Source: Clostridia bacterium (GTDB taxonomy: Bacteria; Bacillota; Clostridia; Oscillospirales; QAKW01). Taken from it: a stretch of 64,000 nt of DNA. Under the pieces are notes generated by a model, which was not told where the DNA came from, made no database searches, and saw only the letters and a list, made by a program, of their open reading frames with translations. The stretch is from assembly GCA_017464525.1 (NCBI GenBank), contig JAFTZM010000022.1, forward strand, positions 30,562 to 94,561. The letters run 5' to 3'. The number at the start of each line of letters is the position of its first letter. Within the stretch, counting starts at the first letter, position 1. Positions 1-64,000 of the stretch are shown here, one piece after another. The translations under genes were made by a program, and so were the position numbers.

Positions 1-9776: not shown

Positions 9777-9911
9777 TTAGTGAGATAATCTTTTTCTGCC
9801 TTTTGCTCTTCTTCTGGCCAAAACCTTGCGGCCGTTGGCGGTCAGCATTCTCTTTCTGAAGCCGTGAACCTTGCTTCTTTGTCTCTTCTTAGGCTGATAA
9901 GTCCGAACCAT
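9777..9911 (-). CDS. rpmH: 50S ribosomal protein L34
   Basis: Manual translation of the minus strand: [44 protein letters not shown] (not in the ORF track, 44 aa). Confidence 0.9.
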
Positions 9912-9963
9912 TTTTCTATCCTCCTTCTATTAAAGGGCAATCCTTCATTTTTGAGCGTATAAC

Positions 9964-9993
9964 ATTATATAATAGGTCAACATAATTTGTCAA
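9964..9993 (-). promoter_or_regulatory. sigma-A type promoter for rpmH (TTGACA-N18-TATAAT)
   Basis: -35 at 9988-9993 and -10 at 9964-9969 on the minus strand. Confidence 0.45.
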
Positions 9994-10002
9994 CAAAAAG
10001 TT

Positions 10003-11385
10003 TTAAAATTTCACGCTTTCCCGGATAAATTCCACCAATTCTTCGATTTTTACCCGCTTTTGCTCCATGGAATCCCGGAAACGGATGGTCACGCAGCCGT
10101 CCTCTTCGCTCTCGAAGTCGTAACAGATGGAGAAGGGAGTACCGATCTCATCCTGCCGACGGTAGCGCTTACCGATGGAACCGGCATCGTCGAATTCCAC
10201 GTTAAATTCCTTGCACAGCACGTTATAGACCTTTTCCTGAGCAGCAGCAGAAAGCTTCTTGGAAAGGGGCAATACGGCCGCTTTTACGGGTGCCAGAGCA
10301 GGATGGAGGCGCAAAACTACCCGCACATCGTTCTTTTCTGCATCCAAAACCTCCTCATCGTAGGCTTCGCAAAGGAAGGCCAGAGCCACACGGTCGGCGC
10401 CCAGAGAGGGCTCCACAACGTAAGGAACGTAATGCTCATTGGTCTCGGGATCGAAATATTCCAAGCTCTTGCCGCTGGCTTCCTGATGGCGGCCCAAATC
10501 GTAGTTGGTACGGTCGGCAATGCCCCACAGCTCACCCCAGCCGAAGGGGAAGAGGAACTCGATATCGGTGGTTGCTTTGGAATAGAAGGAAAGCTCCTCC
10601 TTCTCATGATCCCGCAAACGCATATTCTCTTCCTTCATACCCAAAGAGATCAGCCAGTTCTTGCAGTAGTCTTTCCAATAATAGAACCAATCCAAGTCGG
10701 TATCAGGTTTGCAGAAGAATTCACATTCCATCTGCTCAAACTCACGGGTACGGAACACAAAATTGCCCGGAGTGATCTCATTCCGGAAGGATTTACCGAT
10801 CTGGCAAACGCCGAAGGGCAGCTTTTTCCGGGTGGTGCGCTGGATATTGGCATAGTTCACAAAGATCCCCTGCGCAGTTTCAGGGCGAAGATAAACCTCA
10901 TTCTTAGCATCCTCGGTCACGCCGATGAAGGTCTTGAACATCAGGTTGAATTTTCGGATATCGGTAAAATTCTTGCTGCCGCAATCGGGGCAGGCAATGC
11001 CGTTTTCCTTAATGTAATCCTGCATCTGCTCAAAGGTCATCCCCTCGGGCTTACCGCCCACCTCTTCGATGAGCTTGTCTGCCCGGTGGCGGGCATGGCA
11101 ATCCTTACAATCCATCAGAGGATCGGAAAAGCCGCCTACATGGCCGCTGGTCACCCAAGTCTCGGGGTTCATGATGATGGCGGAATCCAAACCTACATTA
11201 TAAGGAGATTCCTGCACAAATTTCTTCCACCAAGCCTTCTTCACATTGTTCTTGAATTCCACACCCAAAGGACCGTAATCCCAGGAGTTGGCCAGGCCGC
11301 CGTAGATCTCGCTGCCGGCATAAACAAAGCCGCGGTTTTTGCAGAGCGTAACGATCTGCTCCATGGTTTTTTCTGTATTTTTCAT
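10003..11385 (-). CDS. glyQS: glycine--tRNA ligase (alpha2 type)
   Basis: 460 aa class II aaRS; WDYGPLG motif; anticodon-binding C-terminal region. Confidence 0.9.
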
Positions 11386-11416
11386 GGTTCTACCTCCACT
11401 TTTTATCTAAAAATGA

Positions 11417-11445
11417 ATTATATTATGTTTTTCACAACTTGTCAA
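11417..11445 (-). promoter_or_regulatory. consensus sigma-A promoter TTGACA-N17-TATAAT for glyQS
   Basis: -35 at 11440-11445 and -10 at 11417-11422 on the minus strand; about 25-nt leader with a GGAGG RBS; no T-box elements. Confidence 0.55.
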
Positions 11446-11600
11446 CTGTTTCATTTGCCAATAAATAAAATAAGGAACTCTATATTTATAGTTATTATAT
11501 ATAAAATAAATATATTGCATTTGTTTTAAACATATGTTAAAATATATGTGTATAATTATTTTTAAATTTCTTGTAAAAAAATGAGAGAGGAGAACGGTAA
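11446..11600. other. extremely AT-rich dnaA upstream region; candidate oriC DNA-unwinding element with degenerate DnaA boxes
   Basis: About 20% GC; TGTGTATAA (1 mismatch to TGTGGATAA) near 11549; position between rpmH-side genes and dnaA. Confidence 0.3.
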
Positions 11601-12965
11601 GTGCAGTCATTTAAGGATGTTTGGGAAAAAGCGCTCGTTCAGTTGAAGAATGAGTTGAATGTAACTTCATATGAAAGCTGGATCAAGCTATTGATTCCCA
11701 TGAAAATGGAAAATGATGTAGCTTTCTTTTGCGTTTCTACTCTTTTTCAAAAGAGTATCATTGATAAAAAATATAAATCAGATGTGGAACGCGCAATATC
11801 GGATGTAATGGGCTTTGAGGTCACCGCCCAGATCATGACAGAGGATGAGGTCCCGCCCCGGTTCCGGGAGGCGGCCCAGAGAAAGAACGAAGAGGTGAGC
11901 ACTGCTCTGCCCAAGCTGGAGGAGGAGGAGATCCGGGCCTTTAACGCCAAGACCAACCTGACCTTTGATAATTTCGTTATCGGTAAAGAAAATGAATTTG
12001 CCCATGCGGCGGCGCTGGCCATCGCCAATAACCCGGCCAATGCTTATAACCCCTTCTTTTTGTACGGGCACAGCGGGCTGGGCAAGACCCACCTGATCAA
12101 CGCCATTGCCAATAAAATTCAGGAAAATAATCCCAATGCAGTGATCATGTATGTAAAGGGCGATGAATTTACCAGCGAGCTGATCGATGCCATCCAGTTC
12201 AACAATCAGCGCCAGTTCAAAATGAAATACCGCAAGGCGGATATTCTGCTGGTGGATGACGTGCAGTTCATCAGCGGTAAAAAGGCCATCCAGGAAGAAT
12301 TTTTCCATACCTTTGATGCCCTTTATGAAAACAATCGCCAGATCATCCTCACCAGTGACCGCCCCCCCAAGGAGCTGATCACGCTGGAGGAACGGCTGCA
12401 GACCCGCTTTTCCATGGGTCTGATCGCCGATGTGCAGCCCCCCGAGTATGAGACCCGTGTAGCCATTATCAAAAAGAAGGCTGCCATGTATAACCTCCAA
12501 GTACCGGAGGAAGTGGTGGAGCTGATCGCCACCAAGATCAAGACCAATGTACGGGAGCTGGAAGGTACCATCAAAAAGCTGAAGGCCTATAACTCCCTGT
12601 GGGGCCAGACCCCCACCATGGCCCTGGCTAAGGACGCCATGGAAGCGGTGATCAAGGAAAATACCAATTCCGCTATTACCCCCGCCTCTATCATCGATCA
12701 GGTCTCCCGTTACTTCAACATCTCCATTGAAGATATCAAGAGCGAAAAGAGAAAGACCGAGATCGTATTCAGCCGGCAGATGGCTATGTATATCATCCGG
12801 GAGTTGACCAACCTTTCCCTGCCGGAGATCGGCAAGGAGATGGGCGGTAAGAATCATACCACCGTTCTTTATTCCATCCGTAAGTTAGAGGATGCCATGA
12901 AGCAGGATCCCAAAACCGCCAAGATCGCAGCCGAGCTTATCGAAAATATCAAGAAATCTTATTAA
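11601..12965 (+). CDS. dnaA: chromosomal replication initiator DnaA
   Basis: GTG start with RBS; AAA+ Walker A GHSGLGKTHL; C-terminal DnaA-box binding domain. Confidence 0.95.
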   Translation: MQSFKDVWEKALVQLKNELNVTSYESWIKLLIPMKMENDVAFFCVSTLFQKSIIDKKYKSDVERAISDVMGFEVTAQIMTEDEVPPRFREAAQRKNEEVSTALPKLEEEEIRAFNAKTNLTFDNFVIGKENEFAHAAALAIANNPANAYNPFFLYGHSGLGKTHLINAIANKIQENNPNAVIMYVKGDEFTSELIDAIQFNNQRQFKMKYRKADILLVDDVQFISGKKAIQEEFFHTFDALYENNRQIILTSDRPPKELITLEERLQTRFSMGLIADVQPPEYETRVAIIKKKAAMYNLQVPEEVVELIATKIKTNVRELEGTIKKLKAYNSLWGQTPTMALAKDAMEAVIKENTNSAITPASIIDQVSRYFNISIEDIKSEKRKTEIVFSRQMAMYIIRELTNLSLPEIGKEMGGKNHTTVLYSIRKLEDAMKQDPKTAKIAAELIENIKKSY

Positions 12966-13185
12966 CAGAGTTTTCTGTTTTTAACACCCGGTATTTAACA
13001 TTTTACACAGACTTTTAAACAGTTAACATAATTCTGTGGAGGGTCTGTGGAATGAAAAGGCGTGTATCAACAGGCTTTTAACGGGCAATTTTCGGCATGG
13101 GAATCCGTAAATCGGGGATTTTTGCCGGTTTTGCACACAACAACAACTACTACTACAATTAACAGATAAAAGAAAGGAACGACGC

Positions 13186-14304
13186 ATGAAATTTTCTTGT
13201 GACAGAAACGTTCTGAATGAGGCGATCAACATCGTGCAGAAGGCCGCCAGCCAGAAATCCACCATCCCGGCGCTGGAGGGTATTCTCATTGAGATCGAAA
13301 AGGACGGGCTGGTCCGGTTCAGTGCCTACGATCTGAGTATTGCCATCAACTATGAATTTCAAGCAGATGAATTTGAAGACGGGGAAGTGATCCTCTCCTC
13401 CAAGCTCTTCGGTGATATCGTCCGGAAGTTGCCTTCCTGCCAGGTAACGGTGGAGATCGACGATAAGACCTTCCTCACCACCATCCGGGGCGGCAACGCC
13501 AGCTTTACCATTTCCGGTATGGATACGGATAATTTTCCTGCCATGCCGGATGTGCTCAGCGATGATGGCATCCAGCTTACCTATAACGACTTTAAAAATA
13601 TGGTGCGGCAGACCATCTTTGCCGTTTCCATCACCGATCTGAAGCCGATCCTGACCGGTGTGCTTTTTGAGTTGGCCGAAAACGGATATGTCAATGCGGT
13701 GGCGGTGGATAATTTCCGGCTGGCCATCCGCAAGGCCCCCTATAAGCAGGCTATGGGGAACTTTTCTAAGGTGGTCATTCCTTCCCGTGCGTTGAAGGAG
13801 ATGACCAATATCCTGCCGGACAGTGACGAGGAGATCGTGACCATCACCAACAGTAAGAATTTCGTTTCCTTCCGCTTTGGCGGGGTGCAGCTGGTCTCCC
13901 GGTTGCTGGAGGGAGAATTTCTGGATTATAAGGCCGCTATCCCGAAGGACTTTAAATTCCAGGTCCATGTAAATGTGCGGGATTTCACCCGCATCATCGA
14001 CCGGGCGGCGCTGATGGCTAATTCCACCATCATCAGCCCCATTCGCTGTGAATTTGATTTTGATCATATCAATATCGCTACCGTATCCAATCTGGGTAAA
14101 TTCAGCGATTCCATCCAATGCGAGCCCTTCGCCAATAAAATGGTGATCGGTTTCAACTATAAATATATGCTGGCAGCCCTCAGCGCTTGCGATGATGAAG
14201 AGATCGTGATCGAGCTGCAATCCAACCTGGCGCCCATCATCCTGCGGCCGAAGGATAAGGATGATTATCTCTTCCTGGTGCTGCCCTTGAGAATGAAGGA
14301 ATAA
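13186..14304 (+). CDS. dnaN: DNA polymerase III beta sliding clamp
   Basis: 372 aa, MKFSCDRNVLNEAINIVQKA start; synteny after dnaA. Confidence 0.95.
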   Translation: MKFSCDRNVLNEAINIVQKAASQKSTIPALEGILIEIEKDGLVRFSAYDLSIAINYEFQADEFEDGEVILSSKLFGDIVRKLPSCQVTVEIDDKTFLTTIRGGNASFTISGMDTDNFPAMPDVLSDDGIQLTYNDFKNMVRQTIFAVSITDLKPILTGVLFELAENGYVNAVAVDNFRLAIRKAPYKQAMGNFSKVVIPSRALKEMTNILPDSDEEIVTITNSKNFVSFRFGGVQLVSRLLEGEFLDYKAAIPKDFKFQVHVNVRDFTRIIDRAALMANSTIISPIRCEFDFDHINIATVSNLGKFSDSIQCEPFANKMVIGFNYKYMLAALSACDDEEIVIELQSNLAPIILRPKDKDDYLFLVLPLRMKE

Positions 14305-14307
14305 AAC

Positions 14308-14517
14308 ATGAACCGATTATTGATCAGAGATGAATACATTCGGCTTTGCGATGCCCTGAAGCTTTCCGGCGAGGCCGATACCGGAGGCATGGCCAAAATG
14401 ATGATTCTGGCCGGGGATGTGCAGGTCAACGGCGAGGTCTGCCTGCAAAAGGGCAAAAAGCTTTATCCCGGCGATCGGTTCACCTTCGGCGGGCTGGAAT
14501 ATCTCATTGTACAATGA
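14308..14517 (+). CDS. yaaA: S4-domain RNA-binding protein YaaA
   Basis: 69 aa, conserved position between dnaN and recF. Confidence 0.8.
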   Translation: MNRLLIRDEYIRLCDALKLSGEADTGGMAKMMILAGDVQVNGEVCLQKGKKLYPGDRFTFGGLEYLIVQ

Positions 14518-15612
14518 TCATCCGTCGGCTGCGACTGGAAAATTTCAGAAATTTTGCTGATGAGACCTTCGATTTTACCGATGGCATCAATATTTTAGCG
14601 GGCAATAATGCCCAAGGTAAGACCAACTGTATCGAGGCGATCTACTTTTGCTCCTGCCTGAAAAGCTATCGGGTGCTGAAGGAGGAGCAGCTGATTCGCT
14701 TCGGGGCGGAGACAGCGGCCATTACCCTCACCTTTCTGCTGGAGGGCCGGGAAGAGGAATTAAAGATCCTTTTTGCCCGGGGCAGACCCAAGGAATTTCG
14801 CCATAACGGCCTGGTAGTACCAAGGCTGCGGGATCTGCTGGGCTGCTTTCAATCGGTGATCTTTACCCCCGATCACCTGAACCTGATCAAAGAAGGCCCC
14901 CATAAACGGCGGAGTTTTTTGGATATGGCCCTTTGCTCTCTGGAGCTTCAATATACCGATCAGTTGCTGAGCTATCAGAAGATCCTGAAAAACCGCAATG
15001 CCCTGCTCCGTCAATGCCAGAGCGATTATGCCTTGAGTGAAATGCTGGAGATCTGGGATGAAAAGCTGGCAGAGGCCGGCTCCTATATCGCCGAAGCCCG
15101 GCAGAAGTACATTATGCAGCTTTCGGCCTTTGTCAAGGAATACTACAGCGAGATCTCCCAGGGTTCGGAAAAGCTCAAGCTGATCTATCTGAATCAGTTT
15201 ACCAAGGAGGAGGTCAGCCGGGAGGAATATGCCCGGTTGTTCCGGGAGCGGCTCCGCAGGATGCGGGACCACGATATTACCATGGGTCAGACTATGAGCG
15301 GCATCCATAAGGATGATATTTTAATTTTACTTTCCGGCAAAAGCATGAAGTTTTTTGCCTCTCAGGGGCAGATCCGCTCGGCGGTGCTGGCCATGAAGCT
15401 GGCAGAGGCGGAATGTATCACCCGCCTGCAGGGCAGCGAGCCGGTGCTGCTGTTGGATGATATCCTATCGGAGCTGGATGCCCACCGGCAAAAATTTATC
15501 TTTCAGAAAATGAACGGCCGGCAGACGGTGCTTACCACCTGTGAATTGGGTAAGATCCGTAAAAAAGGCGATAAAGTCTTTTCCATCAAGGAAGGAAAGG
15601 TGGCTAAAATAC

Positions 15613-17827
<2,215 letters not shown>

Positions 17828-17841
17828 GGAGGTGCTTCAAA

Positions 17842-20331
17842 ATGGCTAAAAATGAGATCCACGATACCGCAAGCTATGAAAACCAGGTCATCGTTCCTGT
17901 TGATCTGGAAAAAGAAATGAAGAACTCCTATCTGGACTATGCCATGTCTGTCATCGTCGGCCGTGCGCTGCCCGATGTGCGGGACGGTCTGAAACCGGTC
18001 CACCGCAGAATTCTTTACGCCATGTATGAGGATAACCTGACCAGCGATAAGCCTTTCCGGAAGGCTGCCACCTGCGTGGGTGACGTGCTGGGCCGGTACC
18101 ATCCCCACGGTGACGCTTCTGTTTACGATGCGCTGGTGCGCCTCGCCCAGAACTTCTCCCTCCGTTATCCTCTGGTAGAGGGTCACGGAAACTTCGGTTC
18201 CATCGATGGCGATCCCGCCGCTGCCTACCGGTATACGGAGGCCCGGATGTCCAAAATCTCCAATGAGATGCTGAAGGATATCGAAAAGGATACCATCGAT
18301 TGGGATCCCAACTTTGATGAGACCCGTAAGGAGCCCCATGTGCTGCCTGCCCGGTACCCCAACCTGCTGGTCAACGGCTCCTCCGGTATTGCCGTCGGTA
18401 TGGCCACCGATGTGCCGCCCCATAACCTGCGTGAGGTGGTAGACGGTGCTGTGGCTCTGCTGGATAACCCGGATATTGAGGTCGATGAGCTGATGGAATA
18501 CATCAAAGGCCCCGATTTCCCCACCGGCGCCATCATCATGGGCCGCAGCGGTATTCGCCAGGCTTATAGAACCGGCCGGGGCAAGATCTATGTCCGGGCC
18601 CGGGCAGAGATCGAAGAATGGAAGGACGGCCGGTATAAGATCGTTGTCACCGAGATCCCCTATATGATCCGGAAGGCAGCTTTGATCGAAAAGATCGCCG
18701 ATGAGGTCAAGACCGACCGCATCCCCGGCATCTCCGATATCCGGGATGAATCGGATAAGGACGGCCTGCGGTTCGTGGTGGAGCTGAAAAAGGAAGCCAA
18801 TCCGCAGGTGATCCTGAACCAGCTTTATAAATTCACCGATATGCAGGCGACCTGCTCCATCATCATGCTGGCGCTGGTCAACGGCGTGCCTAAGGTGCTC
18901 AACCTGAAGCAGATGCTGGAGGAATACCTGCTCCATCAGAAGGATGTCATCCGCCGCCGCACCGCCTTTGAGATCAAAAAGGCGGAAGCCAGAGCCCATA
19001 TCTTAGCGGGCTTGCTGAAGGCCATCGATCATATCGATGAGGTCATTGCCATCATCCGGGGCTCTAAGCATATTGCCGATGCCAAGGAAAGATTGATGGA
19101 ACGGTTCGATCTGGATGAGATCCAGGCGCAGGCCATTGTGGAGATGCGGCTGGGCCAGCTCTCCGGCCTGGAGCGGGAAAAGATCGAAAATGAATATAAA
19201 GAGCTCTCTGCTAAGATCGCCGATCTGAAGGATATCTTGGCTCACGACTATCGGGTTTCTGCTATTATTAAGGAAGATATGCTGGAGATCGCCCGGAAAT
19301 TCGGCGATGCCCGCCGCACCGAGATCGGGCACGGCGAGATCGGCCTGGAGGATGAGGATCTGATCCCCGTGGAGGATTGCATCTTCACCATGACCGAAGC
19401 CGGATATATCAAGCGCCAGCCGGTGGGCACCTATAAGGCTCAGCACCGGGGCGGCCGGGGCATTACCGGTATGAAGACCAAGGAAGAGGATGTGGTGAAG
19501 GATCTCTTTGCCGCCTCTACCCACGATACCATTTTGTTCTTTACCACCATGGGTCGGGTCTATAAATTAAAAGGATATGAGGTTCCCGAAAGCTCCCGCA
19601 CCGCCAAAGGCACCAATGTGGTGAACCTGCTGCCCCTGATGAGCGGCGAGCGGGTCAACGCCATGATTCGGGTGGAGAATTTCGATGCCGATGGCTATCT
19701 GGTGATGGCCACCCGCAACGGTACCGTGAAAAAGACCCCCCTCAGCGATTATTCTAATATCCGCAAATCCGGTGTCATCGCCATCCTTCTGGATGAAGGG
19801 GACGATCTGATCGATGTGGTGTATACCACCGGCGAGGATAATATCATGTTGGCCACCCATGAAGGCCGGGCCATCCGCTTCCCCGAATCGGAGGTACGCT
19901 CCATGGGCCGTGTTACCCGGGGCGTCCGGGGCATCCGCATCGCCGAGGAGGATTACCTGGTGGGCATGGTACTCCAGCGTGAGGGTGCCAACCTGCTCTC
20001 CATCACCGAAAATGGCTACGGTAAGCGTACAAATGTGGAGGAATACCGGCTGCAGAACCGTGGCGGTAAGGGTATTACCAATTATAATATTACCGAAAAG
20101 ACCGGTAAGATAGCCGCCATTCGTATGGTTGAGGATGGTGAGGATCTGCTGCTGGTCACCAGCGGCGGTGTGATCATGCGTACCCAGATCGAAGAGATCT
20201 CTACCCTCAGCCGTGTGACGCAGGGTGTCCGGGTGGTTCGTTTGGACGAGGGCGTGAAGGTCATCGATATCGCCGGCGCAGCCCGTGAAGAAGAGGAAGA
20301 TGTTCCAACGGAAACACCCGTTGAAGAATAA
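17842..20331 (+). CDS. gyrA: DNA gyrase subunit A
   Basis: Motifs [24 protein letters not shown] and QRDR-like HPHGD; 829 aa. Confidence 0.95.
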
Positions 20332-20461
20332 AATTGGGTACTTTCACGAACAAATGTCACAAATTGTGTAAAATCAGCAACATAAGGTTCTATCTAATTG
20401 ACAGCCCTTTTGTTATAATTTTAATATCCATCAATATCTGTTCTAAAGGGAGGACAAAGAT

Positions 20462-23400
20462 ATGGCAAAGAAGTCTGTACGGCTGTTAAGCTTATTGTTA
20501 TCCGTACTGATGTTGGTGTCCATGGTTCCCATCGTGGCCACCGCAGAGTATGACTACGATGCTGCCGCAGCACCTGAAAACTATGTGAAGATCCCCTATG
20601 ACGGTCTGGTAGGCGAGAAATATCAGGATATCGCCACCGATGTCTATGTGGTAGACGCCGATTGGGATTTTAAAGCAGGGGAGGAGCCCGAAAAGGTCAC
20701 CTTCACCTACCGGAACCGGGTAGTCACCGAGAAATACGATGCTACCCGCCACCTCACCAGCGTTGCCAAGGTTTATGAGCAGGCTGCTCTGGACGGTGTG
20801 AAGATGCCCATGGCTATTCTCACCGAGGGCAACTATTCCGATCCCATCAGCCTCACCGGCAGCATCTATATTCTGGGTGCCCGTGCCGGTATGAACCCCA
20901 ATGTACCCAGCGATGATCCCTCTGTCAAGTGGAATCTGAGCTCCGAGCGTGCCCTGGCTGATTATGCCAGCTCCGATCCTCAGGGCGAGACCCGTTTCTG
21001 GATCGAGGGCGCCATTGATGTGGGCGCAGGTTACGGCGGCGGCGGTTCAGCCTATAACACCTGCCTCTTTACCAATAATGTGGCCGGCGCCAATTCTGTG
21101 AAATATGTATTCGACGGTATTGTAATGCAGGGCTACGGCGCTGTTATCAAGGATACGCAGAGCGGTACCGGTACTCGGGATTATATCCTGCAGAACTGTA
21201 TCTTCAATAACGGCTGGTCCTACGACGTTTCCACCATCCGTCTCTGGAACCGTTACTGCACTTCTGCACGTAACCTGAGCGTTTCCAATAGCTATGCCAC
21301 CGGTTATAAGCAGTTGGGCTTCTATTCCGGCCAAGGTGCAAAGATTCAGTTCAACGGTATGTGTTGGCAGGATAACTATGCAGGCCTTTGCTATGATGTG
21401 GAGCACATCCAGCAGCTCGGCCTCACCTTCAGCTTGAAGAATTCTCATTTCTGGAACAGTACGGCTGTGGCTAATGCCAGTACTTTGAGCGGTATGTTCC
21501 ATTATGACCGTATTTTCTGGTCCGACTTTAACCAGGGTACTGTTAGTTATCTGGGTACTAATAAGGAGCCCTACCGCTATACCATCAGCAATAATACCTT
21601 CTGGAATATGGAGCGGATGTCCGGCACTTCCTACGCCACCAGCTACAATCTCTTTGAGATCCCCATGGGCGGCGAGAACGAGAAGGTCGTGATGGAAAAT
21701 AACATCTTTGGTAACACTTTGGCCTCTGTGAAGCGCCATCCCCTGCAGATCCGGTATTTGACTGTAAAAGGGGTACCCTCTCATAGTGCAGAAGTACCCA
21801 CCCTTTCTGATACTACTGCGCTTTATGCTCTTACAAATGATAACCTGCAGGTCAATAATAATACCTTTATCGGTAAGGCCTATACCAATGTGATGCCTGA
21901 GATCGGCACCAATACCGCCGATGATACCCTGGTGGAGATGACCGGTAACTTCTATACCACCACTCTGGGTTCCAATGTAGGTACTTATGTAAAGGGTAAC
22001 TTTACAGATAAGATCTATGATAAGTGGGTATGGGAGGATAATTCCGAAGAAGGAATGCAGGATCCCAAGAACAGAACCGACTATATCAATGAGGATGCTG
22101 TCATTATTCAGCCTCTTCTGGCTACTCAGGGCACTCAGGTAGTAGATCCGGAAGATCCCTATCACTACATCCTGACCCCCGCTTCTGAAAAAACTTCTTC
22201 TATTTGGATGTCCGTCAGCTCCGATAGCTCTGTTGGAAATTCCCACCAGATCTATACTGCTGATGAAAATTGGAATAAGCTGGCAGAGTTCACCGGTAAC
22301 GGCGTAACCGCTCCCAACAGAGAGAACTACTATGTGGTATCCGTTCTCTCCCGGGATGAGCGGACGGCTCTGGACTATAAGCTGAGCGTTGTGCGCCCCC
22401 CTTATGCCTCTGCAACCCTCAACGGCATCAAGGAAGAGAGCTATCCCGATGTGACCATTCTGGAATCCGATGAGACGGATATGGATCTCTTCACCTATAA
22501 GGTAGATTACGCCATCAAGGATTTCTCCTTTGATCTGGATCTTTCCGAAGGTGCTGTGGCTACCGTATACGGCTATAATTCCAGAAATGCCAAGTATGAG
22601 CTGACCAATAACGGTACCGTCAACAATTATACCTACCAGTTGGCTAAGACCGAGACCCCCTATAAATTTGAGATCACTGTCACCGGTACCGACGGTAAGA
22701 CCGAAAGCTATGCTATGCAGGTGATCCGTTCCATGAACACCGCCGCCGCAGTTGAAGGTGTGACCTCTGGTGAGAATGAGGTTGAGGCAGATGCTGCCAA
22801 TAAGACCTATACCGTAACCGTGCCGGTTGCTACTGAAACTGTTGATTTTGCTCTTACCCTTTCCGAGGGTGCTACCGCTGCCGTGACCAATGCAGCCTCC
22901 GGCGGCCCTCTGGCTCCCGTGAACGGTACCTATACCGCCAAGATCAAGGTCGGTACCTCCACCTATCCTGTCACCGTTACCTCTCAGGACGGTAGCACCA
23001 CCGAGGAGTGGACCGTAAAGATCGTCCGTCCCGCCAGCAGCGAGAAGGAGATTCTGAGCATTAAGAATGCTACCAAGAAGAACAGTGGCTATACCGCCAA
23101 TGTTTCTACCTCTCAGTTCATCGTAGACGCCACCGTTTCCGATCTGGCTACCTATGCCATCTACGCTGATGAGGCTTGCACCGTTAAGATCGCCGATCCC
23201 GCTATTGCCCTCACCACCGCCTCCACTGTGGTATGGTTGCAGGTCATCGCTGAGGACGGTACCGTTTCCGAGCCCGTGAAGCTCACCATTAAGACTAATA
23301 ATCCCGGCGAAGCCGGCGAAACTCCCTCCGGCCTGGTTGGCAACGGCATCGTTGCTGTCAACGATGCGATTTTCGATGAAGAAACCAACGTTATCACCGT

Positions 23401-24217
23401 GAATATGGGTACCGCCAAGACCTATGATTTCAAGGTCGTAGGCCTCAATGGCTATACCGTTAAGACCTATGCCGATCCCATGAAGGCCCTCTGGACCACC
23501 AACGAAATGTCCATCGCTTTGGATTCCGGCTTTACCTACCTCTATGTAACTGCCACCAAGGGCGAGGATGTGAAGGAATACACCGTTGCCATCCTCAGCG
23601 AGTTCCCTGTGGACTTCACCGATGAGATCGTCGAGTGGGCGAAGCCCTATGTATCTGCCCTGGAAGCCTCTAATTGGGGTATCCTGAAGGGCGATGAGCA
23701 TGGCGCCCTGGATGGCGATGCCAATCTTACCCGCTTCGAGATGGCTGTTATGGTCATCCGGATGATGGGCATCAATAAGGATCTCTATTCCGGCGTGAAG
23801 CTTCCCTTCAATGATGCTATCTCTGCCTGGGCTGAAAACTATGTGAAGGCCGCTTACCAGACCGGTATCATCAGCGGCACCAATATCACCGATGCCAATG
23901 GCAAGGTGACCGGCGTGGAGTATAAGGGCGATACCTATGCTACCCGTGCGGAGTTCGTGAAGGTGATCATCATTGCCCTCTACGGCCCCGATGCCGAAAA
24001 GGTTTATGAAGCCGATAAGGCCGCCATCGATAAGTTGGTTGCCGATAAGAAGTTTACCGATCAGCAGGATGTTGAAGAGTGGGCAGTTCCCTATATGTAC
24101 CTCGCCATCCGCGACGGTATTATCAAGGGCGATATGGATCGCATCAACCCCAACGGAAATATCACCCGTTATGAGGTTGCTGTTATCCTGGCAAGAACCC
24201 TGCTTGGAATGGAATAA
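20462..24217 (+). CDS. large cell-surface protein: signal peptide, right-handed beta-helix region, Ig-like repeats, three C-terminal SLH domains
   Basis: Beta-helix repeats of the type NNTFW / NNIFGNTL / NNNTFIGK; C-terminal SLH motifs (ITRFEMAVMVIRM, TRAEFVKVII, ITRYEVAVILARTL); strong RBS AAAGGGAGGA. Confidence 0.75.
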   Translation: MAKKSVRLLSLLLSVLMLVSMVPIVATAEYDYDAAAAPENYVKIPYDGLVGEKYQDIATDVYVVDADWDFKAGEEPEKVTFTYRNRVVTEKYDATRHLTSVAKVYEQAALDGVKMPMAILTEGNYSDPISLTGSIYILGARAGMNPNVPSDDPSVKWNLSSERALADYASSDPQGETRFWIEGAIDVGAGYGGGGSAYNTCLFTNNVAGANSVKYVFDGIVMQGYGAVIKDTQSGTGTRDYILQNCIFNNGWSYDVSTIRLWNRYCTSARNLSVSNSYATGYKQLGFYSGQGAKIQFNGMCWQDNYAGLCYDVEHIQQLGLTFSLKNSHFWNSTAVANASTLSGMFHYDRIFWSDFNQGTVSYLGTNKEPYRYTISNNTFWNMERMSGTSYATSYNLFEIPMGGENEKVVMENNIFGNTLASVKRHPLQIRYLTVKGVPSHSAEVPTLSDTTALYALTNDNLQVNNNTFIGKAYTNVMPEIGTNTADDTLVEMTGNFYTTTLGSNVGTYVKGNFTDKIYDKWVWEDNSEEGMQDPKNRTDYINEDAVIIQPLLATQGTQVVDPEDPYHYILTPASEKTSSIWMSVSSDSSVGNSHQIYTADENWNKLAEFTGNGVTAPNRENYYVVSVLSRDERTALDYKLSVVRPPYASATLNGIKEESYPDVTILESDETDMDLFTYKVDYAIKDFSFDLDLSEGAVATVYGYNSRNAKYELTNNGTVNNYTYQLAKTETPYKFEITVTGTDGKTESYAMQVIRSMNTAAAVEGVTSGENEVEADAANKTYTVTVPVATETVDFALTLSEGATAAVTNAASGGPLAPVNGTYTAKIKVGTSTYPVTVTSQDGSTTEEWTVKIVRPASSEKEILSIKNATKKNSGYTANVSTSQFIVDATVSDLATYAIYADEACTVKIADPAIALTTASTVVWLQVIAEDGTVSEPVKLTIKTNNPGEAGETPSGLVGNGIVAVNDAIFDEETNVITVNMGTAKTYDFKVVGLNGYTVKTYADPMKALWTTNEMSIALDSGFTYLYVTATKGEDVKEYTVAILSEFPVDFTDEIVEWAKPYVSALEASNWGILKGDEHGALDGDANLTRFEMAVMVIRMMGINKDLYSGVKLPFNDAISAWAENYVKAAYQTGIISGTNITDANGKVTGVEYKGDTYATRAEFVKVIIIALYGPDAEKVYEADKAAIDKLVADKKFTDQQDVEEWAVPYMYLAIRDGIIKGDMDRINPNGNITRYEVAVILARTLLGME

Positions 24218-24223
24218 ACGATG

Positions 24224-24260
24224 AAAAATATCCGGCGTTTTTAACGCCGGATATTTTTAT
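24224..24260 (+). terminator. rho-independent terminator after the SLH protein gene
   Basis: ATATCCGGCG-TTTTTAA-CGCCGGATAT followed by T5. Confidence 0.6.
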
Positions 24261-24266
24261 TTCCTA

Positions 24267-24295
24267 TTGCATCAAGGGGGACACTTTGCTATAAT
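24267..24295 (+). promoter_or_regulatory. putative sigma-A promoter TTGCAT-N17-TATAAT
   Basis: -35 at 24267-24272 and -10 at 24290-24295; predicted TSS falls at or after the ATG at 24297, so the CDS start is uncertain. Confidence 0.35.
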
Positions 24296-24296
24296 A

Positions 24297-25439
24297 ATGG
24301 GCAAGGATGTGATCAAAATCAAAAAGCTGTTCTCTATGTTATGTATATTCGCCTTGCTGCTTACCGGCTGCCAAAGCAAACTGCCCCAGCAGCCTGTCTA
24401 CGGTGTGGCGCCGGCAGAAAGTGAGGCGGAGATCTTCATCAATGGGATCCCTTTGAAGGTCTATACCGCCGAGGAACAAGAATATCTGAATATGAAGGAA
24501 TTTGCCGATGCTGTGGGGGAAAAATGGCAGGTTTCCCGGGGAATTCTGGTGCATCAGGCTTCTATTTTTCACGGCGATGTTCCCTACTTTTTCACCACCG
24601 ACACCCTGCCTCCCGAGGAGGATAATTGCTCCCTTTATCTCTGCGGCGGGATCTACGATGGCTCCAGCTGGTACCAGCAGCTGGAGCAGGTGATGTCTCT
24701 TTATAGCTATCATCTGCTGGAAGATCCGGAAAAAAACTGTAGCTATTATACCACCTACCCCACAGCCGAATATCTCCATACCGATTATTCCGTTCCCACC
24801 CTGATGTACCATGCGGTGGGAGATGAGCCTTGGGGCATCCGGGAGCTGTTCGTATCCCCGGCCACCCTGGAGGAGCAGCTAAAATACCTGACTGAAAACG
24901 GCTATACCCCCATCTGGTTTGAGGATCTGGGGGAGGTAAACCAGCTGCAAAAGCCGGTGCTTCTCACCTTCGACGACGGTTATGATGATAACTATACGGC
25001 ACTTTTACCCCTTTTAAAAAAGTACAATGTAAAAGCAACCGTCTTTATCATCGTGGATCTGCTGAATACCGAGCACTACCTCACCTCCGAGCAGGTGAAG
25101 GTCCTTAGCGAAAGCGGGCTGGTCTCTATCCAGAGCCATACTATGTCCCATGAATTTTTGAGTACCCGCAGCGCAGAGCAGCTCACCTATGAACTGCAGC
25201 AATCCAAGCTGGCTCTGGCCCGGATCACCGGGAAGGAACCCTTTGCGGTGGCTTATCCCTCCGGCCGGTATTCCGATGCCTCTCTGGCGGCGGTGGAGCA
25301 GTATTATCAGTTCGGTCTCCTTTCCAGCGGCGGCACCTATGTGACCGGTGCCAAACGCTCCATGATTCCCCGGCAATATGTCTCCCGTAATACTGATTTA
25401 GAAGAATTTGTTGAAATGATTACAACGGCCGAGGGTTAA
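24297..25439 (+). CDS. polysaccharide deacetylase (NodB domain) family lipoprotein
   Basis: Lipobox LLLTGCQ; NodB motif LLTFDDGYDDNYTALLPLL; start could instead be 24336. Confidence 0.65.
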   Translation: MGKDVIKIKKLFSMLCIFALLLTGCQSKLPQQPVYGVAPAESEAEIFINGIPLKVYTAEEQEYLNMKEFADAVGEKWQVSRGILVHQASIFHGDVPYFFTTDTLPPEEDNCSLYLCGGIYDGSSWYQQLEQVMSLYSYHLLEDPEKNCSYYTTYPTAEYLHTDYSVPTLMYHAVGDEPWGIRELFVSPATLEEQLKYLTENGYTPIWFEDLGEVNQLQKPVLLTFDDGYDDNYTALLPLLKKYNVKATVFIIVDLLNTEHYLTSEQVKVLSESGLVSIQSHTMSHEFLSTRSAEQLTYELQQSKLALARITGKEPFAVAYPSGRYSDASLAAVEQYYQFGLLSSGGTYVTGAKRSMIPRQYVSRNTDLEEFVEMITTAEG

Positions 25440-25456
25440 CCCTCGGCCGTTGTTTC
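25425..25456. terminator. perfect 32-bp palindrome spanning the convergent 3' ends; candidate bidirectional terminator
   Basis: ACAACGGCCGAGGG-TTAA-CCCTCGGCCGTTGT; encodes TTAEG-stop on both strands. Confidence 0.5.
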
Positions 25457-26770
25457 TTTAAAAACTTGTTCTCCCAAGCCAATCAAACCGATCAGATTAG
25501 GAACCGCCATCAGGGCGCAGAAGATATCGGCCAGGCTCCACACCGCATCGGCGGTGAGAAAACTGCCCAAAAACAAAATGATCAGGAAGGTGATCCGAAA
25601 GATCTTCACGCAAATTCCCCGGCAGGGAAAGAGATAGCGCAGGCTTTGCTCTCCATAAAAGCTCCAACCGATGATAGAAGCAAATCCAAAAAAGAAAAGG
25701 CAGAGCATATATAAAAATGAAAGCAGAGAAGAGGGAAGGGGCAGCTGCTGCAGGGCATAGAGGGTAATTCCTGCCCCGGAAAGCTGGGGCATCTGCCAGG
25801 CACCCGTCACCACCACCGCATAGCCGGTGAGGGTACACATTACCACCGTATCTAAAAAAGGCCCCAGCATGGAGATCAACCCCTGGCGGGCAGGACTGTC
25901 GGTCTGGGCGGTGGCGGCTGCAATGGGATCACTGCCCATGCCTGCTTCGTTGGAAAAGATTCCCCGCCCCAGCCCGTAGCGCATGGCCTTTTGAAAGGTG
26001 ATCCCTGCCGCCGCCCCTAAAGCTGCCTTGGGTGCAAAGGCTGAATGAAGGATCAAGGCGGTGGCTTGAGGCAGCTTTTCGATATGGAGCAGCAATAGCC
26101 AAACCGTCAGAAGGGTGTAAAGGGCCGCCATGAAAGGCACCAGCAGGGTAGAAACGGAAGCGATCCGCCCGATTCCTCCCGCTAGAACCAGCCCCACCAG
26201 TAGGGTGGTCAACCCTCCGGCGATAATGGCGGTGGTCAGCCCGCCGCCAAAATGATCCTGCGCCGCCATCACCATGCCGTTGATCTGGGAGGTGGTACCC
26301 ATGCTGATCAGGCAGGTGATGACACACGCCCCCGCAAAAATGCGGGCCAGATAAGGGCGCTGCAGCCCTAATTCCAGATATAAAAAGGGGCCGCCGATAA
26401 ATTTGCCGTCGGCTCCCCGGCGGCGGTACCTTACCGCCAGATACCCTTCCGCATATTTGGTTGCCATCCCAAAAAAAGCTGCCAGTTGCATCCAAAAAAG
26501 AGCCCCCGGCCCTCCCGCAGAGATGGCGGTGGCTACCCCGATGATGTTGCCGGTGCCCAAGGTGGCCGCCAGGGAGGTGCAAAGGGCACCAAACCCGGAA
26601 ACGTCCCCCTCCGCCCCCGGCTGACCCTTCAAGGCGGCTTTGAAAGCATTTTTTAGTTTTGTAACGGATAACCAGCGGGTACCAATGGTCAAATAAATGC
26701 CGGTGCCTAAGATCAGCGCCAGCATCCAAGGCCCCCAAAGAAGAGAAGCCATCTTTTCCAGAATCTTCAT
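25436..26770 (-). CDS. agcS: alanine/glycine:cation symporter (AGCS family)
   Basis: 11 TM; AGCS signature region GTGNIIGVATAISAGGPGALFWM; start at MKILEKM with RBS GGGGGA. Confidence 0.85.
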   Translation of the reverse strand: MKILEKMASLLWGPWMLALILGTGIYLTIGTRWLSVTKLKNAFKAALKGQPGAEGDVSGFGALCTSLAATLGTGNIIGVATAISAGGPGALFWMQLAAFFGMATKYAEGYLAVRYRRRGADGKFIGGPFLYLELGLQRPYLARIFAGACVITCLISMGTTSQINGMVMAAQDHFGGGLTTAIIAGGLTTLLVGLVLAGGIGRIASVSTLLVPFMAALYTLLTVWLLLLHIEKLPQATALILHSAFAPKAALGAAAGITFQKAMRYGLGRGIFSNEAGMGSDPIAAATAQTDSPARQGLISMLGPFLDTVVMCTLTGYAVVVTGAWQMPQLSGAGITLYALQQLPLPSSLLSFLYMLCLFFFGFASIIGWSFYGEQSLRYLFPCRGICVKIFRITFLIILFLGSFLTADAVWSLADIFCALMAVPNLIGLIGLGEQVFKETTAEG

Positions 26771-26784
26771 AAAGTTCCCCCAAT

Positions 26785-26810
26785 AAAAAAGGATGTACAT
26801 TTGTACATCC
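26785..26810 (-). terminator. terminator hairpin after the SDR gene
   Basis: GGATGTACA-TT-TGTACATCC followed by T6 on the minus strand. Confidence 0.5.
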
Positions 26811-26816
26811 TTATAT

Positions 26817-27530
26817 TTATATATATAGCCCGCCGTTGGGAGATAGAACCTGCCCGGTGATCTGATCCTGTTCTGCTAAAAAGAGAATGCATTTGGCCAC
26901 ATCCAGCCCTGAGCAAAGCCGGCCGGTGGGAATCATTTCCTTCAGCGCATCCCGATCCAACTCTTGAAGCATCCTGCTTTCCACACATCCGGGCGCTACA
27001 CAGTTTACGGTAATACCGGAGGGTGCCACCTCCTTGGCCAGCGCCTTGGTAAAGCCGATCAGCCCTGCCTTGGCTGCGGAATAACTGACCTCGCAGGAGC
27101 CGCCGGTCTGCCCCCATACCGAAGAAATGTTGATAATGGAGCCGCTTTTTGCCCGAAGCATCTCCGGCAGCAGAAGACGGGTCAGCGCCATATGGGAAAA
27201 AAGATTGGTCTCCAGCACTTCTGCGATGGTTTCATCGGTTTCGTCGGTAAAAGGGGTGTAATGAGCCGTCCCAAAATTATTGACTAAAAGATCCACCCGG
27301 CCGCAGGCGGCAGCCAAGGCCTCCCGCTGGGAGCGTTGGGTCAGATCTCCGCAAAAAAGGGTGATCTTTCCCCCTAATTTTTCTAAATCTTCCTTTAAAT
27401 TTTCGGCGGCTTCATGGTTACTGCGGTAGGCCAAAATTACTTCCCAGCCCTGCCGTACGCCCAGATAGGCGGTCATACTGCCAATGGCACCGCTGCCGCC
27501 GGTGATCAGCATTTTTTTCATTGAATTCAC
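26817..27530 (-). CDS. SDR family oxidoreductase (FabG-like)
   Basis: TGGSGAIG Rossmann motif; catalytic YSAAK. Confidence 0.8.
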   Translation of the reverse strand: MNSMKKMLITGGSGAIGSMTAYLGVRQGWEVILAYRSNHEAAENLKEDLEKLGGKITLFCGDLTQRSQREALAAACGRVDLLVNNFGTAHYTPFTDETDETIAEVLETNLFSHMALTRLLLPEMLRAKSGSIINISSVWGQTGGSCEVSYSAAKAGLIGFTKALAKEVAPSGITVNCVAPGCVESRMLQELDRDALKEMIPTGRLCSGLDVAKCILFLAEQDQITGQVLSPNGGLYI

Positions 27531-27534
27531 ATCC

Positions 27535-27608
27535 TTAGGGTGGAGTGAGTGAAAGGCACCGAAATATACCGCTTTGAGGCGGGTCCGGATCTCTCACTCT
27601 ACCCTATA
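27535..27608. repeat. TA-flanked imperfect-palindrome repeat, truncated copy A (70 bp; same family as 32707, 34244, 41498)
   Basis: TTAGGGTGGAGTGAGTGA...TCTCACTCTACCCTATA. The inner 50 bp is about 90% identical to the right end of copy B. TA on both sides. Confidence 0.7.
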
Positions 27609-27695
27609 TATTAATCTATTTTTTGATATAAGACAAGATTTAATTGAAAAAAACTTTAGTATAGAGTAAAATATAGTTAAAAGGAGGGATGCCCG

Positions 27696-29723
27696 ATGGT
27701 TCCTGTAACAAAACTGCCCGGCGTGGGAAAGGCTCGGGCTGCCCTTTTGGAAAAATTAGGGATCTATACCGCCGAAGATCTGCTGGCGCTTTATCCTCAC
27801 CGTTATGAGGATCGCTCGATGGTGCTGCCCATCGAGGAAGTTACCATGCATATGGGCGAAAATGTCAGCATCGTTGCGGCGGTGCTGGAACCGCCCCGGG
27901 AGCGGCGGATCTATGGAGGCCGCACCATGACCCAAGTAACGGTGGGCGACCGTACCGGTGCCCTCACCGTCACCTTTTTTAATAATCCCTATATAAAAAA
28001 TAAGCTAAAAGAGGGAAAACTTTTTAATTTTTACGGCAAATTGGACCCAAAAATGCTGCTAAATATGGTAGCTCCTCAGGTGGAGGAACTGAAGCCCGGC
28101 AGTAAACCGGGGGTGTATCCCATCTATCCCCTCACCGCTGGGCTGAACCAACCCCAGCTGCGCCGATGGGTCAGGGCCGCCTATGAGGCGGTGCAGGAGA
28201 GTCTCACCGATCCTTTGCCGGAAAAACTGCGGGAAAAATATCAGCTGGCAGAGCTGCGGGAGACGATCGCCGCTGTTCATTTTCCCGCCGATCAAAAGGC
28301 GGTGCTTTGGGGCCGCCGACGGCTGATCTTTGAAGAATTACTGTACTTTCAGCTGGGGCTGGGCCTTTATTCCACCCGGGAAAAGGCGCAAAACCATTTT
28401 CAAATTCATGCGCCATCCCAGGATTTTTTAAAGCTGCAGCCCTTTACGCCAACACCCTCTCAGCAGCAGGCGGTGGCAGAGATCCTGCAGGATATGCAGG
28501 GGGATTTTGCCATGAACCGCCTTTTACAGGGGGATGTGGGCAGCGGTAAGACCTATGTGGCAGGAGAGGCAGCCTTTGCCGCCCTTTATTCCGGTTATCA
28601 GGCGGCGATCATGGCGCCCACTGAGATCCTGGCCCGCCAGCACGCCGAATATTTTCGGCCGCTTTTTGAAAAATTGGGCTATTCTACCGGCCTTCTGGTG
28701 GGCTCAATGACCCAAAAGGAGAAAAAAGAAACCTATGCCGCCCTGGAAAAGGGGGAGATCCAGCTGGTGGTGGGGACCCATGCCCTGCTGCAGGAACAGG
28801 TGCAGTTTCAAAATTTAGGGCTGGTCATCGCCGATGAACAGCATCGCTTTGGGGTGCGCCAGCGGGCAACCCTCGCTTCCAAAGGCAAAAAACCGCATAT
28901 TTTAGTGATGTCTGCCACCCCCATTCCCCGAACCATGGCGCTGATGGTGTGGGGGGATCTGGATCTTTCGGTGCTGGAGGGACTGCCCGCCGGCCGTAAG
29001 CAGATCCAGACCTATCTGGTGGGAACCGGTTATTGGAACCGCCTGCAGAACTTTATGGAGCAGCAGATCGCCGAGGGCGGGCAGGTGTATATCGTTTGCC
29101 CCTTGGTGGAGGAAAACACCGAATCGGATCTGAAAAGCGCCGAAGCCCTTTTTGCCGAATTGCAGCAGCAATACGGCCCGCTGGCCGATATGATTCACGG
29201 AAAAATGAAGGCCGCCCCTAAGGATGCGGCCATGGAAAAATTTGTGGCGGGGGAGACCAAGATCCTGATCTCCACCACGGTGATCGAGGTGGGCATCAAT
29301 GTACCTGCCGCCACCCTGATGATCTTAATGAATGCCGAGCGGTTCGGCCTTTCTCAGCTCCATCAGCTGCGGGGACGGGTCGGCCGCGGCAGCCGCCAAT
29401 CCTATTGTGTGCTGGTCAGCGATCATCAAAACGAAAAAACCCGGGAACGGCTGGAATACTTCTGCTCCACCACCGATGGCTTTGCCATCTCCGAAAAGGA
29501 TCTGGAGCTGCGTGGACCCGGCGATTTCTTTGGAAATATGCAGCATGGCTTGCCTAAAATGCAGATTGCCGATTGCGCCACCGATCTGGAATTGCTGACC
29601 CTTTCCAACCGTTGTGCCAAGCGCATGCTACAATACGATCCCGGCCTCACCGCTGAATATAACCAAGGCATCAGGCAAAAAGTGCAGGCCCTTTTCGAAA
29701 ACGAAAACACCATTTTTAATTGA
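27696..29723 (+). CDS. recG: ATP-dependent DNA helicase RecG
   Basis: N-terminal wedge domain; helicase motifs GDVGSGKT and DEQHRFG; 675 aa. Confidence 0.9.
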   Translation: MVPVTKLPGVGKARAALLEKLGIYTAEDLLALYPHRYEDRSMVLPIEEVTMHMGENVSIVAAVLEPPRERRIYGGRTMTQVTVGDRTGALTVTFFNNPYIKNKLKEGKLFNFYGKLDPKMLLNMVAPQVEELKPGSKPGVYPIYPLTAGLNQPQLRRWVRAAYEAVQESLTDPLPEKLREKYQLAELRETIAAVHFPADQKAVLWGRRRLIFEELLYFQLGLGLYSTREKAQNHFQIHAPSQDFLKLQPFTPTPSQQQAVAEILQDMQGDFAMNRLLQGDVGSGKTYVAGEAAFAALYSGYQAAIMAPTEILARQHAEYFRPLFEKLGYSTGLLVGSMTQKEKKETYAALEKGEIQLVVGTHALLQEQVQFQNLGLVIADEQHRFGVRQRATLASKGKKPHILVMSATPIPRTMALMVWGDLDLSVLEGLPAGRKQIQTYLVGTGYWNRLQNFMEQQIAEGGQVYIVCPLVEENTESDLKSAEALFAELQQQYGPLADMIHGKMKAAPKDAAMEKFVAGETKILISTTVIEVGINVPAATLMILMNAERFGLSQLHQLRGRVGRGSRQSYCVLVSDHQNEKTRERLEYFCSTTDGFAISEKDLELRGPGDFFGNMQHGLPKMQIADCATDLELLTLSNRCAKRMLQYDPGLTAEYNQGIRQKVQALFENENTIFN

Positions 29724-29817
29724 CAAATTTTACATGAATTTTTCACCTCAATTCGCTCAAAATACTTATTGTAAAGCAGATATCTGTTTTATAGAACGAA
29801 CAAGGAGGTGTAAGAGA

Positions 29818-30000
29818 ATGGACAATTCTGTTAAGAGCAATGCTAAGGCTGGTCTGGATAAGATGAAGTTTGAGGTCGCCCGTGAGATCGGTGTGGACCT
29901 GAAGCAGGGCTATAATGGTGATTTGACTTCCGCTCAGGCCGGTCATATCGGCGGCCAGATGACCAAGAAGTTGGTTGAGAAGGCTGAGCAGAGCCTGTAA
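29818..30000 (+). CDS. small acid-soluble spore protein, alpha/beta type
   Basis: 60 aa; motif KFEVAREIGVDL...GGQMTKKLVEKAEQ matches the SASP alpha/beta family; RBS AGGAGG. Confidence 0.8.
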   Translation: MDNSVKSNAKAGLDKMKFEVAREIGVDLKQGYNGDLTSAQAGHIGGQMTKKLVEKAEQSL

Positions 30001-30045
30001 AAAGGCGTATATCCGCACAGACCGAATTCGGAATGTGCCATAATA

Positions 30046-30074
30046 AAAGCGACCCTTATGGGTCGCTTTTATTA
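30046..30074. terminator. bidirectional terminator after the SASP gene
   Basis: AAAAGCGACCC-TTAT-GGGTCGCTTTT. Confidence 0.6.
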
Positions 30075-30080
30075 TGAGAA

Positions 30081-30620
30081 TTAAGCTTCAAAATAAACAA
30101 CCTGGAATAAATAATCCCCCACACCCAGCTGTTCCAAAAGGAGCACGGTCAAAAAGGGAATGAGCAGCATCAGCGGCAGCCAGACGTACCAATAAAATTT
30201 CTGAGGATGCACATTTTGCTTAAATTCCAGCTGCTCCTCGATGGAAAGATCCGCAAAAAGCTCGGCACGAATCTTGCGCATTTCGGGGTTCAGTCCCCGG
30301 TAGCCCTCCAGCTCTTCCTGATAGGAGACCTTCAGCTCATACCGCATGATTACAATGAACAGCAGCGCCAGCACGGCAGAGAACAAAATTGCCCACTGCC
30401 AATAAGCAATGGTGAAAAAGCAGGTATTCAGCAGCAGGGTCCAGGCGGTGCCGCTGATGATGGAAAGGGTGCCCTTCCGCATGGAGATATTGTGCTTTTT
30501 AAAAAAGTATTCAAAAATGTTGTATGCCACCAGTAAAATGATCAGCGGCGGCAGGATCCGTCCCACAGTAAGGGAATCCATCCAAGGGAAAAATGTGTAT
30601 TTTAAAGATTCTGTTTCCAT
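30081..30620 (-). CDS. hypothetical membrane protein (4-5 TM)
   Basis: Hydrophobic segments; no recognised domain. Confidence 0.45.
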   Translation of the reverse strand: METESLKYTFFPWMDSLTVGRILPPLIILLVAYNIFEYFFKKHNISMRKGTLSIISGTAWTLLLNTCFFTIAYWQWAILFSAVLALLFIVIMRYELKVSYQEELEGYRGLNPEMRKIRAELFADLSIEEQLEFKQNVHPQKFYWYVWLPLMLLIPFLTVLLLEQLGVGDYLFQVVYFEA

Positions 30621-30786
30621 TTTTTAACTCCAAAGCTGTTAATAATTTTATTATATCAATATTTTTCCTCAAAATCAATCAAGTTTACAAACATTTAACG
30701 AATAGAACATTGCAAAACCCTGTGGAAAATGTTAATATTATACTATATCCAAGAAATTGACACTTTAAACCGGGAGGAATAATACG

Positions 30787-31266
30787 ATGAGTTATTGCAA
30801 GAATTGCGGCCAGCCTTTGGCCGAAGGAGCCGCCAACTGTACCCTTTGCGGATGCCCCGCCGAAATGGGAATCGCCCATTGCGGTCATTGCGGGGAAAAG
30901 CTGGTGCCCGGCTCCATGTTTTGCGTAAAATGCGGAAAGCCCTCCGGTGTTCCGGTGATGCCTCAGCCTCCCGCACCTCAGCCTAAAAAACGACGTTCCC
31001 GCTATGCGGCCGCGGCCTTCGGGATCGTGATGGGTTCATTCGGTGTGCATAACTTTTACATAGGCAATTCCAGCCGGGGAATTGCTCAGATCGCCATTAC
31101 CCTTGCCGCCTATTGGCTGGTGATGGTGGGGGTACTGCCTGCCTTCGGTGGGATGCTGCTCAGCGGCCTTTGGGGCTTTATCGAGGGCGTGCTGATCGCA
31201 GTCGGCGATACCAAGACCGATGCAGAGGGCAATGCCCTGCGGCAATGGAATGAAGAAAATACATAA
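30787..31266 (+). CDS. zinc-ribbon plus TM2-domain membrane protein
   Basis: CxxC...CxxC double zinc ribbon at the N-terminus; TM2-like FGVHNFYIGNSSRGIAQ. Confidence 0.6.
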   Translation: MSYCKNCGQPLAEGAANCTLCGCPAEMGIAHCGHCGEKLVPGSMFCVKCGKPSGVPVMPQPPAPQPKKRRSRYAAAAFGIVMGSFGVHNFYIGNSSRGIAQIAITLAAYWLVMVGVLPAFGGMLLSGLWGFIEGVLIAVGDTKTDAEGNALRQWNEENT

Positions 31267-31275
31267 AAGGATACT

Positions 31276-31304
31276 AAAAAAGGCGCCCGCAGGCGCCTTT
31301 TTTT
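31276..31304. terminator. bidirectional terminator
   Basis: AAAAAAGGCGCC-CGCA-GGCGCCTTTTTTT. Confidence 0.65.
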
Positions 31305-31307
31305 GGT

Positions 31308-32693
31308 TTATTCTTCTTCGTTTTTGGGCTCTTCTGCTTCCTTACCCAGCAGGGTGGGCAACTCCATGCCGGCCTGCTTAAAGAGGTCATTCAGCGGGGG
31401 AACCGCCCCCAGCAGCCCGGAAAGAAAGTTGGCGGTGGTGCCTTTTCCGTCGGCACCGGTGCCGTTATCCCAAACGGTGATCTTATCGATCTTGATGTTC
31501 TTGATGGCATCCACCTGGATCTCCATCAGCTCCTGCAGCTTATCGGCGATCAGCAACTTCACTGCCGCATCCGCATCGCCGCCAGCGGCCTCCACCAGCG
31601 CACGCATACCTTCGGCCTGCTTTTCCAGGATCTCCTGAGCACCCCGGGCCTGCGCCTCCATCTTGGCGTAGATGGCGTCGGCTTCACCCTTTGCCTTGCG
31701 GCGGATCATTTCGGCCTCGGCCTCGGCTTCCAGCTCGGCCTGCTTCTTCTGGATCTCGGCCTTTACCAGAACGTCGGCTTCCTGCGTGGCTTTTTCCAGG
31801 CGGGCACGGGTCTCTTCTGCTTCCTGCTGGGCCACATAGGCTTCTTGCTTGGCTTTGGCAGCCTGCACAGCCTCGGCGGCGGCAGCGATACGCTCGGCCT
31901 CTGCCTGCTCCTCACGGCGCTTGGCATCGGAACGGGAAACGGCGATCTTGGCGGCGTTTTCACCCTCGATGGCCTCTGCATCGGCGGCGGAAACCTGCAC
32001 ACGCTGGTCACGGCGGGCGTTGGCCTGGCCGATCTCACCGTCACGGTCCTTTTCAGCCACGCTCTTCTTGGCGTCGTTGATGGCCTTGGCGGCGGCTTCC
32101 TTACCCAGCGCTTCGATGTAGCCGGATTCGTCGTTGATATCGGTAACGTTTACGTTGATCAGCCGGAGACCGATCTTTTTCAGCTCGATCTCCACATTGT
32201 TGGAGACCGCAATGAGGAACTTATCACGGTCGGTGTTGATCTCCTCAATGTCCATAGTGGCGATGATCAGACGCAGCTGACCGAAGATGATATCCTTTGC
32301 CAGCTCCTGGATCTCGTTCATCTTCAGCCCCAGCAGACGCTCGGCGGCGTTCTGCATGGTGCCAGGCTCGGTGGAGATGCCCACGGTGAACCGGGAAGGT
32401 ACATCCACACGGATGTTCTGCTTGGAAAGGGCATTTTTCAGATCTACATTAATGGAAATGGGGGTCAGATCCATGTACTGGTAAGATTGGATCACGGGTA
32501 CAATGAAGGCGGCGCCGCCATGGATACACTTGGCGCTGCGGGGCTGACCGTCCTTATCGCTGCCCACCTTACCGTAAATGACCAAAACCTTATCGGAAGG
32601 GCACTTGCGGTACCGGGAAAGAATGGCGATGACCGCCGCGAATAAAACTACTACGATGGCAACAATTCCAAATAAAATTCCTGCTCCGTCCAT
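31308..32693 (-). CDS. floT: flotillin-like SPFH/band 7 protein
   Basis: True start MDGAGILFGIVAIV (RBS AAGGAGGA); SPFH domain; Ala/Glu-rich coiled-coil with EA repeats; C-terminal flotillin tail. Confidence 0.8.
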   Translation of the reverse strand: MDGAGILFGIVAIVVVLFAAVIAILSRYRKCPSDKVLVIYGKVGSDKDGQPRSAKCIHGGAAFIVPVIQSYQYMDLTPISINVDLKNALSKQNIRVDVPSRFTVGISTEPGTMQNAAERLLGLKMNEIQELAKDIIFGQLRLIIATMDIEEINTDRDKFLIAVSNNVEIELKKIGLRLINVNVTDINDESGYIEALGKEAAAKAINDAKKSVAEKDRDGEIGQANARRDQRVQVSAADAEAIEGENAAKIAVSRSDAKRREEQAEAERIAAAAEAVQAAKAKQEAYVAQQEAEETRARLEKATQEADVLVKAEIQKKQAELEAEAEAEMIRRKAKGEADAIYAKMEAQARGAQEILEKQAEGMRALVEAAGGDADAAVKLLIADKLQELMEIQVDAIKNIKIDKITVWDNGTGADGKGTTANFLSGLLGAVPPLNDLFKQAGMELPTLLGKEAEEPKNEEE

Positions 32694-32706
32694 AATAAAA
32701 TCCTCC

Positions 32707-32984
32707 TTAGGGTAGAGCGAAATATTCGAACGCCGTTTTAAAAAGGCGGATTTTCGCTCATTCTTTGTTAAAATACTCGCCAATACGCCAGTATTGGCTG
32801 TGTTTTTGCCTTGACTGAACAAAAATCCGCACTTTTTAAGATCTTTGACCTCACAGCGAGGAGATTTCGAGGGATTTTTGCTCGATTTAGATGCAGCAAG
32901 GCTGGCGCCTTGCAAGGATAAAGCGAGTGAAAGGCACTGAAATATGCCGCTTTGAGGCGGGTTCGGATATCTCGCTCTACCCTA
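32707..32984. repeat. TA-flanked imperfect-palindrome repeat, full copy B (278 bp) inside the nfeD-floT operon
   Basis: Termini TTAGGGTAGAGCGA ... TCTCGCTCTACCCTAA; about 80% identical to the reverse complement of copy C; internal conserved hairpin GCCAATAC-GCC-AGTATTGGC. Confidence 0.75.
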
Positions 32985-33629
32985 ATCTTTTTCTACCACT
33001 AACATCCCGTCCCGGATGTCAATAATACGAACCTGAGTGCCTACCGCCAGCGCTTCCCCGGCGGTGATGGCTTCGTGCTCGGTAAAGGTGCCCTGCAGGG
33101 TGAAGGTCACCTTTCCGTGGCCTGCTCCATCTGCGGGGATGGGCAGGTAAACGGTTGCGGAGGCCCCTAAGGACAGCCGCAGATCCTGAGTGCCGTTTTC
33201 AGCCAGCCGGGCAGAGACCTGCACCAGCTTCGCCAGAAGCAGCATGGCCAGAACCCCTAAGATCCCGCCGATGACCAGCGCTACCCAAAGCTTGCTGCCG
33301 GTGTGCAATGAAACAATGGCGCTCCAGCCGAATACCGTTAAAAAGGCGATCACCGTTTGCAGGGTAAAAAGCCGCATGGTGGTGAAATCCGCCGGATTGC
33401 CACCGTCCAGAAAATCGAAGGGATCATCGGGAATATCCGCCGGCACATCACCGTCGATATCCAGATCCAGGCCGGAAATGTCGCTGCCGTCCACTCCTGC
33501 GCCGCTATCGCCAAATCCCAGCAGCAATAAAACCGTCTGGATCAACAGCACCACAGTGGCGGGTACCGCAATGCAATATAAAACCTTTAACGCTACGCTC
33601 AGCGTTTCCCACCAAGCAAACATGAGCAT
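32982..33629 (-). CDS. nfeD: NfeD-family membrane protein (flotillin-associated, YuaF-like)
   Basis: N-terminal TM segments; acidic linker; C-terminal OB-fold-like region; immediately upstream of the flotillin gene, as yuaF is to floT. Confidence 0.65.
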   Translation of the reverse strand: MLMFAWWETLSVALKVLYCIAVPATVVLLIQTVLLLLGFGDSGAGVDGSDISGLDLDIDGDVPADIPDDPFDFLDGGNPADFTTMRLFTLQTVIAFLTVFGWSAIVSLHTGSKLWVALVIGGILGVLAMLLLAKLVQVSARLAENGTQDLRLSLGASATVYLPIPADGAGHGKVTFTLQGTFTEHEAITAGEALAVGTQVRIIDIRDGMLVVEKD

Positions 33630-33639
33630 CCTCCTTTCG

Positions 33640-33656
33640 TGTAAACTCTATTTACA
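33640..33656. promoter_or_regulatory. operator-like inverted repeat TGTAAA-N5-TTTACA (site 1)
   Basis: Exact 6-bp arms; divergent nfeD/xre intergenic region. Confidence 0.4.
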
Positions 33657-33732
33657 GTTTATCGAAAAATTTCCTATTTGTCAATGATTTTTTAAAAATT
33701 TCCTCTTGATAATTTTTGGATTTTCTGTTATT

Positions 33733-33751
33733 CTGTAAATAAAGTTTACAG
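33733..33751. promoter_or_regulatory. operator-like inverted repeat CTGTAAA-N5-TTTACAG (site 2) overlapping the xre RBS
   Basis: Exact 7-bp arms, 15 nt upstream of the xre ATG. Confidence 0.4.
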
Positions 33752-33765
33752 GAAGAGGTGACATT

Positions 33766-34218
33766 ATGAACGCCGTCAAGATGGGAAAGCGTCTCCGGGA
33801 GGCCCGGCTTGCCAAAAAAATGACACAGGCCGAGGTGGTGGATGGCTTTATCACCCGCAATATGCTCAGCCAGATCGAAAGCGGATCGGCGACCCCTTCT
33901 ATGAAAACCTTGGAGTTTCTGGCAGGGCGGCTGGATCTTTCCATGGCCTCGCTGATGGCCGAGGACGAGCCCCGGGAGCCGATGGAGCGGCTTTTTGCTG
34001 CCAAGATCGCCCTAAAAATGCAGGAGACCGATGAGGTGCTGCGGCTGTTGCAGGATCCCCGGGAAGACGATCCCTTTTATGATGAATATTGCGCCATTCT
34101 GGCCAGAGCCTATGGGCTGAAGGCCGAGGCGGGCAACGACTCCGCCGCCCAGCTGGCCGCCTATTACGGCAGCCTTGGAATTTACCGCCGGGAAGCGGAA
34201 CTGGAAATGGAACTGTAA
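33766..34218 (+). CDS. XRE-family helix-turn-helix transcriptional regulator
   Basis: HTH_XRE motif LREARLAKKMTQAEVVDGFITRNMLSQIESG; helical C-terminal domain. Confidence 0.7.
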   Translation: MNAVKMGKRLREARLAKKMTQAEVVDGFITRNMLSQIESGSATPSMKTLEFLAGRLDLSMASLMAEDEPREPMERLFAAKIALKMQETDEVLRLLQDPREDDPFYDEYCAILARAYGLKAEAGNDSAAQLAAYYGSLGIYRREAELEMEL

Positions 34219-34243
34219 TGCGAGGGCGTAGGGCGCCCTCGGT

Positions 34244-34484
34244 TAGGGATATTCGCCCTGAAAAGAATCCTTTTGGCGCAATACTTCGTTAAAAATGTCA
34301 GAATGCCTGCGCTTTTTGCCTTGTCTTGCATCCAAACTGATCCCATTCAGGGTGCCACATGCAGTTTTGAGACACAAATTTTTTGTTCAGGCGCAATGAC
34401 AAAAATCCCGCAATGCTGACGCATTACGGGATTTTTTCGTTGTGTATGGGAGGAAAAGACGGTTTCAAAACCGATTCTTCCCTA
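34244..34484. repeat. TA-flanked imperfect-palindrome repeat, copy D (241 bp), nested inside a split terminator-like hairpin
   Basis: Termini GGGATATTCG ... CGATTCTTCCC; internal blocks shared with B and C (CTTCGTTAAAAAT, TTTTTGCCTTG, CAAAAATCCCGC). Flanked by GCGAGGGCGTAGGGCGCCCTC and GAGGGTGCCCTACCCTCGC. Confidence 0.65.
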
Positions 34485-34515
34485 TCTGAGGGTGCCCTAC
34501 CCTCGCATTTTATAT

Positions 34516-35562
34516 TTAAAAAATTCTGTAAAGGCTGATGTCGCTATCCAGGGTGCCGGAATAGCCCAAACCGTAAAGGACGTTTTCCGATTCGGTAAAG
34601 GCAAAGATGCCGCTGACCTCTTGGGCAGTACGGTTGATGTAGTCGTAATCGGTTAAAACAGAGGATTGGAACAGAGATCTTCCGTCCTCGAAGGCGATGT
34701 AAACATGGCCGTCCCGGCAGGAGATCTGGGAGATAAAGGCACCGCCCACCTCCATAATGTTGCGAAGGTTGCTCAGATCGGTGCAAACAGCGATGTATTC
34801 GATGCAATCCTCGTCGTAATAATGGAAGGCATAAGTAGCCCGCTCGGCATCATAGGAAAGAGCCAGGATCTCCATATTCTCGGGCAACTCCACCGAATAG
34901 ACCGTCCCGCTGAGGGTGGAGTACCGCCAGAGGTGCTCCTCGCCTTCATCGTAACTGGTATGGATCAGGATGTTCTGGGGCTCGATCACCGTATTGATAT
35001 AAAACTCATGGAAGGAAAAGGGCAGGGTATAGGCCCGCTGCACTGCACTGGTACTGAGATCATAGGAAAAGATGGCGGCAGCGTTTTCGGCGGAATCGTG
35101 GGTGAAAAAGTAGATCTGCCCGTTGCTGAAGCCAATGGAGGGGGAGGACCACCAGTTATCCGGCAATTCTGCCTCGTAAATGGTGCGCACCTCATTTTTT
35201 TGGCGATCGTAAAGGAAGAAGCAGTCCATGCTGATCTCTTGCCCGTCCCGATAATCGGAAATGTATTCGCACCAAACCGCATAATCTCCCTGAGAATTCA
35301 GATCCATAATGTAGTTTTCGCTGGCGTAGATGATGTTCAGTTCTTCCGGATCGGTGCTGGCAGAGATCATGTATGTCTCCATATTATAAAGCTGGGTGTA
35401 CCAGCAGCCGTTGCTGTAGCTGATCAGCTCCGGTGTTTCATCGTGATCCAACTCCGCCAGCTCCTCCGCCGGCTGCTGCCGGTTGTTGGTCACATTCACG
35501 CTGAAGTTGCAGCCGGTGAGCAGCAGTAATAACATCAGTAAAAGTGCAGTGAAACGTTTCAT
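34516..35562 (-). CDS. hypothetical lipoprotein
   Basis: Lipobox LLLTGCN; beta-rich; no recognised domain. Confidence 0.45.
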   Translation of the reverse strand: MKRFTALLLMLLLLLTGCNFSVNVTNNRQQPAEELAELDHDETPELISYSNGCWYTQLYNMETYMISASTDPEELNIIYASENYIMDLNSQGDYAVWCEYISDYRDGQEISMDCFFLYDRQKNEVRTIYEAELPDNWWSSPSIGFSNGQIYFFTHDSAENAAAIFSYDLSTSAVQRAYTLPFSFHEFYINTVIEPQNILIHTSYDEGEEHLWRYSTLSGTVYSVELPENMEILALSYDAERATYAFHYYDEDCIEYIAVCTDLSNLRNIMEVGGAFISQISCRDGHVYIAFEDGRSLFQSSVLTDYDYINRTAQEVSGIFAFTESENVLYGLGYSGTLDSDISLYRIF

Positions 35563-35673
35563 AGAAAAGCTCCTTTCTGAATTCTATTTTAAAGATTGCT
35601 GTAAAAACTGTCAATAAAATTAAAAAAATCTTAAGAAAAAGAGAAGATTTTCGCATGAAAATCTTCTCTTTTT

Positions 35674-36483
35674 TCAATCAATTTTTTCAAAAATAGGGGC
35701 GGCTTTATATTTAGCGGTCAGGTTTTGCCCTTCCACCGAGCGCACCGTCCAGAAAAATACCGGTGCCCCAAAGAGGGCGCGGCAGAGCCGAAAGGAGAGG
35801 TTGCGGTGGGATTCATAGTTATAGGCAATAAAATCCGGCCGGGAAAGAACATTCACCAGCAGATTTTCTAAAGCGAAGCTGATGGCGGAGCTCACTTTAG
35901 AGCCCTCCTTCCGTACATTCCCTGCCAGCTGCCCCCGCACCACATGGGGGGCATTGCGGCGAAACCAGAGGATCTGCCGGGGGTCAAAGGATTCCACACA
36001 ATAGGGGCCGGAATAGCGGGAAAGGGCGTCGTTCAGCGCCTGCCCCAGCTGGTTCCAGTTGCCGCCCACCACCTTGGCCTCCACCAGAAGCGGCACCTTG
36101 CCGTCCACTAGCTTAAAGACCTCCTCTAAAAGGGGCAGCCGCTCCTCGGTGCCCTCCAGCCGCAACTGTTGAAGTGCGGCCCAATCGGTCTTTTCAATAG
36201 TAAGCTCTGCGCCACAGGTGCGCATTAACGTATCGTCGTGCTCCACTACCAGTTTGCCGTCTTTAGAGAGGTGCACATCCAACTCGATCCCGTAGCCCTG
36301 CTCCACCGCCAGCCGAAAGGCGGTCAGGGAGTTTTCCGGCACCCCTTTTTGGATGTTATGCAGCCCCCGGTGGGCATAGCGATGCTTTTTCAGCTGCTCC
36401 AACCCGGCGGGGCGGCGCAGGCGGGGCATGATCATATAAAGCCACACCAACAGCAGCGCAGCAATGATAATCAAAATAACCAT
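35674..36483 (-). CDS. membrane-anchored glycerophosphodiester phosphodiesterase family protein
   Basis: GDPD motifs HRGLHN and ELDVHLSKDGKLVVEHD; ATG 1 nt after the stop of the upstream MFS gene. Confidence 0.8.
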   Translation of the reverse strand: MVILIIIAALLLVWLYMIMPRLRRPAGLEQLKKHRYAHRGLHNIQKGVPENSLTAFRLAVEQGYGIELDVHLSKDGKLVVEHDDTLMRTCGAELTIEKTDWAALQQLRLEGTEERLPLLEEVFKLVDGKVPLLVEAKVVGGNWNQLGQALNDALSRYSGPYCVESFDPRQILWFRRNAPHVVRGQLAGNVRKEGSKVSSAISFALENLLVNVLSRPDFIAYNYESHRNLSFRLCRALFGAPVFFWTVRSVEGQNLTAKYKAAPIFEKID

Positions 36484-36484
36484 A

Positions 36485-37756
36485 TCAATCCTCGGTATCA
36501 AAAATTTCCAAAGCGTCCTTGGGAGCATCGGGGCGGTTATCCCCGTGGCGTACAAAGAGCATGGTGATAAAGGCCAGCACGGAAAACACCAGCGCATAGG
36601 GGAACATCACCTGATAGCCCCAAGGCAGATGCTTGAAGAGGTAGCCGGAAAGGATGGGGGTGAGGATCTGGGCAGACATGGAGAAGGTATAGTAAAGCCC
36701 GGTGTATTTGCCCACATCGCTGCCCTTGCTCATCTCCACCACCATGGGGTAGGAGTTCACATTGATGGCCGCCCAGCCGATGCCGATGACCGCCATAATA
36801 AGGTAGGCCACAATGCTGTAGCCCGGCATCAGCATTCCGGTGCCGAAGGCGATGGCCAGCAGGCAAACACCCCCCAAGATCACCTTTTTCCGCCCCAGCT
36901 TGGCCGAAAGTTGGCCAATGGGCAGGTAGGCGGCGGTGGCCACCAGCATGGCAATGATCATCATGGTGGCGCCGGTGCCCTGCGGAATGTCCCACACATT
37001 TTCCACATACCGGGAATAGGCGGTATTGACCGCATTATAGGCCATAAACCAAAGGGACACGGAAAGCAGCAGGAAGGTAAGGCTCCGCTTGACCTCGCGG
37101 GGCATGGGCTTCTTTTCCCCGGTGGGGGTCTCATCCTTGGGCTCCGGAGGCATCTCTGCCACCAGCTTGTTTTCATGGATGGTAAGCCCCAAAATAATTG
37201 CGCAGGCCACCATAAAGCCCGCAATGATGGCAAATACATAGGGGTAGTTGGTCAGGGACTTTTCTTTTATGAACAGGGCGATGATCAGATAGGTCATAAT
37301 GCCGCCCAGCGCCCCCATCAGATTGATCACCGCATTGCCCTTGCTCCGCAGGGGCTTGGGGGTCACATCCGGCATCAGCGCCACCGCCGGGGAGCGAAAG
37401 GTGCTCATGACCACCAGCAGGACACCCACCACAATGAAAAAGTACAGCAGCCGGCCGGAATTGTTGGCGTGGGGCACCAGCAGCATCACCGCTGCGGCGG
37501 TGCAGGAACCGGCAATAATGAAGGGCTTCCGCTTGCCGAAGCGGGTGTGTACCCGATCGGAAAGGGCACCGAAAAGGGGCAGCAGCACCACCGCCAGCAT
37601 ATTGTCTGCCGCCATGATCCAGCCGCTGATATCATCGGTGACCTGAAACGTCTTCTGGAGCATCAAAGGAATGGCGTTGTCGTAGAGCTGCCAGAAGGCA
37701 GAGATGGCCATGAAGGCCAGCCCGATCAGGAATGTTCTTTTATAATTTAACTTCAT
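36485..37756 (-). CDS. MFS transporter
   Basis: 12 TM, 423 aa. Confidence 0.8.
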   Translation of the reverse strand: MKLNYKRTFLIGLAFMAISAFWQLYDNAIPLMLQKTFQVTDDISGWIMAADNMLAVVLLPLFGALSDRVHTRFGKRKPFIIAGSCTAAAVMLLVPHANNSGRLLYFFIVVGVLLVVMSTFRSPAVALMPDVTPKPLRSKGNAVINLMGALGGIMTYLIIALFIKEKSLTNYPYVFAIIAGFMVACAIILGLTIHENKLVAEMPPEPKDETPTGEKKPMPREVKRSLTFLLLSVSLWFMAYNAVNTAYSRYVENVWDIPQGTGATMMIIAMLVATAAYLPIGQLSAKLGRKKVILGGVCLLAIAFGTGMLMPGYSIVAYLIMAVIGIGWAAINVNSYPMVVEMSKGSDVGKYTGLYYTFSMSAQILTPILSGYLFKHLPWGYQVMFPYALVFSVLAFITMLFVRHGDNRPDAPKDALEIFDTED

Positions 37757-37773
37757 GTGATCTCCTTTTTGTG

Positions 37774-37821
37774 AAAAAAACCGGGATGCAATAATAAATT
37801 GCCTCCCGGTTTTGTTTTTTA
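37774..37821 (-). terminator. terminator after the alcohol dehydrogenase gene
   Basis: CCGGGA-loop-TCCCGG followed by a T-run on the minus strand. Confidence 0.5.
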
Positions 37822-37831
37822 TACCTGATAA

Positions 37832-38980
37832 TTACAGGAGAGATTTATAAAGAGCCTTGATCTCTTCAACGCTGGTATCGCGGGGATTGCCGGGGCGGCA
37901 AGCGTCTGCGTAGGCAGATTCAGCCAGGAAGTCCAGATCCTCTTCCTTTACGATCTCCTTCAGGTCGGCGGGAATGCCCACATCGGCGGAGAGCTTCTTC
38001 ACAGCGTCGATGGCGGCCTTGCGGTACTCTTCCACGCTCATCTTCTCGGTGCCTTCCACGCCCATGGCGGCGGCGATGTACTTATACTTATCGCCGGTGT
38101 TGGGGGCATTGTATTCCATCACGGTGGGCAGGATAATGGCGTTGGCTACGCCGTGGGGAGTGTCGTAAACAGCACCCAGAGGATGGGCCATGCTGTGCAC
38201 GATGCCCAGACCCACATTGGAGAAGCCCATACCGGCCACATACTGACCCAGCGCCATGCCCTCACGGCCCTCGGCGGTGTTATCCACAGCGCCCCGGAGA
38301 GAATTGGCGATGATCTCGATAGCCTTCAGATGGAACATATCGGTCATCTCCCAAGCACCCTTGGTGGTGAAGCCCTCGATGGCATGGGTCAAAGCGTCCA
38401 TACCGGTGGCAGCAGTCAGCCCCTTGGGCATACTGCTCATCATGTCGGGGTCTACGATGGCGATGTCGGGAATATCGTTCACATCCACGCATACAAACTT
38501 ACGGTTCTTCTCCACATCGGTGATGACATAGTTGATGGTCACCTCTGCGGCAGTACCGGCGGTGGTGGGAACAGCGATGGTGAATACGCACTTATTCTTG
38601 GTGGGAGCAACCCCTTCCAGGGAGCGTACATCGGCAAATTCAGGGTTGTTGATGATGATACCGATGGCCTTGGCCGTATCCATAGAGGAGCCGCCGCCGA
38701 TGGTCACGATGCAATCAGCACCGCTCTCCTTATAGGCCTTCACACCGTCCTGCACGTTTTCGATGGTGGGGTTGGGCTTAATGTCGGAGAACAGGGTGTA
38801 GGGAATCTTGGCTTCATCCAGTACAGCCAGCACCTTGCCGGTCACACCGAATTTTACCAGATCACTATCGGAGCACACAAAGGCCTTCTTGAAGCCTTTG
38901 GCATTCAGCAGGCCGCCGATCTCGTTGATGGCGCCTGCGCCGTGGTAAGAAATACCGTTTAATACGATTCTGTTAGCCAT
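37832..38980 (-). CDS. iron-containing alcohol dehydrogenase (lactaldehyde / 1,3-propanediol reductase-like)
   Basis: Fe-ADH motifs GGGSSMDTAK and the His cluster; 382 aa. Confidence 0.85.
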   Translation of the reverse strand: MANRIVLNGISYHGAGAINEIGGLLNAKGFKKAFVCSDSDLVKFGVTGKVLAVLDEAKIPYTLFSDIKPNPTIENVQDGVKAYKESGADCIVTIGGGSSMDTAKAIGIIINNPEFADVRSLEGVAPTKNKCVFTIAVPTTAGTAAEVTINYVITDVEKNRKFVCVDVNDIPDIAIVDPDMMSSMPKGLTAATGMDALTHAIEGFTTKGAWEMTDMFHLKAIEIIANSLRGAVDNTAEGREGMALGQYVAGMGFSNVGLGIVHSMAHPLGAVYDTPHGVANAIILPTVMEYNAPNTGDKYKYIAAAMGVEGTEKMSVEEYRKAAIDAVKKLSADVGIPADLKEIVKEEDLDFLAESAYADACRPGNPRDTSVEEIKALYKSLL

Positions 38981-39040
38981 GGGACTATACCTCCAAAAAA
39001 TTATTTACTGATTATATTGTAAAGGAATAGTCCGTAGATG

Positions 39041-41404
39041 TCAATGAATTTTTGCCGGATCGAAAAGCATTTCCGCCCGCAAGGTCTCCTCCGGCAGGGT
39101 ACCGGAAAGGATCTGCTCTGCCACCCGGCTGCCGATCTCCTTTTCGATCAGCCGGTGCACCGCCCGGGCGCCGTAGCGGCGATCACAGCCCCGGGCCGCC
39201 GCCTCCCGGGCCACCTCCTGATGGAACCGTACCGGATGCCCTTGCTGCTGCAGCCGATGCTCCAGTTCCCGCAGATGCAGCGCTGCGATCCGTTCCAGAG
39301 AGGCCAGCTCCAGCGGCCGGAATACCACCACCTCATCCAGCCGGTTTACAAACTCGGGCCGGAATTGTTTGGTGACCGCACGCCGGATGGAGGCAGCCAG
39401 ATCGGCGGGGCTGCTCTCCCCGAAGCCTAAGGGCTCCTCCTGTAGGGAAGAGGTGCCCAGATTAGAGGTCAAGATGATGATGGTGTTGCGGAAATCGGCG
39501 GTCTTGCCCTGGCCGTCGGTAAGGCGCCCCTCATCCAGAACGCCCAAAAGAATATTCAGCACATCCGGGTGGGCCTTTTCAATCTCGTCAAAAAGCAAAA
39601 TGGAATAGGGGTGGGCCCGTACCTTGCTCACCAGCCCGCCTCCCTGATCAAAGCCGATATACCCCGGCGGGGAACCGATGAGCCGGGAGACGGAATGGGG
39701 CTCCATGTATTCCCCCATGTCGTATTTGAGAAGCGCCTCCTCCCTGCCGAAAAGCTCCTTGGCCAAAAGACGGGCCAGGCGGGTCTTGCCCACCCCGGTG
39801 GGCCCGCAGAAAAGCAGGGTGCAGGAAGGTCTGCGGGGGTCGGAGACCCCTGTCTTGCTCCGCAGCAGAGCGGCGCAAAGGGTGTGGACCGCCGTTTCCT
39901 GCCCGATGAGCCGGGCAGAGATCCGCTCCTCCAGCCCCCGGTAGAGAGCATTGCCCTCCGGATCGTCGGCCTTCAAAGGAATGCCGGTCTTTTCTCCTAC
40001 CAACGCCGCAAGATCGGCGGCGGTGACAATGCCGGGGGCAGCCTCCGGGGTGCGGGTGGCCAGGATCTTTAATTGATCGATCTCGTCCCGTAGCTGCAGG
40101 GCGGCAGAAAACTGCTTGGAGCGCAGCATCTGATCCAGCTCCATCTGCTTTTGCAGAATACGGCTGCGGTGGTTTTGGGTGTCGGCCTGATAGCTGCGCA
40201 GCTGCTCCCGGGCGCCGGCCTCATCTAAAAGATCAATGGCTTTATCCGGTAAAAACCGATCCCCCATATAGCGCTGGGAAAGGCGGATGGCCGCATGAAG
40301 GGTCTCCTCCGGGAACTGCACCGAGTGGTGCTCCTCCAGGGCGGGGCGCAGCCCCTGCAGGATCTCAAAGGTCTGCTCCTCGGTGGGCTCCTCCACCATG
40401 ATGGGGGCAAATCGCCGCTCCAGGGCACCGTCCTTTTCGATGTGCTTGCGGTATTCCTCCAAGGTAGTAGCGCCGATTACCTTGATCCGTCCCCGGGCCA
40501 GGGCGGGCTTCAGGATATTGGCCGCATCGATGGCCCCTTCTGCCGCCCCGGCCCCCACTAAAATGTGCATTTCATCAATAAAAAGGATCAGATTGGGATC
40601 CTTTTCCGCCTCTTCGATGACCGCCCGGAGCCGTTCTTCGAATTCACCCCGGTATTTGGTGCCGGCGATCATGGCGGTGAGATCCAGCATCTGGATCTGT
40701 ACCTCCCGCAGGGCGGCGGGCACCTGCCCCACCGAGATCCTTTGTGCAAGCCCCTCCACGATCACCGTTTTACCCACACCCGGTTCCCCGATAAGGCAGG
40801 GGTTGTTCTTGTTCTGCCGCACCAGTACGCTCATCAGGGTCTCCAGTTCCTTTTCTCGGCCGATCAGCGGATGGGTCTTACCTAAAGCCCCCTCTTTGGT
40901 GAGATTTACCGCAAATTTACTGATGTTTTTGCCGGAGCGGGGCTTGTTTTTATCCGATTGCAGGGGCAGATCGGTCATTCCCATCCGCTCCTGCAGGGCA
41001 GATACCAGCTTTTTGGGCTCGCAGCCCAGCTCGCCCAGCATCCGGTAGGCCACCGCCTCCGGGGTCTCGCAGAGGGAGACCAGCAGGTGATCGGTGCCCA
41101 CCACCGAAAAACCGTGGCGGTGGGCGATCTCCCCGGCATGGGTAATGATCTGCTCCAGCCGGGGGGTCATATCGTTGATGGAAAGCAGGGTGGGGCTGCC
41201 CTTGCCGATCATCTGCTCCATTTTTTTGGCCACCTTATCGGGGGTCAGCCCCTTGGAGATCATCAGCCGGGAGGCGATCCCCTCGGTCTCCTTCAGAAGG
41301 CCGTAAAGCAGATGCTCACTTCCCAGATAGGTATGCCCCAGCTCCTCTGCGGCGGTCAGGCTCCGCTCCAGTGCATGGGCGGCAAGCTTTGAAAAACGTT
41401 CCAT
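39041..41404 (-). CDS. clpC: ATP-dependent Clp protease ATP-binding subunit ClpC
   Basis: Clp N repeats; two AAA+ modules (GEPGVGKT, GPTGVGKT); UVR-like middle segment. Confidence 0.9.
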   Translation of the reverse strand: MERFSKLAAHALERSLTAAEELGHTYLGSEHLLYGLLKETEGIASRLMISKGLTPDKVAKKMEQMIGKGSPTLLSINDMTPRLEQIITHAGEIAHRHGFSVVGTDHLLVSLCETPEAVAYRMLGELGCEPKKLVSALQERMGMTDLPLQSDKNKPRSGKNISKFAVNLTKEGALGKTHPLIGREKELETLMSVLVRQNKNNPCLIGEPGVGKTVIVEGLAQRISVGQVPAALREVQIQMLDLTAMIAGTKYRGEFEERLRAVIEEAEKDPNLILFIDEMHILVGAGAAEGAIDAANILKPALARGRIKVIGATTLEEYRKHIEKDGALERRFAPIMVEEPTEEQTFEILQGLRPALEEHHSVQFPEETLHAAIRLSQRYMGDRFLPDKAIDLLDEAGAREQLRSYQADTQNHRSRILQKQMELDQMLRSKQFSAALQLRDEIDQLKILATRTPEAAPGIVTAADLAALVGEKTGIPLKADDPEGNALYRGLEERISARLIGQETAVHTLCAALLRSKTGVSDPRRPSCTLLFCGPTGVGKTRLARLLAKELFGREEALLKYDMGEYMEPHSVSRLIGSPPGYIGFDQGGGLVSKVRAHPYSILLFDEIEKAHPDVLNILLGVLDEGRLTDGQGKTADFRNTIIILTSNLGTSSLQEEPLGFGESSPADLAASIRRAVTKQFRPEFVNRLDEVVVFRPLELASLERIAALHLRELEHRLQQQGHPVRFHQEVAREAAARGCDRRYGARAVHRLIEKEIGSRVAEQILSGTLPEETLRAEMLFDPAKIH

Positions 41405-41497
41405 ATGCTCACGCTCCTTTGAACCTATTATTGACAGCGTGTGTCTTTTTCATTATATGATTGAAAAAAATCCGTTATTATGTTATTATTTATAAGA

Positions 41498-41774
41498 TAG
41501 GGTGAGCAGTCAAACCAAGACTCGCCGTAAAGCAGTAAATTTCGCTGCTTTTTGCTCTGATCGTTCTTGCAAGGCGACAGTTTCCTTCACCCAATCGAAA
41601 CAAAAATCCCTCAAAATTCACTCGCTTTACGGTCATGGATTTTGAAAAGAGCGGATTTTTGATCAATCAAGGCACAAAACACAGCCAATACTGCCGTATT
41701 GGCGAGTAATTTAACGAAGAGTGAGCAAAAATCCGCCTTTTCAAAACGGAGTTCGGGTTTGACTGCTCACCCTA
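41498..41774. repeat. TA-flanked imperfect-palindrome repeat, full copy C (277 bp, reverse orientation relative to B)
   Basis: Termini TAGGGTGAGCAGTCAAAC ... GTTTGACTGCTCACCCTA (18-bp perfect TIR); internal hairpin GCCAATAC-TGC-CGTATTGGC. Confidence 0.75.
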
Positions 41775-41786
41775 GAAAGTGAAAAG

Positions 41787-42287
41787 ATGATCCATATCGT
41801 TTTAGTGGAGCCGGAGATCCCCCAGAATACCGGTAATATCTCCCGTACCTGCGCCGCCACCGGCTGTGCCTTACACCTGATCGAGCCTCTGGGCTTTCGC
41901 ATCGATGAAAAGGCTGTCCGCCGGGCGGGGCTGGATTATTGGCAATATCTGAACCTGACGGTGCATAAAAATTATGAGGAATTCGAAGCGGCAAATGCCG
42001 GTAAGGGGCGGATGTATTTCTGCACCACCAAGGGAAAAAATACTTATAGTGAAATGAATTATGATACCGATGAGGATCTTTATTTTATCTTCGGAAAGGA
42101 AACTAAGGGCCTGCCGGAGCGGATCCTGAAGCAGCATCCCGATACTTGTATTCGGATCCCCATGATCGACGAGGCCCGAAGCCTTAATCTTTCCAATTCG
42201 GTGGCGGTCATTGCCTATGAAGCTCTGCGCCAGCAGGATTTCGGCGCCTTGAAAAGAGAAGGCGAATTAACCGGCAGAATAGATTAA
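41787..42287 (+). CDS. trmL: tRNA (cytidine/uridine-2'-O)-methyltransferase TrmL (SpoU class)
   Basis: VLVEPEIPQNTGNISRTCAATG start; 166 aa SPOUT fold. Confidence 0.85.
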   Translation: MIHIVLVEPEIPQNTGNISRTCAATGCALHLIEPLGFRIDEKAVRRAGLDYWQYLNLTVHKNYEEFEAANAGKGRMYFCTTKGKNTYSEMNYDTDEDLYFIFGKETKGLPERILKQHPDTCIRIPMIDEARSLNLSNSVAVIAYEALRQQDFGALKREGELTGRID

Positions 42288-42310
42288 AGAGAAACGTCCA
42301 TACTGAAGGT

Positions 42311-43411
42311 ATGGAAATGTTTACACTTTTAATTATCGCACAGGCCTGTTCCCTCACAGGGGGCTTTGTGCAAACGCTGGTGCTTTCTTGGGCAGCAGCG
42401 GAGCTGGGCGGCGGGCTTTATAGCCTGGCGGGTTATATGATCGCCTGCTATCTGCCGGTAGCGGTGCTCTCCTACCCCTTCGGGCGGTGGCTGGATCGGC
42501 GCCCCCAGAAGGGGTGGTTGGTGGCCAGCGAAGTGGTGTTGGCCGGGCTTTCCTTTGTGCTTTGGCGGATGGCAGAGCGGCTCACTTTTCCCTTTTTGCT
42601 GGGCTTCGGCGCCGTTTGGGGAGTGGTGCGTGCCTTTCAGACCCCCATCTACCAAAGCCTGCCCCGCAGGCTGGCAAAGGACCTTTCAAAAGGAACTGCC
42701 CTGCTCACGGTGGTCACCTATGCTGCTCGGGGGTTGGGGCCCATCATTGGTGGTCTGCTTTACCAAAAGTGGGGAGCAGGCCCACCTTTTCTGTTGAATT
42801 TCATATCTTTTATACCGTCTGTAATATTATTGTGCTGTTTAAAACTGCCGGATCCTCAAAAAACCAAAAAGATTCGGCTGAGGCAATGGTTGCCCCGGGT
42901 GGGAAAGATCTTTTTAGTTTCCTTTCTGGGGGTCAATTATAACGTGACCTTTGTGGCGTTGGTCAAGGATGCGGGCTTGGGCAGCGGGTCCTATGGCATC
43001 GCTCTGGGGCTGCTGGGCGGGGGTGCCCTGATCGGGTTTGCCCTTAAAAAGTACCTGCCGGAAAAGATCTTTTTGCCGGGAATGGGGCTGCTGAATCTGG
43101 CTCTGGCCTTTCTGCCGGGGATCTGGTGGCGGGGGATCTGCATCTTGCTCTACGGCATTTTGGATTTCGGATTCTTCTCCACGGCGGTATTTGAGCTTTC
43201 CCAAAAAGCCCAAAAGGAAGAGATCACCTCGGTGATGGGGCTTTATACGGTGGCCACCGTGGGGGCTCTGCCGGTGGGGGCGTTATTCTGGAGCTTTGTC
43301 TCCAAAACCTGGGGCTTGCCGGTGGCACTTTGCGCCATCGGCGGGGGTTTGATTTTGTTATTTTTTATTTTTAAAGGTGATAAGCATGAAAAACGTAATG
43401 AAAATTTTTGA
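42311..43411 (+). CDS. MFS transporter
   Basis: Multi-TM, 366 aa. Confidence 0.7.
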   Translation: MEMFTLLIIAQACSLTGGFVQTLVLSWAAAELGGGLYSLAGYMIACYLPVAVLSYPFGRWLDRRPQKGWLVASEVVLAGLSFVLWRMAERLTFPFLLGFGAVWGVVRAFQTPIYQSLPRRLAKDLSKGTALLTVVTYAARGLGPIIGGLLYQKWGAGPPFLLNFISFIPSVILLCCLKLPDPQKTKKIRLRQWLPRVGKIFLVSFLGVNYNVTFVALVKDAGLGSGSYGIALGLLGGGALIGFALKKYLPEKIFLPGMGLLNLALAFLPGIWWRGICILLYGILDFGFFSTAVFELSQKAQKEEITSVMGLYTVATVGALPVGALFWSFVSKTWGLPVALCAIGGGLILLFFIFKGDKHEKRNENF

Positions 43412-44768
43412 GCAGCTGGCAGCGATCCCGCATGGCTCCGGCAATACCAAGGCGATCAGCGATTTTTGCGTTGCCTACGCTCAAAAGCGGGGCTTCGAAA
43501 CGGAGCAGGATGCCCTCAATAATGTGCTGATCCGGGTGCCGGCCTCCGCAGGCTATGAGGAGCATCCCACCGTCATTTTGCAGGGGCATCTGGATATGGT
43601 CTGCGAAAAGGAGCCCACCAGTAAGCATGATTTTGAAAAGGATCCTCTTCAGCTTCGGCGGGAAGGGGATTGGCTGATGGCAACCGATACCACCCTCGGC
43701 GGTGACGACGGTATTGCCATCGCCTATGGGCTGGCGTTGTTGGATGAAAAAACGCCCCACCCTGCCTTGGAACTGTTCTTTACCGTGGATGAGGAGACGG
43801 GCATGGACGGCGCCATCGGCTTCGATCCTGTCTGGCTTACCGGCCGCCGATTGCTGAACCTGGACTCCGAGGAGGAGGGCCAGCTCATCGTCTCCGCCGC
43901 CGGGGGCAGAAATGTGATCGGTCGGCTGCCGCTGAAATGGGAACCCTGCACAGGGGCGGTCTATGAGATCAAGGTAGACGGCCTGCAGGGCGGTCACAGC
44001 GGCGCTGAGATCCATCAGGGCCGGGCCAATGCCAATATTATTTTAGGAAAAATTCTGAGCGGGCTTAACTGCCGCATCATCGAGATCAACGGCGGCACTA
44101 AGGCTAATGCCATCACCCGCACCGCTGCCGCGCTGGTGGCGATGGAAACTCCTGTGGACGGCGGAGATCTCACCGCCCTGTTTCGCCGGGAGTACGGGGA
44201 GCGGGATCCGGAGCTGATTGTTACCGTCACCACCGCCACCTCCCTGAAGATGCTGGAGGCAGAGACCTCTGCCAAAGCCATCTCCCTGCTTTCGAGCCTG
44301 CCCGATGGGGTGCAGGCGTGGAGCACCGAGATCGAAGGGCTGGTGGAGACCTCCCTTAACTGCGGCATTGTGACCACCGATGAGGAATTCCTGACCGTGC
44401 TCACCTCCCTGCGCAGCATGAAAAACAGCGAACGGGACGACCTGAACGATAAGATCGTTGCGCTGATGGAGCGCAGCGGCGCCATTGTGGAAACAGAGGC
44501 CGGCTATCCCGCTTGGGAGTATAAAGCGGATTCTCCTCTGCAGAAGGTGGTCTGCAATTGCTATCAAAAGATGGCCAAAAAGGAAATGCAGGTCATCGCC
44601 CTCCATGCAGGGCTGGAATGCGGCCTGCTCTCCGAAAAACTCCCGGGCCTGGATTGCGTTTCCATGGGCCCCGATATGAAGGATATCCATACCCCCCGGG
44701 AGCGTATCTCGGTATCTTCCGTTGAAAGAACATGGGAATTGCTGAAGGAAATTCTAAAAAATCTGTAA
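43386..44768 (+). CDS. pepD: aminoacyl-histidine dipeptidase (Xaa-His dipeptidase, M20C)
   Basis: PepD N-terminus KIFEQLAAIPHGSGN; M20 motifs HLDMV and GGDDGIA; RBS AAAGGTGA. Confidence 0.85.
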   Translation: MKNVMKIFEQLAAIPHGSGNTKAISDFCVAYAQKRGFETEQDALNNVLIRVPASAGYEEHPTVILQGHLDMVCEKEPTSKHDFEKDPLQLRREGDWLMATDTTLGGDDGIAIAYGLALLDEKTPHPALELFFTVDEETGMDGAIGFDPVWLTGRRLLNLDSEEEGQLIVSAAGGRNVIGRLPLKWEPCTGAVYEIKVDGLQGGHSGAEIHQGRANANIILGKILSGLNCRIIEINGGTKANAITRTAAALVAMETPVDGGDLTALFRREYGERDPELIVTVTTATSLKMLEAETSAKAISLLSSLPDGVQAWSTEIEGLVETSLNCGIVTTDEEFLTVLTSLRSMKNSERDDLNDKIVALMERSGAIVETEAGYPAWEYKADSPLQKVVCNCYQKMAKKEMQVIALHAGLECGLLSEKLPGLDCVSMGPDMKDIHTPRERISVSSVERTWELLKEILKNL

Positions 44769-44770
44769 GA

Positions 44771-44797
44771 AAAAACGGCCTTTAAGGCCGTTTTTTT
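44771..44797. terminator. bidirectional terminator shared by pepD and the convergent MFS gene (stem encodes KKRP-stop)
   Basis: AAAAAACGGCC-TTTA-AGGCCGTTTTTTT. Confidence 0.6.
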
Positions 44798-46011
44798 ATA
44801 GAGTTTTTGAAGTATTTTTTCATATAAAGCAGCAAACAGAAGCCCAGAATGGGGAAGATAGTGGCGATCAACATCCCCACCTTCATGCCCACCTGATCGG
44901 GGGTGAGGCCGGGGAAGCTCCGGGCCCATGAGGTGGCGGCTACGCCGTCCACAATAGCACCCAGCATCTGCGGCGCCACCGATCCGCCGAAATCGCCGCC
45001 GGCGGCCATCAGCGCATAGGCGGTCACCCCGGCAGCAGGAAATTTTTCTTCCATTAAAATGAGGGTGCCCGGCCAGAGCATGGAGGTGCAGAAGCCGGTG
45101 AGCACGCAGGCCACCATGGAGACTACCGGCACCGGGGAAAGCCCCGCCACCAGGTAACAAACAATGGTGCCCAGCATACTGAACAGCAGGGTGTTGAGGA
45201 TGTTTTTGCCGTATTTGGCGTAAAGGGTGCGGGCGGTGCCCAGCAGAATGGCAAAAAGGGCCAGCCCCAGGATGTCTCCCAGCGCCTTGGGGATCTGCAG
45301 AGCACTCTCTACATAGGCGGAGATCCAGTTGGTCATGCCGTTTTCGGCGGCGCTTCCCAAAAAGATGCAGGCCACGCAAAGCGCCATCCCGAACTGCCGC
45401 TTGCCGGCGGCCTTGGTGTTGCTGTGGGAAATATCCATCTCCGGTAGGGGAGAGGTGCAGAAGAGCACGCTGGAAATAATAGGCACCAGCGCCCAGAAAA
45501 CGGTGAGAAACATCCAATTTTCCCGCCCGAAAAGCTGCAGATATGCAGTGCTGATGACCACCACCGTCAGCACGCCCCAAGCGTAGAGGGAATGGAGCAT
45601 ACTCATGTCCTTCTCCGGGGTCTCGGAGGGCAGCGCCGCCACCGTGGGGCTCAGAAGCACCTCGCAAAGCCCGGCGGCGATGGAAAAGAGCACCGTTCCC
45701 ACCAGCAGCCCCAGATAGGCGATCTGGGGGAAGAAGGTGGGGATGAGGGCATAGATCAGCAGCCCGGCCGAGGTGAGCAGCGGCATCACCCGGAGGGTCT
45801 TTTTAATGTTAAAATATCTGGAAAAGAAGGAAAAGATCAAGTCCACCGTCAGTTGGGTGCAGAAGTTGACCAAAACCAGCGTCCCTAAAAGGGTGTAGGA
45901 GATGCCGTACATCTCTCGAAAGGTCATGAATAGGATCGGCGGCAGGCTGAATACCGACGACATGGCAAGATAGGTAAAATAGCAGGTGTATTTGGTCTTT
46001 TTAAAACTCAT
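44782..46011 (-). CDS. MFS transporter
   Basis: 12 TM, 409 aa. Confidence 0.7.
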   Translation of the reverse strand: MSFKKTKYTCYFTYLAMSSVFSLPPILFMTFREMYGISYTLLGTLVLVNFCTQLTVDLIFSFFSRYFNIKKTLRVMPLLTSAGLLIYALIPTFFPQIAYLGLLVGTVLFSIAAGLCEVLLSPTVAALPSETPEKDMSMLHSLYAWGVLTVVVISTAYLQLFGRENWMFLTVFWALVPIISSVLFCTSPLPEMDISHSNTKAAGKRQFGMALCVACIFLGSAAENGMTNWISAYVESALQIPKALGDILGLALFAILLGTARTLYAKYGKNILNTLLFSMLGTIVCYLVAGLSPVPVVSMVACVLTGFCTSMLWPGTLILMEEKFPAAGVTAYALMAAGGDFGGSVAPQMLGAIVDGVAATSWARSFPGLTPDQVGMKVGMLIATIFPILGFCLLLYMKKYFKNSIKKRP

Positions 46012-46123
46012 GGCTCGCTCCTGTTTGGTTTTTAGAAACTATAACACATAAAATGAGGAAAAACAATACTTGAAATCTCTAAAAAAATGATTATACTGAA
46101 AGAAAAAAGGGAGGTATTGTATT

Positions 46124-47137
46124 ATGGATAAGATCAGAGCAGTGCTTCTGCACCTTGGCTCTAATATGTGGCGCAAAAAGGGGTACCAAAGCCCCGCCAA
46201 AAAGGATGTAGAGGATTTTATCTACCGGGATGAAATGTTCTGCCAGAAGGAGGTCTGGACCCGGATCACTTCTCTGCTGCCCAAAATGGGGTTTAATACC
46301 CTGGTGATCGATCTGGGTGAGGGGGTTCGGCTGGATTCTCACCCCGAACTGGCAGTCCCGGGCAGCTGGAGCAAGCAGGAAATGCAAGAGGAGCTGGCCC
46401 GCCTGCGGAGGCTGGGGCTGAACCCCATCCCCAAGTTCAATTTTTCCCCCGGCCATTCGGCCTGGATGGGGGATTGGGCCTATCGTATCGGCACTCCGGA
46501 ATTTGATGGGTTCTGCAAGGATCTCATCGAGGAGACCATTGATCTTTTCGATACCCCCGACTTTTTCCATATCGGCCTGGAGGAAGAGGACTATCATTCC
46601 CAAAAAAATAATTATATCGCTGTGGTGCGCTGCCCCGAGAAGAAGACACGGGACACCAAATACCTCTTCGATATCATTATGAACCGCGGAGTGCGGCCCG
46701 CCATCTGGATGGATCTGCAGACCCTGGAGAACTTCGGCGGCCCTGAAAATATTCGGGATAATATGCCCCAAGAGGTGCTGTTTTTTACCTGGAACTATGA
46801 CATTCACCGGGATATGCCCACCCTGGAGCAGGCAGATGATTATATCCGGCTGATCCACCAGCTTGCTGCCCTTGACTATGATGTGGTGCCTACCACCTCC
46901 ACCTGGTGCTGGCATCTAAACACCAAAGAGGTGATGACCGCCTGTAAAAAGTTTGTTCCCGCGGAACGGATCGCCGGCTTTATGACCGCATCCTGGATGC
47001 TCACCCGGGAAAATAAATTTTTCCAGCTGCTCAACGACGCCTATACCTTCCATACCGCCTACCGGGATGTGTTTGGATTGGAAAATGCTGATTTTAAACC
47101 ATGGGAACTATATATTGAAAAAGAAGGCTCAATTTGA
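46124..47137 (+). CDS. hypothetical protein (possible glycosidase-like TIM-barrel)
   Basis: No confident domain; RBS GGGAGG. Confidence 0.4.
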   Translation: MDKIRAVLLHLGSNMWRKKGYQSPAKKDVEDFIYRDEMFCQKEVWTRITSLLPKMGFNTLVIDLGEGVRLDSHPELAVPGSWSKQEMQEELARLRRLGLNPIPKFNFSPGHSAWMGDWAYRIGTPEFDGFCKDLIEETIDLFDTPDFFHIGLEEEDYHSQKNNYIAVVRCPEKKTRDTKYLFDIIMNRGVRPAIWMDLQTLENFGGPENIRDNMPQEVLFFTWNYDIHRDMPTLEQADDYIRLIHQLAALDYDVVPTTSTWCWHLNTKEVMTACKKFVPAERIAGFMTASWMLTRENKFFQLLNDAYTFHTAYRDVFGLENADFKPWELYIEKEGSI

Positions 47138-48493
47138 GCCTTCTTTTTCAATATAGACCGTTTGATCCGGAAGGAGCGTGAAGTTTTCCGAATCCCAATC
47201 GGTGAGGGAGATGAAGTGGTCCTCATCGATGAGGTAGACCTTTCCGCCCCGGAGGGTGGTGGTAACCTCTTGGGTCTCGCCGGTGGTGTTGGTGATGAGG
47301 GCGCCGGCGGTGTTTTCTCCGATGGCGGCCACGGCGTAGAGCTTATAGGTGTCGCTCTCGCAGAGCACCTGCGTGCCCATGGCGTAAAGCTTGCCGAAGG
47401 CCTTGAAGGAATAGTAGGTACTTACCGGGATGGCCGCATAGGGTTGGAAGAATCCGGCATAGCGCCCGGCATTCAATCGGGCATCGTAGTAGCAGAGCAT
47501 ATCGGTGGGGCAGTTCTGCAGAGCACACATCATAGCGGCCACCTGCGCCGAAGCGTAGGAGGTGCCGTGCTGGATCTCGGCGTGGGGGCCGTTCCATTCA
47601 TTAAGCATGGTTTCCAGCTTTCCGTAGCCGCGGGCGGTTAAAAAGCGACCCATAAACTTGGAGATCTCTACCGTCTGTTCCACGGTGGCATAGCTATGCC
47701 AGCTGAAAAAGTCGATGGGGGAGTTGTGCTCCTTGATGTAGGCGAAAAAGCCCTCTAAAAACTCCATCCGGAAGTAACCGATCTTGGTGGGGTTGATCAG
47801 CGCACCTGCTACGCTGGGGTCAACTCCGTACTTTTCGCAATCATGGAAAACCCCGCGGGGACAGCAGGCACCGTAGCCGCCTACCTTGATGGTGTCGCCA
47901 AAGCAGGCCTTCAGGTGCTTGGCTGCCACATCATAAAGCTCGTAGAACTGCTCGTTGGTGCCGAGCCACATCTGATTCTCGCCGGGTACACCGTTATCGG
48001 GCTCGTTCCAGATCTCCCAGTATTCGATGTTCATATGAAAACCGTCTGCCCAGCCCTCGTTGTAGTGGCGGATGACGTGCTCGCAGATGCGGGCCCACTT
48101 ATTATAGTCCTTGGGCGGGTAGATGTGGTAGGCCTTGATATGAAACTGATTTTCAATGGTGACCCCCAGACGGAAAATGGGCTTAACACCGTATTCCTCC
48201 ATCCCCTTCAGCAGATAGTCGGTAAAAGCGAAATCGTAATTGGCGGGGTCAGTCTCGTCCGCATCGAAATTGCGGAAGAGGTTGGGGATGTCCACAAATC
48301 GGTTGCCGCCGAAGGCACCGCCTACATCGTGGAGCCGGGAGTAGGGGATATTTGCTTCCTTGAGAAAGTTAATGGGGGAAAGGTCCAGCGATTTAAAGCC
48401 GCCTGCCATGGGCGGCTGCCCCACTGCGTGCATAGGCTTGATCCGGCCGATGGTTTGGCTCAGATCGATTTTAACAGTTGTCATAGAAAACAT
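47129..48493 (-). CDS. glycoside hydrolase, clan GH-A (GH39/GH30-like)
   Basis: WEIWNEPDN catalytic acid/base motif typical of clan GH-A. Confidence 0.55.
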   Translation of the reverse strand: MFSMTTVKIDLSQTIGRIKPMHAVGQPPMAGGFKSLDLSPINFLKEANIPYSRLHDVGGAFGGNRFVDIPNLFRNFDADETDPANYDFAFTDYLLKGMEEYGVKPIFRLGVTIENQFHIKAYHIYPPKDYNKWARICEHVIRHYNEGWADGFHMNIEYWEIWNEPDNGVPGENQMWLGTNEQFYELYDVAAKHLKACFGDTIKVGGYGACCPRGVFHDCEKYGVDPSVAGALINPTKIGYFRMEFLEGFFAYIKEHNSPIDFFSWHSYATVEQTVEISKFMGRFLTARGYGKLETMLNEWNGPHAEIQHGTSYASAQVAAMMCALQNCPTDMLCYYDARLNAGRYAGFFQPYAAIPVSTYYSFKAFGKLYAMGTQVLCESDTYKLYAVAAIGENTAGALITNTTGETQEVTTTLRGGKVYLIDEDHFISLTDWDSENFTLLPDQTVYIEKEGSN

Positions 48494-48603
48494 CTCCTTT
48501 TGAGATTATTCTAACATAGAAAATGATGATGTCAATAAAAACGGTTACGAAACATTTTCGTAAAAAATCCCCGCCTGTATTTGCAGGCGGGGATATATTT
48601 CTT

Positions 48604-49065
48604 TCAGGAGAGTACACCTGCGGCACTGCAGGTGATGGTGACCGATTGTTCCACTGTTTTGGTGGCAATGCCAAGGAAGTACCGCTTGGCGGTGATATCA
48701 CCGATGGCTTTATTGCCGCTCTTGGTAGCTGTTTTTTCTGTGATTTTCCAATTGGAATCAGTGATAGAGGTCGTAATGCTGGCTACGGTGCAGGTGGCCG
48801 AGCTGCCGGTATAGGTAAAGGTGGCGCTCAACGTTGCTTGCCAAATTTCTCTACCGCTTTCACTACGGTAAACAATACTTTTTTGCCCGCTTTTGGTGTT
48901 GGTGGCTCTCGTTGCCGGGCCTTCTGTTACTGCGCCGATCTCCAGATAGGAGCCATCCTCAAAATAAATAACCTCCGCCGGTTCTGCCGGGCATACTGCC
49001 GAAGCAGGAAGGCAACAGAGAACTGTGCATAAAACTGTTACTAATAAAATGCTGATTTTTTTCAT
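48604..49065 (-). CDS. secreted beta-rich protein (third gene of the PadR-HAAS module)
   Basis: Signal peptide; Ser/Thr-rich. Confidence 0.4.
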   Translation of the reverse strand: MKKISILLVTVLCTVLCCLPASAVCPAEPAEVIYFEDGSYLEIGAVTEGPATRATNTKSGQKSIVYRSESGREIWQATLSATFTYTGSSATCTVASITTSITDSNWKITEKTATKSGNKAIGDITAKRYFLGIATKTVEQSVTITCSAAGVLS

Positions 49066-49081
49066 GGCAACTTCCCTTGCG

Positions 49082-49483
49082 TTATTCCTCGGTCACTTCA
49101 ATAGGGCCTTCTATGTATACATTTCCTCTGTGCTCATCATGTGCATCGATCAGTTCGATGATCAATGTGGTGGCCAGCATGGCAAGAGTGATGATCACCG
49201 CTACGATCACCGCCTTGCGAATGTCAATGGCCTTTCGGACAGTTTGCGGCTCTGCCTCTGAAAGAAGCTGCCGGGCAATTTCCTTGGGATCTCCGAAATG
49301 ATCGTAGATCTCCCGGATATCCGTTACAGCGTGCTCCTCTGTATAGTCGTAGATACTGTTGCTGATATCCCGGATGATCTCCTTTTTTTGCCGTCGGGGG
49401 CAAACCAGATTTTTCTTGATCTGTAAAAGAAATTGCCGAATTTCCTTATCTAAATTATGCATCATTGTTTTCCTCTCTGCCAA
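49082..49483 (-). CDS. DUF1700/HAAS-domain membrane protein (PadR-associated sensor)
   Basis: N-terminal helical HAAS-like region and C-terminal TM; immediately downstream of PadR. Confidence 0.55.
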   Translation of the reverse strand: MAERKTMMHNLDKEIRQFLLQIKKNLVCPRRQKKEIIRDISNSIYDYTEEHAVTDIREIYDHFGDPKEIARQLLSEAEPQTVRKAIDIRKAVIVAVIITLAMLATTLIIELIDAHDEHRGNVYIEGPIEVTEE

Positions 49484-49832
49484 GGATCAGCGCAATTCCC
49501 TTGCTGATCTCGTCGTACTCCATGAGAATTCGTTGCAGATATTCCCTTCCTGCCGGTTCAATGTGATAGTATTTTCTGGTTCTTTTTTTCCCCACCAGCT
49601 TTGAATAGGTAGAAAGATATCCTGCATCCACCAGCTTATAAAGGATCAGGTAAAGGGTTCCTTCCAGCATGGTGAACCGCCCGCCGCTTTTTTCATTGAA
49701 CAGCTGCGTGATCTGGTAGCCGTAAAGATCCTCCTCGCAAAGTAAATGCAGGGCGAGGATCTCTGTGCAGCCACGTTTAAAATTTTCCTGATTTTGACTC
49801 AACCACCCACCCCCATTTCCTATCTTAAGCAT
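49455..49832 (-). CDS. PadR family transcriptional regulator
   Basis: Winged-helix PadR motif region ILALHLL...LYGYQITQL...LEGTLYLILYKL; start uncertain (ATG 49832 or TTG downstream). Confidence 0.75.
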   Translation of the reverse strand: MLKIGNGGGWLSQNQENFKRGCTEILALHLLCEEDLYGYQITQLFNEKSGGRFTMLEGTLYLILYKLVDAGYLSTYSKLVGKKRTRKYYHIEPAGREYLQRILMEYDEISKGIALILGREENNDA

Positions 49833-49868
49833 ATTATAACTGTAATTATAATTTTTGTAAATACTTTT

Positions 49869-49897
49869 AGTGTAAATATATGTTGACAAAATATATT
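49869..49897 (+). promoter_or_regulatory. sigma-A-like promoter TTGACA-N17-TATACT upstream of the C10 peptidase gene
   Basis: AT-rich island leader. Confidence 0.4.
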
Positions 49898-50041
49898 TAT
49901 ACTGTTATACTGAAAATGTAAGATCAAGGAAAGGGTTGAGTCCAATGGTTCATGAATGAACTGTCTATTATGATGCATATACAAAGACAGATTTTTAGGC
50001 CTGTTTATGTTGTCTGAAAATTTACAATAACTATAAAAAAG

Positions 50042-51279
50042 ATGAAAACTTTAATGAAACGTATACGAGTAATTGCGTTTACCGCTATTCTGGTTTTGCT
50101 TCTGCAATCTGGAACCTTTGCTGCAACACCGAAAACAACAATTACCCCTAAACAAGCTGCTGATCTTGCAATTTTTTATTATTGCCTTAATGCCGACGGC
50201 GATAACGTGATTGAAATTGATGAATATATTGCTACTCCTCTTTATGATGACAAAGGAAACGTTACATATTACAGTGTCGATTTTTTCTATCAGAAAACAG
50301 CAAAAGGATACGTTGTTGTAGGCGCCGATTTAAATTATATTCAATGTCCAGAGTTGTGTCCGGGTGAGCAGTTTATCTATTACTCTAATGCACTTAACGG
50401 AATGATTACAATCTATTATAATCCCTATGAGGTCTTTTTTGTTAATGAAAAAGAGGCTACATTTTATGATCTGTATAATGAAGTGTTAGAAGAAAAAGTT
50501 GATGGTACAGTTTATGAAGGAGATTTACAGGAAAATCGTGAACTATTACAATTGGTTTCCAGAACAATTGATCCATTGACGGACCGAAAAGTCTTTACTC
50601 AGCATCCGGTAACATATTTGGAAAGCTTAGGTTATACATCGGTAACAGGCGGTGAGTATGGAACGATAGAATCGGCAATGGATAATGCTGGTGCATTTAA
50701 TTTGATGTTTACAGTTACACAGAGTAATCCGTATGTATTATCTACAGGAACAAAAGTAGATAATGGTGGCCATTGTGCGATAACACAGATATCGAATATA
50801 ATGAGGTATCTCAAATCAAAATATAGTTTAAATTATCCTTCTACATATGAAAAAACGTTTGATGCCGTACTAAATAAAGCAGTATCTTTAGGATACTTTA
50901 ATAATACTTATAATGGATCTGGAGTAAGCGGGAGCAATATTTCAAATCTGGAAAAGTAGAGAAAAAATCCGGACAATATGCAGACTGGGATTTTTTGACT
51001 AGTAAGATTGATGCGGGTATCCCGGTTATATTAGGACTTAGTGCTGAAAGTAACACTTTTACATATACTTCTCACTTAACTGTAGCGTTTGGTTATAATT
51101 CTGTAAGCGGATGGAGAGATAATAATTATGAGATATATTCATTCGCAAAATTATATGATGGACATCCACAAAGAGGAAAATGCTATGTGTGCTGGGATAT
51201 GTTGACTTATTTTGAAACTGATAACACAGATGGGAGCCAGATTATACGTGAAATGTGGGCGCTTTATCCAAAAAAATAA
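50042..51279 (+). pseudogene. streptopain-like (peptidase C10 family) secreted cysteine protease, split by a frameshift near 50914-50956
   Basis: Signal peptide; Cys motif NGGHCAITQISNIMRYL...NYP in frame 2 (resembles the streptopain region around the catalytic Cys, recalled from memory). His motif SHLTVAFGY and GW...N lie in frame 1, which stays open upstream to 50914. About 35% GC. Confidence 0.5.
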
Positions 51280-51922
51280 TAAAAAAAACAATACCACAAC
51301 CAGTGCAATTATCAGTTGTATCCTGATATTACTTTCAATACTGTTCACCGGATGCTCTGCAAGGGCGTTCCGGCCGGAACAGTTAAATGTTGAAGGGGCA
51401 TCAAATGGGGTGTTAAACGCCGAATATGCCCAGCTGTTCTGGGAGGAGATCGTGCAAAAGGCGGCTCCGGATGAAAAGACCGAGGCGGAGGCAGACTATA
51501 CCTTTACTCTGATGGAGGCCCCCGGAGAAAACCGGCGGATCTGCACCTACCGTCTTTCGGTGGAGGAGCAGCTGCTGATGGGGGAGGAAGGCTGCTACCG
51601 CCTGACTCCGGACGCTCTTGCCCTGGCGCAGGAACTGGCCTATCCCGGCAATTACCTTTCAACCTCTGCTGTTGAATATGATCTGCAGGAAGGAACCTAT
51701 ATGGTGATTACCGCTCAGTATGACGATTGTATTCTGGCTTCGTTGTCCGACTCCCCAGAGATCAAGATCAAACTCAACACCAGTTCGAATTATTTTAACC
51801 TGGGAGATAAGGTGACCGGGGATCTTTCATATTGTAAAAAGGACGGCAATCGGATGGAGGCCGATTGCAGCGGCTTGTATACAGAAAAAGAACTCTCCGA
51901 ACGCCCGAATATAGCTTATTAA
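51230..51922 (+). CDS. hypothetical lipoprotein
   Basis: Lipobox LFTGCSA; start lies inside the 3' end of the C10 fragment across two poly-A runs; start uncertain. Confidence 0.4.
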   Translation: MGARLYVKCGRFIQKNNKKNNTTTSAIISCILILLSILFTGCSARAFRPEQLNVEGASNGVLNAEYAQLFWEEIVQKAAPDEKTEAEADYTFTLMEAPGENRRICTYRLSVEEQLLMGEEGCYRLTPDALALAQELAYPGNYLSTSAVEYDLQEGTYMVITAQYDDCILASLSDSPEIKIKLNTSSNYFNLGDKVTGDLSYCKKDGNRMEADCSGLYTEKELSERPNIAY

Positions 51923-51928
51923 AAAGTG

Positions 51929-51955
51929 ACCCCCGCCTGCAATGCAGGCGGGGGT
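51929..51955. terminator. bidirectional terminator hairpin
   Basis: ACCCCCGCCTGC-AAT-GCAGGCGGGGGT. Confidence 0.55.
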
Positions 51956-51959
51956 CGTC

Positions 51960-52775
51960 TTATATGGCGCCGAGGCGTCTCAGAATAGATTGTGCAGCGG
52001 CGGGATCGTCGCTGGTAAACATCCGGCAGCCGAGGTCAAGGGCTTTTTGATACATTTCCTCCGTATCCGGCACCAGAATGCAGGGGAGGATCTCCTGCTC
52101 TGCGGCATAGGCGTAATCTTCGGCAAAGCCTGCGGGCTGCTCTTCGTCCTTGCGCCAGATGGCCGCCCAATCCAGAAAGGATTCCTGGGGCCGTGCGGCG
52201 TGGTCCTTGGGGCGAATGTAGTCCAAATAGCCGTGAAGCACAAACTTACCCGGCCATTTTTCGGCGCAATACTCTAAATTCTGCTCCGAAAAGGAGTTCA
52301 TGATGCTCTTTTCCGCCATCCCGTATTGATCCAGCAGCGACGCCAGCTTATCGATGGTGGCAAAGGCACGCTCCCGGCCGAAGTCCATGGGGTATTCCTT
52401 CAGCTCCCAATTGATGACCGTATGGGTGGGGCTGACCAGCTCCAAAAACTCCTCCACAGTGGGGATCTGTACCCCCTTGAATTCCTTCCCCTTCCAGAAG
52501 CCGGCATCCAGGGCTTTGATCTCAGCGAGGGTCATCTCGTCCACCAGACCTTTGCCGTTGGTGGTGCGCTCCACATCTCGGTCGTGGATGAGGACGAGGT
52601 GACCGTCCTTGGTCATCCGTACGTCGGTCTCAATGGCGTCCAGCCCCAGCTCCACTGCCGCCCGGAAGGCAGGCATGGTGTTTTCGGGAAAGTGGGCCCG
52701 ATCCCCCCGGTGGCAGCCCAGCAGTATGCGATGGCCGTCCAGCCGGGGGTTGTTGGCACGTAATTTATCGGCCAT
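51960..52775 (-). CDS. glycerophosphodiester phosphodiesterase
   Basis: GDPD motifs HRGDRAHFPENT and ETDVRMTKDGHLVLIHD. Confidence 0.8.
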   Translation of the reverse strand: MADKLRANNPRLDGHRILLGCHRGDRAHFPENTMPAFRAAVELGLDAIETDVRMTKDGHLVLIHDRDVERTTNGKGLVDEMTLAEIKALDAGFWKGKEFKGVQIPTVEEFLELVSPTHTVINWELKEYPMDFGRERAFATIDKLASLLDQYGMAEKSIMNSFSEQNLEYCAEKWPGKFVLHGYLDYIRPKDHAARPQESFLDWAAIWRKDEEQPAGFAEDYAYAAEQEILPCILVPDTEEMYQKALDLGCRMFTSDDPAAAQSILRRLGAI

Positions 52776-53808
52776 AGCCCACCTCGGGGTTCACAAAGAA
52801 GCGGGGCTTCTGCCCGTTTCTGTAGCGGGCATAGTCGGTTACCAGCATCTCGGGGCTGTCGCTGTAGGCATTGATGGTATCGCCGCCCCGGTGGGTGGTG
52901 AGAATAACGTTATCCATAAAGAGGAAGGGATAATCCTCGGGCAGGGGCTCCACCGGGTGCACCTCTAAGGCAGCGCCCATCAGCTTATCTGCTTTCAGGA
53001 GGGCGGCCAGGGCATCGTAGTCCACCATGTGGGCCCGGGCGGTGTTGATAAAGAAGGCAGAGGGCTTCATCAGGCTCAGCATCTCGGCGTTCAGAATGAT
53101 GTTCTCATTGCGGGCGTGGAGGGTGACCACATCGGATTCCTTCATCAGGGTGGGCAGATCCACCACCTGGATGGGCAGCCGCTGCAGCATCTCATCCTCG
53201 GGATCGATCTTGATATCATTCACTAAGATCTTGCAGCCGAAAACATTCAGCTTTTCGGCCACGATATGGCCGATGTTGCCAAATCCCACAATGCCGACGG
53301 TCTTGCCCTTCAGCTCCCAGATGTTGCCGGTGTTGCGGAAGTTTTCCCGCCATTGGCCGGCCTTCAGCCCCATATGGGAGGGGATCACATTGCGAGTGAG
53401 GCTGACCATCAGCCCTACCGCCAGCTCGGAAACACCGTTGGCGTTGTGAGCGGGGTTGTTGAGCAGGGGGATGTTGCGGGCGGTGATGGCATCCACCGCA
53501 ATATTTTCCAGACCGCCCCGGTTGGTGAGCACAGCACGGAGCTTTTTGCCCTTGGCGATCAGATCGGCGGGAACCGGGCAGATGTGGGTCATCAGCACAT
53601 CCGCATCCTCGATGAGGTCGTAAACCTCCTGGGGAACCGGCCAGGCCTCGGGGCCGTTGCGCTCGATCTTATGGAAGATATCCCGCATCTCAAAGCGGTC
53701 CTCGGTGCCGAAGAATACTGTCTGGAGCTCATACTCGGGGTACTTGGCAAAGCACTCCTTGTAGTGCTCGGTGCGAACAAAATGATCGCTGATAGCAAGA
53801 ATTTTCAT
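52765..53808 (-). CDS. D-isomer-specific 2-hydroxyacid dehydrogenase family protein
   Basis: NAD motif GIVGFGNIGHIVA; catalytic His near the C-terminus. Confidence 0.8.
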   Translation of the reverse strand: MKILAISDHFVRTEHYKECFAKYPEYELQTVFFGTEDRFEMRDIFHKIERNGPEAWPVPQEVYDLIEDADVLMTHICPVPADLIAKGKKLRAVLTNRGGLENIAVDAITARNIPLLNNPAHNANGVSELAVGLMVSLTRNVIPSHMGLKAGQWRENFRNTGNIWELKGKTVGIVGFGNIGHIVAEKLNVFGCKILVNDIKIDPEDEMLQRLPIQVVDLPTLMKESDVVTLHARNENIILNAEMLSLMKPSAFFINTARAHMVDYDALAALLKADKLMGAALEVHPVEPLPEDYPFLFMDNVILTTHRGGDTINAYSDSPEMLVTDYARYRNGQKPRFFVNPEVGYGR

Positions 53809-53813
53809 GGTTT

Positions 53814-55859
53814 TTACTCCTTATATAATGATTTTTTAATTACTGTGTAGACATATGAGGCAAAGCCGTGGTCGAAGCTGCCCTTGAACTCCCGGTACTC
53901 CCAAAGGGTGCCGGTCAGCTGACCCATGTGGCCGAAAAAGCCCTCGATATCCTTGAGGACCGTGCCGTGTTCCCCCATCTTCAGCAGCGCATCCATCCGC
54001 AGATAGGCGCCGATAAACGCATTCACGGGGAAGATCTCCGGCATCGTATCCCGCTCGGGGGTAAAGACATTCAGGATCAGATCTTTCAAATAGGAAAATT
54101 TGGGGGTTTGGATATCGATGCCGCCGAAGAGAACCGCATAGTATTGCCCTGCTTCGGAGCTGTGTTCCTGCAGCTGTAGGATCCCCGTCTCATCCCGGAT
54201 GGCGTGATCCATGAAGTACCGCCCGTTGAAGGATTGGGCAACGGCCGTCTTGCGTATCTCGGCGGCACGGGCCTTGCATTCCTCGTCTCCGTAGAGGTTA
54301 TAGATGGCCTCCAGCACCCGGGCGTAGAGAAAGTTGGTGGGGTAGTTCACATCCTGCGTCCAGTTGTTAGCCTCGCTCCATTCCACAAAATTCCAGCCGG
54401 GCAGGCTTTCCAACAGGCCGTCTGCATTCTCATAACGGCGGTAAAAATCCAGCAGTGCATAGATGCTGGGGCGGAAGGCATCGACCTTTTCGGCACGGTC
54501 TCGCTTTAAGATGTATTCCTCCACCTCTAAAATGTACCACATCGCCCATTGAGGAATAAAATAGTTGATGGGGCGTACATCGGCAGGATAGGCATCGGGC
54601 AGCATCCCTTCGGGGAGGGCACCTTCGTTTTTAAAGAGGCGGTAGTTTTCCAAAAAGGCATCTTCTACAAGGGTCTGCCCGGTGAGGGCGTATTCGGTAC
54701 GGGCGGTAAAGTAGGAATCGCAGAGCCAGCCGCCCCGCTCCCGGGAGGGGCAATCGGTGTAGAGATCCACCGCATTGTGGGCAAAGGTGCGCACCGCTGC
54801 CCGGCAGATCCGCTTTTGCGCCTCGTTTTCTCCCAGCTCAGGAAGGGACGGCAGAGGAAATTCATATCTGCGGCAGCCAAAGCCCCGGAGGGTCAGGCTA
54901 CCTTTTTTGACCGCTACCATGGCAAAGCGGCAGGTGTAGGGCTCGAAGGTCTGCAGCTCTTTTTCCCCCGGCGCCAGCAGGTATTCCACCACATGGTGAC
55001 CGCTCAGCCCGGCGTAGCGGAACTCCTGGCCTTCGAAGTATTCGCTGAAGCCGATCACCAGGTCTGCTTCCTCCTGCACTGCTAAAGCGGCTGTCAGGAA
55101 TCCCGCCTCGATCTGCCCAAAATCAAAGACTGCATACTCTCCCTCCTGCAGGGTCAGGGGCAGGGCGGCAACTCTTTGGGTGATGTGCTGTGCCTGCCGC
55201 TGGATCCAGCGGTAGGGGAAATGGCTGATCTCTGTTTCGGGGAAAACACCCCAATTCTCGGGGATCACATTATAGGTCCAGCGGGTGGCACGGTAGGGCC
55301 GCTCCGCATCGAAGGCAAATCTGCCCCGCCAAAGGGCGGCAGGCAGAGAAACCACATCGTAACGGGGGTAGGGCGCTCGCCGATCCAGTAATGTGAATCG
55401 CTCTGATAGAACTGTAATTTCTGCCGGCTGAGCGGGGGAGCGGTGATCCCACACCTCGGTGAAGTGCCGCTGGATGGAGTACCGCTCAGTCTTTTGCAGA
55501 CGCTGACCGATAGCAGCGGTAAAATCCCGCCCGGTATAGGCTATGATCTCGCCCTTTTGCTCCACCTCCGCTAAAATGCAGGAGGGCTGTTTGGTTGTGC
55601 TGACGCTTTTGCAATAGTATCCGCAGGCTTCGATCAGCAGCTCTCCCGCCTCCGGCAAAGGAAGAAGATCTTTCCGCAGGTAGCCCTTTGCGGTGCGGGC
55701 GGGGCCTGCGGCAATGAAGCTGCTGTTCAGATAGACCCGGTAAAAGGCGGTGCCTGCCAGATGCAGGGTGGCACCGGCGGGCACCTCGGTGCGGAACAGG
55801 GCGTTGGTGTTCATCCTCCGCTCCAGCCCCTTGATCCAGATGGGTTGCGCTTTTTTCAT
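53814..55859 (-). CDS. alpha-L-rhamnosidase-like glycoside hydrolase (GH78)
   Basis: N-domain YRVYLNSSFIAAGP; catalytic-domain motif DCPSRERGGWLCD; six-hairpin-like C-terminus. Confidence 0.6.
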   Translation of the reverse strand: MKKAQPIWIKGLERRMNTNALFRTEVPAGATLHLAGTAFYRVYLNSSFIAAGPARTAKGYLRKDLLPLPEAGELLIEACGYYCKSVSTTKQPSCILAEVEQKGEIIAYTGRDFTAAIGQRLQKTERYSIQRHFTEVWDHRSPAQPAEITVLSERFTLLDRRAPYPRYDVVSLPAALWRGRFAFDAERPYRATRWTYNVIPENWGVFPETEISHFPYRWIQRQAQHITQRVAALPLTLQEGEYAVFDFGQIEAGFLTAALAVQEEADLVIGFSEYFEGQEFRYAGLSGHHVVEYLLAPGEKELQTFEPYTCRFAMVAVKKGSLTLRGFGCRRYEFPLPSLPELGENEAQKRICRAAVRTFAHNAVDLYTDCPSRERGGWLCDSYFTARTEYALTGQTLVEDAFLENYRLFKNEGALPEGMLPDAYPADVRPINYFIPQWAMWYILEVEEYILKRDRAEKVDAFRPSIYALLDFYRRYENADGLLESLPGWNFVEWSEANNWTQDVNYPTNFLYARVLEAIYNLYGDEECKARAAEIRKTAVAQSFNGRYFMDHAIRDETGILQLQEHSSEAGQYYAVLFGGIDIQTPKFSYLKDLILNVFTPERDTMPEIFPVNAFIGAYLRMDALLKMGEHGTVLKDIEGFFGHMGQLTGTLWEYREFKGSFDHGFASYVYTVIKKSLYKE

Positions 55860-55860
55860 T

Positions 55861-57846
55861 TTAATACACCGTCCTGTTCAAAACCGCCTGCTGCTGCCAT
55901 TCGGGCAGGGCGATAAAGTATTCGCTGAAGCCATAGAGCCGCACCGTAAGGGAACGGTACTTTTCCGGGTGCGCCATGGCTTCCCGGAGGGTGGCATGAT
56001 CCAATACGGTAATGCCCATGTGCAGGCCGCCCTTTTGAAAGTAGGTCTCTGCCAGCGCCCGCAGGATTTCCGGCTTGATGGCGGCAGAGAAGGTCAGGTT
56101 CAGGCCGCCGGCGGCCGTTCTGCCAAAGGGCATCTTGGCCAGGCTGTTCAGCAGGGCGGTGATGCCTTGCTGATCAGCGCCGTAGACCGGGGATTGATTT
56201 TCGGAAATGGGGGTACCGGCCCGGCGGCCGTCGGGAGTGGCAGGGATCTCCGATGCCCATTCGTTATCTCGCTGAAGGGAGTAGAAGGAGGGCAGCAGGA
56301 TCTCTTCCGGCCGGTGGGCGGCATTTTCCACCGCTGTGACCAGCAGGTCTGCCATCTCGGCGGTGTAGCGGTCGGCGGCAAGATCGTTGCCGAATTTGGG
56401 CAGGGCGGCAAGCCTTGACGAAAACAACTCATTTCCCTCAAAATCCTTTTTCAGGATCTCGATAAATTCGCTATAGTCCATCTCCCCCTGAAAGACCAGG
56501 GTATCCAGAGCGCAAAGGGAATCCCCCAAAGTAGCCAGCCCCGGCAGAAAGATGTTTTTGCCCCGGTATTTCAGCCCGTAGGGGGCGTATTGGCACCGCT
56601 CGTTGCAGCTACTGAGCAGCAGGCTGTCCAGAACATAAGCCATCCGGGCCCAGTCCGAGCCGGGATCCCGGCTTTCTACAATGTAGGCCTCCGCCTCTTG
56701 GGTGATGGCGGTGGAGTAGGCTGCTAAAAGGGCTTCTTTCGAGGAAAATTTCCCTTCAAAAAGCACCTTGCAGAAGGTCTGCACCGTGGGGAGGTAAAAT
56801 TCCTCCCGGCAGGAATGTAGGTAAATGTCTCCGGTGCAGCAGGCGGTGAAGGCCGGGTGATCCACGATCTCCCGGGGCAGCCCTTTGCTCTGCAGAAAGC
56901 CCCGGAGCAGGTCATAATTATAGATCTGCAGCTTATCGGTCATGGCCGCCATGGCGGAAAAGACCTTCTTCTTAAATGCATCGGGGGCATTTTGGGCAAG
57001 AATAACGGTGATCTCCGGCTGCGCCATGGAATTGATCTCGGCGGCCTCCAGCATCAGCTCGGTCAGTTCGTTGGCGCGGCCGCCGTCCAGCAGAACATAC
57101 TGCTTGGAGGCCTGGCAGAGCACCGGCTTTTGCTTGTAGTTGTGGGTACCCCGGCCGCAGATCTCGTTGGGCTTGATAAAAAAGCCGGCCAGCATCTCCC
57201 GGATCTCATCGGGGGTGCTTTTTTCTTTCTCAATTAAATAATAGGGGTATAAGTATTCATCCATATAGCCGAAGCCGTAGTCTCGATAGCCCACATAGCA
57301 ACTGGCGATCATGTGCATGAACCATACGCTCTGCAGCGCTGAAAAAAGATCATACGCCGGCTCAAAGGGCACCCTTGAAAGGGCCTCGGCGATCCGCTCC
57401 TTGCCGGCCTGCTTAGCCGCCTCTGCGTACCGCAGGGCAAAGCGGCGGATGGCATTAATGCAAATTTCCGCATTTTTGGCATAGTTTTCGGCCTCTTTGG
57501 TGCCGATTTTTGCGGCATTTTCTTTGATTTTTTCTAAGATTCCACGGTAACCGTATTGCAGCAGGCGGGGGTAATCGGGGGTCAGATGCCCTTTGGCATA
57601 AAAGATCCGGTTGGGGGCATTCCCCTCCGGCGGCCCTTCCACCACACGGCCGGCAAAATGATCCTCCGGCTCCACCGGGGTGGAAACATAGTCCAGCATC
57701 CCCGCCAGCATTTTGGGGTAATAATCAAAGGGTTTATCCTCCTCCGGGGAGAAGGCGGCAAGGTACCGCTCCCGCTCGATGAAGCAATGGGTGTTGCTTT
57801 GGGCAAAAACCTTTTCTTTTAAGGCCTCGATTCGGCTGAGATCCAT
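55861..57846 (-). CDS. PFL-like glycyl radical enzyme family protein (short, 661 aa)
   Basis: N-terminal RIEALKEK...IERERY; Cys-Cys pair FTACCTGD; PDGRRAGTPISENQSP glycyl-radical-enzyme hallmark; C-terminal TVRLYGFSEYF aligning to RVSGYAV. Confidence 0.5.
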   Translation of the reverse strand: MDLSRIEALKEKVFAQSNTHCFIERERYLAAFSPEEDKPFDYYPKMLAGMLDYVSTPVEPEDHFAGRVVEGPPEGNAPNRIFYAKGHLTPDYPRLLQYGYRGILEKIKENAAKIGTKEAENYAKNAEICINAIRRFALRYAEAAKQAGKERIAEALSRVPFEPAYDLFSALQSVWFMHMIASCYVGYRDYGFGYMDEYLYPYYLIEKEKSTPDEIREMLAGFFIKPNEICGRGTHNYKQKPVLCQASKQYVLLDGGRANELTELMLEAAEINSMAQPEITVILAQNAPDAFKKKVFSAMAAMTDKLQIYNYDLLRGFLQSKGLPREIVDHPAFTACCTGDIYLHSCREEFYLPTVQTFCKVLFEGKFSSKEALLAAYSTAITQEAEAYIVESRDPGSDWARMAYVLDSLLLSSCNERCQYAPYGLKYRGKNIFLPGLATLGDSLCALDTLVFQGEMDYSEFIEILKKDFEGNELFSSRLAALPKFGNDLAADRYTAEMADLLVTAVENAAHRPEEILLPSFYSLQRDNEWASEIPATPDGRRAGTPISENQSPVYGADQQGITALLNSLAKMPFGRTAAGGLNLTFSAAIKPEILRALAETYFQKGGLHMGITVLDHATLREAMAHPEKYRSLTVRLYGFSEYFIALPEWQQQAVLNRTVY

Positions 57847-57910
57847 GGGTGCTTCCTCTTTCTGTAAAAATTATTTGACAAAAACATCGTTCAGATGCTA
57901 CTATATAAGA

Positions 57911-58843
57911 ATGAAACGGAATTTATATACAAAAATTGCATATTGGTATTATGTTCTGGGTTTTACTCAGGATGAGATCGCCAAGCGGCTGGGCTTTACC
58001 CGCCAGAAGGTCAACCAGATGATCAATGTCCTCAGGGATCAGGATATCGTGCATATCACCGTGCGGGGCTTTGAGCAGGATCATGTAAAGCTGGAGACCG
58101 CCCTGGAGGAGCAGTATCATCTGCGGGAGTGCCTGGTGGTCAGCGACTACGGCGAGCCGGAAACCGCCGTCTATAAGGTGGCCAATGTAGCGGCCCAATA
58201 CCTGGAGGATACCCTGAAAAACGGCGATACCATTGGCGTTTCCTGGGGCAGGACCCTGAACCTCATCGCCGATCAGATGGAGTTTTCCCATAAAAGCGAT
58301 TGCCGGGTGGTGTCCCTGCTGGGAGCACTGAATATGAGCAAAACGATCAGCAAGACCGATGAGATCGCCCGCAGCTTCGCCAATAAGCTGGATTGCCCCA
58401 GCCTGATGCTGTATGCCCCCCTGATCGTGGAGCATCCCGAAACCAAGGAATGGCTGATGCAGGAAAAGCATATCCGCCAATCCTTCGATTTTATGCGGGA
58501 ATGTAATATTGCGGTGCTGGGCATCGGCACCCTCACCGAAAAGACCTCTGTTTACAGCCGGGAGGTGGTCACCAAGGAGGAGCTGCCCCAGTTGCAGGCG
58601 CAAGGGTTTGTGGGGGATATTGCCACCAACCTGGTGCGGCCGGATGGCAGCTGGGATTCCAATCCCCTTCAGAGCCGGATCCTGGCCGCCGATATGGATT
58701 ACCTGAAGGCCATCGATAATGTGGTGGCGGTGGCGGCCGGAGCCTCCAAAGCGGCTGCTGTTCAGGCGGTGCTCCGCTCCGGATGCGTGGATACCCTCAT
58801 CATCGATGAGACCGCCGCAAGGCTTTTAGAAATACAAATGTAA
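57911..58843 (+). CDS. SorC/DeoR-family sugar-binding transcriptional regulator
   Basis: N-terminal HTH IAKRLGFTRQKVNQM; SorC sugar-binding domain. Confidence 0.75.
   Translation: MKRNLYTKIAYWYYVLGFTQDEIAKRLGFTRQKVNQMINVLRDQDIVHITVRGFEQDHVKLETALEEQYHLRECLVVSDYGEPETAVYKVANVAAQYLEDTLKNGDTIGVSWGRTLNLIADQMEFSHKSDCRVVSLLGALNMSKTISKTDEIARSFANKLDCPSLMLYAPLIVEHPETKEWLMQEKHIRQSFDFMRECNIAVLGIGTLTEKTSVYSREVVTKEELPQLQAQGFVGDIATNLVRPDGSWDSNPLQSRILAADMDYLKAIDNVVAVAAGASKAAAVQAVLRSGCVDTLIIDETAARLLEIQM

Positions 58844-64000: not shown

What the first reader, a model, noticed from the sequence alone, without database searches (positions are those of the whole stretch)
27535..41774. Novel intergenic repeat family: TA-flanked, GGG...CCC-terminated imperfect palindromes with stems that co-vary between copies
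Four copies occur in 14 kb: 27535-27608 (truncated, 70 bp), 32707-32984, 34244-34484 and 41498-41774. The two full copies are about 80% identical over about 280 bp; the third long copy (D) shares several internal blocks. Each copy begins GGG and ends CCC, and each has TA immediately outside both ends. Within each copy the two termini are near-perfect reverse complements of each other (B GGGTAGAGCGA, C GGGTGAGCAGTCAAAC, A GGGTGGAGTGAG, D GGGATATTCG / GGGAAGAATCG), but they differ between copies. An internal hairpin likewise keeps its stem and varies its loop (GCCAATAC-GCC-AGTATTGGC versus GCCAATAC-TGC-CGTATTGGC). A subterminal stem shows compensatory change (GCGAG/CTCGC in B versus AGCAG/CTGCT in C). 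This is compensatory covariation, which points to selection on a long-range stem structure (RNA or cruciform DNA) rather than only on transposase-recognised TIRs. No coding capacity and no transposase gene are present. TA flanks recall IS630/Tc1-type MITEs such as pneumococcal RUP or neisserial Correia elements. The covariation and the transcribed-context insertions recall ERIC-like structured intergenic repeats or an unclassified structured ncRNA. I do not recognise the sequence as a known family.
Basis: seen in the sequence. Interest (0 to 1): 0.75.

Follow-up and report, generated by a model that had tools for sequence, protein, structure and literature searches.

The report
New structured TA-inserting mobile repeat
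The repeats are real copies of an undescribed ~277-bp non-coding mobile element from uncultured ruminant-gut Clostridia; it inserts at TA, usually just upstream of a gene's ribosome-binding site, and evolution preserves its folded shape but not the sequence of its ends.

Summary
B (32708-32984) and C (41498-41774, opposite orientation) are 79% identical inside but have different, self-complementary ends. A is a 70-nt internal-deletion form.

A public-genome scan found the family in 94 loci from 37 Clostridia MAGs of ruminant gut origin. It has no match in Rfam, in the plasmid or phage collections, or in searchable papers.

It is mobile. Sites B and C are empty in close relatives, and the site-B relative has a single TA where the window has TA on both sides. 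One site that is empty in the window is occupied in another MAG. Identical copies sit at different loci of one MAG.

Covariation is strong: 96% of cells pair, 53 of 74 pairs show double changes, and all 19 terminal-stem pairs covary.

Two features are new. The target is TA|AGGAG, exact in 18 of 63 copies and never in the opposite orientation. One internal helix shows strand-specific wobble.

No transposase was found.

Best reading: a MITE-like, trans-mobilised element whose ends act as a paired stem. The enzyme is unknown. It could be a TA-specific DDE transposase or a single-strand, structure-specific system.

This is a new variant of a known kind, of moderate interest.

The parts
32708..32984 (-). 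Copy B, full length: 273-bp body (32710-32982) plus TA on each side. The strand given is the 'sense' orientation, meaning the direction of the gene whose SD abuts the element. It lies between the stop codon of an NfeD-like gene (the TAG is made of the flanking TA plus the first G of the element) and the AGGAGG of a flotillin gene.
   Evidence: The site is empty in relatives L104, L105, L107 and L108.
41498..41774 (+). Copy C, full length: body 41500-41772 plus TA on each side, in inverted orientation relative to B. It sits in the short leader between a promoter-like site (41461-41489) and the trmL-like SpoU methylase gene (ATG at 41787).
   Evidence: The site is empty in L100, L101 and L102 and occupied in same-species contigs L097-L099.
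27536..27606 (-). Copy A, a 70-nt internal-deletion derivative. It keeps both arms of the terminal stem (GGGTGGAGTGAG / CTCACTCTACCC) and the first part of domain A. It abuts TA|AGGA upstream of a short-chain dehydrogenase gene.
   Evidence: (D5). Other deletion forms occur elsewhere.
34244..34484 (+). Copy D, a probable divergent or decayed relative. It has TA flanks, GGG...CCC ends and the same closing-stem-plus-two-hairpins fold, but only marginal sequence similarity to the family.
   Evidence: no BLAST hit; HMM E=0.0026; fold z=-10.2.
34220..34506 (.). Host hairpin between convergent genes, probably a terminator. Its arms are 34220-34240 and 34488-34506. D is inserted at the TA in its loop (GGT-TA-TCT).
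   Evidence: Sequence, fold, self-match of 34217-34509.
32708..32731 (.). B terminal stem P1, left arm. It pairs with 32961-32984.
   Evidence: I14: 25 nt, 92% complementary; helix 1.
32961..32984 (.). B terminal stem P1, right arm.
   Evidence: (I14).
32733..32841 (.). B long hairpin domain P3. Its conserved tip is GCCAATAC-GCCA-GTATTGGC at 32779-32798.
   Evidence: self-complementary match 32736-32839; helices 5-7.
32846..32957 (.). B domain A: outer stem P2, plus an inner hairpin tipped by GCAAGGC...GCCTTGC. The inner helix shows wobble pairs almost only on the + strand here.
   Evidence: (helix 2).
41498..41523 (.). C terminal stem P1, left arm. It pairs with 41749-41774. Its sequence (GGGTGAGCAGTCAAACC) is unlike B's (GGGTAGAGCGA...).
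   Evidence: (I15: 26 nt, 88% complementary).
41749..41774 (.). C terminal stem P1, right arm.
   Evidence: I15.
59811..59812 (-). An EMPTY target site in the window: the TA in AAA-TA-AGGAGAAAAAACCATG, downstream of the AdoCbl riboswitch. The orthologous site in MAG contig L012 carries a family member.

Best explanation
These are copies of a non-autonomous, MITE-like mobile DNA element, about 273 bp plus TA on each side. It spreads in uncultured Oscillospirales-type Clostridia of ruminant guts.

SHOWN
- It is multi-copy, and copies are identical or near-identical at different loci of one genome.
- Orthologous loci with and without it exist. The closest empty site has one TA where the occupied site has TA on both sides.
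- It strongly prefers a TA followed by AGGAG (a Shine-Dalgarno sequence), always in one orientation. It therefore usually sits in an mRNA leader or between two genes of an operon.
- It folds into a 19-24 bp terminal stem (P1) that closes two long hairpin domains.
- All stems covary. P1 is the most variable part in sequence, yet its two arms stay complementary within each copy.
- Deletion derivatives always keep P1.

INFERRED
- An enzyme encoded elsewhere moves it in trans. That enzyme reads the conserved outermost bases (TA + RRG), the conserved inner CCGAAC block and the paired state of the ends, not the sequence in between.
- The conventional candidate is a TA-duplicating DDE transposase of the IS630/Tc1-mariner type.
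- The target half-site TA-RGG resembles the element's own end (TA-RGG-T/A-G-A). This may explain why TAAGGAG is hit.
- Once inserted, the element is co-transcribed and forms a self-contained structure that leaves the SD free. By analogy with Correia/ERIC elements it may alter mRNA processing or stability.

The confidence given (0.5) is for the whole statement including the DDE-type enzyme. The core claim alone (a mobile, trans-mobilised element with a TA target next to the SD and paired ends) I rate at about 0.85.
For: Family size: 96 pattern matches, 94 of them real, in 37 MAGs. One further copy lies in an IMG/VR contig.

Mobility:
- L047 and L078 are 100% identical with different flanks in one MAG. 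L035/L045 are 99.3% identical.
- Site C is empty in 3 relatives (intergenic 86-113 nt versus 382 nt).
- Site B is empty in 4 loci. In L104 (96% identical flotillin) the sequence reads GTAGA-TA-AGGAGG. In the window it reads GAT-TA-[element]-TA-AGGAGG.
- A site empty in the window is occupied in L012.
- Abutting elements share a single TA (L016, L019).

Target:
- An SD lies within 16 nt of one end in 45 of 63 copies and of the other end in 3 of 63.
- Exact TA|AGGAG occurs in 18 of 63 copies versus 0 on the other side. The background is 0.17% of TA sites.
- The mirrored half-site CCY-TA shows a weaker enrichment.

Structure:
- 96.2% of cells pair and 53 of 74 pairs show double changes. No shuffle of 500 reaches the observed score. 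Slid controls score 0.05-0.09 versus 0.34.
- The P1 arms are 63-64% identical between copies, versus 79% for the interior. They are 90% Watson-Crick within a copy versus 63% across copies.
- Deletion forms retain P1.
- The SD is not sequestered in folds that include it.
Against: - No autonomous element or transposase with matching ends was found in the window (48 ORFs). None was found in about 0.6 Mb of host loci. The extra metagenome scan gave none either.
- A DDE transposase normally reads TIR sequence. Here several P1 types coexist in one MAG.
- Symmetric ends do not predict an 18:0 orientation bias. Crude terminator counts do not differ enough between orientations to explain it by polarity selection.
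- One inner helix shows strand-specific wobble: 36 versus 7 events. This points to a single-stranded form.
- Sequence alone cannot separate a TA duplication from an element that carries one of the TAs.
Confidence: 0.5

Rival explanations
1. The same mobile element, but moved as a folded SINGLE strand by a structure-specific enzyme. This could be a HUH/Y1 transposase (as in IS200/IS605 or REPIN/RAYT systems) or another recombinase acting on hairpin DNA. P1 forms within one strand and brings the two cleavage sites together. The target CTCCTTA lies 5' of the element on the active strand. The second TA belongs to the element and is not a duplication.
For: - The target motif is one-sided and insertion is strictly oriented (18:0; logo). 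This is the IS200/IS605 pattern (my knowledge of that family).
- P1 sequence is free but pairing is kept, and several P1 types coexist in one genome.
- The whole element covaries, not only its ends.
- The inner helix of domain A tolerates G-T only on the strand that carries CTCCTTA 5' of the element: 36 versus 7 events and 182 versus 15 cells.
- That strand folds better in 50 of 59 copies.
- The target (CCTTA) resembles the element's own 3' end (CCCTA/CCTTA/GCTTA).
Against: - Known HUH elements have no long terminal inverted repeats and make no duplication. Here TA flanks both ends, extends the palindrome, and is shared by abutting elements.
- P1 and P3 wobble is nearly symmetric between strands.
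- No Y1-like ORF family was found in the window or loci.
- A, B and D have one orientation and C the other within one 14-kb stretch.
- A GC-skew proxy shows no replication-strand bias (26 versus 33 loci). That test is weak.
Confidence: 0.27
2. The element is primarily a host-useful structured RNA module, such as a leader or intercistronic stabiliser, an RNase III site or an insulator. Selection on RNA function in each mRNA keeps it, and mobility is only how it arrived.
For: - It lies in transcribed positions: 50 of 63 copies are within 40 nt of an ORF start, and many sit between a stop codon and the next SD.
- C and A start a few nt after promoter-like -10 boxes, so P1 would be at the 5' end of the mRNA (sequence).
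- It folds very stably and independently, leaving the SD free.
- Correia elements are proposed RNase III substrates (PMC2229807).
Against: - The downstream genes are unrelated (flotillin, tRNA methylase, dehydrogenase and many others), so it is not a riboswitch-like regulator.
- Close relatives do without it at the same genes.
- The clearest strand-specific helix is on the strand ANTISENSE to the mRNA, and the antisense strand folds better.
- Covariation across a dispersed family fits selection during propagation better than selection at each locus.
- No expression data are available.
Confidence: 0.1
3. RNA-mediated mobility. The folded sense transcript, with its ends joined by P1, is inserted into mRNA or DNA at the accessible SD and copied back into DNA.
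For: - Orientation is sense-only relative to the adjacent gene, and the sites are transcribed.
- P1 juxtaposes the two ends as in introns.
- A few conserved G-U pairs are specific to the sense strand (A2 column pairs 32-147 and 174-241).
Against: - No ribozyme or intron family matches.
- No reverse transcriptase in the window.
- TA flanks, terminal inverted repeats and TA sharing are DNA-transposon features.
- The strongest wobble asymmetry is on the antisense strand.
- D sits between convergent genes in a terminator loop.
Confidence: 0.04
4. This is not a family at all, only chance palindromes or ordinary bidirectional terminators that look alike.
For: - D alone has only marginal similarity.
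- The element contains terminator-like hairpins.
Against: - B versus C gives E=6e-52.
- More than 90 homologous copies give E down to 1e-74.
- Copies at different loci are identical.
- Clean insertion/empty pairs exist.
Confidence: 0.01

Closest known systems
Bacterial MITEs with TA ends: Correia/NEMIS (Neisseria), ERIC/RU-1 (enterobacteria), RUP (pneumococcus)
   Same: All are non-coding and multi-copy, with terminal inverted repeats, a 5'-TA-3' at both ends and a target duplication. They are intergenic and co-transcribed, and fold into long stem-loops. Correia RNA is proposed as an RNase III substrate, and RUP is linked to IS630-Spn1 through TIR similarity and TA targets (review PMC2229807).
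   Different: - This element is longer: 277 bp, versus under 200 bp for the elements in that review.
- It is not A+T-rich (46% GC).
- It has a three-part fold, not a single hairpin.
- Its terminal repeats vary in sequence while staying complementary.
- It inserts in a fixed orientation next to AGGAG.
- Its hosts are uncultured Clostridia.
- No parent IS is known.
IS200/IS605-derived miniature elements (PATEs) and their HUH/Y1 single-strand transposition
   Same: The target motif lies on one side only and insertion is strictly oriented. Recognition depends on hairpin structure more than on sequence. Part of the element shows strand-specific pairing. The IS200/IS605 properties are stated from my own knowledge.
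   Different: Those elements have separate subterminal hairpins, no long terminal inverted repeat and no duplication. Here the two ends pair with each other and TA flanks both. No Y1 gene was found.
REPINs (paired REP sequences mobilised by RAYT transposases)
   Same: Both are abundant intergenic imperfect palindromes in which hairpin pairing is conserved, and both are thought to move in trans by means of a single-copy enzyme (my own knowledge).
   Different: REPINs are shorter (about 100 nt), carry a conserved GTAG motif, have no TA duplication and are not tied to Shine-Dalgarno sites. No RAYT was detected here.
Integron attC sites
   Same: Both are imperfect palindromes conserved in structure but not in sequence, recombined in a fixed orientation as a folded strand (my own knowledge).
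   Different: The conserved inner block here is CCGAAC...GTTCGG, which does not fit RYYYAAC/GTTRRRY. There is no cassette array and no integrase gene, and copies are dispersed at SD sites.

Membership tests
Bacterial MITE (generic) | Short, non-coding, multi-copy | tested here: met
   About 277 bp. The only ORF that enters it is a spurious upstream extension of the flotillin ORF. There are 94 loci in 37 MAGs.
Bacterial MITE (generic) | Terminal inverted repeats | tested here: met
   18-22 of 22 terminal positions are complementary in 60 of 63 copies. P1 cells are 94.5% paired.
Bacterial MITE (generic) | Target-site duplication shown by comparing empty and filled sites | tested here: met
   L104 has a single TA before AGGAGG, whereas the window has TA on both sides of B. 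Sites C and L012 are consistent but too diverged for base precision. A model in which the element carries one of the TAs gives the same sequences.
Bacterial MITE (generic) | A cognate autonomous IS with the same ends | tested here: inconclusive
   None was found in the window, in about 0.6 Mb of loci, or in the metagenome scan. Whole host genomes and ISfinder could not be searched.
IS630/Tc1-mariner-derived MITE (RUP-like) | TA target, duplicated | tested here: met
IS630/Tc1-mariner-derived MITE (RUP-like) | TIR sequence matches an IS630-family element and is conserved among copies | tested here: not met
   At least 8 different P1 sequences exist, and several coexist in one MAG. The arms are 63% identical between copies. 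A match to a known IS630 member could not be tested without ISfinder.
IS630/Tc1-mariner-derived MITE (RUP-like) | Insertion in either orientation at a symmetric target | tested here: not met
   Orientation at TA|AGGAG is 18:0. The target logo is one-sided. Later selection cannot be excluded.
IS200/IS605-type (HUH, single-strand) miniature element | One-sided target motif 5' of the left end, with fixed orientation | tested here: met
   CTCCTTA| lies 5' of the element on one strand. Orientation is 18:0, or 45:3 for any SD within 16 nt.
IS200/IS605-type (HUH, single-strand) miniature element | No terminal inverted repeats and no duplication; separate subterminal hairpins | tested here: not met
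   A 19-24 bp terminal stem joins the two ends. TA flanks both ends.
IS200/IS605-type (HUH, single-strand) miniature element | Orientation tied to the direction of replication | tested here: inconclusive
   The GC-skew proxy gives 26 versus 33 loci. Skew in this genome is weak. In the window the split is three copies to one.
Any Rfam RNA family | Match to a curated covariance model | tested here: not met
   Only the AdoCbl riboswitch passes the gathering score in the window. The best E-value on B is 0.28, to a microRNA model.
Integron attC | R''/R' core sites (RYYYAAC/GTTRRRY), inside a cassette array next to intI | tested here: not met
   The inner block GTTCGG has C at the first R position. 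Copies are dispersed at SD sites. No integrase was found.
Retron ncRNA | Adjacent reverse transcriptase gene; single locus | tested here: not met
   No RT in the window. The element is multi-copy.
Correia / ERIC | Sequence identity to those families; RNase III cleavage of the transcript | not tested
   No reference sequences for those families were available in the tools used, and no expression or cleavage data exist. The resemblance is functional only.

The most novel reading that the evidence does not exclude
The element is moved by a mechanism not yet described for bacterial repeats. An enzyme would recognise a folded single strand (a closing stem of arbitrary sequence plus two hairpins), cut at the TA at the foot of the stem, and integrate it in one orientation beside the Shine-Dalgarno sequence TAAGGAG. 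That would be a structure-read, ribosome-binding-site-targeting transposon.
Probability: 0.2. Interest if true: 0.85.

Novelty: new variant of a known kind. Interest (0 to 1): 0.55.

Why it matters
If the conservation pattern reflects mechanism, this family is a natural case of a transposable element whose ends are read as a paired structure, not as a sequence. It would also be an element that homes to the ribosome-binding site in a fixed orientation.

- For mobile-DNA biology, that would point to an unrecognised enzyme or mode of recognition in abundant but uncultured gut Clostridia.
- For gene expression, dozens of genes per genome acquire a 277-nt, about -120 kcal/mol structure directly upstream of their SD, or between operon genes. 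That makes a testable natural experiment on mRNA processing, stability and translational coupling.
- For metagenomics, the repeat visibly breaks assemblies: many contigs end inside it.

Tried and rejected
- Rfam at the gathering and E-value thresholds: nothing.
- blastn of B against plasmids and phages: no match.
- Literature searches by topic and by literal sequence strings: nothing relevant.
- Orphan terminal repeats, or pairs of ends far apart, as a sign of an autonomous IS in about 0.6 Mb of loci: this found only 46-47 bp mini-forms.
- Multi-copy ORF families of at least 180 aa, and of 100-200 aa, in the loci as transposase or Y1 candidates: none.
- Pfam on all 48 long window ORFs: no transposase, integrase, HUH or RT.
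- Metagenome scan with a domain-A pattern to find a longer version: 9 loci, all miniature or truncated.
- A third region co-varying with the variable part of P1, as a guide-like partner: none (10.6 versus 10.6 matches of 19).
- An internal CTCCT motif acting as an anti-SD or target guide: rejected. The AAGCA-type subfamilies lack it yet still hit AGGAG, and folds do not pair it with the SD.
- My first strand test (G-U 239 versus A-C 78 favouring the sense strand): withdrawn. The structure had been predicted on that strand. A fair comparison is symmetric for shared stems and favours the opposite strand for domain A.
- Polarity selection as the cause of the orientation bias: terminator-like counts are similar in both orientations.
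- Replication-strand bias by GC skew: uninformative.
- An orthologous empty site for D: relatives have a different gene order there.
Full report
1. CHECKING THE OBSERVATION

I read the four stretches directly. Including both flanking TAs, the copies are:
- A: 27536-27606
- B: 32708-32984
- C: 41498-41774
- D: 34244-34484

Each body starts GGG and ends CCC, with TA immediately outside.

B and C are homologous but inverted relative to each other. The repeat finder reports three collinear inverted blocks at 91%, 75% and 70% (I1-I3). BLAST gives 79.4% identity over 238 bp, E=6e-52. That alignment stops about 20 nt short of each end.

The ends differ between B and C, yet within each copy they are 92% and 88% complementary over 25-26 nt (I14 and I15).

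A matches the last 63-70 nt of B at 87-90% and keeps both terminal arms. It is an internal-deletion form.

D has no BLAST similarity to B or C. It scores only E=0.0026 against a family HMM, with collinear short blocks. It does fold into the same closing stem plus two hairpins (z=-10.2) and has the same TA/GGG...CCC/TA ends. I treat D as a probable divergent or decayed relative.

2. THE FAMILY OUTSIDE THE WINDOW

I scanned one genome per prokaryotic species for the tip hairpin CTCGCCAATACNNCNGTATTGGC. This returned 96 stretches. Of these, 94 are true homologues by nhmmer (E down to 2e-74). The other two are chance matches in unrelated phyla.

The 94 stretches come from 37 MAGs labelled Acutalibacteraceae, Oscillospiraceae, Eubacteriales or Clostridia. 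The MAGs named for a host animal come from goat, cattle, water buffalo and roe deer gut. Several MAGs have 6-10 loci with that exact tip alone, and one 8-kb block carries three copies (L050). Many contigs end inside the element.

One more copy, with a compensated tip (GCAAATCC...GGATTTGC), lies between two genes of an IMG/VR viral contig.

Nothing similar turned up in four searches:
- Rfam, at the gathering threshold and at E up to 10.
- The plasmid and phage collections.
- Topic searches of the literature.
- A search of paper text for the literal sequences.

ISfinder and Dfam could not be queried.

3. IT IS MOBILE, AND THE TARGET IS TA

- Within one MAG, L047 and L078 are 100% identical over the whole element but have different flanks. 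L035/L045 are 99.3% identical and L090/L093 are 97.5% identical.
- Site C: three relatives with 83-92% identical TrmL keep the same ClpB-TrmL gene order but have an 86-113 nt spacer, versus 382 nt in the window. Contigs with the identical TrmL all carry the element.
- Site B: in the closest relative (flotillin 96% identical) the NfeD and flotillin genes are 2 nt apart and the junction reads GTAGA-TA-AGGAGGATTAATCATG. The window reads GAT-TA-[GGG...CCC]-TA-AGGAGGATTTTATTATG. Three more distant loci are also empty.
- Conversely, the window has an empty site (TA at 59811-59812, minus strand, in AAATAAGGAGAAAAAACCATG). Its orthologue in L012 is occupied.
- Abutting elements share a single TA (L016, L019).

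These data fit a 2-bp TA duplication. They fit equally an element that carries one of the two TAs.

4. WHERE IT LANDS

I oriented each of 63 full copies the same way. One end has a Shine-Dalgarno-like motif within 16 nt in 45 copies, and an ORF start within 40 nt in 50. The other end has such a motif in only 3.

The reconstructed target is N-TA-AGGAG. Exact TA|AGGAG occurs in 18 of 63 copies on that side and in none on the other. TA plus 0-3 nt plus RGGAG occurs in 22 versus 0. Among all TA dinucleotides in the same loci, 0.17% are followed by AGGAG.

The mirror half-site CCY-TA is weakly enriched on the other flank (5 of 48 versus 2.7% expected, p=0.009). The half-site TA-RGG resembles the element's own end (TA-GGGTGA, TA-AGGTGA).

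Many copies sit between the stop codon of one gene and the SD of the next, at what was a TAAGGAGG operon junction.

In the window:
- B lies between NfeD and flotillin.
- C lies between a promoter-like site (TTGAAA-17-TATTAT with TG, 41461-41489) and trmL.
- A lies just after a -10-like TAATAT and before the dehydrogenase SD.
- D lies in the loop of a host hairpin between convergent genes.

5. STRUCTURE AND COVARIATION

I aligned 59 full copies (A2). RNAalifold gives three parts:
- a 19-bp terminal stem P1;
- domain A, closed by P2;
- a long hairpin P3 tipped by GCCAAUAC/GUAUUGGC.

On that structure:
- 96.2% of cells form standard pairs.
- 53 of 74 pairs have changes on both sides.
- The covariation score is 0.34, versus 0.13 for shuffles (0 of 500 reach it) and 0.05-0.09 for slid partners.
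- All 19 P1 pairs covary.

The P1 arms are the least conserved part in sequence:

| Comparison | Value |
|---|---|
| P1 arm identity between copies | 63-64% |
| Interior identity between copies | 79% |
| P1 Watson-Crick pairing within a copy | 90% |
| P1 5' arm of one copy against 3' arm of another | 63% |

Parsimony on a tree built from interior columns gives about 82 double changes in P1, 20 in P2 and 45 in P3. This is a rough count. The tip region is invariant by ascertainment.

At least eight P1 types exist, and several coexist in one MAG.

What is conserved at the ends is TA, then RRG, and an inner CCGAAC...GTTCGG block.

No third region tracks the variable P1 segment.

Deletion derivatives always keep P1:
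- A (P1 plus part of domain A);
- L096 (P1 plus P3, about 175 nt);
- 46-47 bp minis that are P1 alone.

6. WHICH STRAND FOLDS?

My first count favoured the strand that matches the downstream mRNA. That count was biased, because the structure had been predicted on that strand.

Predicting on each strand separately gives a different picture:
- The 53 shared pairs show symmetric wobble (56 versus 66 cells).
- P1 events are 31 versus 27, and P3 events are 33 versus 21.
- The inner helix of domain A (A2 columns 48-76 with 102-129) forms well only on the strand ANTISENSE to the adjacent gene. There it has 182 G-T cells versus 15, 36 versus 7 inferred events, and 27 double changes.
- That strand also folds better in 50 of 59 copies (mean -129.9 versus -122.3 kcal/mol).

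A domain-specific asymmetry cannot come from a strand-wide mutation bias. So at least part of the element is selected as a single strand, and that strand is not the mRNA strand.

No convincing internal promoter was found.

7. THE ENZYME

None was found.
- All 48 long ORFs in the window are housekeeping or unknown. None hits a transposase, integrase, HUH or RT family.
- About 0.6 Mb of host loci contain no orphan ends, no widely spaced end pairs, and no multi-copy ORF family.
- A metagenome scan with a domain-A pattern gave only miniature or truncated copies.

8. INTERPRETATION

Firmly: this is a non-autonomous mobile element family of the bacterial-MITE kind. It is new in sequence and host range.

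The conventional mechanism is a TA-duplicating DDE transposase of the IS630/Tc1-mariner type, acting in trans. It explains the terminal repeats, the TA flanks, the sharing of TA, and the survival of P1-only forms. It matches the properties summarised for Correia, ERIC and RUP (PMC2229807).

It does not explain three things:
(a) end sequences that drift freely yet stay complementary, with several types in one genome;
(b) the 18:0 orientation at an asymmetric target, when terminator-like features are about equal in both orientations (1.47 versus 1.93 per copy);
(c) the strand-specific helix.

All three are expected if the element is handled as a folded single strand by a structure-specific enzyme, as in IS200/IS605, REPIN/RAYT or attC systems. 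None of those families fits either, because of the terminal stem and the TA on both sides.

I therefore give the general statement (mobile, trans-mobilised, ends read as a pair, TA target next to SD) high confidence, about 0.85. I put the version with a DDE-type enzyme at about 0.5 and the single-strand alternative at about 0.27.

Effects on the host mRNA (a 5'-terminal or intercistronic stem, possible RNase III processing) are inferred by analogy and were not tested. Folds that include the SD leave it unpaired.

9. VERDICT

It is a new variant of a known kind. The oriented SD-adjacent insertion and the structure-not-sequence conservation of the ends give moderate interest (0.55). Interest would be considerably higher if a structure-reading mechanism is demonstrated.

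Noticed in passing
window 1040-20331: A cluster typical of the chromosomal origin region, all on the + strand: mnmE, mnmG, rsmG, then four ORFs without Pfam hits, then dnaA (11601-12965), dnaN, a recF-like gene, gyrB and gyrA. mnmE/mnmG/rsmG read toward dnaA, and GC skew does not flip here. The exact origin and the replichore assignment are therefore uncertain.
   Followed up: partly
window 59880-60022 (-): An AdoCbl (B12) riboswitch is the only Rfam hit in the window (56.3 bits). In MAG contig L012 a family member sits just upstream of the SD of the orthologous downstream gene. That is the position which, in the window, lies between this riboswitch and that SD, and an insertion there might uncouple regulation.
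   Followed up: partly
window 5666-11529: Four consecutive + strand ORFs (252, 268, 596 and 489 aa) next to dnaA have no Pfam match at E<=1e-5.
   Followed up: no
L106 and L107 about 100-250 (reverse strand), also L105: A different, about 70-nt repeat (AATAAGAACCCGACCCGCCAAACGCAATTAAAATTGCGGGTGGGTTCCCCGGAACCTTGTTGTTT). It is present once in L105 and twice in tandem in L106/L107, downstream of the HTH gene. It looks like another small palindromic repeat family in these genomes.
   Followed up: no
L103 647-925 (IMG/VR contig IMGVR_UViG_3300018495_003546): A family member sits between two co-oriented genes of a 5-kb contig classed as viral, directly before AGGAGG. Phage or prophage DNA could carry the element between hosts.
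   Followed up: partly
L115 8278-8651: A family member interrupted by an insertion of about 72 nt in domain A.
   Followed up: no
window 44749-44817 and 35622-35687: Two near-perfect local inverted repeats (34 nt and 31 nt arms, loops of 1 and 4 nt) rich in A/T runs, probably bidirectional terminators. They are unrelated to the family (I6 and I9).
   Followed up: no
L078, L005, L051 (three different MAG species): Copies in different species-level MAGs from different animals are 97% identical, closer than the host genes compared here. This suggests recent horizontal spread or very strong constraint.
   Followed up: no

What the first reader, a model, noticed from the sequence alone, without database searches (positions are those of the whole stretch)
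32694..32998. Repeat copy B sits inside the nfeD-floT operon, supplies the nfeD stop codon and abuts the floT Shine-Dalgarno
The 278-bp element lies between nfeD (stop at 32982-32984) and floT (start 32693). In other Firmicutes the homologous yuaF-floT pair forms one operon. On the coding (minus) strand the element terminus TTAGGGT supplies the TAG stop of nfeD (GAT-TAG-GGTAGAGCG). The other terminus runs straight into the floT RBS (CTACCCTAAGGAGGATTTTATTATG). The same ACCCTAAGGA junction upstream of a start codon recurs at copy A next to the SDR gene. The element is therefore co-transcribed as about 280 nt of structured RNA between two cistrons. It could modulate coupling, mRNA processing, or flotillin expression.
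Basis: partly seen in the sequence, partly recalled or inferred. Interest (0 to 1): 0.55.

Follow-up and report, generated by a model that had tools for sequence, protein, structure and literature searches.

The report
Mobile structured repeat hugging ribosome-binding sites
The 277-bp sequence between nfeD and floT is a real insertion of a previously undescribed, highly folded mobile repeat from gut Clostridia that nearly always lands, in one orientation, on the TA just before a gene's ribosome-binding site, leaving the upstream stop codon and the downstream start signals intact.

Summary
A 277-bp element (32708-32984, minus strand) lies between an NfeD-like ORF and a flotillin-like ORF. Its first base completes the nfeD TAG stop, and its last TA abuts the floT AGGAGG. 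Four related nfeD-floT loci lack it (2-27 nt spacers), so it is an insertion.

It belongs to a family with at least 85 copies in 77 loci from 31 Acutalibacteraceae/Oscillospiraceae/Clostridia gut MAGs. No Rfam family matches. Copies are 276-278 bp, TA-flanked, and fold as a 20-bp terminal helix closing two long hairpin domains. Covariation is strong: 49 of 76 pairs show compensatory changes.

Placement is not random:
- An SD-like pentamer lies 0-2 nt after the 3' TA in 27 of 64 copies, against 1.75% of intergenic TA sites.
- A gene start follows in sense in 38 of 60 copies; 2 of 59 have a divergent start at the other end.
- The junction TAG is the upstream gene's stop in 17 of 59 copies.
- One orthologous insertion is 95% conserved where flanking third codon positions are 71-72%.

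Best reading: a new MITE-like repeat carried inside mRNAs. The mobilising enzyme, the cause of the orientation bias and any host function are unresolved. Co-transcription is inferred, not shown.

The parts
32708..32984 (-). Element copy B, 277 bp including both flanking TAs; full-length family member
   Evidence: nhmmer 1-278, E=2.5e-82
32982..32984 (-). nfeD stop codon TAG = flanking TA (32983-32984) plus first inner base G of the element
   Evidence: same arrangement in 17/59 family copies
32963..32982 (-). 5' strand of terminal helix P1 (GGGTAGAGCGAGATATCCGA)
   Evidence: helix 1: 19 of 20 pairs with compensatory changes
32710..32729 (-). 3' strand of terminal helix P1
32779..32798 (-). Near-invariant apical hairpin GCCAATAC-TGGC-GTATTGGC of the 3' domain (P3); followed by GAGTATTTTA; flagged terminator-like on both strands
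32708..32709 (-). 3' flanking TA
   Evidence: TA in 40/49 copies
32702..32707 (-). floT Shine-Dalgarno AGGAGG, pre-existing (shared with empty site in L079)
31308..32693 (-). Flotillin-like (Band_7/SPFH) ORF, ATG at 32691-32693
32982..33629 (-). NfeD-like ORF (215 aa)
33656..33684 (-). Promoter-like site TTGACA-17-TAAACT upstream of nfeD; only one on this strand near the pair
27536..27606 (-). Copy A: 71-bp mini-element (5' module only, own TA...TA ends), 14 nt upstream of the SDR gene ATG; a -10-like TAATAT lies 1 nt upstream
41498..41774 (+). Copy C: full-length element, 12 nt upstream of the SpoU-methylase (TrmL-like) ATG
41461..41489 (+). Promoter-like site TTGAAA-17-TG-TATTAT; puts the predicted transcript start at about the first base of copy C

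Best explanation
Copy B belongs to a previously undescribed family of non-autonomous, MITE-like mobile repeats. Full-length copies are about 277 bp, with shorter modular derivatives such as the 71-bp copy A. The family lives in Acutalibacteraceae/Oscillospiraceae gut bacteria.

The element entered the tightly coupled nfeD-floT junction at the TA of ...GAT-TAA-GGAGG.... One TA now lies on each side. The nfeD stop changed from TAA to TAG, and the floT SD and spacing are untouched.

It is presumably transcribed from the nfeD promoter as part of the operon mRNA (inferred). There it folds into a self-contained Y-shaped structure: a 20-bp terminal helix clamps the two ends, and two long hairpin domains branch from it. 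Flanking signals stay exposed.

Shown: the insertion, family membership, the fold with covariation, the TA flanks, and the SD-adjacent sense-oriented placement.
Inferred: duplication of TA by a transposase, co-transcription, and near-neutrality for floT.
For: - Empty sites: NfeD homologues at 76%, 66% and 63% identity have nfeD and floT 2-27 nt apart with no element. L079 reads GATAAGGAGGATT where the window reads GAT-TA[element]TA-AGGAGGATT.
- A same-strain contig, L078, has the identical filled site.
- Family size: 77 loci from 31 MAG assemblies, up to 10 exact-core copies per assembly, many at contig ends. There are about 85 blastn copies at 78-88% identity.
- Thirty-nine copies are 272-280 bp long.
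- Flanking TA: 46/49 copies at the 5' end and 40/49 at the 3' end.
- The junction TAG is the in-frame stop of an upstream ORF of at least 80 codons in 17/59 copies. In most of these the 3' flank starts with A or G, by inspection of the and 52 listings. So a TAA/TAG stop pre-existed and the TA is target-derived.
- No coding capacity; no Rfam hit.
- Structure: 96.6% of cells paired. 49 pairs have double changes, against 22 +/- 2.3 in shuffles and 15-21 with the slid control.
- The fold is equally good on both strands, as expected for a DNA-level palindromic element.
- Modular derivatives exist: copy A, and L077, which lacks the 5' domain.
- Rearrangement breakpoints fall at element edges.
- Predicted RBS accessibility is unchanged by the element.
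Against: - No transposase partner was found.
- The termini are the most variable part of the family (GGGTGAGCA, GGGTAGAGC, AAGCAGCGG, AAGCAAACA...), although each copy's two ends stay complementary. The interior is the most conserved part. This is the opposite of a classical MITE.
- Symmetric ends should insert in either orientation, yet sense versus antisense placement at gene starts is 38 versus 2.
- SD adjacency is about 24-fold above random TA choice. Parasitic repeats normally accumulate downstream of genes (PMC3049150).
- An orthologous insertion (L020/L044) is 95.3% identical, while third codon positions of both flanking genes are 71-72%. That implies constraint or gene conversion rather than neutral decay.
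- TA duplication cannot be told apart from a one-sided target plus an element-borne TA.
Confidence: 0.6

Rival explanations
1. Domesticated cis-acting module. The element, whatever spread it, now serves the host as an RNA-level or DNA-level signal placed directly in front of ribosome-binding sites. Candidate roles:
- An RNase III or other processing site in the 20-bp terminal helix, uncoupling downstream from upstream mRNA.
- A 5'-terminal stabilising stem where the transcript starts at the element.
- A weak attenuator.
- A carrier of a palindromic protein-binding site (GCCAATAC-N4-GTATTGGC) that ties many housekeeping genes into one regulon.
For: - In-situ conservation at the level of codon positions 1 and 2: 95.3% against 71-72% at position 3. 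A second pair gives 96.4% against 93.6%.
- Extreme position and orientation bias.
- The conserved interior has a near-invariant apical hairpin.
- Terminal helix length is kept at about 20 bp while its sequence changes.
- In copies A and C, and by eye in several loci, a -10 box puts the transcript start at about the first base of the element.
- Precedents: Correia elements are RNase III substrates, and Neisseria REP2 repeats sit immediately upstream of co-regulated genes (PMC2649163; PMC3184786).
Against: - Downstream genes are functionally unrelated: floT, trmL-like, SDR, and, read from N-termini, clpP, lepA, coaD, lspA, ftsY, trpS and others.
- No strand asymmetry in G:U pairs: 44 versus 43 in shared pairs. 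The antisense fold is slightly better, so an RNA function of the sense strand is not demonstrated.
- Predicted RBS accessibility is unaffected.
- The anti-SD-like motif does not covary with its own flank.
- Conservation rests essentially on one informative orthologous pair and could reflect gene conversion.
Confidence: 0.25
2. The mobilisation mechanism is strand-specific with one-sided target recognition, not DDE/TA duplication. One version is an HUH (IS200/IS605- or RAYT/REPIN-like) single-strand mechanism. The other is an RNA-guided recombinase that homes to the SD sequence. Read on the antisense strand, the element always sits 3' of 5'-CTCCTTA, and its own 3' end is the similar CACCCTA.
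For: - Only one flank is conserved: AGGAG at +1 to +5 in 30-33 of 49 copies, with no consensus on the other side.
- A 19:1 orientation bias that symmetric ends cannot produce.
- Single-strand secondary structure is conserved by compensation, and the fold is slightly better on the antisense strand.
- An internal mimic of the 3' terminus changes with the terminus in each subfamily (read, 29 alignments).
- AG(G) after the TA also occurs in some copies with no gene start (L058, L054, L026, L028).
- Some copies abut TAGGG-like sequences (L025, L027, L066).
Against: - 20-24-bp terminal complementarity is not a feature of IS200/IS605 elements.
- No Y1, DEDD or other recombinase gene was seen.
- In the window, copies A and B are on the minus strand and C on the plus strand on the same side of dnaA. 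Orientation therefore follows the gene rather than replication, though the origin position is only weakly supported.
- The candidate guide motif shows no covariation with flanks.
- The L077 variant lacks the 5' domain where the putative guides lie.
Confidence: 0.15
3. The sequence is not an insertion. It is an ancestral intergenic leader or part of nfeD, lost in the relatives; or the repeat similarity is chance.
For: Loss by precise excision cannot be formally excluded from four empty relatives.
Against: - Three independent related lineages are empty, with spacers of only 2-27 nt.
- The same 277-bp unit sits next to dozens of unrelated genes in 31 genomes.
- Zero matches to the terminus probe are expected by chance.
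- NfeD ends at the family-typical VVEK[DE].
Confidence: 0.02

Closest known systems
Correia repeat-enclosed elements (CREE/NEMIS) of Neisseria
   Same: Small non-coding repeats with about 26-bp inverted ends and TA at both sides. They are often inserted close to or between genes and co-transcribed. The hairpin formed by the ends is an RNase III substrate (PMC2649163, PMC2229807).
   Different: No sequence relation. Correia elements are 100-155 bp with conserved ends and outward promoters. Here the ends vary and the interior is conserved, the size is 277 bp with a three-helix architecture, and placement is almost always sense-oriented directly before the SD.
ERIC/IRU, RUP, BOX, SPRITE and B. 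cereus bcr1 interspersed repeats
   Same: Highly structured, modular, multi-copy, transcribed with neighbouring genes. RUP and ERIC are linked to TA targets (own knowledge; PMC3049150).
   Different: Pneumococcal repeats are enriched downstream of genes and between convergent genes, with about 61% strand bias (PMC3049150). This family is enriched upstream, at the SD and between co-transcribed genes, with about 95% sense orientation.
Neisseria REP2 (CREN) and Borrelia IR repeats
   Same: Repeats located immediately upstream of many ORFs, with internal stem-loops (PMC3184786).
   Different: REP2 carries its own promoter, RBS and ATG and has no inverted ends. Here the SD belongs to the target (shared with the empty site in L079), no internal promoter-like site was found, and the ends are inverted repeats.
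REPIN/RAYT and IS200/IS605-derived PATEs
   Same: Structure is conserved by compensatory change. They act as single-strand hairpins, recognise a target on one side and insert in a fixed orientation (own knowledge).
   Different: Those lack long-range terminal complementarity, are usually found 3' of genes, and are tied to a Y1 transposase. None was seen here.
IS630/Tc1-mariner-derived MITEs
   Same: TA on both sides, inverted ends, small size.
   Different: Insertion of such elements is orientation-neutral and TA choice is broad. No IS630-like partner was found, and terminal sequences are not conserved across the family.

Membership tests
MITE (non-autonomous DNA transposon), TA-duplicating type | Terminal inverted repeats | tested here: met
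   A 20-bp terminal helix is present in every full-length copy, with 94.8% of cells paired.
MITE (non-autonomous DNA transposon), TA-duplicating type | Flanked by TA on both sides, with a single TA at the empty site | tested here: met
   TA at 46/49 (5') and 40/49 (3') ends. The L079 empty site has one TA. In 17/59 copies the junction TAG is the upstream stop. True duplication cannot be distinguished from a one-sided target.
MITE (non-autonomous DNA transposon), TA-duplicating type | Small, no coding capacity, multi-copy and dispersed, presence/absence between relatives | tested here: met
MITE (non-autonomous DNA transposon), TA-duplicating type | Cognate autonomous IS with the same ends | tested here: inconclusive
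   None found in the window or in 0.46 Mb of loci. Full carrier genomes could not be read.
MITE (non-autonomous DNA transposon), TA-duplicating type | Terminal sequences conserved as the transposase binding site; interior free to vary | tested here: not met
   The termini differ between subfamilies while staying self-complementary, and the interior core is near-invariant.
MITE (non-autonomous DNA transposon), TA-duplicating type | Orientation-neutral insertion | tested here: not met
   38/60 sense against 2/59 antisense at gene starts. Post-insertion selection could cause this.
Any Rfam 15 RNA family (riboswitch, leader, ribozyme, intron, omega-RNA/HEARO etc.) | Covariance-model match at or near the gathering score | tested here: not met
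   The only window hit is an unrelated AdoCbl riboswitch. At E<=10 on copy B and E<=1 on five loci there are only hairpin-like miRNA-model noise hits.
Riboswitch / gene-specific cis-regulatory leader | Association with a functionally coherent gene set | tested here: not met
   Downstream genes are diverse housekeeping genes.
Riboswitch / gene-specific cis-regulatory leader | Structure specific to the transcribed strand | tested here: inconclusive
   G:U pairs are 44 (sense) against 43 (antisense) in shared pairs, and the antisense consensus fold is slightly better.
IS200/IS605-type PATE or REPIN | One-sided target motif, fixed orientation | tested here: met
   Only the 3' flank is conserved; orientation bias.
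IS200/IS605-type PATE or REPIN | Subterminal hairpins without long terminal inverted repeats; Y1 (HUH) transposase in the genome | tested here: not met
   Long-range 20-bp end pairing is present.
Correia-like RNase III substrate | Cleavage of the terminal hairpin in transcripts | not testable with these tools
   Needs RNA end-mapping. Only the roughly 20-bp perfect helix is shown.
Intrinsic terminator | GC-rich hairpin immediately followed by a U tract on the transcribed strand | tested here: inconclusive
   The apical hairpin (8 bp, 4 GC) plus GAGUAUUUUA is flagged on the sense strand, and similar or better motifs on the antisense strand. It is weak by consensus rules.
nfeD-flotillin operon | Adjacent, co-oriented NfeD and SPFH/Band_7 genes with a short spacer | tested here: met
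   NfeD Pfam score is below the cutoff (19.7 against 29.1), but homologues are source-named NfeD.

The most novel reading that the evidence does not exclude
The family is not a passive MITE. It is a mobile, structured nucleic-acid module that homes specifically to ribosome-binding sites in one orientation, by a strand-specific or guide-based mechanism, and/or has been domesticated. Under this reading dozens of housekeeping genes, floT included, share a common 277-nt leader or intercistronic RNA with a conserved protein- or RNA-binding hairpin, forming a transposon-built post-transcriptional regulon.
Probability: 0.2. Interest if true: 0.8.

Novelty: new variant of a known kind. Interest (0 to 1): 0.55.

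Why it matters
Bacterial interspersed repeats are usually viewed as parasites that survive where selection is weakest, downstream of genes. This family does the reverse. It sits in the most sensitive few nucleotides of a gene: between the stop codon or transcript start and the Shine-Dalgarno sequence. It does so in one orientation, and at least one orthologous copy is conserved like coding sequence.

- If this reflects targeting, it is a new target-selection rule for a bacterial mobile element.
- If it reflects selection, it is a natural example of a 'structurally insulated' insertion, or of a transposon-distributed leader RNA.

For the flotillin locus, floT expression in this organism probably depends on reading through 277 nt of folded RNA. 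The family also breaks assemblies in these gut MAGs, since many copies lie at contig ends.

Tried and rejected
1. Rfam at gathering and permissive thresholds on the window, copy B and five loci: nothing.
2. G:U strand-asymmetry test for a sense-strand RNA: symmetric (44 versus 43). The antisense MFE is lower in 32 of 39 copies. My early impression of a sense-RNA signature came from predicting the structure on that strand and was wrong.
3. Anti-SD idea. The conserved AAAUCUCCUCG motif could pair with the SD, and copy C has UUCACU opposite AGUGAA. There is no covariation with the element's own flank: native -6.89 versus permuted -6.90 kcal/mol.
4. Orientation filter through RBS occlusion: opening energies are equal for native, flipped and deleted.
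5. Orientation filter through terminators: terminator-like motifs are similar on both strands.
6. Orientation filter through Rho: the sense strand is the C-richer one.
7. Replication-strand explanation: copies A and B (minus) and C (plus) lie on the same side of dnaA. This is weak, with only three copies.
8. Search for an autonomous partner. Motif pairing was too noisy. An all-against-all comparison of the loci found only orthologous regions.
9. Same-species empty allele in JGI metagenomes: 0 hits. The core pattern gave 0 hits in viral contigs and 1 hit in metagenomes.
10. Exact NfeD protein look-up found nothing. A 213-aa version was found.
11. Integron attC, group I/II intron and retron readings were considered and dropped. 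Copies are dispersed next to housekeeping genes, no Rfam intron model matches, and no RT or integrase context exists.
12. Literature: a 2024 MITE review has no mention of SD, ribosome, stop codon or orientation, and no paper on such repeats in Oscillospirales turned up.
Full report
**Observation**

On the minus strand the NfeD-like ORF (32982-33629) ends ...GTG GTA GAA AAA GAT TAG. The TAG is followed without a break by GGTAGAGCGAG.... 277 nt later the sequence reads ...TTTCGCTCTACCC TA AGGAGG ATTTTATT ATG, where the ATG at 32693 opens a Band_7/SPFH (flotillin-like) ORF. Pfam supports the NfeD assignment only weakly (19.7 bits against a 29.1 cutoff). It is backed by source-named NfeD homologues.

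The window holds three related copies:
- B, 32708-32984 (-).
- C, 41498-41774 (+), 84% identical to B over 193 bp.
- A, 27536-27606 (-), a 71-bp version of the 5' module, 90% identical over 63 nt.

A terminus probe finds 3 sites against 0 expected.

**It is an insertion**

NfeD homologues were retrieved and their contigs read.
- A same-strain contig (L078, NfeD 100% identical) carries the identical element.
- The nearest other relative (L079, 76% identity) reads ...GTAGTAGATAAGGAGGATTAATCATGGACGGAGCAGG. There nfeD stops 2 nt before the floT ATG and no element is present.
- Two further lineages (L080/L081 at 66%, L082 at 63%) have 22- and 27-nt spacers.

The flanks align on both sides of the element, GA(T)-TA ... 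AGGAGGATT, so the boundaries are clean. Removing the element and one TA from the window gives GAT TAA GGAGG ATTTTATT ATG. NfeD would then end VVEKD*, matching the VVEK[DE]* C-termini of the homologues. The stop therefore existed before the insertion and changed from TAA to TAG. The element preserves the stop rather than supplying it.

**The family**

An exact 24-nt core (CAGCCAATACTGNCGTATTGGCGAG) occurs in 77 stretches of GTDB species-representative genomes. All are MAGs labelled Acutalibacteraceae, Oscillospiraceae, Eubacteriales or Clostridia, several named from goat, buffalo and cattle gut. By my count of the record names they belong to 31 assemblies, with up to 10 hits in one assembly. 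Many lie at contig ends.

blastn finds about 85 copies at 78-88% identity to B. Thirty-nine are full length at 272-280 bp, mostly 276-278. The core is absent from IMG/VR and nearly absent from the JGI metagenome collection (1 hit). No Rfam 15 family matches.

**Anatomy**

RNAalifold on 41 copies gives three helical parts:
- A 20-bp terminal helix (P1) that pairs the two ends.
- A long-range helix (P2) closing a 5' domain.
- A long 3' hairpin (P3). Its apex, GCCAATAC-TGNC-GTATTGGC followed by GAGTATTTTAAC, is nearly invariant.

Counting pairs gives 96.6% of cells paired. Forty-nine of 76 pairs show compensatory double changes, against 22 +/- 2.3 in shuffles and 15-21 when partners are slid.

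The termini are the most variable part: GGGTGAGCAG..., GGGTAGAGC..., GGGTGACAAG..., AAGCAGCGG..., AAGCAAACA.... Each copy's two ends stay complementary.

The fold is not strand-specific. The antisense consensus is slightly better (-104 against -95 kcal/mol, 92 against 76 pairs). In the 59 pairs shared by both predictions, G:U pairs number 44 (sense) against 43 (antisense). So the covariation proves selection for intrastrand pairing, but not that the sense RNA is the selected molecule.

Read by eye from the alignments:
- An internal segment about 55-70 nt from the 5' end mimics the 3' terminus and changes with it in each subfamily. This explains the 71-bp copy A.
- The P1 arms resemble the basal arms of P3.
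- A variant lacking the 5' domain exists (L077).

**Placement**

The 3' flank is strongly patterned. After the TA, positions +1 to +5 are A30 G31 G33 A30 G31 of 49 copies. The 5' flank has no consensus.

| Measure | Result |
|---|---|
| SD-like pentamer 0-2 nt after the 3' TA | 27/64 copies, against 1.75% of 5,208 intergenic TA sites in the same loci |
| Same-strand ORF start within 60 nt of the 3' end | 56/65 copies, mode 12-14 nt |
| SD plus ORF of at least 80 codons within 40 nt of the 3' end (sense) | 38/60 copies |
| Divergent gene start at the 5' end | 2/59 copies |
| Junction TAG is the in-frame stop of an upstream ORF of at least 80 codons | 17/59 copies |

In most of those 17 copies the base after the 3' TA is A or G, by inspection of the and 52 listings. 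The typical target is therefore the TA of a TAA-GGAG stop/SD overlap, exactly as at nfeD-floT. Where the copy is promoter-proximal, a -10 box often lies just upstream. For copy C, TTGAAA-17-TGnTATTAT ends 8 nt before the element. For copy A, TAATAT ends 1 nt before it.

In the window, A and B are on the minus strand and C on the plus strand, all on the same side of dnaA. Orientation therefore follows the gene rather than the replichore (weak).

**Constraint**

One orthologous insertion, upstream of a signal-peptidase-II-like gene in L020 and L044, is informative. The element is 95.3% identical. The two flanking genes are 94-98% identical at codon positions 1 and 2, and 71-72% at position 3. 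A less diverged pair gives 96.4% against 93.6%. Either the element is under purifying selection in place, or it is homogenised by conversion. Homology between some loci breaks exactly at element edges, so copies also mediate rearrangements.

**How it most likely works**

The best-supported account is a non-autonomous mobile repeat that entered the TA of the TAA|GGAGG junction. It now rides in the nfeD-floT transcript. The only promoter-like site on that strand is upstream of nfeD.

Its self-contained fold leaves the flanking signals alone. Across 34 copies the predicted energy to open the SD-to-start segment is 4.98 kcal/mol native, 5.04 with the element inverted and 4.75 with it deleted. At copy B the native value is higher (8.2 against 5.0), so a modest local effect on floT is possible. 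A weak terminator-like hairpin (8 bp plus GAGUAUUUUA) lies in the sense strand and could attenuate read-through.

None of this is measured. Co-transcription, processing and any effect on flotillin are inferences.

**What the simple MITE model does not explain**

- Symmetric ends should insert both ways, yet orientation is about 19:1.
- Random TA choice plus tolerance should favour gene-distal sites, as in pneumococcal BOX/RUP/SPRITE (PMC3049150). Here the SD-adjacent site is about 24-fold enriched.
- The ends vary while the interior is conserved.
- A copy is conserved in place.

I tested RBS occlusion, terminators, Rho-type composition and anti-SD pairing as causes of the orientation bias. All were negative or uninformative. 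Two rivals therefore stay open: domestication as a cis-acting RNA or DNA signal, and a strand-specific, one-sided-target (HUH-like or guide-based) mobilisation. No transposase partner could be sought properly, because only about 0.46 Mb around the copies was readable.

**Comparison with known systems**

In behaviour it is closest to Correia (CREE/NEMIS) elements: TA-flanked, inverted ends, co-transcribed, RNase III substrates (PMC2649163, PMC2229807). It also resembles ERIC, RUP, BOX and bcr1. In position it recalls Neisseria REP2/CREN repeats (PMC3184786), but it lacks their promoter, RBS and ATG. It shares no sequence with any of them and matches no Rfam family.

It meets the descriptive MITE criteria: inverted ends, TA flanks, small size, non-coding, multi-copy, empty sites. 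It fails two expectations of the class: conserved termini and orientation-neutral insertion. A 2024 review of prokaryotic MITEs does not mention SD, ribosome, stop-codon or orientation effects at all.

**Verdict**

The local curiosity turns out to be the rule of a new, fairly widespread repeat family with unusual placement. I class it as a new variant of a known kind, with moderate interest. It would rise if targeting or a host function were demonstrated.

Noticed in passing
window 59880-60022 (-): AdoCbl (cobalamin) riboswitch, 56.3 bits against a gathering score of 50. It is the only Rfam hit in the window.
   Followed up: no
window 1040-20331: Replication-origin neighbourhood, named from N-termini: mnmE, mnmG and rsmG-like ORFs, then dnaA (11601-12965), dnaN, gyrB, gyrA, all on the plus strand. 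recA/recX-like ORFs lie at 60833-62567. The cumulative GC skew minimum is around 10-14 kb. No tRNA genes in 64 kb.
   Followed up: partly
window 4000-8000 and 48000-52000: Two low-GC stretches (0.42 and 0.43, against 0.52 for the window) holding ORFs with no obvious identity. They may be acquired islands.
   Followed up: no
window 41461-41498: A promoter-like TTGAAA-17-TG-TATTAT ends 8 nt before copy C, so the predicted trmL-like transcript would begin at the first base of the element. Copy A has a -10-like TAATAT 1 nt upstream. In promoter-proximal copies the element seems to fill the whole leader.
   Followed up: partly
L066 ~3275-3300; L016 ~2905-2950 (-); L025 and L027 3' flanks: Head-to-tail or end-like junctions. 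L066 has CACCCTTAGGGTGTAG. L016 has a duplicated left end, TAGGGTGAGCACCTTAGGGTGAGC. L025 and L027 have TA|TAGGG flanks. These suggest a preference for inserting next to sequences that resemble the element's own terminus, and TAAGGAG is itself similar to TAGGGTG/TAAGCAG.
   Followed up: partly
L063 5903-6178 vs L076 902-1177; L016 vs L076 6940-7056: Homology between species stops exactly at the element's 3' edge or in its middle. Copies are rearrangement or deletion breakpoints.
   Followed up: partly
L077 1438-1606 (-); L005 ~611-897 (-); L073 24-309 (-): Modular variants. L077 keeps P1 and the 3' domain but has a short hairpin in place of the 5' domain (about 170 bp). L005 and L073 carry a different palindromic 5' module (GAGAATGAGCATTATATGCTCATTCT).
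   Followed up: no
A3 alignment columns ~121-131 (window ~32858-32868, -): A conserved AAAUCUCCUCG motif is complementary to the Shine-Dalgarno sequence (anti-SD-like). In copy C it is UUCACU and the flank has AGUGAA. No statistical covariation with flanks was found.
   Followed up: yes
window 33766-34218 (+): An HTH_3 (XRE-type) regulator lies divergent from nfeD. The same HTH gene is divergent from nfeD in the related loci L079-L082, so it is a conserved neighbour of the nfeD-floT pair.
   Followed up: no

What the first reader, a model, noticed from the sequence alone, without database searches (positions are those of the whole stretch)
49455..51300. Second AT-rich islet: frameshift-disrupted streptopain-like (C10) secreted cysteine protease beside a PadR-HAAS-secreted-protein module
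50042-50959 (frame 2) has a signal peptide, a propeptide-like region and the motif NGGHCAITQISNIMRYL...NYP. This strongly resembles the streptopain catalytic-Cys region, recalled from memory. The catalytic-His region SHLTVAFGYNSVSGWRDNNYEIY continues in frame 1, which is open back to 50914. A single-nucleotide frameshift between 50914 and 50956 therefore splits the gene. GC is about 35% versus 57% in flanks, and the gene has its own TTGACA-N17-TATACT promoter. Both foreign islets in this window carry inactivated secreted cysteine-peptidase genes.
Basis: partly seen in the sequence, partly recalled or inferred. Interest (0 to 1): 0.55.

Follow-up and report, generated by a model that had tools for sequence, protein, structure and literature searches.

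The report
Decayed secreted cysteine protease gene
This is a dead copy of a gene for a secreted papain-type cysteine protease in a Clostridia genome from a metagenome. It was broken by a deletion of about 31 bases, while the lipoprotein gene that always follows this protease family is still intact. The pseudogene is ordinary, but the family behind it is unstudied.

Summary
ORF 50042-50959 stops at a TAG, and the protein continues in frame 1 to 51279. Eight full-length homologues (418-459 aa, 42-57% identity) cover both parts in one ORF.

The lesion is not a simple 1-nt slip. The window lacks a roughly 10-residue segment with a conserved YGY motif that all 26 aligned relatives have, so a deletion of about 31 nt fits best. 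The Shine-Dalgarno sequence is also gone. Four assemblies from at least two sequencing runs are 100% identical across the lesion.

The family call is only partly right. The fold is papain-like (clan CA) with Cys245, His345 and Asp373. The repaired protein passes Pfam Peptidase_C39_2 (31.5 bits, cut-off 24). Peptidase_C10 never reaches its cut-off. Some distant relatives carry a weak streptopain-type I69 prodomain signal.

New here: in all 10 loci where the downstream DNA is visible, the protease is followed directly by a lipoprotein gene, of two unrelated types. The protease has decayed independently in three lineages (window, L012, L015) while the lipoprotein stays intact (dN/dS 0.15-0.23). 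I read the lipoprotein as a cognate inhibitor or immunity partner; that is inference. The PadR-HAAS genes are real neighbours but not conserved partners.

The parts
49883..49911 (+). Promoter of the protease-lipoprotein operon (TTGACA, 17 nt, TG-TATACT)
   Evidence: Consensus scan, 11 of 12 matches with a TG extension. The homologous promoter is present in L012. Function is inferred.
49869..49903 (.). 17-nt-arm palindrome overlapping the -35 hexamer; candidate operator for the divergently encoded PadR regulator
   Evidence: Inverted repeat I1, 88% complementary, 1 nt between the arms. It is not conserved in L012, which has no PadR neighbour. The operator role is inference only, and AT-rich palindromes are common by chance.
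49912..50041 (+). 5' leader, about 69% identical to the L012 leader, with a conserved block GAGTCCNATGGTTCAT at 49938-49953; the Shine-Dalgarno sequence is missing
   Evidence: Alignment and motif search. The window reads ctataaaaaagATG, whereas L012 and all other protease loci examined have AGGAG/GGAGG-type sequences. No Rfam match.
50042..50959 (+). Protease pseudogene, 5' part (frame 2, 305 aa): signal peptide (about 50042-50122), conserved N-terminal pro-region, and the first half of the catalytic domain with Cys245 (codon 50774-50776); ends at premature TAG 50957-50959
   Evidence: Cys is invariant in 26 and nearly invariant in 99 relatives. The signal peptide is read from the sequence (MKTLMKRIRVIAFTAILVLLLQSGTFA/A).
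50950..50961 (+). Deletion junction and frame change (GGAAAAG|TAGAG). About 31 nt (28-40 depending on the comparator) are missing, including the codons of the conserved '..YGY..' segment
   Evidence: Codon-level comparison with L002 and L004 and three-frame translation. The segment is present in all 26 aligned relatives. In the P0002 model it covers the end of helix 298-311 and the start of strand 316-322.
50956..51279 (+). Protease pseudogene, 3' part (frame 1): second half of the catalytic domain with His345 (codon 51073-51075) and Asp373 (codon 51157-51159)
   Evidence: His360 and Asp388 (P0002 numbering) are nearly invariant in 99 relatives. Alone, this part scores 22.1 bits against C39_2, below the cut-off.
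51248..51922 (+). Intact gene for a 224-aa lipoprotein (type A partner; lipobox LFTG-C, Cys codon 51353-51355). It has a GTG start after GGGAG and overlaps the 3' end of the protease reading frame
   Evidence: Homologues lie directly downstream of the protease in L002, L004, L012 and L015. dN/dS is 0.15-0.23. No family or structure match.
51928..51956 (.). GC-rich hairpin at the operon end, shared with the convergent GDPD gene
   Evidence: The scan calls it a terminator on the minus strand (for GDPD); on the plus strand the downstream T-run is only partial. The scan lists no strong terminator (13-pair GC-rich class) between the protease promoter and this hairpin; two weak plus-strand matches are at 50671-50692 and the reverse-strand ones within the genes.
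49455..49832 (-). PadR-family regulator gene, divergent from the protease promoter (own promoter 49861-49833)
   Evidence: PF03551, 64 bits. Promoter scan.
49082..49462 (-). HAAS/DUF6120 membrane signalling protein gene, overlapping the PadR stop
   Evidence: PF22564 36 bits and PF19615 37 bits. The HAAS-PadR pairing is described in PMC11237479.
48604..49065 (-). 153-aa signal-peptide protein, third gene of the PadR operon, followed by the bidirectional terminator 48567-48594
   Evidence: No family hit.

Best explanation
Positions 50042-51279 hold the remains of one gene for a Sec-exported zymogen of a papain-fold (clan CA) cysteine peptidase.

Layout of the ancestral protein:
- a signal peptide;
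- a conserved pro-region of about 190 residues, streptopain/I69-like in layout;
- a catalytic domain of the Pfam Peptidase_C39_2 type with a Cys245-His345-Asp373 triad.

Why the gene is dead (shown):
- A deletion of about 31 nt removed a conserved helix-strand segment and shifted the frame. Cys and His are now in different frames, and translation stops at 50957.
- The ribosome-binding site has also been lost.

The operon: the gene is the first cistron of a two-gene operon driven by the promoter at 49883-49911. The second cistron (51248-51922) encodes a membrane-anchored lipoprotein that accompanies every family member I could examine. It remains intact and under purifying selection.

Inferred: in intact relatives the protease is secreted, matures by removal of its pro-region and cleaves extracellular or cell-surface targets. 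The lipoprotein sits on the outer face of the membrane as its specific inhibitor or immunity partner, as Spi, the staphostatins and Bfi do for their proteases. In this lineage the protease became dispensable or harmful and is decaying. The partner is kept, possibly for protection against the same protease made by neighbouring cells.

The adjacent PadR-HAAS operon is a lineage-specific neighbour. It may regulate the shared intergenic region, but it is not part of the conserved module.
For: One gene in two frames:
- Full-length single-ORF homologues cover both parts.
- The repaired protein passes PF13529 across the junction: residues 242-354, 31.5 bits against a cut-off of 24.

Fold and catalytic residues:
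- Cys246, His360 and Asp388 are nearly invariant in 99 relatives.

Real decay rather than error:
- The conserved segment is absent from all three frames and present in all 26 aligned relatives.
- The Shine-Dalgarno sequence is missing, unlike in every other protease locus examined.
- Logan contigs from SRR12529366 and SRR12529360 and an ENA scaffold are 100% identical over 4.8-16.7 kb.
- No intact close orthologue exists among 5.8 billion protein clusters: the next hit after the truncated form itself is 57% identical.

Recurrent decay with the partner retained:
- In L012 only the start codon, a 31-nt fragment and the 3' end of the protease survive, upstream of an intact 224-aa lipoprotein gene.
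- In L015 the protease has a TAA at codon 4, a deletion of 81 codons that removes the catalytic Cys, and a further frame change. Its 226-aa lipoprotein gene is intact.
- Lipoprotein dN/dS is 0.15 and 0.23.

Conserved pairing:
- All 10 loci with visible downstream DNA have an adjacent same-strand lipoprotein gene.

Precedent:
- Co-transcribed protease-inhibitor pairs in clan CA, some with lipoprotein inhibitors, are described in PMC2873492.
Against: - The inhibitor or immunity role of the lipoprotein rests on context only. It has no family, PDB or fold match; the AF2 model failed at pLDDT 36.9.
- The lipoprotein does not resemble the protease pro-region.
- The four identical assemblies probably sample one strain population from a single study, so independence is limited.
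- With the nearest intact homologue at 57% identity, I cannot prove that this lineage ever had the missing 10 residues. A natural short variant plus a 1-nt deletion is not strictly excluded.
- No expression data are available.
- The I69 link for the pro-region is sub-threshold (22.9 bits against a cut-off of 25 in P0095; none in the window protein).
Confidence: 0.8

Rival explanations
1. The gene is intact in the organism, and the frame change is a sequencing or assembly error in a short A-run.
For: The junction lies in GGAAAAG (A4), and restoring one A restores the frame. The source is metagenome-derived.
Against: - Three further assemblies, made with two pipelines from at least two runs, are identical.
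- A 1-nt fix still leaves about 10 universally conserved residues missing.
- The Shine-Dalgarno sequence is absent.
- Related lineages show much larger deletions of the same gene.
Confidence: 0.03
2. Programmed -1 ribosomal frameshifting. tRNA-Lys slips from AAG to AAA at G GAA AAG next to the TAG stop, helped by the hairpin at 50957-51001, and produces a full-length protease at a low, regulated level.
For: A -1 slip at A-AAG followed directly by a stop codon gives exactly the homologous continuation ...NLEK-VEKKSG.... An imperfect 14-nt inverted repeat starts at the stop codon.
Against: - The hairpin is not better than shuffled sequence (z = -1.67; 11 of 200 shuffles fold as well).
- The heptamer is not of the X XXY YYZ type, and I saw no Shine-Dalgarno stimulator at the usual distance by eye.
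- No homologue uses two frames.
- The product would still lack the conserved helix-strand segment.
- The gene also lacks a ribosome-binding site.
Confidence: 0.04
3. It is a true member of peptidase family C10 (streptopain/SpeB).
For: - It has the same zymogen layout: signal peptide, long pro-region, then Cys...His catalytic domain.
- The Cys motif GHCAITQISNIMRY resembles my recollection of the streptopain Cys helix; I did not check this against a sequence.
- PF01640 is the second-best Pfam hit in 2 of 8 and 6 of 99 relatives (best E 8.5e-5), and the C10-type pro-region family I69 is hit by 11 of 99 (best E 7.2e-6).
Against: - The repaired window protein has no PF01640 hit at E<=10.
- The one PF01640 score reported, for P0002, is below the cut-off (19.8 against 26).
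- PF13529 passes its cut-off in 8 of 8 close relatives.
- Profile searches of PDB sequences find no streptopain or interpain.
Confidence: 0.12
4. The pair is an interbacterial effector-immunity module rather than a housekeeping protease with a self-protecting inhibitor. The secreted peptidase attacks the cell wall or surface of competitors. The lipoprotein is the immunity protein, and the window carries an orphan immunity gene.
For: - The downstream partner comes in two unrelated types at the same position.
- It evolves faster than the protease: 60-64% against 86-95% aa identity in the L004/L015 comparison.
- It is retained under purifying selection after three independent protease losses.
- PF13529 domains act as lytic domains in endolysins of phages of Gram-positive bacteria (PMC8223927).
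- The family is rare and patchy, with AT-rich genes in different genomic contexts.
Against: - No cell-wall-binding domain is present in the close family.
- No PADLOC or secretion-system context was examined, and nothing is known of the substrate.
- A long conserved pro-region is more typical of zymogen proteases than of antibacterial effectors.
- All of the evidence is contextual.
Confidence: 0.15

Closest known systems
Pfam Peptidase_C39_2 (PF13529), C39-like papain-fold peptidases, e.g. PDB 3erv from Bacillus anthracis
   Different: It has a Sec signal peptide plus a conserved N-terminal pro-region of about 190 residues. It is not fused to an ABC transporter and has no double-glycine bacteriocin context. 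It is always paired with a lipoprotein gene.
Streptopain SpeB (C10) with its co-transcribed inhibitor Spi
   Same: A secreted clan-CA zymogen with a long pro-region, followed by a co-transcribed partner gene (PMC2873492). There are weak I69 and C10 profile signals in distant relatives.
   Different: The C10 profile is below its cut-off. The partner is a 224-aa lipoprotein with no similarity to the pro-region, whereas Spi is a propeptide analogue. The window copy is a pseudogene.
Bacteroides fragilis Bfp C10 proteases with Bfi inhibitors, and staphopain (C47) with staphostatin
   Different: Bfi proteins and staphostatins are 108-138-aa lipocalin-like proteins. The partners here are 217-226 aa (type A) or 382-404 aa (type B) with no detectable similarity to any known family.
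HAAS-PadR signalling dyad
   Same: The neighbouring genes 49455-49832 and 49082-49462 match PadR and HAAS/DUF6120 and overlap as in the described dyads (PMC11237479).
   Different: The dyad is not associated with the protease family elsewhere. One homologue (L002) has an ECF sigma/anti-sigma pair at the equivalent position.

Membership tests
Peptidase family C10 (streptopain) | Sequence-profile match to Peptidase_C10 (PF01640) at or above the curated cut-off | tested here: not met
   The repaired window protein has no hit at E<=10. P0002 scores 19.8 bits against a cut-off of 26. Hits occur in 2 of 8 and 6 of 99 relatives at E<=1 and E<=0.01 respectively, best 8.5e-5.
Peptidase family C10 (streptopain) | Papain-like fold with catalytic Cys before His | tested here: met
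Peptidase family C10 (streptopain) | N-terminal I69 (Spi-like) pro-region | tested here: inconclusive
   No PF13734 hit in the window protein or in 8 close homologues. Sub-threshold hits occur in 11 of 99 relatives (best E 7.2e-6). P0095 (22.9 bits against a cut-off of 25) aligns to the family's N-domain with hhalign probability 97%.
Pfam Peptidase_C39_2 (PF13529), clan CA | Profile match at or above the curated cut-off, spanning the Cys and His regions | tested here: met
   The repaired protein scores 31.5 bits against a cut-off of 24 over residues 242-354. Hits occur in 8 of 8 homologues and 72 of 99 relatives. The two halves alone fail: no hit and 22.1 bits.
C39 bacteriocin-processing peptidase (double-glycine leader, ABC-transporter domain) | Fusion to, or operon with, an ABC exporter and a double-glycine substrate gene | tested here: not met
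   It is a stand-alone Sec-signal protein. No ABC exporter lies next to it in the window or in 9 related loci.
Pseudogene | Reading frame disrupted relative to intact homologues, with loss of conserved sequence, reproducible in independent data | tested here: met
   Frame change plus a missing conserved segment. Lost Shine-Dalgarno sequence. Identical sequence in 3 other assemblies.
Pseudogene | No full-length product made, i.e. no recoding | not testable with these tools
   The only evidence is indirect: the hairpin is not significant. Proteomics or a reporter assay is needed.
Protease-inhibitor or effector-immunity gene pair | Conserved adjacent, co-oriented partner gene | tested here: met
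   All 10 loci with visible downstream DNA have one. The gap is between -32 and +19 nt in the intact pairs.
Protease-inhibitor or effector-immunity gene pair | Partner binds and neutralises the enzyme | not testable with these tools
   The AF2 model of the lipoprotein is unusable (pLDDT 36.9). No complex prediction tool was available.
HAAS-PadR dyad (neighbouring genes) | PadR wHTH gene adjacent to a HAAS-domain gene | tested here: met
   PF03551 at 64 bits; PF22564 at 36 bits and PF19615 at 37 bits; the genes overlap.

The most novel reading that the evidence does not exclude
The protease-lipoprotein pairs are a previously unrecognised class of Sec-dependent antagonistic modules in gut and rumen Clostridia. 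The AT-rich protease gene is a frequently exchanged effector that is lost again and again. The lipoprotein, of two unrelated types, is its extracellular immunity protein, and the window shows an orphan-immunity state. The 31-of-31 identical protease fragment in L012 and the lower synonymous divergence of the protease compared with the lipoprotein would then reflect recent horizontal exchange of the effector part alone.
Probability: 0.15. Interest if true: 0.6.

Novelty: new member of a known kind. Interest (0 to 1): 0.3.

Why it matters
The window locus itself is an ordinary pseudogene in an uncultured Clostridia genome.

The value lies in what it led to:
- A small uncharacterised family of secreted papain-fold proteases: about 200 cluster representatives among 1.84 billion proteins, and 20 at E<=1e-30.
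- The family has an obligatory lipoprotein partner.
- Protease loss with partner retention has happened at least three times.

If the partner is an inhibitor or immunity protein, this extends the SpeB-Spi, staphopain-staphostatin and Bfp-Bfi paradigm to Clostridia with two new, unrelated inhibitor folds. It would also give a simple genomic signature, a lipoprotein kept behind a decaying protease, for finding such pairs.

Tried and rejected
- Sequence searches of PDB with the repaired protein and with profiles of 8 and 26 relatives found only spurious hits: a nanobody and prion protein.
- Foldseek against PDB gave nothing at E<0.01. The afdb50 library was not available.
- NCBIfam and PHROGs gave no meaningful hit for the protease or either lipoprotein.
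- The structure prediction of the type A lipoprotein from a 4-sequence alignment failed (pLDDT 36.9), so no fold search was run on it.
- Profile comparison of type A against type B lipoproteins, and of each against the protease, aligned only signal-peptide or short low-probability stretches (hhalign probabilities 68%, 15% and 8%).
- Rfam on 49400-51400 gave only chance hits.
- The hairpin after the frameshift site is not significant.
- No flanking repeats suggest a mobile element around 49300-52300.
- tblastn of PadR, HAAS and the 153-aa protein against homologue loci found nothing.
- The 153-aa protein and the 149-aa protein upstream of P0002 are not detectably similar.
- The metagenome-contig scan returned a single 1.1-kb fragment.
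Full report
**1. Observation**

The ORF list shows a 305-aa ORF at 50042-50959 in frame 2. A second ORF lies in frame 1 and is open from 50914 to the TAA at 51277-51279. The quoted motifs are present:
- NGGHCAITQISNIMRYL, with the Cys codon at 50774-50776;
- SHLTVAFGYNSVSGWRDNNYEIY, with the His codon at 51073-51075.

The protease gene is 34.8% GC with GC3 of 0.25-0.27. The window mean is 52% GC, and the core genes to the right have GC3 of 0.72-0.78. The lipoprotein, PadR, HAAS and 153-aa genes are intermediate, at GC3 0.51-0.56.

The promoter TTGACA-17-TATACT, with a TG extension, lies at 49883-49911 and matches 11 of 12 positions. PadR and HAAS/DUF6120 are confirmed on the opposite strand.

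**2. One gene, broken**

Adding one A to the A4 run at 50952-50955 gives a 412-aa protein. A search of 5.8 billion protein clusters found eight full-length proteins of 418-459 aa, 42-57% identical, that cover 90-100% of it in a single ORF. It also found the truncated 305-aa form itself (P0001) and another truncated relative (P0010).

In the alignment the window protein lacks a block between '...NLEK' and 'VEKKSGQYADWDF'. All 26 aligned relatives, down to 17% identity, have this block, and it holds a conserved YGY motif. None of the three reading frames across 50912-51010 encodes it.

Codon by codon against L002, the simplest event is loss of 31 nt: GAA AA[A ATA ... GCA TAT] GTA GAx became GAAAAGTAGAG. 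The distance between the GV and ADWDF codons is 28-40 nt shorter than in the various homologues, and always 3n+1 (my count on the sequences). In the AlphaFold model of P0002, the lost residues 308-317 form the end of helix 298-311 and the start of strand 316-322.

The window gene also lacks a Shine-Dalgarno sequence. It reads ctataaaaaagATG, whereas every other protease locus examined, including the L012 remnant, has an AGGAG/GGAGG-type sequence.

**3. Not an assembly error**

The following contigs are 100% identical to the window over 4.8, 10.8 and 16.7 kb, lesion included:
- a Logan contig from SRR12529366;
- a Logan contig from SRR12529360;
- an ENA scaffold from ERZ28654221.

These probably represent one strain population from one study. 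The record labels and an NCBI name, 'Clostridia bacterium' with locus tag IJ043_04625, came. No intact close orthologue exists in the protein database.

**4. Family**

- The two halves alone do not pass any Pfam cut-off.
- The repaired protein passes Peptidase_C39_2 at 31.5 bits against a cut-off of 24, over residues 242-354 and therefore across the junction. It has no Peptidase_C10 hit at E<=10.
- All 8 close homologues hit C39_2. Two hit C10, and the score shown (P0002, 19.8 bits) is below the cut-off of 26.
- Of 99 family representatives, 72 hit C39_2, 11 hit Inhibitor_I69 (the streptopain-type pro-region) and 6 hit C10 at E<=0.01.
- One relative with an I69 signal, P0095, aligns to the family's N-domain with hhalign probability 97%.

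Cys246, His360 and Asp388 (P0002 numbering) are nearly invariant in 99 sequences. They correspond to Cys245, His345 and Asp373 of the repaired window protein.

The protein is therefore a clan-CA peptidase that Pfam files under C39-like. Its zymogen layout resembles streptopain, but it is not a demonstrable C10 member.

**5. The conserved partner**

tblastn and all-against-all BLAST of neighbouring ORFs gave two results:
- The PadR, HAAS and 153-aa genes have no counterpart next to any homologue.
- The gene directly downstream of the protease does have counterparts.

A 217-236-aa lipoprotein (type A) follows the protease in the window, L002, L004, L012 and L015. A 382-404-aa lipoprotein (type B, with an invariant lipobox Cys) follows it in L003, L006, L007, L017 and L018. 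That makes 10 of 10 loci where the downstream DNA is visible.

The two types share only the signal peptide. Neither resembles the protease pro-region. Neither matches any Pfam, NCBIfam or PDB entry. I saw no convincing terminator between the protease and the lipoprotein in the window, and a 13-bp GC-rich hairpin follows the lipoprotein.

**6. Recurrent decay of the protease**

L012 lies in a different genomic context, with Na/Pi cotransporter and M73 neighbours. It has a homologous promoter and leader (about 69% identity). After that it keeps only the following pieces of the protease:
- the start, ATGAAAACTTT;
- a 31-nt fragment identical to window 51088-51118;
- the last few codons.

Together these form a 17-codon mini-ORF. 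Its TGA overlaps the GTG start of an intact 224-aa lipoprotein that is 60% identical to the window's.

L015 (GCA_054297485.1) carries a copy 86-95% identical to P0003, with a TAA at codon 4, a deletion of codons 207-287 that removes the catalytic Cys, and a further frame change. Its 226-aa lipoprotein gene is intact.

Lipoprotein dN/dS is 0.15 (window against L012) and 0.23 (L004 against L015). The protease has therefore been lost at least three times independently, while the partner stays under purifying selection.

**7. Mechanism**

Shown:
- the gene architecture, fold class and catalytic residues;
- the lesions;
- the operon layout;
- the conserved pairing;
- recurrent loss of the protease with retention of the partner.

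Inferred:
- Intact relatives are secreted zymogens.
- The lipoprotein is their cognate inhibitor or immunity protein on the outer face of the membrane. This follows the precedent of co-transcribed pairs: SpeB-Spi, staphopain-staphostatin and Bfp-Bfi, where some Bfi proteins are predicted lipoproteins (PMC2873492).

**8. The 'foreign islet'**

Every homologous protease gene is 34-38% GC in loci of 48-52% GC, across 35-60% protein divergence. The co-inherited lipoprotein is much closer to host composition. AT-richness is therefore a standing property of this gene family, not proof of one recent import.

Two observations hint that the protease segment is exchanged more recently than its neighbour:
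- the 31-of-31 identical block shared with L012;
- the lower dS of the protease (0.36-0.41) compared with the lipoprotein (0.82).

Both remain unexplained.

**9. PadR-HAAS**

This is a genuine HAAS-PadR dyad (PMC11237479) with its own promoter at 49861-49833. A 17-nt-arm palindrome at 49869-49903 overlaps the protease -35 hexamer. PadR control of the divergent operon is plausible but is only inference.

The dyad is lineage-specific. L002 has an ECF sigma/anti-sigma pair and a 149-aa secreted protein at the equivalent position.

**10. Rivals**

- Sequencing error is very unlikely (section 3, plus the missing segment).
- Programmed -1 frameshifting at A-AAG next to the stop would give the right junction. 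However, the downstream hairpin is not significant (z = -1.67), no homologue is split, and the product would still lack a conserved structural element.

**11. Verdict**

This is an ordinary pseudogene of an uncharacterised clan-CA secreted protease. The family (C39-like by profile, not C10) and the lesion (about 31 nt, not 1 nt) were wrong, and the conserved lipoprotein partner was missed.

The claim about the first islet holds. Positions 5357-6424 form one frame with a TAA at 5564-5566. The read-through protein has full-length 349-372-aa homologues, one of which carries a CHAT domain.

Noticed in passing
window 5357-6424 (+): There is a single reading frame with an in-frame TAA at 5564-5566. 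The 355-aa read-through product has full-length homologues (349-372 aa, 34-47% identity, 100% coverage), one carrying Pfam CHAT (PF12770). SHGDEG...FSGCNTG gives a His-then-Cys order. This looks like a second AT-rich islet with a disrupted predicted secreted cysteine peptidase gene.
   Followed up: partly
window 5357-5720 (+): The signal peptide plus the roughly 120-aa N-terminal domain (DIDWW motif) of the islet-1 protein is 54-59% identical to the N-terminal parts of much longer proteins carrying M23 (PF01551) or 3D (PF06725) domains. It is 46% identical to part of a 327-aa protein carrying C39_2 and C39 domains. This may be a shared targeting or binding module.
   Followed up: no
L012 1021-1051 and window 51088-51118: The protease remnant is identical at 31 of 31 positions, while the surrounding homologous DNA is only about 69% identical. 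Likewise, protease dS is half the lipoprotein dS in L004 against L015. This suggests separate, more recent exchange of the protease segment.
   Followed up: partly
L015 4980-6025 (GCA_054297485.1, JAZSZN010000053.1): An independent pseudogene of the same family: TAA at codon 4, deletion of codons 207-287 including the catalytic Cys, and a further frame change. It lies upstream of an intact 226-aa lipoprotein gene.
   Followed up: yes
L002 3666-7327: An intact homologue sits on one strand behind an ECF sigma factor, a DUF4367 anti-sigma protein and a 149-aa secreted protein. This parallels the PadR-HAAS genes plus the 153-aa secreted protein in the window, but the two small proteins are not detectably similar.
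   Followed up: partly
window 49938-49953 and L012 896-911: A conserved leader block, GAGTCCNATGGTTCAT, contains a four-codon mini-ORF (ATG GTT CAT GAA/AAA TGA) between the promoter and the protease start. There is no Rfam match.
   Followed up: partly
window 48567-48594 and 51928-51956: Two strong GC-rich hairpins bracket the 3.3-kb block 48604-51922, which holds the PadR operon and the protease operon. The genes in this block have GC3 of 0.25-0.56, against 0.72-0.78 in the flanking core genes.
   Followed up: partly
L017 5608-6357: An IS200-type Y1 transposase gene lies 1.4 kb downstream of one protease-lipoprotein pair. It is the only mobile-element gene seen near any family member.
   Followed up: no
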